A stretch of DNA of 64,000 nucleotides from Rhynchopus sp. YZ270_cl-10 (GCA_964035575.1 OZ037839.1:124001-188000); one strand, 5' to 3'; positions 1-64,000 are shown, counted from the first letter of the stretch. Notes: generated by a model from the letters alone, not told the origin. Numbers and translations: made by a program.

Positions 1-472
1 TAAAAAAGAATCATATAAAAACATGCAGATTATCGTTACAAGCATTTTTTCAGCTTGAAACAAAAAATGTGCAGGTGGTGTGGCAGATTTTGCGGTTTTG
101 GCTGGCCCCGTGATTATGTACCTGCATTTTATTTTTCCTTCCTTCAAAACTTCACACACAACGCTTTTTTGGTTTTTGGGAGACACACAAGGTGCCAGGT
201 TCTATGGTAAGCACGGAACCACCCTGCACCTGTTTGTCATGTTGTTTCCCGTGCAATACATGGAGAAACGTTTCGCACTCGAAACAAGGGCTTTTTGAAA
301 CAAAAGCTTTTTTAATAAAAAATGAACGAAGCACAAAAACAAGCGTGTGTGGAAGAAAAAAGAAAAGGGAAAATATTCTTTCTGATTCACAGTGGTGTTT
401 ATGTTTTGGGTACGGGGCGGAGAATAAAATCTGTTCGATAAAAGAAACGCAAGCTTTTTGTTTTATCTTGTT

Positions 473-797
473 CATACCCTCCCTCGTGGTAACCGTGTGC
501 ATGCCAATGAAGTGCTCCCTGGGGTTCGATAACCCGTGGAACCAGTGCTTCCGCCAATGAATGGTGAGGCGTTTGCACTTCTCTGTTTGCGGAGCAAAAA
601 ATAATACAAATGGAATTGGTGTTACCGATCTGCTGTCAGGGACATGTCAAGGACATGTCAAGGACATGTCAAGGACATGTCAATATAGGGGGGGTGTGTC
701 ATTTTCCCCTGTAAACCTTGTGTCAAGGACATATCAAGGACATGTCAATATGGGCCCTTTCGGGAACACCAGTAATACAAAATAATACAAAAGCCGC
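473..797. repeat. Dispersed repeat, copy 1 (second copy ~3020-3322), including an 11-bp AGGACATGTCA mini-array
   Basis: Near-identical sequence starting CATACCCTCCCTCGTGGTAACC at 473 and 3020. Confidence 0.9.
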
Positions 798-1554
798 TGC
801 GGGGGGTCCGCTAAATGTCGTAAAATGGGAAAAACCTGAAAAAACTGCAGGATTTTGGGGGCTTTTTTAGGCAAAAAATAGTGAGGGGAGTTGGGTCCAG
901 TCATAGGGGGTATAGCATATTTTTTGGAAAATTCTTCAAAAAAACGAGGATTTTTGCTGGGCACAATGCAAATTTCAAAAAAATACCAATTTTCGACTGG
1001 TCATATTTGGAGCAAATTATGGCCCACCCACCCCGATTTTGTGTCAAATTTTATTTTTCCTTCCTTCAAAACTACATACACAACGCTTTTGGTTTTTGGG
1101 AGACACACAAGGTGCCAGGTTCTATGGTAAGCACGGAACGGAATGTCCTCTGCTTGCGGAGGACTAGGCACAAGAAAATATTGCTTGTTTGTACCGTTTT
1201 TTCCGGGTGTCGGTGGGCTGTAATTGGGCGTAATTGGGTGAAATTGGGCAAAAATGCCGTTTTTTGCCGTTTTTTGCACTTTTGACTTGCTTTTCGGTCC
1301 CCACACCCCCAAATTTGCCCACTTCTGTGCTGTTTCCCTACAAATCAATATAAAATCGAAAACGGCGATGAAAAAGATGCCTTGGTGAGTGGTCACAAAT
1401 GCTGCACCTAATGCGAGGATGGAGGACACATGTACCGTTTCCCCCATTTGACCTGCAAGAAATGGCGTAAACCCGCTGCTCTTAAACAGCGGCATTTGCA
1501 CTTGGTGGGGTCAATTTGACGAAATGGACAAGTTCTCGTTTTTGGTCAATTTCC

Positions 1555-2680
1555 GCACAGTGCACAGTGCACAGTGCACAGTGCACAGTACACAGTACAC
1601 AGTACACAGTACACAGTACACAGTACACAGTACACAGTACACAGTACACAGTACACAGTACACAGTACACAGTACACAGTACACAGTACACAGTACACAG
1701 TACACAGTACACAGTACACAGTACACAGTACACAGTACACAGTACACAGTACACAGTACACAGTACACAGTACACAGTACACAGTACACAGTACACAGTA
1801 CACAGTACACAGTACACAGTACACAGTACACAGTACACAGTACACAGTACACAGTACACAGTACACAGTACACAGTACACAGTACACAGTACACAGTACA
1901 CAGTACACAGTACACAGTACACAGTACACAGTACACAGTACACAGTACACAGTACACAGTACACAGTACACAGTACACAGTACACAGTACACAGTACACA
2001 GTACACAGTACACAGTACACAGTACACAGTACACAGTACACAGTACACAGTACACAGTACACAGTACACAGTACACAGTACACAGTACACAGTACACAGT
2101 ACACAGTACACAGTACACAGTACACAGTACACAGTACACAGTACACAGTACACAGTACACAGTACACAGTACACAGTACACAGTACACAGTACACAGTAC
2201 ACAGTACACAGTACACAGTACACAGTACACAGTACACAGTACACAGTACACAGTACACAGTACACAGTACACAGTACACAGTACACAGTACACAGTACAC
2301 AGTACACAGTACACAGTACACAGTACACAGTACACAGTACACAGTACACAGTACACAGTACACAGTACACAGTACACAGTACACAGTACACAGTACACAG
2401 TACACAGTACACAGTACACAGTACACAGTACACAGTACACAGTACACAGTACACAGTACACAGTACACAGTACACAGTACACAGTACACAGTACACAGTA
2501 CACAGTACACAGTACACAGTACACAGTACACAGTACACAGTACACAGTACACAGTACACAGTACACAGTACACAGTACACAGTACACAGTACACAGTACA
2601 CAGTACACAGTACACAGTACACAGTACACAGTACACAGTACACAGTACACAGTACACAGTACACAGTACACAGTACACAG
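1555..2680 (+). repeat. 7-bp satellite (CACAGTA)n, ~160 units; first few units are CACAGTG
   Basis: Directly visible perfect tandem array. The long VHSTQYT/CTVYCVL ORFs are its translation artefacts. Confidence 0.99.
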
Positions 2681-2832
2681 TTTGGGTGGGTATTGGCACA
2701 AACCATCGTAGGTACACGCGCCAATAACGTTCAACCCGCTCCTCCAGGCTGTTTCCTAATTCTGGAAATTTTCCGGAAAATTCCGACATCTGGAAGCAAA
2801 TATTTTCCCTGAAAAAAAGTGGGCTCCAAAAC

Positions 2833-3020
2833 ATGCCGCGATTGGCGTTTGGCGGTGCAGACTGGACAGCCAAGGACGCGCAGGGGCTCACCCCACGCGA
2901 GCTTGCAGAGCGTAGTGGCCACCGCCGCACTGTGCTTCTCTTTGAGGAGCACCTGACGGCAGCGGCTGCTGGCAAGGCACTTCGCGAGGCGGCGGAACGT
3001 GGCGACGAGACTGTGCCTGC
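2833..3020 (+). pseudogene. Ankyrin-repeat-like coding fragment (isolated exon or gene remnant)
   Basis: GC-rich stretch translating to GGADWTAKDAQGLTPRELAERSGHRRTVLLF, which resembles the ankyrin GADxxxxDxxGxTPLxxAxxxGH pattern. It runs directly into the dispersed repeat at 3020. Confidence 0.5.
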
Positions 3021-3322
3021 ATACCCTCCCTCGTGGTAACCGTGTGCATGCCAATGAAGTGCTCCCTGGGGTTCGATAACCCGTGGAACCAGTGCTTCCG
3101 CCGATGAATGGTGAGGCGTTTGCACTTCTCTGTTTGCGGAGCAAAAAATAATACAAATGTAATTGGTGTTACCGATCTGCTGTCAGGGACATGTCAGCGA
3201 CATGTCAAGGACATGTCAATATAGGGGGGGTGTGTCATTTTCCCCTGTAAACCTTGTGTCAAGGACATGTCAATATGGGCCCTTTCGGGAACACCAGTAA
3301 TACAAAATAATACAAAAGCCGC
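3020..3322. repeat. Dispersed repeat, copy 2 of 473-797
   Basis: Direct sequence match with few substitutions and fewer 11-mers. Confidence 0.9.
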
Positions 3323-3864
3323 CGCAGGCAAATTATTTTGGGTACGGTGTAAAAATCAGCCAACAACTTGTTACCCATGAGATAAAATATCGTATCCCAA
3401 ACTAAAGCGAACATCATTTAACTCGGTGATGGGTGATTCACAAACTGGAATACGTGATACCACTCGCTATCGCTCGTGACATCACTTTGATGATTACACT
3501 CGCGCGTTCAGTGCCAGTTTGTATCACCCACCACCTCGTGAAATGCTCACTTTATTTCGAGATTTAGATAAGTAGTTATTTCTTTTTACGCTTTTGTGTG
3601 AAACATTGTGTGACACGTGGTCCGCATGGGGGCACGTCTGCACCCCCCCGGTCCCCACATTGCTCCCACACCCCGAATATGCGCTAAGGGTTTAAAAGAT
3701 TGAGCGAAAATGATTAGATTCATATACTTTCAGTTCACAGAATTGAAAGTATTTGAGAGGGTCAACACATGCACACTTTCTTTTTTTTTTTTTGGTGGTT
3801 TACAGGGTTTCCGCCAGGATTTGGGGTTTCAGAAATTGGGGGGGACCATCAAAAAGACCCCCCA

Positions 3865-4116
3865 AAAAATAATAAAACCTACATCCTCGAAGCTTTTCTA
3901 CACAAATGATTTCATTGAACGCATCCTCCGGAGTCGGGGAGCAGAGGTTGGGGAGAAAAGAGAGAGAGAGGAAATAAATACAAGATTATCGAATTATACA
4001 CACGAATTCATCCTTCAATTACAAAAAGGTCCGATCCTTACAGTTTGTATTATTTCCTAACAACCACTCCGTTACACTGCGTTACGCTGCGTTACACTGC
4101 GTTGTTGTCTGCAAAA
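3865..4116 (+). repeat. Dispersed repeat (segments A then B); related copies at 59227-59452 and, reversed and diverged, ~42730-43025
   Basis: Shared AATAATAAAACCTACATCCTCGAA...CATCCTCC and GGAGTCGGGGAGCAGAGG...TGTCTGCAAAA blocks. Confidence 0.85.
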
Positions 4117-5066
4117 GTAAAAAATAAAAAAAAGGTTGGGGTGTGCGTTTTGTATCTGGACATTTTAAAAGGATCTGCTCCGCCAATAAGACGGAGCAGC
4201 TCAACCACCGACTGGCAGTTTTCTAAATGGGGCAACCAAAGCTATGATTCTGGACATGTCGGGAAAATAGAGATACTTCGATAGATGAAATGCGCATTTA
4301 TTTCGTGCACACACATCCAAAGAATCGTGGGGGGTGCGGGGGGTGGGGGAACACCACTGACTGGTGGCTGCGCACAAATGGGTTGGGGAGAAGGGTTTAG
4401 TAAGCACCAACACAACTGCCCAAAGTGAAGGGAAGTGTACGAACAATGCGGAATGCGGAATGGACCGAAGACCACTTTGTTTCAAGTGCAAACACTTGAA
4501 TGAGAACAGAAACGTGGGGAGAGCGAAGTCTACGTAAGGGTCCCCCTTTTCAGCTTTTGAAATAATAAAAGACATAAAAGACATTAAAAGACGTTAAAAG
4601 ACATAAAAGACATAAAAGACATGTAGTACACTTCCGGCTGTGCCTTGCTGTTGGGCTGAATGACACGGCTGCTGCATACCCCCTCGTCCGTGAGGAAGTG
4701 ACCCAACTCAGCAAGAACGCCTTCGTGGTCCTCCTCCTTGAACAGTTCGTAACGGCCGTCTCTGGCTTTGCCAGCAGGTCTGTCTGTTACCCTGTGGGCC
4801 TGTCGTTCATATCTGACTCGAACGCGTACATCGTAACCAGAGTTTTTTTTAGGGACCGGTTTTTTTGAGCTTAGGGGGGGTGAGATGTTTTTTGGTCAAA
4901 AAAAATTTTCGCGCGCTTCGCGCGCGAAGACCCTGGAGAAGCTAGTTTGTGGGGGTTTTGGAATCCGTCCGCTGTGGTGGGGTCAATTTGACGAAATGGG
5001 CAAGTTCTTGGTTTTGGTCAAAATGGGTGTAAGGTAAAGGGGACAGTGAAAACCTAGAGGATAATA

Positions 5067-5664
5067 TGGGTCGATTTCAAAACCCCCCCCCCCCCAAAAG
5101 TTCTTTTTTGTCTTTTTCATGATATAGGCAGTTTTTTTGCAGTCTGAGGTCCGGAACCGCCCCAAAAACGATTTTCTGGGAGGTTTTGGGAGGTTTTGGG
5201 GCGAAATGGACCTTTTTTGACCATTTTTATGGTATTTTTAGGCTGTTTTTGGCCCTTCTTCTTACACAGCCTATTGGGGGTCAAAATAGCTATTTTTGAC
5301 CAAAAAACATCAAATAAGCACCAAGAAAAGTGCCAAATGTGCCCAAAACAGGTCGGATTGGGCTCACAGCCCATTTTTGGGATATATTTGGGCCAACGGA
5401 GGCCTCCTGGCGTCAAATAAATTGTGTTTTTTGGTCAAAAATAGCTATTTTGACCCCCAATAGGCTGTGTAAGAAGAAGGGCCAAAAACAGCCTAAAAAT
5501 ACCATAAAAATGGTCAAAAAAGGTCCATTTCGCCCCAAAACCTCCCAAAACCTCCCAGAAAATCGTTTTTGGGGCGGTTCCGGACCTCAGACTGCAAAAA
5601 AACTGCCTATATCATGAAAAAGACAAAAAAGAACTTTTGGGGGGGGGGTTTTGAAATCGACCCA
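5067..5664. mobile_element. Foldback/MITE-like element with ~240-bp near-perfect inverted arms and a putative TA target duplication
   Basis: 5067-5309 is the reverse complement of 5425-5664, with a ~115-bp spacer. TA lies at 5065-5066 and 5665-5666 (an ATAT TSD with GGG...CCC ends is an equally valid reading). Confidence 0.85.
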
Positions 5665-7198
5665 TATACAAAACAAGAAAAGGGTGAAATGGGTCAAGGG
5701 CTGCCCGCCGCAGGCGGAAAATTTTGATATCATGCACTTTTTTGGGGTCAGCAACGAGTACCATGTCATGGGAAGAGTGGGATGCTAGCTTGCGCCGCAG
5801 GCGCACGGTACGCTACTTTTATTATTTTGCCATATCCTTTTCCTCATTCCCCGTTGGGTTCTACGAGTTCCGTCCGTCAAATGCTAGAAACACTTGTATT
5901 TTGTAGTCTTTGGAAAACACGCCCACCCTCTAACTCCGTACTCCATCGGCACCCGACATCAAGCTTGCTCCTCGAATCACCCAGTTCACAAGCATTGCTC
6001 ACCCCCCCAAAAAAACTCAAAAATCCCAAAAACCACCCAAAATTTTTGCTCACCCCCCCTAAAAACTCAAAAAAAAATCGTGAGAGGGGGTGAAACCCCC
6101 CCTCACCCCCCCTAAAAAAAAACTCTGATCGTAACCAACACCACTGTGTCATTTCCCAGGTACTGCTTGCTGTTTCTGTCTTGAACCGTGGTTTGGGTTG
6201 AAACTCGTGGTTCTGGTGAAAAACGCCGGTTTTTCCCATAGAACCCATAAGAAACGCACATTTCTAAGGCATTTTACACCAAAACTCGCTACACGAAAAT
6301 AGGAGTTAAGTTTAATTCTAAACACCTTGATTTATGGCCCAATATTTCCAACGCCGAAAAAATCTTACACCTTGGTGCCTTTGCGTAAGTCGATTTTTGG
6401 TGGACCACGTATGGGCAAAGGGGCGAGGAGACGATAGCGGAAGCAATTTAGTTTTGCGAATCCTAAAATTCTCTGCCTCGTGGGTTGATGAGCACAAATG
6501 AACGGAACTCAACGAACCGAACCGATCTGAACGCATCGTAAGCTAGATAAAACACGTGCGTCGTAACAATACGCAACACTGTGCATAGGTTTTTTTGGTC
6601 GTTTTTGCCCACAAACGACCTCCTGTGTGGCCACACATGGTCCTGACACCCCAGAATCGCGTTTCCCAGCCCACATAGCCGGGTATGGACCCAAAAAAAG
6701 CACCCAAAAAGGTGAAAATCCCGGTTTTACAAACGCTGTATGTCTTTTATGTGTCTTTTATGTCTTTTAAGCGAAAAAGTGGAATTTTAAAAGACGATAA
6801 AAGACATAAAAGACGTCTTTTAAAAGACATGTTAAAAGACCAGGGGGACTCTTAGGGGTGGGTAATGATAATGTTGGGGGAGGGGGGGTTGAATTTTTCT
6901 TACAAGATAAAAAGTCGACACCCAACGTAGCATTTTCTTTTGTTGGGGGCACCCACGTCACCGTCTTTTAGCAGTGCTTGCAGATCGGCGCCGTATCGAC
7001 AGTAAGGAAAGTTCATTCTACCCGTCGGCAGAAAATTGGGGGTGGGGTAGGGGGTTGTATGCAAATGTTTTTTTGTATGGCTTCCTTTTGTTTTGTTTTC
7101 CACCGCTTAGTCACCTTGGTGTCTGGAGGCTCTCCACAACTCTCGGTATCGCACAGCCTCAGGAAATAAAACTTGATTATCTCGTCAAGCGAGAGAGA

Positions 7199-9408
7199 CT
7201 ACACAGTTTCGTTCACAGTACCCTCGGTCTCAAAGGCAGGTTCGGTGGGTTTCTGAGAGAAAAGTTGTGGTCGACAGTGAGTGGAAGTGTGGTGTGGGGG
7301 TGACATACTGTGTCCTCAGCCTTCGAGCCCTTGCACAAAAAGAACGCAACCACAGCAATGATGATCACCACAAACGCACTGCACCCGAGAACAATACCAA
7401 CAATCGCACCAGTGCTGAGAGTGTCATCAGAGTCGTTGTTCTCCACACACGACCCAGACGAGAGCAGGTAACCAGACTCGCATGCAAGCGCAACACAGCC
7501 TCTGTTCACAAGCACCATATCGGTAGCCCCTGCAGCACTGCACTTCAGAGTCGGCACCACAGAGCTTCCGACAGTCATTGGTGTTGCAAACCCAGCAGCC
7601 ACTGCAGCCTCGTTCTTCTTCAGAGATCCCACAATCAGCTCAGACATGTCCTCCGTGGCCACAGTCGTGATGTCTGCATCCTCCACATCAACAACGAAGA
7701 TCGTCGACCCACACGACACAATCAAGGTGTCCGTTCGGCCCTTTGTCGTCTCCTCAATGGCTGTCCGCACTGCACCCTCAATTGCACCGTTCGACTGCTC
7801 GCAGTCCACGTTCCACTCCAGACGCAGCTTCACCTTCCCCCTCTTGGTCGGCTGCACACAGATGAAGAGGGTTTCCTTCGTCTTTTTCGTCACAGGGTTC
7901 ACAAACCCCGCCGACTCCGTGCACACACATTTGCTCTCAACACACGTCGCTGCGGAATCGTCGTAAGTCCTGCAGTCTGCGTCAACATCACACCAGTCAA
8001 CATCCTCCACAGTCAGCGGGGCATTCGTGGTCGGCACACTTGGAGTAGAGGTCTCTGGTGCTTGAGTGGGCACACTTGGCTCAGATGTCTCTGGTGCTTG
8101 AGTGGGTACACTAGGCTCAGATGTCTCTGGTGCTTGAGGCGGTACACTTGGCTCAGATGTGTCTGGTGCTTGAGTGGTCACTACATCCTTACACACGTAG
8201 TCGAACTCAAGTCTTGACACCCCGTAGTAGAGATCGTTTCTGACCTGCATAAATGCGGAACCGTTCAGCACAACATCCATGGGACTGTCGTAATAGGTGA
8301 AGCTCTTCTCCAAGGTGAAGTCTGTTCCACTTCCAGAATCGTTCCCTGATGAGTACAGGTACAGGAAGGAATATTGGCCCAGCTTCATGGTTGGGAACGA
8401 GATGACAACATCCTTGTCACACTCAATGTGCCAGCACTCCGTGTGGTATCTGTAGTGGTTCTGAAAGCTCCTGGCCTGAAATATCGCTTTCCCAGTCTCA
8501 TTGTTGCCAAAGTCGTTGTGCTTATCACAGAAGTTGTTCACACCAGGTGCAAGTGTGTTCGGCACAGTGGGTGGTGCTTGAGTGGTCGCATCCACACACA
8601 CGTAGTCGAACTCAAGTCTTGACCCGTTGTAGACATTGCTTTTGAACTGCACAAATGCAGAACCGTTCAGCACAACATCCATGGGACTGTCGTAATTCTC
8701 GAACGTCTTCTCCAAGGTGAAGTCTGTTCCATTGCCTGAATCGTTCCCTGATGAGTACAGGTGCAGGTAGGAGTTGCTGGACAGCTGCATGGTGGAGAAC
8801 GAGATGACAACATCCTTGTCACACTCAATGTGCCAGCACTCCGTGTGGCGCCTGTCGTAGTTCTGAAAGCTCACGTTCCCAGTCGGATTGTCCCCCAGGT
8901 CGTTGTGCTCCTCACAGAGGTGGTCCACACCAGGTGCACGTGTGTTCGGCGCAGCTGTGGGTGGTGCTTGAGTGGTCGCATCCACACACACGTAGTCGAA
9001 CTCAAGTCTTGACCCGGTGTAGTAATTGCTTCTGAACTGCACAAATGCGGAACCGTTCAGCACAACATCCATACTGTCGGAATAGGTGAACCTCTTCTGC
9101 AAGGTGAAGTCTGTTCCATTTCCAGAATCGTTCCCTGATGAGTACAGGTCCAGGTAGGAAAAGTAGGACAGCTGCATGGTGGAGAACGAGATGACAACAT
9201 CCTTGTCACACTCAATGTGCCAGCACTCCGTGTGGAGTTCGTCGTAGTTCTGAAAGCTCACGTTCCCAGTCGGATTGTTCAGGTCGTGGTGTTCGTCACA
9301 GACGTAGTTCACACCAGGTGCACGTGTGTCCGGCACATCAGTAGCGTACGTCATGATGTGTAACTCCGTGCTTACACACAGCAGCGCTGCCAAGCATGCG
9401 CGCAGCAT
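7199..9408 (-). CDS. CUB-like repeat type I membrane protein, paralog 1 (divergent); exons 9408-7309 and 7252-7199, ~717 aa
   Basis: Start MLRACLAALLCVS (signal-like). Three CUB-like repeats (ECWHIEC..VVISFS..QL..YLDLY..FVQFRS..LEFDYVC), VPTQAPETS stalk, Cys-rich region, TM GAIVGIVLGCSAFVVIIIAVVAFFLC. 56-nt GTATGT...CTCTCAG intron. The upstream ORF extension is microsatellite read-through. Confidence 0.88.
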
Positions 9409-9435
9409 TGTCTTTTGTTGTGTCCACAGAATATC

Positions 9436-9610
9436 TGTTGTTGTGTTGTTGTGTTGTTGTGTTGTTGTGTTGTTGTGTTGTTGTGTTGTTGTGTTGTTGT
9501 GTTGTTGTGTTGTTGTGTTGTTGTGTTGTTGTGTTGTTGTGTTGTTGTGTTGTTGTGTTGTTGTGTTGTTGTGTTGTTGTGTTGTTGTGTTGTTGTGTTG
9601 TTGTGTTGTG
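9436..9610. repeat. 8-bp microsatellite (TTGTGTTG)n, ~22 units, just upstream of paralog 1
   Basis: Visible tandem array. The other paralogs have only 1-3 units at the homologous position. Confidence 0.95.
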
Positions 9611-9738
9611 GGGTTTATGATCGTACTCCTAGTGGTCAAAAGAAATCAAAATAAAAAACAATAACAACAAAGGGAGAGTGAGGGAGGAATCTGTATTCAA
9701 TTGGCACCGTTGCTGCGAAATGCACGTGCGGGGAGGAG

Positions 9739-10771
9739 CTAGAGACCCTTCGCGTCGGCCCCCACGACACAGAACATCACGTTCTCTGCACACCGCGGTA
9801 TGCGTGCGGACCCCGAGGATCTCTTCCTCGACCAAGAGTCCGCCGGCATCACCTCTGTCGAGATCCACTCCACGCGCAACGTCATGTTCGCCGCCTGCAG
9901 TCCGGAGAAGATTCTGCGCAGGATGCCGTTGCCCAGACGAGTCTTGGTGTGTCCCTTTTGCAGGACGAGTCGCACCGCATCGTTATCGACCCACAGGAGC
10001 ACGGACGGCCACCCGCTCCGGCCAGCACACCGCAACGCCTTCTCTGCCGCCCACAGCTCAAGGTGGAACATGTCTCCCGACAGGTACTCTCGCTCTCATG
10101 TACCCCATTCCGCCTGCGACAAAGCATCTCCCACTGTAGACGACACAAAACCCCAGCCCGTCGTCGAAGCGTCTGACCACACGGTCCCGGCAAAAACGGA
10201 CAACGACAGCGAAGGCGCGTGCAGCCATCTGTTCGGGGCGAGGTGAGCCTGTACGAGGCCCCTCACATCGCGTCTGACCCCCTCCGGAAGACGCACCACC
10301 GCATCCCAGCCGCACACATGGTCTGCAATACGCTTCGCCCACCTGCGGATGAATTGTATCGAGTCGCAGAAATGACATAGCTTCAGCTGCGCAACGTGCG
10401 TAACCCGGAAGAGGACTCCAAACATCGCCCACCACGCCAGCAACGTCGCCTCCTCCCTATCGCAAGACGCCGTTAAGCTGGAGAGCGCCTTCTGCTTCCA
10501 TGCCTCCGGAAAACGAAACGCAGCACACGGAACGTCCCACTCCAGACCGATGTACGACACACGCTGCGCGGGAGCAGCCTTACGTCTTGTGGTGCACCAC
10601 TTCAGAAAACCCCCTCTCTTTAGGCTGCCGGCCAACATGCGGACGTTCTCCAGACACAACGTACCATTTGTGAAATCGTCTGCTATTGCAACGTATCGAG
10701 GATGAGGACGTTACGATGCTGTTGACAACTGACGTGCCATCTGCACCGTGTCTCCTACTCCCAAGCCCCAA
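9739..10771 (-). mobile_element. Degenerate DIRS/Ngaro-type (tyrosine-recombinase retrotransposon) RT C-terminus plus RNase H remnant, variant A
   Basis: One frame, broken by a TGA at 10096-10098, reads VSYIGLEWD ... VWSDASTTGWG ... MFHLELWAA ... LWVDNDAV ... VEWISTEVMPADSWSR. These match the DIRS-type RNase H D-E-D-D motifs. No YxDD or recombinase is present. Confidence 0.8.
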
Positions 10772-12160
10772 GCAGCGACAGAGGAGGCAGAAGCAGCAAC
10801 ATCGCAGACAAAGAGAGGGTCGTGGCGGAGAAGTCTGTGCTCGCCTTCACTCCGGTGAGAACGGCACCACCTGCACAGAGAGTCAAGAAGACAGAAGTGG
10901 ACAAGGTGACTGAGGCGGACAGCACGAACAGGAGGAGGAGGGGGAAGAGAGAAGGAGAGGGGGGTAAATAGTCGCCCACCCCCTGTTTTATGTTTTGTGT
11001 TTTGTTAATGCACAATTCAAATACCACTCCTTGTGGGGTGCTTCTTTGTTGCCTTTTGGAAGGAATCTATTTTCCATCCCAAGGTATTGTATTGCGCTTC
11101 CTGACGTTGCCTCAACTCCACAAAAATATTAGGCAAAAATCCAGTGGTGGACTCCCAAAGAGAAGGGCTTGAAATACAACAAGAACAATGAAACAATGAA
11201 TGAAATACAACAAGAATTTAAGTTGGCCCGGGAGTTATTTTATGGGGAAAAATGTAATTGAAAACCCCGCAAAACCCGTATTTTGTGCCAACAATAAATC
11301 CCCGATGGGTTATTTCGAAAAAATTAATTTGATATACTGGGTGATCTACGAACGGGGGAGAGATTTTTTCACCAGCTCTCAGTAGCGTCTCGCAGGCTCT
11401 CACAGCTCACAGACTCTGAGAGCTTGTTAGAGCCAGTGAAAAAATCTCTCCCCGTTCAAATGGATCACACACCCAGAAAAAAAAGTCAAAACCAGAGTCA
11501 ACAGAAAAAAAAAGTGAAGTTATTAATGCAGGCACCTCCGACTGACCCACGTACGATGCCAGCCATCCGGATGAAAGCACAAAGTACCCTGCGGCCAACA
11601 ACAGAAGATGTAAAAAGGAACCCTAAGTAGACCTACCCGTACCGTAAGAGAACGACGGAGGCACATAACCGCTCGTCAGCGGGCGGCCCACCTTCCGTTA
11701 AAGAGTTGTGAGCTTACAGGTACTGCAGTTCGCTGCACCCAACGCTTGGTGCACGATAGTCTACAGTCAAAAAATATCTCCCCGTTCAAATGGATCCCAC
11801 CCAGAAAAAAAAGTCAAAACCAGAGTCAACAGAGAAATAAAAAAAAACAAAAGAGGATAAACGACTCCGGAAGTCAACTCAGGGCCACTACACCACGTTT
11901 TGAAATACCGCATTTCCACTTTTCTTTGAAAACTGATATGTTTACAAACAAGAGCCAAAAAGACAAGGAAAGAAAGTGAAAAAAAGTCCTGAAGTACAGA
12001 AGGTGATGTGAGAAGGGAGGAGCACAAATGAGGGTGAAAACAGTTAGAGCGACCGTAGCATTTCCCTTGTCAACTTCGGCACCGCTTAGTCACCTTGACC
12101 ATCATCGGTATCGCACAGCCTCAGGAAATAAAACTTGATTATCTCGTCAAGCGAGAGAGA

Positions 12161-14451
12161 CTACACAGTTTCGTTCACAGTACCCTCGGTCTCAAAGGCA
12201 GGTTCGGTGGGCTTCTGAGAGAAAAGTTGTGGTCGACAGTGAGTGGAAGTGTGGTGTGGGGGTGACATACTGTGTCCTCAGCCTTCGAGCCCTTGCACAA
12301 AAAGAACGCAACCACAGCAACGATGATCACCACAAACGCAGTGCACCCGAGAACAATACCAACAATCGCACCAGTGCTGAGAGTGTCATCAGAGTCGTTG
12401 TTCTCCACACACGACCCAGACGAGAGCAGGTAACCAGACTCGCATGCAAGCGCAACACAGCCTCCGTTGACAAGCACCATCTCGGTAGCCCCTGCAGCAC
12501 TGCACTTCAGAGTCGGCACCACAGAGCTTCCGACAGTCATCGGTGTTGCAAACCCAGCAGCCACTGCAGCCTCGTTCTTCTTCAGAGATCCCACAATCAG
12601 CTCAGACATGTCCTCCGTGGCCACAGTCGTGATGTCTGCATCCTCCACATCAACAACGAAGATCGTCGACCCACACGACACAACCAAGGTGTCCGTTCTG
12701 CCCTTTGTCGTCTCCTCAATGGCTGTCCGCACTGCACCCTCAATTGCACCGTTCGACTGCTCGCAGTCCACGTTCCACTCCAGACGCAGCTTCACCTTCC
12801 CCCTCTTGGTCGGCTGCACACAGATGAAGAGGGTTTCCTTCGTCTTTTTCGTCACAGGGTTCACAAACCCCGCCGACTCCGAGCACACACATTTGCTCTC
12901 AACACACGTCGCTGCGGAATCGTCGTAAGTCCTGCAGTCTGCGTCAACATCACACCAGTCAACATCCTTCACAGTCAGCGGGGCATTCGTGGTCGGCACA
13001 CTTGGAGTAGAGGTCTCTGGTGCTTGAGTGGGCACACTAGGCTTAGATGTCTCTGGTGCTTGAGTGGGCACACTAGGCTTAGATGTCTCTGGTGCTTGAG
13101 TGGGCACACTAGGCTTAGATGTCTCTGGTGCTTGAGTGGGCACCACAGTCTGTGCAGGAGGTGGCGGTGCTCTGCATTCGTACTGGAAGGCAAGGTACGA
13201 CCTCCTGTAGTAGCGACCGCTTCTGAACTGCACAAACGCAGAACCACTCACCACAAGCTCCACACCCTCGAAGCCAGTGGTGTACGACGACCAGTCATGC
13301 TCCAAGTTGAAGTTTGTGTCGTTCCCGGTCCCGGTCCCGGTCCCTGAGCTGTAGATAGACACGTAGGAAGAATAATACAACTGAATGTCAGAGAACTTCA
13401 GCACAACGTCGTAATCACACTCAATGTGCCAGCACTCCGTGTGGTAGCTGTCGTAGTTCTGAAAGCTCACGTTCCCAGTGCCTGTCAGGTCGTAGTGTTC
13501 TTCGCAGACGTAGTTCACACCAGGTGCACGTGTGTTTGGCGCAGGTGTTGGTGGTGCTGGAGTGGGCACCGCATCCGTACACACGTAGTCGAACTCAAGT
13601 CTTGACGACCCGCTCGTCAGCTTGCAACCGCTTCTGAACTGCACAAATGCAGAACCCTTCAGCACAACATCCGTGGGGCTGTCGTGTGTCATATTGTTGA
13701 ACCTCCTCTCCAAGGTGTAGTCTGTTCCATTTCCAGAATCGTTCCCTGTGTACAGGTCCAGGTAGGTAGTGCACTTCAGATGCAAGCGGGTGAACGAGAT
13801 GACAACATCCTTGTCACACTCAATGTGCCAGCACTCCCTGTGGTATGTGTCGTAGTTCTGAAAGCTCACGTGCCCAGTCTCATTGTCCCCCAGGTCGTTG
13901 TGCTCCTCACAGACGTAGTTCACACCAGGTGCACGTGTGTTTGGCACAGCTGTGGGTGGTGCTTGAGTGGGCACCACATCCGTGCACACGTAGTTGAACT
14001 CAAGCTTTGACCATCCGTTACGATAGCCTCTGAACTGCACAAATACAGAACCGTTCAGCACAACATCCATGGGACTGTCGTTAAAGTTGAACTTCTTCTC
14101 CAAGGCGAAGTCTGTTCTATTTCCAGAATCCTTCCCTGATGTGTACAGGTCCAGGTAGGCGCTGCTGTCCCGGTAATAGCCCCCCCGCAAGTAGGCTAAG
14201 TAGTGGTCCAGCTGTAAGCGGGAGAACGAGATGACAACATCCTTGTCACACTCAATGTGCCAGCACGCAACGTGGCCCCTGCTGTTGCTCTCAAAGCTCA
14301 CGTGCCCAGTCGCATTGTCCCCCAGGTCGTTGTGCTCCTCACAGACGTAGTTCACACCAGGTGCACGTGTGTCCGGCACATCAGTAGCGTACGTCATGAT
14401 GTGTAACTCCGTACTTACACACAGAAGCGCTGCCAAGCATGCGCGCAGCAT
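12161..14451 (-). CDS. CUB-like repeat type I membrane protein, paralog 2; intron 12215-12270, ~744 aa
   Basis: Intact ORF with signal peptide, 3 CUB-like domains, 33-bp stalk repeats and TM helix. Same splice signals as paralog 1. Confidence 0.9.
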
Positions 14452-14622
14452 TGTCTTTTGTTGTGTCAGCAGAATATCTGGTGTTGTGTTGTGGGGTTTA
14501 TGATCGTACTCTTAGAGGTCAAAAGAAATCAAATAAAAGCAAAAAGGGGAGAGAAGAATAAATGAGGGAGGAATCTGTATTCAATTGGCACCGTTGCTGC
14601 GAAATGCACGTGCGGGGAGGAG

Positions 14623-15643
14623 CTAGAGACCCTTCGCGGCGCTGCGCACCCTCTCGACACAGAACGTCACGTTCTCTGCACACCGCGGTATGCGTGCGGA
14701 CCCCGAGGATCTCTTCCGCCACCAAGAGTCCGCCGGCATCACCTCTGTCGAGATCCACTCCACGTGCAACGTCATCTTCGCCGCCTGCAGTCCGGAGAAG
14801 ATTCTGCGCAGGATGCCGTTGCCCAGACGAGTCTTGGTGTGTCCCTTTTGCAGGACGAGTCGCACCGCATCGTTATCGACCCACAGGAGCACGGACGGCC
14901 ACCCGCTCCTGCAGGCATACTGTAACGCCTTCTCTGCCGCCCACAGCTCTGTCTTGATGGAGTCGCAGAAATGAAACAGCTTCAGACGCGCAACGTACGT
15001 TACCCGGAAGAGGATTCCAATCGCAAGACGCCGTTAAGTTGGAGAGGGCCTTCCTCTTCCATGCCTCCGGGAAACGAAACACAGCACACGGAACGTCCCA
15101 CTCCAGTCCGATGTACGACACACGCTGCGCCGGAGCCTGCATGACCATGGCTTCGTTGACCTCACCCTTGCAGTACGCAATCCTGTATCGCACCGATCAC
15201 GATGAGGTCGTCCAGGCACACCGCAGATCCCAAGGCAAAAGCAACTCCCCTAGAAACACCTCCACGTGTTCTGCGCAATCAACGGGAGACAGCTTTGGAG
15301 GCTTCGGCAGTCGGGTGTTCACCGGCCTTCCATCCACGACAAGCCGCCTTACCAGCGGGTCAGCCTTAGGTACGTCGAATATTGCAACGACTCCCCTCTT
15401 TCTGTCACACTCACGGACACGTTCCATCACCCTCGAGGTAAGAGCTTCTGAATACGTCTTGTGGTGCACCACTTCAGAAAACCCCCTCTCTTTAGGCTGC
15501 CGGCCAACCTGCGGACGTTCTCCAGACACAACGTACCATTTGTGAAATCGTCTGCTATTGCAACGTATCGAGGATGAGGACGTTACGATGCTGTTGACAA
15601 CTGACGTGCCATCTGCACCGTGTCTCCTACTCCCAAGCCCCAA
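14623..15643 (-). mobile_element. DIRS-type RT/RNase H remnant, variant B (unit 1)
   Basis: RT N-terminal motifs IFDVPKADPLVRRLVVDGRPVN...WDLRCAW, then SYIGLEWD and the RNase H C-half. Internal deletions remove the YxDD core and the SDAS motif. Confidence 0.8.
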
Positions 15644-17030
15644 GCAGCGACAGAGGAGGCAGAAGCAGCAACATCGCAGACAAAGAGAGGGTCGTGGCGG
15701 AGAAGTCTGTGCTCGCCTTCACTCCGGTGAGAACGGCACCACCTGCACAGAGAGTCAAGAAGACAGAAGTGGACAAGGTGACTGAGGCGGACAGCACGAA
15801 CAGGAGGAGGAGGGGGAAGAGAGAAGGAGAGGGGGTAAATAGTCGCCCACCCCCTGTTTTATGTTTTGTGTTTTGTTAATGCACAATTCAAATACCACTC
15901 CTTGTGGGGTGCTTCTTTGTTGCCTTTTGGAAGGAATCTATTTTCCATCCCATGGTATTGTATTGCGCTTCCTGACGTTGCCTCAACTCCACCAAAATAT
16001 TAGGCAAAAATCCAGTGGTGGACTCCCAAAGAGAAGGGCTTGAAATACAACAAGAACAATGAAACAATGAATGAAATACAACAAGAATTTAAGTCGGCCC
16101 GGGAGTTATTTTATGGGGAAAATGTAATTGAAAACCCCGCAAAACCCGTATTTTGTGCCAACAATAAATCCCCGATGGGTTATTTCGAAAAAATTAATTT
16201 GATATACTGGGTGATCTACGAACGGGGGAGAGATTTTTTCACCAGCTCTCAGTAGCGTCTCGCAGGCTCTCACAGCTCACAGACTCTGAGAGCTTGTTAG
16301 AGCCAGTGAAAAAATCTCTCCCCGTTCAAATGGATCACACACCCAGAAAAAAAAGTCAAAACCAGAGTCAACAGAAAAAAAAAGTGAAGTTATTAATGCA
16401 GGCACCTCCGACTGACCCACGTACGATGCCAGCCATCCGGATGAAAGCACAAAGTACCCTGCGGCCAACAACAGAAGATGTAAAAAGGAACCCTAAGTAG
16501 ACCTACCCGTACCGTAAGAGAACGACGGAGGCACATAACCGCTCGTCAGCGGGCGGCCCACCTTCCGTTAAAGAGTTGTGAGCTTACAGGTACTGCAGTT
16601 CGCTGCACCCAACGCTTGGTGCACGATAGTCTACAGTCAAAAAATATCTCCCCGTTCAAATGGATCCCACCCAGAAAAAAAAGTCAAAACCAGAGTCAAC
16701 AGAGAAATAAAAAAAAACAAAAGAGGATAAACGACTCCGGAAGTCAACTCAGGGCCACTACACCACGTTTTGAAATACCGCATTTCCACTTTTCTTTGAA
16801 AACTGATATGTTTACAAACAAGAGCCAAAAAGACAAGGAAAGAAAGTGAAAAAAAGTCCTGAAGTACAGAAGGTGATGTGAGAAGGGAGGAGCACAAATG
16901 AGGGTGAAAACAGTTAGAGCGACCGTAGCATTTCCCTTGTCAACTTCGGCACCGCTTAGTCACCTTGACCATCATCGGTATCGCACAGCCTCAGGAAATA
17001 AAACTTGATTATCTCGTCAAGCGAGAGAGA

Positions 17031-19321
17031 CTACACAGTTTCGTTCACAGTACCCTCGGTCTCAAAGGCAGGTTCGGTGGGCTTCTGAGAGAAAAGTTGT
17101 GGTCGACAGTGAGTGGAAGTGTGGTGTGGGGGTGACATACTGTGTCCTCAGCCTTCGAGCCCTTGCACAAAAAGAACGCAACCACAGCAACGATGATCAC
17201 CACAAACGCAGTGCACCCGAGAACAATACCAACAATCGCACCAGTGCTGAGAGTGTCATCAGAGTCGTTGTTCTCCACACACGACCCAGACGAGAGCAGG
17301 TAACCAGACTCGCATGCAAGCGCAACACAGCCTCCGTTGACAAGCACCATCTCGGTAGCCCCTGCAGCACTGCACTTCAGAGTCGGCACCACAGAGCTTC
17401 CGACAGTCATCGGTGTTGCAAACCCAGCAGCCACTGCAGCCTCGTTCTTCTTCAGAGATCCCACAATCAGCTCAGACATGTCCTCCGTGGCCACAGTCGT
17501 GATGTCTGCATCCTCCACATCAACAACGAAGATCGTCGACCCACACGACACAACCAAGGTGTCCGTTCTGCCCTTTGTCGTCTCCTCAATGGCTGTCCGC
17601 ACTGCACCCTCAATTGCACCGTTCGACTGCTCGCAGTCCACGTTCCACTCCAGACGCAGCTTCACCTTCCCCCTCTTGGTCGGCTGCACACAGATGAAGA
17701 GGGTTTCCTTCGTCTTTTTCGTCACAGGGTTCACAAACCCCGCCGACTCCGAGCACACACATTTGCTCTCAACACACGTCGCTGCGGAATCGTCGTAAGT
17801 CCTGCAGTCTGCGTCAACATCACACCAGTCAACATCCTTCACAGTCAGCGGGGCATTCGTGGTCGGCACACTTGGAGTAGAGGTCTCTGGTGCTTGAGTG
17901 GGCACACTAGGCTTAGATGTCTCTGGTGCTTGAGTGGGCACACTAGGCTTAGATGTCTCTGGTGCTTGAGTGGGCACACTAGGCTTAGATGTCTCTGGTG
18001 CTTGAGTGGGCACCACAGTCTGTGCAGGAGGTGGCGGTGCTCTGCATTCGTACTGGAAGGCAAGGTACGACCTCCTGTAGTAGCGACCGCTTCTGAACTG
18101 CACAAACGCAGAACCACTCACCACAAGCTCCACACCCTCGAAGCCAGTGGTGTACGACGACCAGTCATGCTCCAAGTTGAAGTTTGTGTCGTTCCCGGTC
18201 CCGGTCCCGGTCCCTGAGCTGTAGATAGACACGTAGGAAGAATAATACAACTGAATGTCAGAGAACTTCAGCACAACGTCGTAATCACACTCAATGTGCC
18301 AGCACTCCGTGTGGTAGCTGTCGTAGTTCTGAAAGCTCACGTTCCCAGTGCCTGTCAGGTCGTAGTGTTCTTCGCAGACGTAGTTCACACCAGGTGCACG
18401 TGTGTTTGGCGCAGGTGTTGGTGGTGCTGGAGTGGGCACCGCATCCGTACACACGTAGTCGAACTCAAGTCTTGACGACCCGCTCGTCAGCTTGCAACCG
18501 CTTCTGAACTGCACAAATGCAGAACCCTTCAGCACAACATCCGTGGGGCTGTCGTGTGTCATATTGTTGAACCTCCTCTCCAAGGTGTAGTCTGTTCCAT
18601 TTCCAGAATCGTTCCCTGTGTACAGGTCCAGGTAGGTAGTGCACTTCAGATGCAAGCGGGTGAACGAGATGACAACATCCTTGTCACACTCAATGTGCCA
18701 GCACTCCCTGTGGTATGTGTCGTAGTTCTGAAAGCTCACGTGCCCAGTCTCATTGTCCCCCAGGTCGTTGTGCTCCTCACAGACGTAGTTCACACCAGGT
18801 GCACGTGTGTTTGGCACAGCTGTGGGTGGTGCTTGAGTGGGCACCACATCCGTGCACACGTAGTTGAACTCAAGCTTTGACCATCCGTTACGATAGCCTC
18901 TGAACTGCACAAATACAGAACCGTTCAGCACAACATCCATGGGACTGTCGTTAAAGTTGAACTTCTTCTCCAAGGCGAAGTCTGTTCTATTTCCAGAATC
19001 CTTCCCTGATGTGTACAGGTCCAGGTAGGCGCTGCTGTCCCGGTAATAGCCCCCCCGCAAGTAGGCTAAGTAGTGGTCCAGCTGTAAGCGGGAGAACGAG
19101 ATGACAACATCCTTGTCACACTCAATGTGCCAGCACGCAACGTGGCCCCTGCTGTTGCTCTCAAAGCTCACGTGCCCAGTCGCATTGTCCCCCAGGTCGT
19201 TGTGCTCCTCACAGACGTAGTTCACACCAGGTGCACGTGTGTCCGGCACATCAGTAGCGTACGTCATGATGTGTAACTCCGTACTTACACACAGAAGCGC
19301 TGCCAAGCATGCGCGCAGCAT
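17031..19321 (-). CDS. CUB-like membrane protein, paralog 3 (identical to 2); intron 17085-17140
   Basis: Identical translation at +4870. Confidence 0.88.
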
Positions 19322-19492
19322 TGTCTTTTGTTGTGTCAGCAGAATATCTGGTGTTGTGTTGTGGGGTTTATGATCGTACTCTTAGAGGTCAAAAGAAATC
19401 AAATAAAAGCAAAAAGGGGAGAGAAGAATAAATGAGGGAGGAATCTGTATTCAATTGGCACCGTTGCTGCGAAATGCACGTGCGGGGAGGAG

Positions 19493-20513
19493 CTAGAGAC
19501 CCTTCGCGGCGCTGCGCACCCTCTCGACACAGAACGTCACGTTCTCTGCACACCGCGGTATGCGTGCGGACCCCGAGGATCTCTTCCGCCACCAAGAGTC
19601 CGCCGGCATCACCTCTGTCGAGATCCACTCCACGTGCAACGTCATCTTCGCCGCCTGCAGTCCGGAGAAGATTCTGCGCAGGATGCCGTTGCCCAGACGA
19701 GTCTTGGTGTGTCCCTTTTGCAGGACGAGTCGCACCGCATCGTTATCGACCCACAGGAGCACGGACGGCCACCCGCTCCTGCAGGCATACTGTAACGCCT
19801 TCTCTGCCGCCCACAGCTCTGTCTTGATGGAGTCGCAGAAATGAAACAGCTTCAGACGCGCAACGTACGTTACCCGGAAGAGGATTCCAATCGCAAGACG
19901 CCGTTAAGTTGGAGAGGGCCTTCCTCTTCCATGCCTCCGGGAAACGAAACACAGCACACGGAACGTCCCACTCCAGTCCGATGTACGACACACGCTGCGC
20001 CGGAGCCTGCATGACCATGGCTTCGTTGACCTCACCCTTGCAGTACGCAATCCTGTATCGCACCGATCACGATGAGGTCGTCCAGGCACACCGCAGATCC
20101 CAAGGCAAAAGCAACTCCCCTAGAAACACCTCCACGTGTTCTGCGCAATCAACGGGAGACAGCTTTGGAGGCTTCGGCAGTCGGGTGTTCACCGGCCTTC
20201 CATCCACGACAAGCCGCCTTACCAGCGGGTCAGCCTTAGGTACGTCGAATATTGCAACGACTCCCCTCTTTCTGTCACACTCACGGACACGTTCCATCAC
20301 CCTCGAGGTAAGAGCTTCTGAATACGTCTTGTGGTGCACCACTTCAGAAAACCCCCTCTCTTTAGGCTGCCGGCCAACCTGCGGACGTTCTCCAGACACA
20401 ACGTACCATTTGTGAAATCGTCTGCTATTGCAACGTATCGAGGATGAGGACGTTACGATGCTGTTGACAACTGACGTGCCATCTGCACCGTGTCTCCTAC
20501 TCCCAAGCCCCAA
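19493..20513 (-). mobile_element. DIRS-type RT/RNase H remnant, variant B (unit 2)
   Basis: Identical ORF fragments at +4870. Confidence 0.8.
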
Positions 20514-21900
20514 GCAGCGACAGAGGAGGCAGAAGCAGCAACATCGCAGACAAAGAGAGGGTCGTGGCGGAGAAGTCTGTGCTCGCCTTCACTCCGGTGA
20601 GAACGGCACCACCTGCACAGAGAGTCAAGAAGACAGAAGTGGACAAGGTGACTGAGGCGGACAGCACGAACAGGAGGAGGAGGGGGAAGAGAGAAGGAGA
20701 GGGGGTAAATAGTCGCCCACCCCCTGTTTTATGTTTTGTGTTTTGTTAATGCACAATTCAAATACCACTCCTTGTGGGGTGCTTCTTTGTTGCCTTTTGG
20801 AAGGAATCTATTTTCCATCCCATGGTATTGTATTGCGCTTCCTGACGTTGCCTCAACTCCACCAAAATATTAGGCAAAAATCCAGTGGTGGACTCCCAAA
20901 GAGAAGGGCTTGAAATACAACAAGAACAATGAAACAATGAATGAAATACAACAAGAATTTAAGTCGGCCCGGGAGTTATTTTATGGGGAAAATGTAATTG
21001 AAAACCCCGCAAAACCCGTATTTTGTGCCAACAATAAATCCCCGATGGGTTATTTCGAAAAAATTAATTTGATATACTGGGTGATCTACGAACGGGGGAG
21101 AGATTTTTTCACCAGCTCTCAGTAGCGTCTCGCAGGCTCTCACAGCTCACAGACTCTGAGAGCTTGTTAGAGCCAGTGAAAAAATCTCTCCCCGTTCAAA
21201 TGGATCACACACCCAGAAAAAAAAGTCAAAACCAGAGTCAACAGAAAAAAAAAGTGAAGTTATTAATGCAGGCACCTCCGACTGACCCACGTACGATGCC
21301 AGCCATCCGGATGAAAGCACAAAGTACCCTGCGGCCAACAACAGAAGATGTAAAAAGGAACCCTAAGTAGACCTACCCGTACCGTAAGAGAACGACGGAG
21401 GCACATAACCGCTCGTCAGCGGGCGGCCCACCTTCCGTTAAAGAGTTGTGAGCTTACAGGTACTGCAGTTCGCTGCACCCAACGCTTGGTGCACGATAGT
21501 CTACAGTCAAAAAATATCTCCCCGTTCAAATGGATCCCACCCAGAAAAAAAAGTCAAAACCAGAGTCAACAGAGAAATAAAAAAAAACAAAAGAGGATAA
21601 ACGACTCCGGAAGTCAACTCAGGGCCACTACACCACGTTTTGAAATACCGCATTTCCACTTTTCTTTGAAAACTGATATGTTTACAAACAAGAGCCAAAA
21701 AGACAAGGAAAGAAAGTGAAAAAAAGTCCTGAAGTACAGAAGGTGATGTGAGAAGGGAGGAGCACAAATGAGGGTGAAAACAGTTAGAGCGACCGTAGCA
21801 TTTCCCTTGTCAACTTCGGCACCGCTTAGTCACCTTGACCATCATCGGTATCGCACAGCCTCAGGAAATAAAACTTGATTATCTCGTCAAGCGAGAGAGA

Positions 21901-24191
21901 CTACACAGTTTCGTTCACAGTACCCTCGGTCTCAAAGGCAGGTTCGGTGGGCTTCTGAGAGAAAAGTTGTGGTCGACAGTGAGTGGAAGTGTGGTGTGGG
22001 GGTGACATACTGTGTCCTCAGCCTTCGAGCCCTTGCACAAAAAGAACGCAACCACAGCAACGATGATCACCACAAACGCAGTGCACCCGAGAACAATACC
22101 AACAATCGCACCAGTGCTGAGAGTGTCATCAGAGTCGTTGTTCTCCACACACGACCCAGACGAGAGCAGGTAACCAGACTCGCATGCAAGCGCAACACAG
22201 CCTCCGTTGACAAGCACCATCTCGGTAGCCCCTGCAGCACTGCACTTCAGAGTCGGCACCACAGAGCTTCCGACAGTCATCGGTGTTGCAAACCCAGCAG
22301 CCACTGCAGCCTCGTTCTTCTTCAGAGATCCCACAATCAGCTCAGACATGTCCTCCGTGGCCACAGTCGTGATGTCTGCATCCTCCACATCAACAACGAA
22401 GATCGTCGACCCACACGACACAACCAAGGTGTCCGTTCTGCCCTTTGTCGTCTCCTCAATGGCTGTCCGCACTGCACCCTCAATTGCACCGTTCGACTGC
22501 TCGCAGTCCACGTTCCACTCCAGACGCAGCTTCACCTTCCCCCTCTTGGTCGGCTGCACACAGATGAAGAGGGTTTCCTTCGTCTTTTTCGTCACAGGGT
22601 TCACAAACCCCGCCGACTCCGAGCACACACATTTGCTCTCAACACACGTCGCTGCGGAATCGTCGTAAGTCCTGCAGTCTGCGTCAACATCACACCAGTC
22701 AACATCCTTCACAGTCAGCGGGGCATTCGTGGTCGGCACACTTGGAGTAGAGGTCTCTGGTGCTTGAGTGGGCACACTAGGCTTAGATGTCTCTGGTGCT
22801 TGAGTGGGCACACTAGGCTTAGATGTCTCTGGTGCTTGAGTGGGCACACTAGGCTTAGATGTCTCTGGTGCTTGAGTGGGCACCACAGTCTGTGCAGGAG
22901 GTGGCGGTGCTCTGCATTCGTACTGGAAGGCAAGGTACGACCTCCTGTAGTAGCGACCGCTTCTGAACTGCACAAACGCAGAACCACTCACCACAAGCTC
23001 CACACCCTCGAAGCCAGTGGTGTACGACGACCAGTCATGCTCCAAGTTGAAGTTTGTGTCGTTCCCGGTCCCGGTCCCGGTCCCTGAGCTGTAGATAGAC
23101 ACGTAGGAAGAATAATACAACTGAATGTCAGAGAACTTCAGCACAACGTCGTAATCACACTCAATGTGCCAGCACTCCGTGTGGTAGCTGTCGTAGTTCT
23201 GAAAGCTCACGTTCCCAGTGCCTGTCAGGTCGTAGTGTTCTTCGCAGACGTAGTTCACACCAGGTGCACGTGTGTTTGGCGCAGGTGTTGGTGGTGCTGG
23301 AGTGGGCACCGCATCCGTACACACGTAGTCGAACTCAAGTCTTGACGACCCGCTCGTCAGCTTGCAACCGCTTCTGAACTGCACAAATGCAGAACCCTTC
23401 AGCACAACATCCGTGGGGCTGTCGTGTGTCATATTGTTGAACCTCCTCTCCAAGGTGTAGTCTGTTCCATTTCCAGAATCGTTCCCTGTGTACAGGTCCA
23501 GGTAGGTAGTGCACTTCAGATGCAAGCGGGTGAACGAGATGACAACATCCTTGTCACACTCAATGTGCCAGCACTCCCTGTGGTATGTGTCGTAGTTCTG
23601 AAAGCTCACGTGCCCAGTCTCATTGTCCCCCAGGTCGTTGTGCTCCTCACAGACGTAGTTCACACCAGGTGCACGTGTGTTTGGCACAGCTGTGGGTGGT
23701 GCTTGAGTGGGCACCACATCCGTGCACACGTAGTTGAACTCAAGCTTTGACCATCCGTTACGATAGCCTCTGAACTGCACAAATACAGAACCGTTCAGCA
23801 CAACATCCATGGGACTGTCGTTAAAGTTGAACTTCTTCTCCAAGGCGAAGTCTGTTCTATTTCCAGAATCCTTCCCTGATGTGTACAGGTCCAGGTAGGC
23901 GCTGCTGTCCCGGTAATAGCCCCCCCGCAAGTAGGCTAAGTAGTGGTCCAGCTGTAAGCGGGAGAACGAGATGACAACATCCTTGTCACACTCAATGTGC
24001 CAGCACGCAACGTGGCCCCTGCTGTTGCTCTCAAAGCTCACGTGCCCAGTCGCATTGTCCCCCAGGTCGTTGTGCTCCTCACAGACGTAGTTCACACCAG
24101 GTGCACGTGTGTCCGGCACATCAGTAGCGTACGTCATGATGTGTAACTCCGTACTTACACACAGAAGCGCTGCCAAGCATGCGCGCAGCAT
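21901..24191 (-). CDS. CUB-like membrane protein, paralog 4 (identical to 2); intron 21955-22010
   Basis: Identical translation at +9740. Confidence 0.88.
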
Positions 24192-24362
24192 TGTCTTTTG
24201 TTGTGTCAGCAGAATATCTGGTGTTGTGTTGTGGGGTTTATGATCGTACTCTTAGAGGTCAAAAGAAATCAAATAAAAGCAAAAAGGGGAGAGAAGAATA
24301 AATGAGGGAGGAATCTGTATTCAATTGGCACCGTTGCTGCGAAATGCACGTGCGGGGAGGAG

Positions 24363-25383
24363 CTAGAGACCCTTCGCGGCGCTGCGCACCCTCTCGACAC
24401 AGAACGTCACGTTCTCTGCACACCGCGGTATGCGTGCGGACCCCGAGGATCTCTTCCGCCACCAAGAGTCCGCCGGCATCACCTCTGTCGAGATCCACTC
24501 CACGTGCAACGTCATCTTCGCCGCCTGCAGTCCGGAGAAGATTCTGCGCAGGATGCCGTTGCCCAGACGAGTCTTGGTGTGTCCCTTTTGCAGGACGAGT
24601 CGCACCGCATCGTTATCGACCCACAGGAGCACGGACGGCCACCCGCTCCTGCAGGCATACTGTAACGCCTTCTCTGCCGCCCACAGCTCTGTCTTGATGG
24701 AGTCGCAGAAATGAAACAGCTTCAGACGCGCAACGTACGTTACCCGGAAGAGGATTCCAATCGCAAGACGCCGTTAAGTTGGAGAGGGCCTTCCTCTTCC
24801 ATGCCTCCGGGAAACGAAACACAGCACACGGAACGTCCCACTCCAGTCCGATGTACGACACACGCTGCGCCGGAGCCTGCATGACCATGGCTTCGTTGAC
24901 CTCACCCTTGCAGTACGCAATCCTGTATCGCACCGATCACGATGAGGTCGTCCAGGCACACCGCAGATCCCAAGGCAAAAGCAACTCCCCTAGAAACACC
25001 TCCACGTGTTCTGCGCAATCAACGGGAGACAGCTTTGGAGGCTTCGGCAGTCGGGTGTTCACCGGCCTTCCATCCACGACAAGCCGCCTTACCAGCGGGT
25101 CAGCCTTAGGTACGTCGAATATTGCAACGACTCCCCTCTTTCTGTCACACTCACGGACACGTTCCATCACCCTCGAGGTAAGAGCTTCTGAATACGTCTT
25201 GTGGTGCACCACTTCAGAAAACCCCCTCTCTTTAGGCTGCCGGCCAACCTGCGGACGTTCTCCAGACACAACGTACCATTTGTGAAATCGTCTGCTATTG
25301 CAACGTATCGAGGATGAGGACGTTACGATGCTGTTGACAACTGACGTGCCATCTGCACCGTGTCTCCTACTCCCAAGCCCCAA
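24363..25383 (-). mobile_element. DIRS-type RT/RNase H remnant, variant B (unit 3)
   Basis: Identical ORF fragments. Confidence 0.8.
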
Positions 25384-26770
25384 GCAGCGACAGAGGAGGC
25401 AGAAGCAGCAACATCGCAGACAAAGAGAGGGTCGTGGCGGAGAAGTCTGTGCTCGCCTTCACTCCGGTGAGAACGGCACCACCTGCACAGAGAGTCAAGA
25501 AGACAGAAGTGGACAAGGTGACTGAGGCGGACAGCACGAACAGGAGGAGGAGGGGGAAGAGAGAAGGAGAGGGGGTAAATAGTCGCCCACCCCCTGTTTT
25601 ATGTTTTGTGTTTTGTTAATGCACAATTCAAATACCACTCCTTGTGGGGTGCTTCTTTGTTGCCTTTTGGAAGGAATCTATTTTCCATCCCATGGTATTG
25701 TATTGCGCTTCCTGACGTTGCCTCAACTCCACCAAAATATTAGGCAAAAATCCAGTGGTGGACTCCCAAAGAGAAGGGCTTGAAATACAACAAGAACAAT
25801 GAAACAATGAATGAAATACAACAAGAATTTAAGTCGGCCCGGGAGTTATTTTATGGGGAAAATGTAATTGAAAACCCCGCAAAACCCGTATTTTGTGCCA
25901 ACAATAAATCCCCGATGGGTTATTTCGAAAAAATTAATTTGATATACTGGGTGATCTACGAACGGGGGAGAGATTTTTTCACCAGCTCTCAGTAGCGTCT
26001 CGCAGGCTCTCACAGCTCACAGACTCTGAGAGCTTGTTAGAGCCAGTGAAAAAATCTCTCCCCGTTCAAATGGATCACACACCCAGAAAAAAAAGTCAAA
26101 ACCAGAGTCAACAGAAAAAAAAAGTGAAGTTATTAATGCAGGCACCTCCGACTGACCCACGTACGATGCCAGCCATCCGGATGAAAGCACAAAGTACCCT
26201 GCGGCCAACAACAGAAGATGTAAAAAGGAACCCTAAGTAGACCTACCCGTACCGTAAGAGAACGACGGAGGCACATAACCGCTCGTCAGCGGGCGGCCCA
26301 CCTTCCGTTAAAGAGTTGTGAGCTTACAGGTACTGCAGTTCGCTGCACCCAACGCTTGGTGCACGATAGTCTACAGTCAAAAAATATCTCCCCGTTCAAA
26401 TGGATCCCACCCAGAAAAAAAAGTCAAAACCAGAGTCAACAGAGAAATAAAAAAAAACAAAAGAGGATAAACGACTCCGGAAGTCAACTCAGGGCCACTA
26501 CACCACGTTTTGAAATACCGCATTTCCACTTTTCTTTGAAAACTGATATGTTTACAAACAAGAGCCAAAAAGACAAGGAAAGAAAGTGAAAAAAAGTCCT
26601 GAAGTACAGAAGGTGATGTGAGAAGGGAGGAGCACAAATGAGGGTGAAAACAGTTAGAGCGACCGTAGCATTTCCCTTGTCAACTTCGGCACCGCTTAGT
26701 CACCTTGACCATCATCGGTATCGCACAGCCTCAGGAAATAAAACTTGATTATCTCGTCAAGCGAGAGAGA

Positions 26771-29061
26771 CTACACAGTTTCGTTCACAGTACCCTCGGT
26801 CTCAAAGGCAGGTTCGGTGGGCTTCTGAGAGAAAAGTTGTGGTCGACAGTGAGTGGAAGTGTGGTGTGGGGGTGACATACTGTGTCCTCAGCCTTCGAGC
26901 CCTTGCACAAAAAGAACGCAACCACAGCAACGATGATCACCACAAACGCAGTGCACCCGAGAACAATACCAACAATCGCACCAGTGCTGAGAGTGTCATC
27001 AGAGTCGTTGTTCTCCACACACGACCCAGACGAGAGCAGGTAACCAGACTCGCATGCAAGCGCAACACAGCCTCCGTTGACAAGCACCATCTCGGTAGCC
27101 CCTGCAGCACTGCACTTCAGAGTCGGCACCACAGAGCTTCCGACAGTCATCGGTGTTGCAAACCCAGCAGCCACTGCAGCCTCGTTCTTCTTCAGAGATC
27201 CCACAATCAGCTCAGACATGTCCTCCGTGGCCACAGTCGTGATGTCTGCATCCTCCACATCAACAACGAAGATCGTCGACCCACACGACACAACCAAGGT
27301 GTCCGTTCTGCCCTTTGTCGTCTCCTCAATGGCTGTCCGCACTGCACCCTCAATTGCACCGTTCGACTGCTCGCAGTCCACGTTCCACTCCAGACGCAGC
27401 TTCACCTTCCCCCTCTTGGTCGGCTGCACACAGATGAAGAGGGTTTCCTTCGTCTTTTTCGTCACAGGGTTCACAAACCCCGCCGACTCCGAGCACACAC
27501 ATTTGCTCTCAACACACGTCGCTGCGGAATCGTCGTAAGTCCTGCAGTCTGCGTCAACATCACACCAGTCAACATCCTTCACAGTCAGCGGGGCATTCGT
27601 GGTCGGCACACTTGGAGTAGAGGTCTCTGGTGCTTGAGTGGGCACACTAGGCTTAGATGTCTCTGGTGCTTGAGTGGGCACACTAGGCTTAGATGTCTCT
27701 GGTGCTTGAGTGGGCACACTAGGCTTAGATGTCTCTGGTGCTTGAGTGGGCACCACAGTCTGTGCAGGAGGTGGCGGTGCTCTGCATTCGTACTGGAAGG
27801 CAAGGTACGACCTCCTGTAGTAGCGACCGCTTCTGAACTGCACAAACGCAGAACCACTCACCACAAGCTCCACACCCTCGAAGCCAGTGGTGTACGACGA
27901 CCAGTCATGCTCCAAGTTGAAGTTTGTGTCGTTCCCGGTCCCGGTCCCGGTCCCTGAGCTGTAGATAGACACGTAGGAAGAATAATACAACTGAATGTCA
28001 GAGAACTTCAGCACAACGTCGTAATCACACTCAATGTGCCAGCACTCCGTGTGGTAGCTGTCGTAGTTCTGAAAGCTCACGTTCCCAGTGCCTGTCAGGT
28101 CGTAGTGTTCTTCGCAGACGTAGTTCACACCAGGTGCACGTGTGTTTGGCGCAGGTGTTGGTGGTGCTGGAGTGGGCACCGCATCCGTACACACGTAGTC
28201 GAACTCAAGTCTTGACGACCCGCTCGTCAGCTTGCAACCGCTTCTGAACTGCACAAATGCAGAACCCTTCAGCACAACATCCGTGGGGCTGTCGTGTGTC
28301 ATATTGTTGAACCTCCTCTCCAAGGTGTAGTCTGTTCCATTTCCAGAATCGTTCCCTGTGTACAGGTCCAGGTAGGTAGTGCACTTCAGATGCAAGCGGG
28401 TGAACGAGATGACAACATCCTTGTCACACTCAATGTGCCAGCACTCCCTGTGGTATGTGTCGTAGTTCTGAAAGCTCACGTGCCCAGTCTCATTGTCCCC
28501 CAGGTCGTTGTGCTCCTCACAGACGTAGTTCACACCAGGTGCACGTGTGTTTGGCACAGCTGTGGGTGGTGCTTGAGTGGGCACCACATCCGTGCACACG
28601 TAGTTGAACTCAAGCTTTGACCATCCGTTACGATAGCCTCTGAACTGCACAAATACAGAACCGTTCAGCACAACATCCATGGGACTGTCGTTAAAGTTGA
28701 ACTTCTTCTCCAAGGCGAAGTCTGTTCTATTTCCAGAATCCTTCCCTGATGTGTACAGGTCCAGGTAGGCGCTGCTGTCCCGGTAATAGCCCCCCCGCAA
28801 GTAGGCTAAGTAGTGGTCCAGCTGTAAGCGGGAGAACGAGATGACAACATCCTTGTCACACTCAATGTGCCAGCACGCAACGTGGCCCCTGCTGTTGCTC
28901 TCAAAGCTCACGTGCCCAGTCGCATTGTCCCCCAGGTCGTTGTGCTCCTCACAGACGTAGTTCACACCAGGTGCACGTGTGTCCGGCACATCAGTAGCGT
29001 ACGTCATGATGTGTAACTCCGTACTTACACACAGAAGCGCTGCCAAGCATGCGCGCAGCAT
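26771..29061 (-). CDS. CUB-like membrane protein, paralog 5 (identical to 2); intron 26825-26880
   Basis: Identical translation. Confidence 0.88.
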
Positions 29062-29232
29062 TGTCTTTTGTTGTGTCAGCAGAATATCTGGTGTTGTGTT
29101 GTGGGGTTTATGATCGTACTCTTAGAGGTCAAAAGAAATCAAATAAAAGCAAAAAGGGGAGAGAAGAATAAATGAGGGAGGAATCTGTATTCAATTGGCA
29201 CCGTTGCTGCGAAATGCACGTGCGGGGAGGAG

Positions 29233-30253
29233 CTAGAGACCCTTCGCGGCGCTGCGCACCCTCTCGACACAGAACGTCACGTTCTCTGCACACCGCGGTA
29301 TGCGTGCGGACCCCGAGGATCTCTTCCGCCACCAAGAGTCCGCCGGCATCACCTCTGTCGAGATCCACTCCACGTGCAACGTCATCTTCGCCGCCTGCAG
29401 TCCGGAGAAGATTCTGCGCAGGATGCCGTTGCCCAGACGAGTCTTGGTGTGTCCCTTTTGCAGGACGAGTCGCACCGCATCGTTATCGACCCACAGGAGC
29501 ACGGACGGCCACCCGCTCCTGCAGGCATACTGTAACGCCTTCTCTGCCGCCCACAGCTCTGTCTTGATGGAGTCGCAGAAATGAAACAGCTTCAGACGCG
29601 CAACGTACGTTACCCGGAAGAGGATTCCAATCGCAAGACGCCGTTAAGTTGGAGAGGGCCTTCCTCTTCCATGCCTCCGGGAAACGAAACACAGCACACG
29701 GAACGTCCCACTCCAGTCCGATGTACGACACACGCTGCGCCGGAGCCTGCATGACCATGGCTTCGTTGACCTCACCCTTGCAGTACGCAATCCTGTATCG
29801 CACCGATCACGATGAGGTCGTCCAGGCACACCGCAGATCCCAAGGCAAAAGCAACTCCCCTAGAAACACCTCCACGTGTTCTGCGCAATCAACGGGAGAC
29901 AGCTTTGGAGGCTTCGGCAGTCGGGTGTTCACCGGCCTTCCATCCACGACAAGCCGCCTTACCAGCGGGTCAGCCTTAGGTACGTCGAATATTGCAACGA
30001 CTCCCCTCTTTCTGTCACACTCACGGACACGTTCCATCACCCTCGAGGTAAGAGCTTCTGAATACGTCTTGTGGTGCACCACTTCAGAAAACCCCCTCTC
30101 TTTAGGCTGCCGGCCAACCTGCGGACGTTCTCCAGACACAACGTACCATTTGTGAAATCGTCTGCTATTGCAACGTATCGAGGATGAGGACGTTACGATG
30201 CTGTTGACAACTGACGTGCCATCTGCACCGTGTCTCCTACTCCCAAGCCCCAA
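29233..30253 (-). mobile_element. DIRS-type RT/RNase H remnant, variant B (unit 4)
   Basis: Identical ORF fragments. Confidence 0.8.
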
Positions 30254-31640
30254 GCAGCGACAGAGGAGGCAGAAGCAGCAACATCGCAGACAAAGAGAGG
30301 GTCGTGGCGGAGAAGTCTGTGCTCGCCTTCACTCCGGTGAGAACGGCACCACCTGCACAGAGAGTCAAGAAGACAGAAGTGGACAAGGTGACTGAGGCGG
30401 ACAGCACGAACAGGAGGAGGAGGGGGAAGAGAGAAGGAGAGGGGGTAAATAGTCGCCCACCCCCTGTTTTATGTTTTGTGTTTTGTTAATGCACAATTCA
30501 AATACCACTCCTTGTGGGGTGCTTCTTTGTTGCCTTTTGGAAGGAATCTATTTTCCATCCCATGGTATTGTATTGCGCTTCCTGACGTTGCCTCAACTCC
30601 ACCAAAATATTAGGCAAAAATCCAGTGGTGGACTCCCAAAGAGAAGGGCTTGAAATACAACAAGAACAATGAAACAATGAATGAAATACAACAAGAATTT
30701 AAGTCGGCCCGGGAGTTATTTTATGGGGAAAATGTAATTGAAAACCCCGCAAAACCCGTATTTTGTGCCAACAATAAATCCCCGATGGGTTATTTCGAAA
30801 AAATTAATTTGATATACTGGGTGATCTACGAACGGGGGAGAGATTTTTTCACCAGCTCTCAGTAGCGTCTCGCAGGCTCTCACAGCTCACAGACTCTGAG
30901 AGCTTGTTAGAGCCAGTGAAAAAATCTCTCCCCGTTCAAATGGATCACACACCCAGAAAAAAAAGTCAAAACCAGAGTCAACAGAAAAAAAAAGTGAAGT
31001 TATTAATGCAGGCACCTCCGACTGACCCACGTACGATGCCAGCCATCCGGATGAAAGCACAAAGTACCCTGCGGCCAACAACAGAAGATGTAAAAAGGAA
31101 CCCTAAGTAGACCTACCCGTACCGTAAGAGAACGACGGAGGCACATAACCGCTCGTCAGCGGGCGGCCCACCTTCCGTTAAAGAGTTGTGAGCTTACAGG
31201 TACTGCAGTTCGCTGCACCCAACGCTTGGTGCACGATAGTCTACAGTCAAAAAATATCTCCCCGTTCAAATGGATCCCACCCAGAAAAAAAAGTCAAAAC
31301 CAGAGTCAACAGAGAAATAAAAAAAAACAAAAGAGGATAAACGACTCCGGAAGTCAACTCAGGGCCACTACACCACGTTTTGAAATACCGCATTTCCACT
31401 TTTCTTTGAAAACTGATATGTTTACAAACAAGAGCCAAAAAGACAAGGAAAGAAAGTGAAAAAAAGTCCTGAAGTACAGAAGGTGATGTGAGAAGGGAGG
31501 AGCACAAATGAGGGTGAAAACAGTTAGAGCGACCGTAGCATTTCCCTTGTCAACTTCGGCACCGCTTAGTCACCTTGACCATCATCGGTATCGCACAGCC
31601 TCAGGAAATAAAACTTGATTATCTCGTCAAGCGAGAGAGA

Positions 31641-33931
31641 CTACACAGTTTCGTTCACAGTACCCTCGGTCTCAAAGGCAGGTTCGGTGGGCTTCTGAGA
31701 GAAAAGTTGTGGTCGACAGTGAGTGGAAGTGTGGTGTGGGGGTGACATACTGTGTCCTCAGCCTTCGAGCCCTTGCACAAAAAGAACGCAACCACAGCAA
31801 CGATGATCACCACAAACGCAGTGCACCCGAGAACAATACCAACAATCGCACCAGTGCTGAGAGTGTCATCAGAGTCGTTGTTCTCCACACACGACCCAGA
31901 CGAGAGCAGGTAACCAGACTCGCATGCAAGCGCAACACAGCCTCCGTTGACAAGCACCATCTCGGTAGCCCCTGCAGCACTGCACTTCAGAGTCGGCACC
32001 ACAGAGCTTCCGACAGTCATCGGTGTTGCAAACCCAGCAGCCACTGCAGCCTCGTTCTTCTTCAGAGATCCCACAATCAGCTCAGACATGTCCTCCGTGG
32101 CCACAGTCGTGATGTCTGCATCCTCCACATCAACAACGAAGATCGTCGACCCACACGACACAACCAAGGTGTCCGTTCTGCCCTTTGTCGTCTCCTCAAT
32201 GGCTGTCCGCACTGCACCCTCAATTGCACCGTTCGACTGCTCGCAGTCCACGTTCCACTCCAGACGCAGCTTCACCTTCCCCCTCTTGGTCGGCTGCACA
32301 CAGATGAAGAGGGTTTCCTTCGTCTTTTTCGTCACAGGGTTCACAAACCCCGCCGACTCCGAGCACACACATTTGCTCTCAACACACGTCGCTGCGGAAT
32401 CGTCGTAAGTCCTGCAGTCTGCGTCAACATCACACCAGTCAACATCCTTCACAGTCAGCGGGGCATTCGTGGTCGGCACACTTGGAGTAGAGGTCTCTGG
32501 TGCTTGAGTGGGCACACTAGGCTTAGATGTCTCTGGTGCTTGAGTGGGCACACTAGGCTTAGATGTCTCTGGTGCTTGAGTGGGCACACTAGGCTTAGAT
32601 GTCTCTGGTGCTTGAGTGGGCACCACAGTCTGTGCAGGAGGTGGCGGTGCTCTGCATTCGTACTGGAAGGCAAGGTACGACCTCCTGTAGTAGCGACCGC
32701 TTCTGAACTGCACAAACGCAGAACCACTCACCACAAGCTCCACACCCTCGAAGCCAGTGGTGTACGACGACCAGTCATGCTCCAAGTTGAAGTTTGTGTC
32801 GTTCCCGGTCCCGGTCCCGGTCCCTGAGCTGTAGATAGACACGTAGGAAGAATAATACAACTGAATGTCAGAGAACTTCAGCACAACGTCGTAATCACAC
32901 TCAATGTGCCAGCACTCCGTGTGGTAGCTGTCGTAGTTCTGAAAGCTCACGTTCCCAGTGCCTGTCAGGTCGTAGTGTTCTTCGCAGACGTAGTTCACAC
33001 CAGGTGCACGTGTGTTTGGCGCAGGTGTTGGTGGTGCTGGAGTGGGCACCGCATCCGTACACACGTAGTCGAACTCAAGTCTTGACGACCCGCTCGTCAG
33101 CTTGCAACCGCTTCTGAACTGCACAAATGCAGAACCCTTCAGCACAACATCCGTGGGGCTGTCGTGTGTCATATTGTTGAACCTCCTCTCCAAGGTGTAG
33201 TCTGTTCCATTTCCAGAATCGTTCCCTGTGTACAGGTCCAGGTAGGTAGTGCACTTCAGATGCAAGCGGGTGAACGAGATGACAACATCCTTGTCACACT
33301 CAATGTGCCAGCACTCCCTGTGGTATGTGTCGTAGTTCTGAAAGCTCACGTGCCCAGTCTCATTGTCCCCCAGGTCGTTGTGCTCCTCACAGACGTAGTT
33401 CACACCAGGTGCACGTGTGTTTGGCACAGCTGTGGGTGGTGCTTGAGTGGGCACCACATCCGTGCACACGTAGTTGAACTCAAGCTTTGACCATCCGTTA
33501 CGATAGCCTCTGAACTGCACAAATACAGAACCGTTCAGCACAACATCCATGGGACTGTCGTTAAAGTTGAACTTCTTCTCCAAGGCGAAGTCTGTTCTAT
33601 TTCCAGAATCCTTCCCTGATGTGTACAGGTCCAGGTAGGCGCTGCTGTCCCGGTAATAGCCCCCCCGCAAGTAGGCTAAGTAGTGGTCCAGCTGTAAGCG
33701 GGAGAACGAGATGACAACATCCTTGTCACACTCAATGTGCCAGCACGCAACGTGGCCCCTGCTGTTGCTCTCAAAGCTCACGTGCCCAGTCGCATTGTCC
33801 CCCAGGTCGTTGTGCTCCTCACAGACGTAGTTCACACCAGGTGCACGTGTGTCCGGCACATCAGTAGCGTACGTCATGATGTGTAACTCCGTACTTACAC
33901 ACAGAAGCGCTGCCAAGCATGCGCGCAGCAT
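31641..33931 (-). CDS. CUB-like membrane protein, paralog 6 (identical to 2); intron 31695-31750
   Basis: Identical translation. Confidence 0.88.
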
Positions 33932-34102
33932 TGTCTTTTGTTGTGTCAGCAGAATATCTGGTGTTGTGTTGTGGGGTTTATGATCGTACTCTTAGAGGTC
34001 AAAAGAAATCAAATAAAAGCAAAAAGGGGAGAGAAGAATAAATGAGGGAGGAATCTGTATTCAATTGGCACCGTTGCTGCGAAATGCACGTGCGGGGAGG
34101 AG

Positions 34103-35123
34103 CTAGAGACCCTTCGCGGCGCTGCGCACCCTCTCGACACAGAACGTCACGTTCTCTGCACACCGCGGTATGCGTGCGGACCCCGAGGATCTCTTCCGCC
34201 ACCAAGAGTCCGCCGGCATCACCTCTGTCGAGATCCACTCCACGTGCAACGTCATCTTCGCCGCCTGCAGTCCGGAGAAGATTCTGCGCAGGATGCCGTT
34301 GCCCAGACGAGTCTTGGTGTGTCCCTTTTGCAGGACGAGTCGCACCGCATCGTTATCGACCCACAGGAGCACGGACGGCCACCCGCTCCTGCAGGCATAC
34401 TGTAACGCCTTCTCTGCCGCCCACAGCTCTGTCTTGATGGAGTCGCAGAAATGAAACAGCTTCAGACGCGCAACGTACGTTACCCGGAAGAGGATTCCAA
34501 TCGCAAGACGCCGTTAAGTTGGAGAGGGCCTTCCTCTTCCATGCCTCCGGGAAACGAAACACAGCACACGGAACGTCCCACTCCAGTCCGATGTACGACA
34601 CACGCTGCGCCGGAGCCTGCATGACCATGGCTTCGTTGACCTCACCCTTGCAGTACGCAATCCTGTATCGCACCGATCACGATGAGGTCGTCCAGGCACA
34701 CCGCAGATCCCAAGGCAAAAGCAACTCCCCTAGAAACACCTCCACGTGTTCTGCGCAATCAACGGGAGACAGCTTTGGAGGCTTCGGCAGTCGGGTGTTC
34801 ACCGGCCTTCCATCCACGACAAGCCGCCTTACCAGCGGGTCAGCCTTAGGTACGTCGAATATTGCAACGACTCCCCTCTTTCTGTCACACTCACGGACAC
34901 GTTCCATCACCCTCGAGGTAAGAGCTTCTGAATACGTCTTGTGGTGCACCACTTCAGAAAACCCCCTCTCTTTAGGCTGCCGGCCAACCTGCGGACGTTC
35001 TCCAGACACAACGTACCATTTGTGAAATCGTCTGCTATTGCAACGTATCGAGGATGAGGACGTTACGATGCTGTTGACAACTGACGTGCCATCTGCACCG
35101 TGTCTCCTACTCCCAAGCCCCAA
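34103..35123 (-). mobile_element. DIRS-type RT/RNase H remnant, variant B (unit 5)
   Basis: Identical ORF fragments. Confidence 0.8.
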
Positions 35124-36510
35124 GCAGCGACAGAGGAGGCAGAAGCAGCAACATCGCAGACAAAGAGAGGGTCGTGGCGGAGAAGTCTGTGCTCGCCTTC
35201 ACTCCGGTGAGAACGGCACCACCTGCACAGAGAGTCAAGAAGACAGAAGTGGACAAGGTGACTGAGGCGGACAGCACGAACAGGAGGAGGAGGGGGAAGA
35301 GAGAAGGAGAGGGGGTAAATAGTCGCCCACCCCCTGTTTTATGTTTTGTGTTTTGTTAATGCACAATTCAAATACCACTCCTTGTGGGGTGCTTCTTTGT
35401 TGCCTTTTGGAAGGAATCTATTTTCCATCCCATGGTATTGTATTGCGCTTCCTGACGTTGCCTCAACTCCACCAAAATATTAGGCAAAAATCCAGTGGTG
35501 GACTCCCAAAGAGAAGGGCTTGAAATACAACAAGAACAATGAAACAATGAATGAAATACAACAAGAATTTAAGTCGGCCCGGGAGTTATTTTATGGGGAA
35601 AATGTAATTGAAAACCCCGCAAAACCCGTATTTTGTGCCAACAATAAATCCCCGATGGGTTATTTCGAAAAAATTAATTTGATATACTGGGTGATCTACG
35701 AACGGGGGAGAGATTTTTTCACCAGCTCTCAGTAGCGTCTCGCAGGCTCTCACAGCTCACAGACTCTGAGAGCTTGTTAGAGCCAGTGAAAAAATCTCTC
35801 CCCGTTCAAATGGATCACACACCCAGAAAAAAAAGTCAAAACCAGAGTCAACAGAAAAAAAAAGTGAAGTTATTAATGCAGGCACCTCCGACTGACCCAC
35901 GTACGATGCCAGCCATCCGGATGAAAGCACAAAGTACCCTGCGGCCAACAACAGAAGATGTAAAAAGGAACCCTAAGTAGACCTACCCGTACCGTAAGAG
36001 AACGACGGAGGCACATAACCGCTCGTCAGCGGGCGGCCCACCTTCCGTTAAAGAGTTGTGAGCTTACAGGTACTGCAGTTCGCTGCACCCAACGCTTGGT
36101 GCACGATAGTCTACAGTCAAAAAATATCTCCCCGTTCAAATGGATCCCACCCAGAAAAAAAAGTCAAAACCAGAGTCAACAGAGAAATAAAAAAAAACAA
36201 AAGAGGATAAACGACTCCGGAAGTCAACTCAGGGCCACTACACCACGTTTTGAAATACCGCATTTCCACTTTTCTTTGAAAACTGATATGTTTACAAACA
36301 AGAGCCAAAAAGACAAGGAAAGAAAGTGAAAAAAAGTCCTGAAGTACAGAAGGTGATGTGAGAAGGGAGGAGCACAAATGAGGGTGAAAACAGTTAGAGC
36401 GACCGTAGCATTTCCCTTGTCAACTTCGGCACCGCTTAGTCACCTTGACCATCATCGGTATCGCACAGCCTCAGGAAATAAAACTTGATTATCTCGTCAA
36501 GCGAGAGAGA

Positions 36511-38666
36511 CTACACAGTTTCGTTCACAGTACCCTCGGTCTCAAAGGCAGGTTCGGTGGGCTTCTGAGAGAAAAGTTGTGGTCGACAGTGAGTGGAAGT
36601 GTGGTGTGGGGGTGACATACTGTGTCCTCAGCCTTCGAGCCCTTGCACAAAAAGAACGCAACCACAGCAACGATGATCACCACAAACGCAGTGCACCCGA
36701 GAACAATACCAACAATCGCACCAGTGCTGAGAGTGTCATCAGAGTCGTTGTTCTCCACACACGACCCAGACGAGAGCAGGTAACCAGACTCGCATGCAAG
36801 CGCAACACAGCCTCCGTTGACAAGCACCATCTCGGTAGCCCCTGCAGCACTGCACTTCAGAGTCGGCACCACAGAGCTTCCGACAGTCATCGGTGTTGCA
36901 AACCCAGCAGCCACTGCAGCCTCGTTCTTCTTCAGAGATCCCACAATCAGCTCAGACATGTCCTCCGTGGCCACAGTCGTGATGTCTGCATCCTCCACAT
37001 CAACAACGAAGATCGTCGACCCACACGACACAACCAAGGTGTCCGTTCTGCCCTTTGTCGTCTCCTCAATGGCTGTCCGCACTGCACCCTCAATTGCACC
37101 GTTCGACTGCTCGCAGTCCACGTTCCACTCCAGACGCAGCTTCACCTTCCCCCTCTTGGTCGGCTGCACACAGATGAAGAGGGTTTCCTTCGTCTTTTTC
37201 GTCACAGGGTTCACAAACCCCGCCGACTCCGAGCACACACATTTGCTCTCAACACACGTCGCTGCGGAATCGTCGTAAGTCCTGCAGTCTGCGTCAACAT
37301 CACACCAGTCAACATCCTTCACAGTCAGCGGGGCATTCGTGGTCGGCACACTTGGAGTAGAGGTCTCTGGTGCTTGAGTGGGCACACTAGGCTTAGATGT
37401 CTCTGGTGCTTGAGTGGGCACACTAGGCTTAGATGTCTCTGGTGCTTGAGTGGGCACACTAGGCTTAGATGTCTCTGGTGCTTGAGTGGGCACCACAGTC
37501 TGTGCAGGAGGTGGCGGTGCTCTGCATTCGTACTGGAAGGCAAGGTACGACCTCCTGTAGTAGCGACCGCTTCTGAACTGCACAAACGCAGAACCACTCA
37601 CCACAAGCTCCACACCCTCGAAGCCAGTGGTGTACGACGACCAGTCATGCTCCAAGTTGAAGTTTGTGTCGTTCCCGGTCCCGGTCCCGGTCCCTGAGCT
37701 GTAGATAGACACGTAGGAAGAATAATACAACTGAATGTCAGAGAACTTCAGCACAACGTCGTAATCACACTCAATGTGCCAGCACTCCGTGTGGTAGCTG
37801 TCGTAGTTCTGAAAGCTCACGTTCCCAGTGCCTGTCAGGTCGTAGTGTTCTTCGCAGACGTAGTTCACACCAGGTGTCAACACAACATCCATGGGGCTGT
37901 CGTGTGTCCTATTGTTGAACCTCTTCGCCAAGGTGAAGTCTGTTCCATTTCCAGAATCGTTCCCTGTGTACAAGTCCAGGTAGGTAGTGCACTTCAGCTG
38001 CAAGCGGGAGAACGAGATGACAACATCCTTGTCACACTCAATGTGCCAGCACTCCCTGTAGTAGTCGTAGTTGTGAAAGCTCACGTTCCCAGTCGCATTG
38101 TCCCCCAGGTCGTTGTGCTCCTCACAGACGTAGTTCACACCAGGTGCACGTGTGTCCGGCACAGCTGTGGGTGGTGCTTGAGTGCGCACCACATCCGTAC
38201 ACACGTAGTTGAACTCAAGCCTTGACCATCCGTTAAGATAAAGGCTTCTGAACTGCACAAATGCAGAACCGTTCAGCACAACATCCATGGGACTGTCGTT
38301 AAAGTTGAACCTCTTCTCCAAAGTGAAATCTGTTCCATGTACAGAAACCTTCCCTGTGTACAGGTCTAGGTCGGCGTTGCTGTTCCGGTAATAGTTCCCC
38401 CGCGAGTAGGATAAGCGGTCGTCCAGCTGTAAGCGGGAGAACGAGATGACAACATCCTTGTCACACTCAATGTGCCAGCACTCCGTGTGGTGACTGTCGT
38501 AGTTCTGAAAGCTCACGTTCCCAGTCACATTGTCCCCCAGGTCGTTGTGCTCCTCGCAGACGTAGTTCACACCAGGTGCACGTGTGTCCGGCACATCAGT
38601 AGCGTACGTCATGATGTGTAACTCCGCGCTTACACACAGCAGCGCTGCCAAGCATGCGCGCAGCAT
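36511..38666 (-). CDS. CUB-like membrane protein, paralog 7 (chimeric; second CUB truncated in frame); intron 36565-36620, ~699 aa
   Basis: 3' part is identical to the array up to 37876. CUB1 and CUB2 have different loops. The DSPMDVVL|TPGVNYVC junction removes the end of CUB2. Confidence 0.85.
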
Positions 38667-39698
38667 TGTCTTTTGTTGTGTCCACAGAATATCTGTTGTT
38701 GTGTTGTTGTGTTGGTATCCCTTGTAACGGATAATCAAGATGGTAATCACAATAGTATTCATGAGTCGTAACGTTGTCATTGCTACGAGAAGGCGAAGAG
38801 TTAGCACGTCTTGGGAACGAGGTTGGGGAAGGTAACCATGGTATTGTATTGCGCTTCCTGACTTTGCCTCAACTCCACCAAAATATTAGGCAAAAATCCG
38901 GTGGTAGACTCCCAAAGAGAAGGGCTTGAAATACGACAAGAACAATGAAACATACTACGGTGTGAATAGCTATCTCCACCCACACAGGAAAACGGCATAG
39001 TTGTGTGTTTCCATCATCCACTTGACCAAGCATGTCCTTAAATCGGGGAAAAATCAGGGATTTTCTGGTTTTCAAATCGCAAATTTTTTTTAGGGCACGG
39101 TAATTTTTATTTTTGGTAAGCGTCTGCGTGCGTACTTTTTTTTTGAGATTCCAGGGGAAAAAATTATGCAGAAAAAAAAATTATAAAGGGGGGCCCTCAA
39201 TAACTCAACAATGTATTTTAGGTAAAAAATGTATATTTTTCAGCGCAAATTGACCCTATCACAGCACACACAGACTCCCGAGAGCCGAAATCAAAAAAAA
39301 TTTCCCCCGATTTTTTGTGGGCAAAAATTGGTGGGAAAATATTTTTGGTACCTGTATTTCCCCCACTGTAATTTTCCTCTATAATTTTTTTCACCACTCA
39401 TAATTTTTTTTACTGCATAATTTTTTTTTGCGTGCGTGCGTACTTTTTTTTGAGAAGTGGTCTGACGCTTACCAAGAAAAAAAATTACCGTGCCCTTATA
39501 GAAAAAAAAATTTTCGCGCTGCGCGCGAAAATTTTTCACGCACAACTGGTGTGATTTTTCTAAAAAAAAGGTGTAAAAAAGGTCCTTCTAAGGTCCTTCT
39601 AAGGTATGGTAGGGCATTTCCTTACTAGTAAGCAAAACGTGACTTTTTCCCGAGCTTTCTCTGTGGTGGAGTGGACTTGTTTTCGATCAAAAAACTGT

Positions 39699-39948
39699 GT
39701 ACCCAGTACCCAGTACCCAGTACCCAGTACCCAGTACCCAGTACCCAGTACCCAGTACCCAGTACCCAGTACCCAGTACCCAGTACCCAGTACCCAGTAC
39801 CCAGTACCCAGTACCCAGTACCCAGTACCCAGTACCCAGTACCCAGTACCCAGTACCCAGTACCCAGTACCCAGTACCCAGTACCCAGTACCCAGTACCC
39901 AGTACCCAGTACCCAGTACCCAGTACCCAGTACCCAGTACCCAGTACC
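39699..39948 (+). repeat. 7-bp satellite (GTACCCA)n, ~35 units
   Basis: Visible perfect tandem array. Confidence 0.98.
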
Positions 39949-41370
39949 AAAGGGCCGATGGAGGGTTCCGAGATGGCGATAGCCTGCGACACTATGTCAT
40001 GGGAAGGTGGGATACTAGCTTGCGCCGCAGGCGCACGGTACGCTACTTTTATTGTTTCGGCGTATCCTTTTTTCTCACTCTTCGTTGGGTTCTACGAGCT
40101 CCGCCCGTCAAATGGTGGGGTGTAAAATTCGCATCTACGCAAACTGCCCCACGTTCCTTTTGTACTTTTCCTTCAGAAGTCAAATACTGACCATATTTTG
40201 CACACAGAACCTGAAAATGGCCTGTAAAACCTGACACATGCGTTTTAGGTCAAAAAATACTCATTTCTGAGCGCAAAGTGACCCCATCACAGCACGTACA
40301 GGCTCCGCTGCACCGAAAACAAAATTTTTTTTTTGAGAAAAGTTCGATTTCGGCCTCGAAAATACCCGTGACACCGATTTGTCACGGAATTTTGTCACGG
40401 AATTTTTTTGAAAGATTCGATTTCGTGACAAAAAAAGTTCGATTTCGTGACAAGCCGATTTTTTCATTGACACACAAAATTCAAGTTAGTGACAAATGAC
40501 TTTTTTCATTGACAAAAAAAAATTCGATTTCGTGACAAATCCATTTTTCACGGGTTGCCGACGATCGTAGTACGAAATTTTACGATCGTAGCCTTTTTTT
40601 CCTCGTACTACGAAAATTTACGATCGTACTACGAAAATTTACGATCGTAAAATTTCGTAAAATCTCGTAGTGGTGTCGTTGCCGGTGGCTATTGCCTCCC
40701 AGGGAAAGGGACTCTCGAATTTTTTTTTTCGCCCCTAAAGAGGGCTAATTTCGACGATTTGAGGCCATTAAAAGCAAAATTTGGCACTTTTGAGCATCTG
40801 TGGGGGTCTAAAACGCGGTTCCGCGAACCCAAAATTTCGTGATTTTTACCAAAGACAAGTCGATTTTTGAAAAAATCTCAAAAAAAAAAATCCCAAAAAT
40901 TTTTTTCACAAGTGTTTTTGAGGCCTGCTCACTACACCCTAGGTACCCTTCTGGGACCCAAAAGTCAAAAAAAGCAAGAATTGGGCTGTTTTGAGCATCT
41001 AGAGTTAATTCCCCAGTCATTTTCTGTACCACCAGTGCACTTTGTATGGGCCAGCGCCTTGTCAAAAAATCGAAAAATCTCAAAAAAAAAATTTTTTTTT
41101 CGGGAAAATTTCGACCCCTGAGTTGGGTTTTTGGGCACCAAAAAGTGCAAAAAAACAGAGCAGCAAAATTGGGTGTTTTGACGATCTGGGGGTAAACCAT
41201 ATGCACTACTACAGGGGCCCACAATATCGACTTTTCCTTAGCAAATTCCTTGGAGTATTGAAACAAATAAAAAAAAGGGAAAAGTCACTTAGTGCCCAAG
41301 TTTGTTGTACCCATTTAGGATAATACCCAGTCACGGCAGTGGGTATTATCCTAAAGTATTTTGGGTATTA

Positions 41371-41573
41371 TGGGTACTGGGTACTGGGTACTGGGTACTG
41401 GGTACTGGGTACTGGGTACTGGGTACTGGGTACTGGGTACTGGGTACTGGGTACTGGGTACTGGGTACTGGGTACTGGGTACTGGGTACTGGGTACTGGG
41501 TACTGGGTACTGGGTACTGGGTACTGGGTACTGGGTACTGGGTACTGGGTACTGGGTACTGGGTACTGGGTAC
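41371..41573 (-). repeat. 7-bp satellite (TGGGTAC)n, ~29 units, inside the TIR element
   Basis: Visible array. The homologous site at ~57598-57621 has only ~3 units. Confidence 0.97.
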
Positions 41574-41701
41574 CCAGAGAAGGCACCTTGACAGCAGCGA
41601 AGGCGCAAGACAAGGTATGTAAATATGTTTAACTTTCTGGTGAATATTCAACAAAATAAGGCCGTCGACTCGTATTTCCTCCAAAAAGTCTCCATAACAA
41701 T

Positions 41702-43066
41702 CATACAATGCAACGAGGCCGGGTACGCCTGAAAATACTCGTATCTGGAAAATATATCTGAGGCGTGCCTGAGGCGTCACTGAGGCGTGCCTGAGGCGTA
41801 CTCGGGATTAGTTACGTTTAAGTACGCCTCAGGCACGCCTGAGTATATATCAACGCATACTTGCGTTTCAGGCGCCTGGTGTGGATTTTTTCCCCGCAAA
41901 ATGGGCCTCTGATGAATTTCGGAGCGATCTGAAAAAATTCCGGGGTCGGACAATTTTTTTAGCAAAAAATATATTTCTGCCGATATATAAAATTATTACG
42001 CACAGGTCATCACGTTTCTAAGGCATGCCATGTATTTTCCCCACCCCCTGAAATGTGCTGAAATCAACTTTCGGTGTCCTGCTGAGAAAATTGCGGGGTC
42101 GCAAGATATTTTTAGTGGAAAAATATCATGGTCACTGCCTACAGTAAACTGTCTACTAAAAAGAGGCTTCGCAGAAGATGCGTCATACCTCGGTTATGTA
42201 CGAAAAAGTCTTTTGGTCACCCCATAGTTGTATTTTAATTAGAGCTGTGGTCTGTGGATGAAGGAGACCTGTGTATGATTTTAGGATCTCGATGGGATCT
42301 TTCTAGTGTTGGAGGATCCAGCCTTGTATGAGCCTCTTCCGTCTTGCATCAAGTTGGGCCGCGAAGGGCCCAGTCGAAAATCACCCCCGAGATTTGTTTC
42401 CAATGATTTTTGAACCAATGAAATACCCGAATGTACCACCAAAATATATATCATCAGCACCAAAGCTTAGCGAACCCTTTTCATTTTTTCGACTCGCTCG
42501 GCCCAGAGGCACATTTTTCATCGTGCGACCCCGCATTTAAAAGATTTTGCTACCTCTGAATCGAAAGCCACAAAATTTGGGGCGAAATACTTTTTTGTTC
42601 ATGACCAAAATGCTGGTAAGAATATAAATATACTCAGGCGTGCCTGAGGCGTACTTAAACGTAACTAATCCCGAGTACGCCTCAGGCACGCCTGAGTATT
42701 TATTTTTTGTATACAACAGACGAAGCGGTACGCGTACGGTTGTAAAGAAATAATACAGACCGAAATGTTTGGGCGTCTTCGGTTCGAATGATTGGAATTG
42801 TGTGTGTAGTTCAGACATAAATACTGGCTCTTCTATCTTGTTCTTTTATTCATTGTTTTCCTTTCATTGCCCTTTGCTTGTGCTCCCCGACTCCAATTCA
42901 ACCAACACTTACAGAGGGGGGTCAAAAAGTTATTAGCGTTTTTCATTTTAAAAAAAAAAAAAAAGGATGCGTCCAATGAAAATCACGTCGTGTAGAAGAG
43001 TTCAAGAATGTAGGTTTTATTATTTCAGGCCTTGGCGAGGCCGACTCGGCCTCGTTGCATTGTATG
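41702..43066. mobile_element. Nested non-autonomous TIR element (20-bp TIR CATACAATGCAACGAGGCCG, 6-bp TSD AACAAT)
   Basis: TSD at 41696-41701 and 43067-43072. The empty site CCATAACAATATTTTAC is present, reversed, at ~57466-57482. Internal inverted CCTGAGGCG arrays at ~41755-41850 and ~42628-42700. Confidence 0.92.
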
Positions 43067-44805
43067 AACAATATTTTACACCCTCAGGCCAACTTATTTT
43101 TTAAAGAAATCACCTTCTTTAAATTCCCCACCACTCACAACTTCACTTTTAAACAGGTATCGCGAGTGCAACATCGAGAACCAACTGTGCAGAACGAGCG
43201 AACATATGGGGTGGAAAGGGGAGTGGGAACACTCTGTCAGTCACTGCTATAGCCATTAACCCAGGGAGCATAGCTAGTGCAAGAAATTCGACTTCGGGAT
43301 CCGGAAAGTCTGTCCTCTGCTTGCGGAGGACTAGGCACAAGAAAATATTGCGTTCCCCCAGAAAACTAATTTTTGTCAGAGTAATTTTTGCCCAGGGCAT
43401 GCTCTTGAAGCATGGCGGCTCGGTGTGAGAAGGGGCAGTGTATTGTTTTGTTCTAGATTTCAACGGTTGTTAGAACGAGTCAAGTGGATGCTTATCTAAA
43501 CACTGACTTTAGTACAGACCCGAGAGATCACACATGACTTTGAGGAAAGAACAAAGCAATGCATCTGTACCCGCACGCCAGGTTGTAGTTACTTCAGAAT
43601 TTTCTTGAGTTTGCATGAACGAGGAGGGGATGATTCATTCTTCGGGAACGCCTAGTATACCATGGAATGATCATCTCAAAAAAACATGTGGGGGCTGAAT
43701 TCATATCCCTTAGAATTGCGAATTCAGCCTTTGCAGAAGGTACGTCTTACTTGTACTTGTACTTGTACTTGTACTTGTATGCCGTGTCACCCTTCTCAAC
43801 CTTACCGGTTCACAGCTCGCAAGAGCAGTGTAACCCTTCTCGCTATTGCAAACTTAAGAATTTTCTGCTGTAACTTACCAAAATCGATTTTCTTTCACCC
43901 CAAACACCCGCAACACCCCACCTGCTACTTCGGTAGCCTGTGTTGTTGGGAGTTGGTTCTCATGTTGATCCCCAGTGACTGTCTAGCACTGCTTCTTCTG
44001 AGCCCAACGTTGTTTGGCCTGTCGACGTAATAAATACGAAGACAGGGCGGCGGTGCCAACAATTTTCCAATGATGTAACGTTTTATCTGATTGATTATCG
44101 TTTGATATACCTTGTGTGTGCTTCATGCACACCATGCAAGGAATATCGAACGGTATTTCAAGCGATATTCGTTATTTCGTTTGGCAAACGTACTACGATC
44201 GTAAAATTTCGTAAAATTTCGTCTACGATCGTACTACGATCGTTTACGATCGTAAAATTTCGTAGTACGAAATTTTACGAAATTTTACGATCGTAAAATT
44301 TTACGATCGTAAAATTTCGTACTACGATCGTCGGCAACCCGTGATTTTTTCATTGACAAAAAAATGTCATTGAAAAAAATGGATTTTGTCAAGGAAAAAG
44401 TCGTGACAGCCAACCCGCCAGTCACTGAAAAGTGACCAGACAGCCACTTGACAAACACAAAAAAGGCCATTCTTGAGCTGTCTAGAAACCTAAGGGCAGA
44501 GACTGAAGACACAAGGTATGATAACTTTATGATTATGCAAGACTTAGTATATCGCGAACACGGTCAGGCTTGCACGCCTCTGGCCAGAGGCCAGCCCCAC
44601 TAAATGATATGCAGCAGACACTCATTGCAGATTTCATTTTCATTCGGTAAAAAATTAATGGGTGCGCAAGTTTCTATACCTAATACCCCAACCCTCACCC
44701 ATACATTCCATTACACACACCAAAACAGATCGAATCCACCAGCGCATGCGACGGAAGCAGATTCAGATTGTGGTTTGATAAGCAGAGTTCGGTTATTATG
44801 GTGGT

Positions 44806-45560
44806 GGAAAGGGGGGTGGGAACACTTTGTCAGTCACTGCTATAGCCATTAACCAGGGAGCATAGCTAGTGCAAGAAATTCGACTTTGGAAACCTTCCGG
44901 AAAGTCTGTCCTCTGCTTCCGGAGGACTAGACACAAGAAAATATTGTTTGTTCCCCCAGAAAACCAGTGCACAATTCACACTCCTTGTGGTCTTGTTGCC
45001 TTTTCGTCATAGTAATTTTGGCCCAGGCATGCTCTCGAAGCATGACAATTTAGTGTGTATGGGGCAGGGTGTTGTTTTGTTCTGAATTCTCTTTGTTATA
45101 ACATCTAAGTCAATCGCGGGTGGTGGTTTGTGTAGCGTGAGGCACTCTTTTTAGCAAACTTCCTGCGGCTGCTAAAGTGTTATTTCTTCGGATTTAACAA
45201 CGTACAGCGTAACATAGTGGTTTAGCCTGGTCGACACAACCTTTGATAGATATGGGATAACCAACCCCCTTCGACCCCTTGTGGGTTCACTGAACAAGCC
45301 CTAGTGGTAGTTAAACGCGATTGACATTTACATTCCTAGAGATGAAAGAACAAGATAACACTTCTGTACCCGCGCATCAAAATTGTGGAAAACTTTGCAC
45401 CCCAAACACCCTCAACAACGCCCGCCAAAAGGCGCCCCTTGTTGCTGGGAGTTGGTTCTCATGTTTGATACACTGCACAGCAGGCATTCCTCTGAGTCCA
45501 ACGCATGTTTGGCCTGTCTGCGGCGTTGTACTTAAGGTGCACGAAGACAGGGTCTGGTGG
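44806..45560 (+). repeat. Diverged internal fragments of the CACGGG element family
   Basis: Similar to 43207-43460 and to parts of 43530-44050. Confidence 0.7.
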
Positions 45561-47379
45561 TAAATTTTGCGTAGTACTGCGACGTGGTACTACGTGGGTC
45601 TGGGAACCTGGTACCTGGGTACAGGATATTTGTTGTAAAGACATCTTCCACCATGCATTGAGGAGGGTAAGACAGTGTTCGCAGTTTCTACCTGATAGCA
45701 TTACACATTTAACTTCTCCACGGGGGTCTTGGGCCGTTCATTCGGTTATACCTTGACTACCGGAAGATATTCTTGAGGCCTTTTTGGTCTCTAGAATATC
45801 CGGTCTTCCCGAACGGAGGCACACTTCGTGTGTTACTACGACCTGGCAATTTCCAGCAGTAGGTTAAGTAATCTTTCTTGTAAATTGTTGGATCATTATC
45901 TCCTCAGTGCATGAATGCCCCACGTGACTGGACACTTTTGTGTTTGTCATGTGGAGCTGTGGTTGCTCTTTCACGACTTTTATCCTTGTATCCAGTGTAT
46001 GCAGTACCCAGTGCCCTGTCACGACTTTTTCCGTGACAAAAAGTTTGGTTTCCTTGACAAAATCCATTTCTGTCACGACTTTTTCCGTGACAAAAAGTTC
46101 GGTTTCCTTGACAAAATCCATTTTTTCATTGACATTTTTTTGTCACTGAATTTTTGGATTTGTCACGAAATCGAATTTTTTTTGTCAATGAAAAAATCGG
46201 TTTGTCACGAAATCGAATTTTGTGTGTCAATGAAAAAATCGGTTTGTCACGAAATCGATTTTTTTTTGTCACGAAATCGAATCTTTCAAAAAAATTCCGT
46301 GACAAAATTCCGTGACAAATCGGTGTCACGGTAATTTTCGAGGCCGAAATCGAACTTTTCTCTTTTTTTTTTTGATTTTTTGTGGGTAAAAATTTCTGGG
46401 GAAAATTTATGGCCACAAAAAACCACCAAAAAAGATGTACACAAAATAATTTTAGCACCCCCCAAAAAAAAAGGTGTAAAAAAGGTCCTTCTAAGGTCCT
46501 TCTAAGGTATACCACTACCCTTGTATAGGTCACACCAACAACTAGAGAAGATATTATTTTTGCTGTTGTAGGGCCGCAGTGCGTGTGGTCACATTTTTCT
46601 CTTCCCCCACCCCAGTGTCTTATCCAGGAATCCAGATTTCAAGGGGGTCAGATTGTTTTGTTGCCCAATATTATTTCCAGCCTGCTGACCAGGGAACATT
46701 GGGAACTGTATATGGCGCGGAAAAAAAATTGGAGCGGGGTGTAAAAATCTAGCTTTTTACACCACAGAGTCACTCAACGAACCCTTTTTTGCGGAGCAAA
46801 AAAGGGAAAATGGCGCCGCAGGCAAAAATTTTTTAGGGTACAGCTTTCATGGTGCGGTCAGCAACCCAGTTCCCCAGAGAACTCCCGTGGTTCAACCACG
46901 TTTCTACCATTACTCTTTTGACCCCCCCGGGCGCCCCCATTTCAAAAAGACACTGCCCCATATCCATACGAAAAATTTTTCACCTGCAAAAATAAAATTT
47001 TCTTATAGAAAATCCCAAATCGCAAACCGGATTTAGAGGACAGCATGCACTTGACCTATTAAAAAAAACAGCAGTACACACAAGGAGTCATTTGTGGAAT
47101 TGGGTGACTCGTGAAAACCAATAAACAGTTCACTATGTGGTTTCATTTCCTCCCCCTCTCTTCAAGGGGTATTTTTTTCGGAAGGAAAACCTCTGTTTTA
47201 CTTTCAACGGATAAACTCCGAAGTGCTTGAGAAAAAAACCTCCCCCGGAATTTCATCCGCTGAAAGTGAAGAGTCTTCCCAAAAAAAAGTTCACAAAAAG
47301 CAAAGGTATTCTAAAGACCAAACGACCTTTTAAGGTTTGTATAGAGTTTATATTATTTTTCAGCATGTGTTTGTTGATG

Positions 47380-48210
47380 CACGGCACCTCCGACTGACCC
47401 ACATACGATGCCAGCCATCCGGATGAAAGCACAAGTACCCTGCGGCCAACAACAGAAGATGTAAAAAGGAAACCTAATGACTGGCCCGTACCGTAAGAGA
47501 ACGAGGGCGGTTCACAACCGCTCGTCAGACGGCGGCCCATCTGCCGCGGTAGAGTTGTGAGCTCACAGGTACCCCCGTTCGCTTCACCCAACTCTTAGTG
47601 AACAATAGTCGAGACAAGAGAGCGGAAACCCAAAAACACAAAAAGGGGTGGGTGGGGGAGTCACAACATCTCTCTCTTGGCGTCCCATGTCTGTACCGGC
47701 AGTTGGGCCTCACCCTTTCTCTTAGGGACATATACATGGACGTCCTTACAGGCAGTACACCGTAACCTATAGGCGTAGCAACCGAAGACCTGGCCTGACC
47801 GTTTGTCGCTGTTTCATGCTCCGGGTGCGAGCACCCGCCATAGCATGGGGAAGCCACGGCCCAGCATTTAACCTGCTAGGGTTTAACTTTACATCAGAAA
47901 TAAAAGTCAAAACCTGTCAACAGAAAAAGAGAGAAAACGAATGACCAAGGGGGGTAGCAATACACATGTTGAAACACCGCGGTGCCAATAGATGTCTTCA
48001 CCCACACAGGAAAAACGGGAATCGGGAAAAGGAACAGCAAGAGAATTTGTTAGTTGTACGCTTCCACTTTATTTGAAAACTGATATGTTTACAAAAAAAG
48101 AGCCAAAAAGACAAGGAAAGAAAGTGAAAGTCCTGAAGTACAGAAGGTGATATGAGAAGGGAGGAGCACAAATGAGGGTGAAAAACAGTTAGAGCGACCT
48201 TAGCATCTCC
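47380..48210 (+). repeat. Diverged copy of the array intergenic spacer (homologous to ~11530-11765 and ~11925-12065)
   Basis: Shared GCACCTCCGACTGACCCAC... and TTGAAAACTGATATGTTTAC...GTTAGAGCGACC blocks. Confidence 0.85.
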
Positions 48211-49982
48211 CGTGTTAACTGCGTTTTTGACCTATAAAAAAAAACTGTTTGCTAAAGTTTGCCCTAATTGCTAAGACAAAAGAACAGGGTGTGCTGCCGA
48301 AAACTTCTCACTAAGCTTTCGAAACCACTGGAGCAGGCACGTGCTTTGCAAGGTGGGGGTGCGTCTGGTGTGATCGACGACGAGTTTCGTCTCAGTATAG
48401 AAAGGGAATATTTGATGGGTGAAGATCATAACTTCCTTGGTTGCAAAATATATCCGTTGTGCTTGATCAAGATCTCGACCGTTTGTTGCATTGCACGCTT
48501 CCACTCTTTTTTTGTTTTTGTTGTTTGTAGTGTAAATTTAGTTGCCTCGGTTGTGTTGCCACAGTTGTGTCAATCTCCACTGTCCGTTTTTTTTTTTTTT
48601 TTTGAAAAACTGTTATTTCCAGCACACGCGGATTGTATCAGTGTGTGATGGTTATGATTATTGCCTGAAGTACAGAAAATGGGAGTGTCGGTGGCGGAGC
48701 ACAAAAGGGTAAAATGAAAAACATATCGGGTGGGGTCTCTGATCTATCTGTGTGGCGTATATATTTCCCCTAACACTCCAGGTTTGGCCAGGGCCTCTCC
48801 AGCGTGTCAGTTGCAAATATAAAAAAAACTAAAAAATAATGGTGTGGCCGGACCCGACGGTTTAGACCCTTTTGGGCCATTCTTGGGCCGTATGTTTTTA
48901 GGTGTTTTTTTTTTCAACTTTTTGGTTCGATTTGTACTTTTAGGATCCGCCCGTGCAGTGGTGAGGTCAATCTCGAAAATTGGACCATTTTTTGACCACT
49001 TAAAATTTGCAAAATATGAGCCCGGTCACAGGTGGGGCCCACTTTCGGACAAACTTCCCCCAAAATCAGGAGTTGCAATAGAGACCGTAGCGGGCGACGA
49101 GACTGGTCGTGTGAGGTCAACTCCATTCTTGGTGGTTGTTTTGCATCCCTCACACATGATAAATCTCCTTTTGGATCGACCCACTGGTGAGTCCTTGGTG
49201 GTTACTTCGTCTCCTTTCCTCTGCTCCACCCTGGTGGCGTATTATTTAAGAAGTCGGCTAGAGAATTGCTGCTTCTCGGGGAGTAGTGGGTGTGGGAGAA
49301 TAGTTTGACAAAGGGACAATAAACCTTGTTTTTCGGATCATCAAAATTCAATTTCCCCCTTTCACTTACCCTAATATAGGGGCGCCTTAACGAGGGGAAA
49401 AAGATATTATCAGTCAGACAGTCCCTCATTCATGGATCTTGGCTTCCTGAATATCGGAAATAAAGTGACCAGCTGTACCAACTGTAGTTAAGGGGATCCA
49501 TACGATACTTCTGCCAGGGACGCCTTATGACGGACGGGCCTTATGTCCTCTGAGGTGAACTGCTAGGCTCCTTGAAATCAAGCAGTACTCATCGTCAATA
49601 GGGATTCCCCTTAAGTGCTCCCATCCAGGAAAAACCGATTGTTACCGCCATGATATGATGTTCTGGAATATTCCTAACCGAAGGGTGCGGAGCACTCAAT
49701 TTTCCTCTTTGCAAAAATGCCTCCCGGTCTGCCCTCGAGTAAAAACGACTGCAAAATAAACACCGGTTCAAAAATTCAAAAAGGGACCCTAGACCCTTTT
49801 GGGCCATTATTAGTCCATCCAAAACCCGACAATCCGCCAACCCAAATACGATTCAAAAGTGAAATTGATAGACACTGTTTTCGCGACACAACAAACGAAA
49901 GAATTTCTTCCAAACAATAAAAAGGTTACACACAACGTGTTCCCCAAGAGGAAACAAAGCACCTATCACGCAGCATGCATGC

Positions 49983-52900
49983 TCACAGCTTCCACACCAC
50001 AAGGGTGCCGTCACGGCTCACAGTTGCCAGGCGTGTGCCATCGGGGGAGAAGTCCAGGCGTGGCAGGACAGCCTGCGAGTGTCCCAGCAGGTCGTGCAGC
50101 ACAGACCCGTTGTGCGACCACACCATCACGTCACCCTCGCCCACAGCAGCAATCATCTTCCCGTCGCGTGAGAACTTGCTGTCGTGCACAGCACCCGACA
50201 GCATGCTCAGAGACACACCGTCCACAGCACTGCCGTCACCAATCGAGCTCCCGGGCAGCTGCGACACAAGGATCGTCCCGTCGCTCATCCCACGCAGGAG
50301 CGCGTTCCCACCAAAGGACGAGAAGGACAGTGCCGTCACACGTGCGGCAACAGAGGGCAGCTCAACAGCAGGTATCCCGTCCAGCCCCCACACAGTCGTC
50401 ACCTCGTCCACCTCAGAACCGCGCACTGTCGCAAGGTGTGCACCGTCCACAGAGAACCCCACGTTGCGTGCATGGTGGTTGATCACAGACGACGCCTTCG
50501 TCCTGTCCGACGCAAGCATGTCGAACACACGTGTGCGTGCATCCTGTCCACCTCCGCTCACCACGTAGCGCCCGTCCCTCGTGAACTCCACACGGTGCAC
50601 AGGTGTGCTCCCCGATGCAGACATGTCCACCAGGGTTGCCGACATCACACCTGTCACAGCGTCGCACACAACCACACGCCCGCCCTCCCCAGCAAGCGCC
50701 ACCAGGTTGTTGTCTGGCGAGAACGCAATGTCGTGCACCCTGAAGCCGTCTACACAGCCCAGCTGTCCCACCCGCACACCCGTGCGTGCGTCAAACACAC
50801 GCACAAAACGGTCTGCTGACCCTGTCGCCACACGACGTCCGTCCCACGAGAACGCCACCGACAGCAGGCGTGCAGGGTGTCTCACCTTAAACGCACACGC
50901 CGATCTTCCCTGCCCGCAACGCTGTGGCACTGTGTCCACCCCACACTGCTCCTGTGGAGGAGGTGTCGGTGCTCTGCATTCGTACTGGAAGGCAAGGTAC
51001 GACCTCCCGTGGTAGTAAGTGCTTCTGAACTGCACAAACGCAGAACCACTCACCACAAGCTCCACACCCTCGAAGCCGGTGGTGTACGAGGACCAGTCAT
51101 GCTCCAAGTTGAAGTTTGTGTCGTTCCCAGTCCCGGTCCCTGAGCTGTAGATGGACACGTAGGAATAGTAGTACAACTGAATGTCAGAGAACTTCAGCAC
51201 AACTTCGTAATCACACTCAATGTGCCAGCACTCCGTGTGGGAGCTGTTGTAGTTCTGAAAGCTCACGTTCCCAGTCGCATTGTCCCCCAGGTCGTTGTGC
51301 TCCTCACAGACGTAGTTCACACCAGGTGCACGTGTGTTTGGCGCAGGTGTGGGTGGTGCTTGAGTGGTCGCATCCACACACACGTAGTTGAACTCAAGTC
51401 TTGACCCGGTGTAGTAAGTGCTACTGAACTGCACAAATGCAGATCCGCTCAGCACAACATCCATGGGATTGTGGTAATAGGTGAACCTCTTCTCAAAGGT
51501 GAAGTCTGTTCCATTTCCAGAATCCTTCCCTGTGTACAGGTCCAGGTAGGAATAGGTGTCCAGCTGCATGGTGGAGAACGAGATGAAAACCTCATTGTCA
51601 CACTCAATGTGCCAGCACTCCGTGTGGTAGCTGTCGTAGTTCTGAAAGCTCACGTTCCCAGTCACATTGTCCCCCAGGTCGTTGTGCTCCTCACAGACGT
51701 AGCTCACACCAGGTGCACGTGTGTTCGGCACAGCTGTGGGTGGTGCTTGAGTGGTCACCACATCCTTACACACGTAGTTGAACTCAACTCTAAGAAACGC
51801 GTAGTACCGATCGCTTCTCACCTGCACAAATGCAGAACCATGCACCACAACATCCATGGGACTGTCGTAATTGTTCAACCTCTTCACCAAGGTGAAGTCT
51901 GTTCCAGAATCGTTCCCTGATGTGTACACGTCCACAAAGGAATAGGTGTACAGCTGCAGGTTGGAGAACGAGATGACAACATCCTTTTCACACTCAATGT
52001 GCCAGCACCTCGTACGTGTATAGTATCCGCCGGGGTTGAGAGAAATCTGAAAGCTCGCGTTCCCAGTCGCATTGCCCAGGTCGCTGTGCTCCTGACAGAT
52101 GTAGTTCACGCCAGGTGCGCGTGTGCTTGGCACATCTGTTGGTGGTGCTTGAGTGGTCGCATCCACACACACGTAGTTGAACTCAAGTCTTGACCACCCG
52201 TTGTAGTAAGTGCTTCTGAACTGCACAAATGCAGAACCGTTCAGCACAACATCCATGGGACTGTCGTAATTGTTAAACCTCTTCTCCAAGGTGAAGTCTG
52301 TTCCATTTCCAGAATCCTTCCCTGTGTACAGGTCCAGGTAGTTATAACTGTCAGCTGCAGATGAGAGAACGAGATGACAACATTCTTGTCACACTCAATG
52401 TGCCAGCACTCCGTGTGGTAGTTGACGTAGTTCTGAAAGCTTACGTTACCAGTCTTGTTGATTCCCAGATCGGTGTGTCCCTCACAGACGTAGTTCACAA
52501 CAGATGCACGTGTGGGCGGTACAGCTGTGGGTGGTGCTTGAGTGGTCGCATCCACACACACGTAGTTGAACTCAAGTCTTGACCACCCGCTGTAGTAAGT
52601 GCTTCTGAACTGCACAAATGCAGAACCGTTCAGCACAACATCCCTGAAACTCTCGTAAGGGCTGAATGCCTTCACCAAGGTGAAGTCTGTTCTATTTCCA
52701 GAATCATTCCCTGATGTGTACAGGTGCAGATAAGATCCTGAGTACAGCTGCAGGTGAGAGAACGAGATGACAACATCCTTGTCACACTCAATGTGCCAGC
52801 ACTCCGTGTGGTATGTGTCGTAGTTCTGAAAGCTCACGTTCCCAGTCACATTGTCACCCAGGTCGTTGTGCTCCTCACAGACGTAGTTCACACCAGGTGC

Positions 52901-53740
52901 ACGTGTGTCCGGCGCCTCAGAAGCGTAAGGGACACAGGCAAACGACGACGACCATTCACCCTCGCCTGTCTCGTTCGTGCTGTTTCTTTGACACTGCAGA
53001 AAGCCCTGTGTTGCGTACCCAGGCTCGCACTCCACAGAGCACGCTTGTCCGACGTAAGAATTATTGCAGTCGTAACCAGGCAGCACGTGGTCAAGCAGGT
53101 GTGCAGGAGGCGACGAGCAACGTGAGCTTTGACCTGCGAAGGGCAGGTTCCAGTGCACCTCGCTCGACATCGCACAAGGCATGTGTGCTTCGTTTGCGTT
53201 CCACGTCGCGCTGAGTGGTTCTGAGCCGTTGCTGGGATTGCCGTCAAGCCACACCTCATGCACACCAAGGTTGTCTGTCTTCACAATTGCAGCATGCCAC
53301 GAGGAGAGTATGCCGCCAGGGTAGCACAGCTCGGGATAATCCTGGCCAACCCGAATCTCACCGAGAAGGGGAGTTGTGCCTGATTGGTAGCACACCACGC
53401 TGCTGCTGTTGGGGAAGGCCTGGCGATATGCACCGTCCAGATACAGGGAGATGTTATTGCAGGTTTGAAAGATGTTCGCAATGTTGTCCACAGTTCCCGG
53501 ATGTATTTTAAACAAGGTCCACGCTTTGCAGGACTGAAAGTCGGTTGTGCTGAGTGCCGCACCACTCACTGGGTCCACGACGTTGAGTACAGCCGTCGTG
53601 TCCGTCTCAGTGTGGGAGTGGAACGTCCCAAACCAGAGGGTGACGTAGCCAGGCTGCTCCTCTGAGTGTGAAGAGCACACCGTCATGATGTGTGCCTCCG
53701 TGCTTATACACAGCAGCGCTGCCAAGCATGCGCGCAGCAT
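49983..53740 (-). CDS. Paralog 8: signal peptide, unknown domain, sushi/CCP-like domain, 5 CUB-like domains and a 7-repeat WD40; ~1,252 aa if the 1-bp frameshift at ~52351 is corrected (otherwise a pseudogene)
   Basis: Two overlapping ORFs (53740-52241 and 52289-49983) join by restoring one G (CTG GAC AGT TAT AAC TAC CTG GAC = LDSYNYLD). Seven WD-like repeats from VAFSWDGRRVATGSADRFVRVFD to LLGHSQAV..FSPDGTRLATVSRDGTLVVWKL. Confidence 0.8.
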
Positions 53741-54129
53741 TGTCTTTTGTTGTGTCCACAGAATATCTGGTGTTGTGTTGTTGTGTAGTTGTTATACTCA
53801 AAACCGGAATCAGGATAGAAAACATAATAATATCCATTTGCCGTCACGGCAGACGCAAAGCCATTCAAAAACAACAGCAAGACTTGGGGTGTGAACAGAC
53901 GTGCTCAGAAAGAAGCTCTTCAAATGACTAGCAGGTGAGACTGCCGCACATCACGGCAGTTATCCACAGACCAGTACACAGTATTTGGTGGATCTGTCCG
54001 ACACAAGAAGTTGATCGTACGGAAGTAGACGAACACATTCGACAGATTTGGTAAACACCTCAGCAGAGGTTTTTTTACGGGGGGGTGGGGGGGGGGTTTC
54101 ACCCCCCCCCCCCTAGGCATACAGTACGT

Positions 54130-54300
54130 CCGAATCGGTTATCGGCCATTATCGGATTTCCCAAAAAAATCTGAAATTATCGGATCCGAATCGGCCATTA
54201 TCGGCCATTATCGGCCATTATCGGTCATTATCGGATGATTATCGGTCATTATCGGATGATTATCGGCTATTATCGGATGTCCGATAATCATCCGATAATG
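54130..54300. repeat. TTATCGG/CCGATAA short-motif array (subterminal-repeat-like)
   Basis: About 12 visible ATCGG motifs, switching orientation near 54280. Confidence 0.75.
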
Positions 54301-54420
54301 GGTCCTAACATGCTTGGAGAGCGGTAAAAGTGCAAATTTTGTCCTTTATTTGAAAGATTGGGACCCAACTTTCCTGAAGAAATAGTAAAATAAAAATACA
54401 AACACACTTGGGGTGGTGGT

Positions 54421-55512
54421 CACAGTACACAGTACACAGTACACAGTACACAGTACACAGTACACAGTACACAGTACACAGTACACAGTACACAGTACAC
54501 AGTACACAGTACACAGTACACAGTACACAGTACACAGTACACAGTACACAGTACACAGTACACAGTACACAGTACACAGTACACAGTACACAGTACACAG
54601 TACACAGTACACAGCATACTGTATACACAGTATACACAGTATACACAGTATACACAGTATACACAGTATACACAGTATACACAGTATACACAGTATACAC
54701 AGTATACACAGTATACACAGTATACACAGTATACACAGTATACACAGTATACACAGTATACACAGTATACACAGTATACACAGTATACACAGTATACACA
54801 GTATACACAGTATACACAGTATACACAGTATACACAGTATACACAGTATACACAGTATACACAGTATACACAGTATACACAGTATACACAGTATACACAG
54901 TATACACAGTATACACAGTATACACAGTATACACAGTATACACAGTATACACAGTATACACAGTATACACAGTATACACAGTATACACAGTATACACAGT
55001 ATACACAGTATACACAGTATACACAGTATACACAGTATACACAGTATACACAGTATACACAGTATACACAGTATACACAGTATACACAGTATACACAGTA
55101 TACACAGTATACACAGTATACACAGTATACACAGTATACACAGTATACACAGTATACACAGTATACACAGTATACACAGTATACAGTATACACAGTATAC
55201 ACAGTATACACAGTATACACAGTATACACAGTATACACAGTATACACAGTATACACAGTATACACAGTATACACAGTATACACAGTATACACAGTATACA
55301 CAGTATACACAGTATACACAGTATACACAGTATACACAGTATACACAGTATACACAGTATACACAGTATACACAGTATACACAGTATACACAGTATACAC
55401 AGTATACACAGTATACACAGTATACACAGTATACACAGTATACACAGTATACACAGTATACACAGTATACACAGTATACACAGTATACACAGTATACACA
55501 GTATACACAGTA
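54421..55512 (+). repeat. Compound satellite: (CACAGTA)n at 54421-54614, then (CACAGTATA)n at 54621-55512
   Basis: Visible 7-mer (~27 units) and 9-mer (~99 units) arrays, with one shortened unit near 55181. Confidence 0.98.
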
Positions 55513-56212
55513 CCTCACTCTCTCCACCTGCAGAGACAACCCCACTAAATTATTTCTGCCCAAAAACCGCTTTATTTGAAAGATTGGCCACAAAATCTTC
55601 TCAAAATCAAAAATCAAGCCCAGTGTAACAATAAATTTTTTCGATCGCACTTTAAACGGTGGATACTACTTCTCATTCCTGAATGGCCACCCAGCTAATT
55701 CCACTGGCGTGTCGACAGAAAAATTTGAGAGGCTGTATTCACACCGGAGGTAAGCACCTTTTGTCGTTACTCTTGTGTCTGCCTTGGAGGATTTTAATAG
55801 GCATGGTCATGACAGTAAGACAAAGCTGCGGGGCGACGTATGGCACTAAACTCAACTCGTAACCTTTTCGTTTATCAGACTGCACCTGTTAGTCTTAAGC
55901 GCTGCAAACCGTGCTCGATAAAAGATAGACACAGTTGCAACGTAACGTGAAGTTGTTGTAGACAACAATGCGCCCGAGGGTCGCAGGTTGCTAGTATAAA
56001 GGATAAGAGGACGACAGTACAGAATAGTCGCTAATATGTGTAAACTTAAGACCTCACAGGACGACTTCAAGCGACGAAAGGTGCGCTAAAATAGGAAGAA
56101 GTATTGAAAGATGATCCCAAGCCTCACGTGCCTAGTCACATCCAGAAGTAAAAATAAAAAATGGAGAAGAATTTCGCTTCAACCATTTTTTTTTTTTTTC
56201 TAATTATTTATT

Positions 56213-59172
56213 CACGGGTTGCCTACGATCGTAGTACGATCGTTTACGATCGTACCAAAAAACGATCGTAACGATCGAAAAATATCGTACTACGATCAAC
56301 TACGATCGTACTACGATCGTAAACGATCGTAGTACGATCGTAGTACGATCATTACGATCGTAGTACGATCGTAGTACGTTTGCCAAACGAAATAACGAAT
56401 ATCGCTTGAAATACCGTTCGATATTCCTTGCATGGTGTGCATGAAGCACACACAAGGTATATCAAACGATAATCAATCAGATAAAACGTTACATCATTGG
56501 AAAATTGTTGGCACCGCCCCCCTGTCTTCGTATTTATTACGTCGACAGGCCAAACAACGTTGGGCTCAGAAGAAGCAGTGCTAGACAGTCACTGGGGATC
56601 AACATGAGAACCAACTCCCAACAACACAGGCTACCGAAGTAGCAGGTGGGGTGTTGCGGGTGTTTGGGGTGAAAGAAAATCGATTTTGGTAAGTTCCAGC
56701 AGAAAATTCTTAAGTTTGCACTAGTCGAGAAGGGTTACCACTGCTCACCGAGCGGTGCACCCATTTAAGGGTGGAGAAGCGTGACACGCACATACAAGTA
56801 TGCACGTTACTTCAACAAAGGCTGAATTCTGGTAATTCTAAGGGATGTGAATTACAGCCACCACATGGTTGTCATTAGGTTACTACCTTCGTCGTAAACG
56901 TATACAAAGGTTTCGCCCCCTTCTCTTTCATGCAAACTTAAGAAAATCCTGAAGTAACTACAACCTGGCGTGCGGGTACAGATGCATTGCTTTGTTCTTT
57001 CCTCAAAGTCATGTGTGATCTCTCGGGTCTGTACTAAAGTCAGTGTTTAGATAAGCATCCACTTGACTCGTTCTAACAACCGTTGAAATCTAGAACAAAA
57101 CAATACACTGCCCCTTCTCACACCAAGCCGCCATGCTTCAAGAGCATGCCCTGGGCAAAAATTACTGTGACAAAATTAGTTTTCTGGGGGAACGCAATAT
57201 TTTATTGTGCCCAGTCCTCCGCAAGCAGAGGACAGACTTTCCGGATCCCGAAGTCGAATTTCTTGCACTAGCTATGCTCCCTGGGTTAATGGCTATAGCA
57301 GTGACTGACAGAGTGTTCCCACTCCCCTTTCCACCCCATATGTTCGCTCGTTCTGCACAGTTGGTTCTCGATGTTGCACTCGCGATACCTGTTTAAAAGT
57401 GAAGTTGTGAGTGGTGGGGAATTTAAAGAAGGTGATTTCTTTAAAAAATAAGTTGGCCTGAGGGTGTAAAATATTGTTATGGAGACTTTTTGGAGGAAAT
57501 ACGAGTCGACGGCCTTATTTTGTTGAATATTCACCAGAAAGTTAAACATATTTACATACCTTGTCTTGCGCCTTCGCTGCTGTCAAGGTGCCTTCTCTGG
57601 GTACCCAGTACCCAGTACCCATAATACCCAAAATAATTTAGGATAATACCCACTGGGTATTATCCTTTTTTTTATTTGTTTCAATACTCCAAGGCAGGGA
57701 TTTTTCTAATTCTGGATTGGGATTGGGATTTCGGAAAAATAAAAAAATTCCCTGAAAAAAATTCCCTGTTTTTCCCTACAGCAATTTCAGGTATATTCTA
57801 CTCCACCCCACCCCCAGAGAGTTTCGCCTGTGGGATGCGATCGATCAACGCGATCAAATAAAGCGAAAAAGGGGAAAAGGAAAAAAAAAAAGTCCCGGAT
57901 TTTTGAGGAAAAAATTGGCTCTGCAGGCGGTTGCTGTAGTTGTGGGTGCGGATGTTCACGTCAGTTGCAGGCAAGCATCCAGCATCAGAGACATTTGAGG
58001 TTGTGCACAAGTAGAAGGAGAAGACGTGTCAATCGCATTCAATTATGAGGGTTGGAAGACGGAGGAGATCTCAAATGTTGCGTACCGTGGCTTCGCCAGG
58101 AACCTTTGGGTGCCATGACTGCCGTTTCTTTCATAAATGTACCGAGGTTACTGATAAGGCTGACACACTACGGATTGTGGTTCACCCCTCCCCACCGCAT
58201 CAGAGGGGAGAAAGCGCCACGCCTCCCTGCACTGGCAGGGAGTCGCGCGCGCGAAGCGCGCGCAGCGACCGCTTTTACGGGGGGAAAGCTCGGGACCCCA
58301 AATGACCCCGGCGAGAGCCCTGACGACATATCGGGAAAAATTTTTTTCCCCCCCACAAAAAAGTCAAAAAACAGCCCAAAAACAAAACCAAAAAAACAGG
58401 GAATTTTTTGGATTGGGATTTCGGAATTTGGCCAAAAGGGACGGATTTAGAGATATCCTTGCTCCAAGGAATTTGCTAAGGAAAAGTCGATATTGTGCAG
58501 TAGTGCATATGGTTTACCCCCAGATCGTCAAAACACCCGATTTTTGCGTTTTTTTGCACTTTTTGGTGCCCAAAAACCCAACTCAGGGGTCGAAATTTTC
58601 CCGAAAAAAAAAATTTTTTTTTTGAGATTTTTCGATTTTTTGACAAGGCGCTGGCCCATACAAAATGCACTGGTGGTACAGAAAATGACTGGGGAATTAA
58701 CTCTAGATGCTCAAAACAGCCCAATTCTTGCTTTTTTTGACTTTTTGGTCCCAGAAGGGTACCTAGGGTGTAGTGAGCAGGCCTCAAAACACTTGTGAAA
58801 AAAAAATTGGGATTTTTTTTGAGATTTTTTCAAAAATCGACTTGTCTTTGGTAAAAATCACGAAATTTTGGGTTCGCGGAACCGCGTTTTAGACCCCCCT
58901 AGATGCTCAAAAGTGCCAAATTTTGCTTTTAATGGCCTCAAATCGTCGAAATTAGCCCTATATAGGGGCAAAAAAAAAAAATTCGAGGGTCTAGGTATGG
59001 AGAGCGAGCACCTTAGAAGGAGGATCGTACGATCATAGTACGATCGTACGATCATAATACGATCGTAAGTACGATCGTACTACGATCGTACTTTGATCGT
59101 AGTACGATCGTAGTGCGATCAAAAAAGAGCTACGATCGTAAGAGATCGTACTACGATCGTAGGCAACCCGTG
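56213..59172. mobile_element. Non-autonomous TIR DNA transposon, copy 2 (CACGGGTTGCC termini, 6-bp TSD TTTATT), opposite orientation to copy 1
   Basis: TTTATT at 56207-56212 and 59173-59178. TACGATCGTA subterminal arrays at both ends. Confidence 0.92.
57695..58461. mobile_element. Nested hAT-like MITE (imperfect ~15-bp TIR CAGGGATTTTTCTAA, 8-bp TSD CTCCAAGG)
   Basis: TSD at 57687-57694 and 58462-58469. The empty site is present, reversed, at ~41240-41262. An 8-bp TSD with CAGGG termini is typical of hAT. Confidence 0.88.
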
Positions 59173-59517
59173 TTTATTTGAAACGCAGAGTTTGTTTTGG
59201 CCCCGTCTGTGAGTGTTGGTTGAATTGGAGTCGGGGAGCAGAGGTTGGGGAGAAAAGAGAGAGAGGAAACAAATACAAGACTATCGAATTATACACACGA
59301 ATTCATCCTTCGATTCCAAAAAGGTCCGATCCTTACAGTTTGTATTATTTCCTAACAACCACTCCGTTACACTGCGTTGTTGTCTGCAAAAATAATAAAA
59401 CCTACATCCTCGAAACTTTTCTACACAAATGATTTCATTGAACGCATCCTCCAGGACCCTAAGGACCCTGAGGGACGCTGCGCGAACAAAACATACCCCC
59501 CACCCGATCGCCGACCT

Positions 59518-60358
59518 AAACGGCAAGTACACAAACAAAAGATGAACACAGAACAAAGAGGAATCCTGAACCTTGTAACGACCGCCAAAGGCCAAATACC
59601 GCCAGTGTGAACCTTTATAAGGACCTCCGAAACTACGGGCTCTTGTCCTCACATCTCGGGAGGAGTCCGCCTTTTTAACCACCGGGAGCCGAAGCCCATT
59701 TGGCGTCAACAGGATTCGTAAGTCGTAGTCTCTCCCGTCTCCGTAAATCAACCCTTGCTACGAAAGGCTTCCTATGTACGATGAACAGAGAGCGGGAAAG
59801 CTTCACTACGGAGTTGTGTGCTATGAGCCTGTACTGTATGCCGCGTGCTAGTAGGCTACTCCAACAAGAGTACCGGCACGGTGATGAGAGGCAAATAGTA
59901 ACAGTACACCAAAGGTTGCAACTGCGAATAACTAGGCTATAACAAACGGCAAGTACACAAACAAAAGATGAACACAGAACAAAAGAGGAATCCTGAACCT
60001 TGTAACGACCGCCAAAGGCCAAATCCCATCAGTGTGAACCTTTATAAGGACCTCCGAAACTACGGGCTCTTGTCCTCACATCTCGGGAAGAGTCCGCCTT
60101 TTTAACCACCGGGAGCCGAAGCCCATTTGGCGTCAACAGGATTCGTAAGTCCCGTCCGTAAATCAACCCTTGCTACGAAAGGCTTCCTATGTACGATGAA
60201 CAGAGAGCGGGAGAGCTTCACTACGGAGTTGTGTGCTATGATCCTGTACTGTATGCCGCGTGCTAGTAGGCTACTCCAACAAGAGTACCGGCACGGTGAT
60301 GAGAGGCAAATAGTAACAGCACACCAAAGGTTGCTACTGTGAATAACTAGGCTATAAC
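59518..60358 (+). repeat. Tandem duplication of a ~420-bp unit (59518-59943 and 59944-60358)
   Basis: Both copies start AAACGGCAAGTACACAAAC and end ACTAGGCTATAAC, with few substitutions and small indels. Confidence 0.93.
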
Positions 60359-63300
60359 AGAGTCACTGAGAGCGACCAGCACGAATAGACACCACTGTGG
60401 GCCTCAGCAGTGAGACGTACAGCTTGAAACGGTGCGAAGTGCCAGAGAGCGAATTAATAGGCAACATTGGCCACAGTATGTAACGTGTTTTCTTTCCTCT
60501 CTTCAAGAAAAGCTCTTTATTTATTAAGTTTTGGTTGAGACACATCAATGGTGTCGGGTCTGTGAAGTCACTGAACTATCCAAATATTGAATTATATCGT
60601 TAATTATTCGTACCCTGCGTTGACCTGACTGCAGGGGAGTTCGCGAACTATCACGACCAGGAATTTTAAAAAAAAAAGATGAAAGCAGAGAGTTAAGAGG
60701 GGAAGAATAGCAAAAAACGATGTAAGACAAAGGTTTTACCTGACCAGTGGATTCTCCTGCGTCAGTTTACTCTTTCACAGAACCAAGCAGTGAGACGTAA
60801 CTAGCGAACGGTGCTCCCTCTTTGCCATAATTGTGCACTAAATAGGTAGCAACAGTGCGCGTTGGAGACGGGTCCACCCAATAGTACAGTTCCACTCATG
60901 GAAAATAAAACTGCACTTCTACGTACAGCTTTGCATTTGTCTCTGAGCTAGCGGTGACCTGCATATTCCCAAACTCGTGTCACACTGCTTTACCCTATTT
61001 CGCTCTTATTGTCCAGAATCACTGTTCTTGCTGTAACGACCATTCCCCCACTCAGAGAGGTCGGCCCGACGATCCAGTGCACGAGACCACAGGCCAGAGG
61101 CTCTGGGCCCGATAGGCTAGAGAAATCGTAGACGTCGGTAAATATGTAGTATGGCTCGGAGGGGTCGCGACGCTTCTCCTGTGGTGGGGAGTGGTTAGAG
61201 TAATAAGGGAATAAAACGCATCAGAGAGTAGTGAACTGTATGCACAATAGTCTGGAACAGCGCGCTCACCGGCCGCCAACGCGGGATACAAAAGACGCAC
61301 CAGCAGTGCTCCATCCCGGCAGCAAATAGAAAGAAGAGTGTATAAAATGACCCTAAACCTCTCGTGCTTAGCCACCTTATCGCGGAGCAACATTTTGCGC
61401 AGGCCTCCACAAGTATAAGTCCCACACAACTATAAGTCCGGGTGCGCCAATGGATCAGAGGAAGACAACAGCGCTCCAACCACAAATAGATGCTCCCTGT
61501 GTGTGATAGGGGACCACATGTGGAACAAGTACAATACAATGATTGAAGGCACTCAAGTCACCCTTACGCATGTCACTAGCGTCCGACAATGAGGAGGCCT
61601 TTGAACTGTAAAAATATTAAATATGATGATATGAACTAAAGTCTCTTCTGCTAAAATGACATTGATATAATATACAAGTATGAAACAAACATGACGGAAC
61701 CCAAACGTGAACCTAGTCCTCGAATACCGGGGAACCATGTGTCATTATCGCAACTCTGCGACACTACCGCGAGCTCGCACGCATCACTGAAACAGATACG
61801 GTTGCACAGCATGCCACCGCTGAACAGATGAATACATGAGAGCTGCGGCAGCATAAAGTACAGATCGGTTCTGCCCTCGGACTGTAAAAAAGGCGTTGGT
61901 AACCTGAAGGTATCTGGTGTCCTGCTCCTGAGACGCTTCAACCCAGATGGGGGTGAAAAGCAACGTCGTTACGCCGCAGATTTTGTACTGAGTCCGCACA
62001 TCATTAGGTGTATCGGGGAACCCCTGAGAGGTACACATCACGGTGGTGGGCAGTACTGAGGCGGCCTGGTCTGCACACCCCAACAAAAACGATCACCATC
62101 TCGTTCCCGAATAAACGTTGCAAGCAATGCGTACAAAAGAACCGCTGTGAAGAGCACAGAAAGTCCTCAACCCCATAGACGCTAAACGTGCCGTAGACAA
62201 GCCAGTCCAAGACGGAGAAGCCTCCACTGAAGCACCACGCAGGACACGTACAGAACGGCCTCGTGCTATGCTACGATACAGAGGCCAGGATGGCTGGAAA
62301 CATAGAGATCGTCTTTGCCACCGTCAGGGTTAGACACAGTTCCTCAAAACACAGATAAGTGCTCGAGAGAGTCGCCTGCCCACGCAGGATTCTGTTTGCA
62401 CCACCGCACTGCGGACGACCCCCAGCTCTCGTTCAGGTGTAGTCGACAACTCCTCCCTCTGCGCGGAACAAGCAACTCGGTGGACACTGAAGACTTCACT
62501 GTCGCGCAAGGGGAGACGACTGAGTTCGAAAGACCGATGCTGCAACGGGCGAAAAATAACCGTATTCAGTGTCCTCTTAAAGGACGGGCAATTTCCCAAG
62601 GAAGGTGCAGTACCGTCTGACAACATCGGCACTATCTTAGCTGGAAACACGAAACACGCGGCGCTGCTTAACACGCACGCCTCGGGAAACCTTGTGGAGA
62701 TGACGCAGATCAGCGACGATGCGTTTCACCGTACGCGCGTTTGCGTCGAACCCGATGAGACGTTCAATGATCAGAGCTAAACGCCTGGGACGGGGACCAC
62801 TAAGACTTCCCCAGAGCCGTTCATCGATGGCTAGCTCGTTGGTTTGTCTGGGCGAAGAAAACGATGCCGACTACCCCGAGAACCCTCCATCTGGAAACAC
62901 GACAAGCAGCGAAGGCCGTATCGTGCTCATCTGTGACGACACGTCTGGGTGCGCATCTCTGCTGCAACGGAAGGGTGACAGTCCCTTTGCAGATGTGACG
63001 GCAATGTTTTTAAATACACCGTACCATACGACACTCTCAGAAGGGGAGGCGTAGGACGTATGCTGACATTAGGAAGCCCTCTCTTGGTACTGTATGCCGC
63101 TGCCATCTGCTAGAGACACCACCCACTGCCACTCATAGGCATCTCGGCCTCAGGGACACCCTAACCCCCCGTATACATCGGAGACGAAGGCGCACAATGC
63201 GATCGGCAAACGTGAGCAGCGGAGCAAATCCCCAGTACAGAGTTGATGCCTGTTCCATATGTGTCTGCACTTTCATAGTGCAGCGCGCAGAAACCCCGTG

Positions 63301-63514
63301 TAGCGAAGTCCACCGTGCAGAGGCATGTCTTCAATCACAACCAAAGCAGATGCGTAACTGGTGCTCCAGGAGGGGCCGATATTGACAGGTCGCTGACAGG
63401 TCGTTGCCATAGGGGAGGGTCATTTTTTAACGGCCCTTAGCGATTTTTTGGTGGGGCACACACACAGACACACAGTGGCCCATACGGACCCTCAGGGTAC
63501 ACGAAGTAACGGGT

Positions 63515-63960
63515 GGTACATGTGGTATTACATGTAACTTTTGTTACATGTGGTACAGGTGGCGAAATCAGGTAGTGGTACAATGGTTTTGGGGGTGGTT
63601 CTGGGCAGCTTTCGGCGGTGATTTCTGGTAAGACCTAAAAAATCCTCAAAAATCGTTGTGAAAATTATGGTGGGTGGGTTTTTTACACATCGACACATGT
63701 AACATGATCACATGTACATGTAACTGTTACATTACATGTGAAGTTACATGTCATTTACGTAACGGTTTTCACATGTAACATTCCATGTAATGTAACTTAC
63801 TTCACCGCCGTGTGCTCCCCAAACCCCGCGCGGACCCTACACGACGGTGAAGTAAACTGACATGTGCCACCTAAAAATGACATGTACTTAACAGGTCATT
63901 TCACCTGTGGCACATGTCACTTTACATGTCAAATGACATGTGGCTAACATGTAAAAAAAG
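63515..63960. repeat. ACATGT/GTAAC-motif-rich array, probably a transposon subterminal region cut by the window edge
   Basis: Many ACATGT palindromes and a short inverted repeat at ~63797-63856. Confidence 0.6.
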
Positions 63961-64000
63961 TTACGCGTAAATCACAATGTAAGGGGACAATGGGATATAC

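What the first reader, a model, noticed from the sequence alone, without database searches (positions are those of the whole stretch)
7199..53740. Candidate antibody-like variable receptor system: CUB-like scaffold with four hypervariable, Tyr/Ser/Gly-rich loops
Seen: 13 distinct CUB-like repeats share a conserved framework (TGNVSF..ECWHIECDKDVVISFS.LQL..YLDLY..GTDFTL.K.F..DSPMDVVLNGSAFVQFR..SRLEF.YVC; the terminal DYDVVLKF-type repeat is a more divergent subtype). Variation concentrates in four loops. L1: YDELH / YDRRH / HYRYH / NSRGH / YDTYH / SLNPGGYYT. L2: SYFS / SSNS / GQYS / DHYLAYLRGGYYRDSSA / KCTT / YSGS. L3: TYSD / ENYD / NFND / NNMTHD / SPYE. L4: SNYYTG / NDLYYGV / GYRNGW / SGCKLTSGS / SGRYYRR / SDRYYAF. 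Loops differ in length as well as sequence, while the membrane-proximal ~260 aa differ at only ~7 positions between paralogs 1 and 2. Established: Tyr/Ser/Gly enrichment is the hallmark of antibody CDRs, and CUB domains bind ligand through loops at one end of the beta-sandwich. Inference: these loops form one diversified binding face, giving a surface recognition repertoire (prey, pathogen, self/non-self) or variant antigen family. I know of no described system like this in a microbial eukaryote, but could not search.
Basis: partly seen in the sequence, partly recalled or inferred. Interest (0 to 1): 0.88.

Follow-up and report, generated by a model that had tools for sequence, protein, structure and literature searches.

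The report
Antibody-like variable CUB receptors, germline-encoded
A single-celled eukaryote, likely a diplonemid flagellate, carries a large gene family of predicted surface and secreted proteins whose repeated CUB domains keep a fixed frame but vary in four tyrosine-rich loops predicted to form one binding face, likely an inherited (not somatically shuffled) repertoire for gripping many different targets.

Summary
Eight minus-strand genes carry 26 repeats, 13 distinct; five genes are identical tandem copies and two repeats are broken. The repeats fold as CUB domains (top 22 structural hits are CUB, Z 13.3-9.3). The four variable loops are the CUB odd loops L3/L5/L7/L9, the ligand end; the calcium-site motif is absent in 96 of 96 close repeats. 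Entropy is 1.72 bits there against 0.60 in the opposite loops; Tyr 17% against 0.5%. Gly is not enriched. At least 23 related proteins give 93 loop combinations. Similar heads sit on four kinds of tail, and the same stalk also carries carbohydrate-binding-like heads with the same frame-and-loop pattern. Selection evidence is mixed: omega 2.5-3.4 with a shared silent rate, 1.3-2.0 (not significant) with a free one; strands and stalk are also near 0.7-1. There is no sign of somatic or retroelement-driven diversification, and odd loops vary in animal CUBs too. Best reading: a germline repertoire of multivalent binding proteins, probably for prey or substrate surfaces. It works like a paratope library but is not an antibody system. 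No description found in ten literature searches. Ligand and expression pattern untested.

The parts
7213..9408 (-). Gene 1: signal-like N-terminus, 3 CUB repeats (8986-9318, 8596-8934, 8191-8547), Pro/Thr linker, stalk, membrane helix, short tail
   Evidence: P0009
7213..8052 (-). Constant stalk of gene 1: Cys-rich EGF-like part, ferredoxin-like (SEA-like, inferred) domain, second Cys-rich part, membrane helix; 93-100% identical in 20 proteins
   Evidence: EB module E=0.026, below cut-off; best Z 7.4, common fold only
12175..14451 (-). Gene 2 (first of five identical copies): CUB repeats 13984-14361, 13579-13929, 13174-13524 (terminal subtype), stalk, membrane helix
   Evidence: P0001
14158..14208 (-). 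Long L2 (CUB L5) loop of gene 2 repeat 1, predicted to form a protruding beta-hairpin
   Evidence: strands 53-58 and 61-66, pLDDT 75-78
17045..19321 (-). Gene 3, identical to gene 2
21915..24191 (-). Gene 4, identical to gene 2
26785..29061 (-). Gene 5, identical to gene 2
31655..33931 (-). Gene 6, identical to gene 2
10581..37876 (.). Tandem array of a 4,870-bp unit (gene plus spacer), 99.97% identical
   Evidence: unit-specific short-read depth about 5-6 times single-copy pieces in 3 of 5 runs, 2-3 times in 2 (hint only)
36525..38666 (-). Gene 7: chimeric; new repeat 1 (38199-38576), repeat 2 cut short by an in-frame deletion near 37876, then identical to gene 2
   Evidence: its 5' part matches P0004, which has an intact repeat 2
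49983..53740 (-). Gene 8: signal-like N-terminus, unknown domain plus sushi-like module, 5 CUB repeats, WD40 propeller, no membrane helix; one-base frameshift near 52351
   Evidence: P0032 and P0016
14519..15718 (-). Broken retroelement-like remnant (RT/RNase H fragments) carried in each tandem unit; a related piece at 9629-10710
   Evidence: RVT_3 E=0.077, below cut-off; DIRS-type RNase H motifs recognised from recall

Best explanation
These genes are members of a germline-encoded family of tandem-CUB proteins, predicted to be cell-surface or secreted, whose four variable loops are predicted to form one Tyr-rich binding face, and which likely serve as a diversified repertoire of multivalent receptors for varied outside surfaces such as prey, food particles or hosts. 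Shown: the CUB fold (by prediction and structural match), the loss of the Ca2+-site motif, variation concentrated in the odd loops, repeat arrays of 1-12 units on several tails, tandem amplification and a chimeric gene. Inferred mechanism: an ancestral Ca2+-type CUB adhesin (kept in distant paralogs and in Rhynchopus euleeides) lost its acidic site; the freed face became aromatic; unequal crossing-over multiplied repeats and genes and swapped heads between tails; point changes and loop insertions were then favoured on the face while conversion kept frame and stalk alike. Several different repeats in one chain would give avidity and breadth. Ligand, location and expression pattern are untested.
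For: Fold: top 22 VIA rows are CUB, Z 13.3-9.3, best rmsd 1.8 A over 100 residues; top 15 Foldseek rows CUB. Face: variable and conserved loops alternate in the model; L2 and L4 align with TSG-6 Glu183/Asp191 and Asp232-Val235, which chelate one ion; odd loops form the ligand site in solved CUBs. Ca2+ motif 0 of 96 close repeats vs 15 of 38 distant. Tyr 17% vs 0.5%; 93 distinct four-loop combinations in 96 repeats. N-glycan sequons on 16 of 251 face Asn vs 250 of 291 opposite-loop Asn. Selection: M2a vs M1a LRT 49, 8 of 27 face codons vs 2 of 79 others with posterior >0.9; face omega 2.5-3.4 with shared silent rate; face changes 38/40/26 at codon positions 1/2/3 vs 6/8/15 in opposite loops. 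Modularity: the same stalk bears CUB heads in 8 proteins, carbohydrate-binding-like heads in 11 and a Cys-rich head in 1; the 25 CBM-like repeats also show an invariant frame with variable loops.
Against: With a free silent rate face omega is 1.3-2.0, p=0.06-0.32; with silent-rate classes the site test falls to LRT 6.8, p=0.03. Pairwise counting gives face 1.03-1.19, strands 0.98-1.10; six closest pairs give face pN/pS 1.35 (p=0.14), 1.05 at worst. The stalk shows 8 replacement to 3 silent changes, omega 0.88, so its constancy may be recency, not constraint. Only 11-13 repeats had DNA. Recombination signal (PHI-like p=0.027 DNA, 0.005 protein; 0.16 without the terminal subtype) inflates such tests. 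Many loops stay near one consensus (commonest L1 in 18 of 96). Odd loops vary in CUBs generally, and ADAMTS13 CUBs lack Ca2+ and do not bind through them. Five identical copies add dose, not diversity.
Confidence: 0.55

Rival explanations
1. Relaxed constraint plus gene conversion: the odd loops, freed by loss of the Ca2+ site, drift neutrally while conversion homogenises the frame; the proteins form a coat or bind one common ligand through an ancestral Tyr-rich consensus.
For: Face silent rate 1.8-2.5 times that of strands in free-rate fits, omega not significantly above 1; strands and stalk near 0.7-1; 2 of 13 repeats broken; consensus-like loops common.
Against: Where the residue is unchanged, silent difference is equal in face and opposite loops (0.087 vs 0.084); deficit of third-position change on the face (p=0.04); gene 2 vs gene 7 repeat 1 differ by about 20 replacement and 1 silent change on the face; a second, unrelated scaffold shows the same pattern.
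Confidence: 0.2
2. Variant surface antigen: the loops change to escape recognition by viruses, predators or a host, with one or few genes expressed at a time.
For: Exposed face changes fastest; membrane and GPI-like tails; close sequences occur in runs filed under seven organism codes, which could mean life on or in other organisms.
Against: A Tyr/Trp-rich, sequon-poor face fits binding better than hiding; stalk and frame stay nearly invariant; 16 proteins end in WD40 without anchor; no expression data. Four of the seven organism codes (D-G) hold only small shares of the sequence.
Confidence: 0.12
3. Self/non-self or mating recognition in the manner of Dictyostelium TgrB1/TgrC1, with strain-specific repertoires binding one another.
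For: Gene birth, chimerism and differing gene sets on two contigs that share only P0001 among the proteins seen; an unstable tandem locus as described for tgr.
Against: No paired receptor-ligand arrangement: all eight genes lie on one strand; diversity seen is among repeats and paralogs; strain polymorphism not measured.
Confidence: 0.08
4. True antibody-like system with somatic diversification (rearrangement, templated conversion or retroelement-driven mutation) in each clone.
For: A retroelement-like remnant lies beside each gene; many codons on the face differ at 2-3 positions.
Against: The remnant is broken; no base bias on the face (alternative alleles per site A 1.31, T 1.35, G 1.06, C 0.88); five copies are identical; exact matches to gene 2 junctions recur in several runs.
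Confidence: 0.05

Closest known systems
Tandem Ca2+-binding CUB proteins (cubilin, PCPE-1, neuropilin, C1r/C1s/MASP, TSG-6; Pfam PF00431)
   Same: Same jelly-roll fold (Z 11-13), tandem arrays, ligand end formed by odd loops.
   Different: Acidic Ca2+ motif absent in 96 of 96 close repeats; window proteins do not score on PF00431; the face is hypervariable among near-identical frames; long Pro/Thr linkers; protist host.
Diplonemid Ca2+-type CUB surface protein of Rhynchopus euleeides (EukProt, P0063/P0073) and unnamed astacin-CUB and CUB-LRR relatives
   Same: CUB repeats, Pro/Thr linker, same Cys-rich stalk and membrane helix; 24% identity over 490 residues, E=3e-17.
   Different: Keep the TE..D and SD motif and pass PF00431; no expansion or hypervariability shown.
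Antibody/VHH/VNAR paratopes (recalled)
   Same: Fixed beta-sandwich frame, loops varying in sequence and length at one end, Tyr-rich; a long hairpin loop; new Cys pairs in L2+L4 or within L4 in 5 of 260 repeats; like heads on anchored and anchorless tails.
   Different: CUB not Ig fold; four loops; Gly not enriched; germline paralogs and tandem repeats, no somatic step seen.
Dictyostelium tgr family (PMC12745789, abstract)
   Same: Polymorphic protist surface family in an unstable locus with duplication and recombination.
   Different: Other fold (Ig-like, recalled), known self-recognition role and paired genes; here role unknown and diversity lies among repeats.
Protist variant surface families (VSG, VSP, i-antigens; recalled)
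   Same: Multigene surface family with conserved membrane-proximal end.
   Different: Variation confined to one face of a conserved domain; mutually exclusive expression untested.

Membership tests
CUB domain superfamily | About 110-residue antiparallel jelly-roll beta-sandwich matching solved CUBs | tested here: met
   AF2 model pLDDT 82; top 22 VIA rows CUB, Z 13.3-9.3; Foldseek E 3e-10
CUB domain superfamily | Sequence link to PF00431 | tested here: inconclusive
   0 of 5 window proteins hit; profile reaches 6 of 20 distant proteins that pass the cut-off; TSG-6 CUB E=0.006; atlas score 0.93
Ca2+-binding CUB subclass | Acidic residues in L5 and L9 | tested here: not met
   0 of 96 close repeats vs 15 of 38 distant, by a motif of my own; site defined
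Antibody/adaptive receptors | Immunoglobulin fold | tested here: not met
   Best matches are CUB
Antibody/adaptive receptors | Hypervariable loops clustered at one end of a fixed frame | tested here: met
Antibody/adaptive receptors | Tyr/Ser/Gly enrichment | tested here: inconclusive
   Tyr yes, Ser mild, Gly no
Antibody/adaptive receptors | Somatic diversification and clonal expression | not testable with these tools
   Only contigs of runs, no raw reads; identical tandem copies argue against
Diversity-generating retroelement | Intact RT and adenine-specific change | tested here: not met
   Remnant broken; no A bias
Germline families under diversifying selection | dN/dS above 1 at the binding face | tested here: inconclusive
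   2.5-3.4 shared silent rate; 1.3-2.0 free, not significant; counting 1.0-1.35
Variant surface antigens | Mutually exclusive, switching expression | not testable with these tools
   No single-cell or clone RNA data
Tgr-type allorecognition | Allelic polymorphism between strains and allele-specific binding | not testable with these tools
   Paralogs and alleles cannot be told apart in short contigs

The most novel reading that the evidence does not exclude
A single-celled flagellate has independently built a modular variable-receptor system: two unrelated beta-sandwich scaffolds (CUB and CBM-like) with positively selected paratope-like loops, strung in combinatorial arrays and swapped among membrane, GPI-like and secreted WD40 tails, used as an innate-immune-like or prey-specific repertoire that may differ from cell to cell.
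Probability: 0.25. Interest if true: 0.88.

Novelty: new variant of a known kind. Interest (0 to 1): 0.66.

Why it matters
How abundant marine flagellates such as diplonemids choose prey, substrates or hosts is an open question; the D. papillatum genome paper's main text has no hit for 'surface protein', 'cell surface' or 'adhesion'. This family gives concrete candidate recognition molecules with a defined variable face to test by loop swaps and binding screens. It also suggests that a Tyr-rich variable face on a fixed beta-sandwich arose outside the Ig fold, and offers a natural, Ca2+-independent CUB scaffold that tolerates loop inserts of up to 13 residues.

Tried and rejected
No whole genome is held, so paralog DNA was limited to the window; that the unnamed ENA proteins come from one genome is inferred from identity and shared contig lengths. 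Pfam on window proteins gave no CUB hit; PDB sequence search with the narrow profile gave 0, with the CBM-headed P0026 0. The metagenome scan gave 1 locus of 100 candidate stretches, L001, a chance match on the opposite strand of a bacterial gene. Stalk fold: no Foldseek match at E<=0.001, best Z 7.4; 'SEA-like' stays an inference. The domain tree had no support for a single loss of the Ca2+ site (support 0.09-0.21). Expression: run X2 loses depth just upstream of the start codon relative to X3, and a marine metatranscriptome holds 96-98% alike stalk pieces at depth 2.7-5; library type is unrecorded for X2 and DNA carry-over is not excluded, so this is a hint only. Retroelement-driven mutation and triplet slippage as main drivers were rejected from base spectrum and loop DNA. 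Three look-ups of earlier scan notes returned nothing. No complex prediction was run: no candidate partner.

Full report
Observation. The window holds eight intronless minus-strand genes between 7213 and 53740. Genes 2-6 are identical copies in a 4,870-bp unit. Gene 7 is a chimera: its first repeat and most of its second match P0004, then an in-frame deletion joins it to gene 2 sequence. Gene 8 has an extra N-terminal domain, a sushi-like module, five repeats with a frameshift in the second, and a WD40 propeller without anchor. So four distinct genes and 11 intact distinct repeats. A unit-specific exact contig piece has about 5-6 times the depth of single-paralog pieces in runs X1, X2, X3 and 2-3 times in X4, X5; the tool warns that depth is no copy number, so this only hints that the array is real.

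Fold. Pfam misses the repeats (0 of 5 proteins). The ESM atlas gives CUB clusters at 0.93 (recognition score 2297, just under its own bar). A profile of 11 repeats finds 32 proteins among 1.84 billion representatives; 6 of the 20 distant ones pass the PF00431 cut-off. A two-repeat AlphaFold model (41 sequences, pLDDT 82) matches CUB domains in the top 15 Foldseek rows and top 22 VIA rows, Z 13.3-9.3. The fold is CUB.

One face. In the model the four variable loops alternate with four conserved loops along an antiparallel sandwich, which puts them at one end. PMC8051872 (passages) states that odd loops L3, L5, L7, L9 point one way, hold the Ca2+ site and form the ligand site in other tandem CUBs; it also says they are the most divergent part of CUBs generally and that ADAMTS13 CUBs lack Ca2+ and bind elsewhere, which tempers the inference. 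PMC6372009 (passages) shows ligand lysines bound at that site in PCPE-1. I had no coordinates, so distances were not measured.

Family. Three searches (32 of 7,995, 36 of 7,992 and 20 of 4,087 scored candidates) plus searches gave 75 proteins; 61 hold 260 distinct full-length repeats, 96 of them (23 proteins) at least 58% identical to gene 1 repeat 1, a cut I chose. Clusters are at 90% identity, so this undercounts. With classes set from the structure, entropy is 1.72 bits on the face, 0.60 in opposite loops, 0.73 in strands; 93 distinct four-loop combinations occur in 96 repeats; loop lengths run 6-12, 5-19, 8-15 and 7-12. Even among pairs under 5% apart in strands, the face differs at 18% and opposite loops at 10%. 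Tyr is 17.0% vs 0.5%; Gly 6.7% vs 16.9%. The Ca2+ motif is absent from 96 of 96 close repeats, present in 15 of 38 distant ones. Sequons mark 16 of 251 face Asn against 250 of 291 in opposite loops (few, inherited positions). New Cys pairs occur in 5 of 260 repeats, twice across L2 and L4 (one origin), three times inside L4.

Modules. Tails by motif: the gene 1 stalk with membrane helix in 8 CUB proteins, WD40 without anchor in 16, a simple membrane helix in 8, a GPI-like end in 5; 24 more were not classed. The stalk, 93-100% identical in 20 proteins, also carries a Cys-rich head once and, in 11 proteins, repeats that the atlas places among galactose-binding/CBM4-9-like folds (0.92-0.94; Pfam CBM_4_9_1 below cut-off). 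Twenty-five such repeats show an almost invariant frame with several variable, length-changing segments; their position on the fold was not modelled. The terminal repeat subtype precedes both WD40 and stalk tails, a trace of head-tail swapping. The stalk model (pLDDT 70) has a ferredoxin-like centre, best Z 7.4.

Organism. The only named relative, in 1 of 20 non-window clusters looked up, is a Rhynchopus euleeides protein of the same layout (24% over 490 residues). With intronless same-strand genes this points to a diplonemid-like euglenozoan; it is an inference.

Selection. DNA was available for 11-13 window repeats only. Codon models with one silent rate give face omega 2.5-3.4 (p<1e-7), opposite loops 0.6-0.7, strands 0.7-0.8; with free silent rates face omega is 1.3-2.0 (p 0.06-0.32) and strands 0.9-1.0. 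Silent-rate heterogeneity is significant on ungapped columns (p=0.01), not on the strict set (p=0.47). A blind site model is strong (LRT 49; 8 of 27 face vs 2 of 79 other codons) but falls to LRT 6.8 (p=0.03) with silent-rate classes. Pairwise counting gives 1.03-1.19 on the face and about 1 in strands; the stalk has 8 replacement and 3 silent changes. Six disjoint closest pairs give face pN 0.186 against frame pS about 0.10 (p=0.001, but pairs were chosen on frame similarity, which biases this) and face pN/pS 1.35, p=0.14. Recombination is detectable and inflates such tests. The face clearly changes about three times faster in protein than the rest; that selection drives it is likely but not shown.

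Mechanism. Shown: duplication of repeats (39 of 96 have their nearest neighbour in the same protein), tandem gene amplification, chimerism, loop indels, no base bias, a broken retroelement remnant. Inferred: a Ca2+-type CUB adhesin lost its acidic site, the face became aromatic and diversified in the germline, and arrays of differing repeats bind varied outside surfaces with avidity; prey or substrate glycans are my leading guess because the same stalk carries CBM-like heads and CBMs are expanded in D. papillatum (PMC10161547, passages). Confidence 0.55; drift with conversion 0.2; antigenic escape 0.12; self-recognition 0.08; somatic system 0.05.

Literature. No paper holds 'diplonemid' with 'CUB domain' or 'CUB domain', 'protist', 'hypervariable'; 'CUB domain', 'hypervariable', 'positive selection', 'tandem' gave one ascidian review (listing); one search listed four papers on other parasites. 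In 'cub' matched journal DOIs in the one paper where I saw all four hits (PMC13615690); the five hits in PMC10161547 were not displayed, and its supplements were not read. Dictyostelium tgr (PMC12745789, abstract) is a described protist parallel. The library lacks most subscription journals.

Verdict. A real, apparently undescribed variant: a paratope-like variable face on a Ca2+-free CUB scaffold within a modular protist surface family. It works like a germline receptor library; it is not an antibody system by the tests available. Interest 0.66.

Noticed in passing
window 11434-11841 (and each tandem unit; related copy 47371-47610): A roughly 250-bp element between 80-bp direct repeats (91% alike), downstream of each gene; read depth hundreds of times that of neighbours, so a very high-copy short interspersed repeat, also seen in an RNA run.
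   Followed up: partly
P0018-P0023, P0025-P0027, P0074, P0075 (not in window; most on one 806,888-bp contig): CBM-like repeat family on the same stalk with invariant frame and variable segments; deserves its own study.
   Followed up: partly
window 49983-50900: Secreted-type CUB array ending in a Cys-bearing WD40 propeller with no anchor; 16 such proteins found. Role unexplained.
   Followed up: partly
window 52900-53740: N-terminal domain of about 200 residues with no Pfam hit, followed by a sushi-like module (E=0.002, below cut-off); shared by P0010, P0012, P0013, P0035, P0040 and others.
   Followed up: no
window genes 1, 2, 7, 8: Window proteins are recorded on two different contigs (P0009 on 335,888 bp; P0016 and P0032 on 1,487,168 bp; P0001 on two) and gene 7 is not in the collection under either start; haplotype or assembly difference, unexplained.
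   Followed up: partly
window 1556-2681, 39699-39948, 41371-41573, 54421-55512: Long 7- and 9-bp microsatellite arrays flanking the gene cluster.
   Followed up: no
P0061, P0064, P0070, P0071, P0056: Astacin-EGF-CUB and CUB-LRR proteins with intact Ca2+-type CUBs among the unnamed relatives, tolloid-like layouts in a probable protist.
   Followed up: no
window 40710-41255 / 58462-58991 and 43067-44344 / 56212-57478: Inverted dispersed repeats, 90-94% alike.
   Followed up: no
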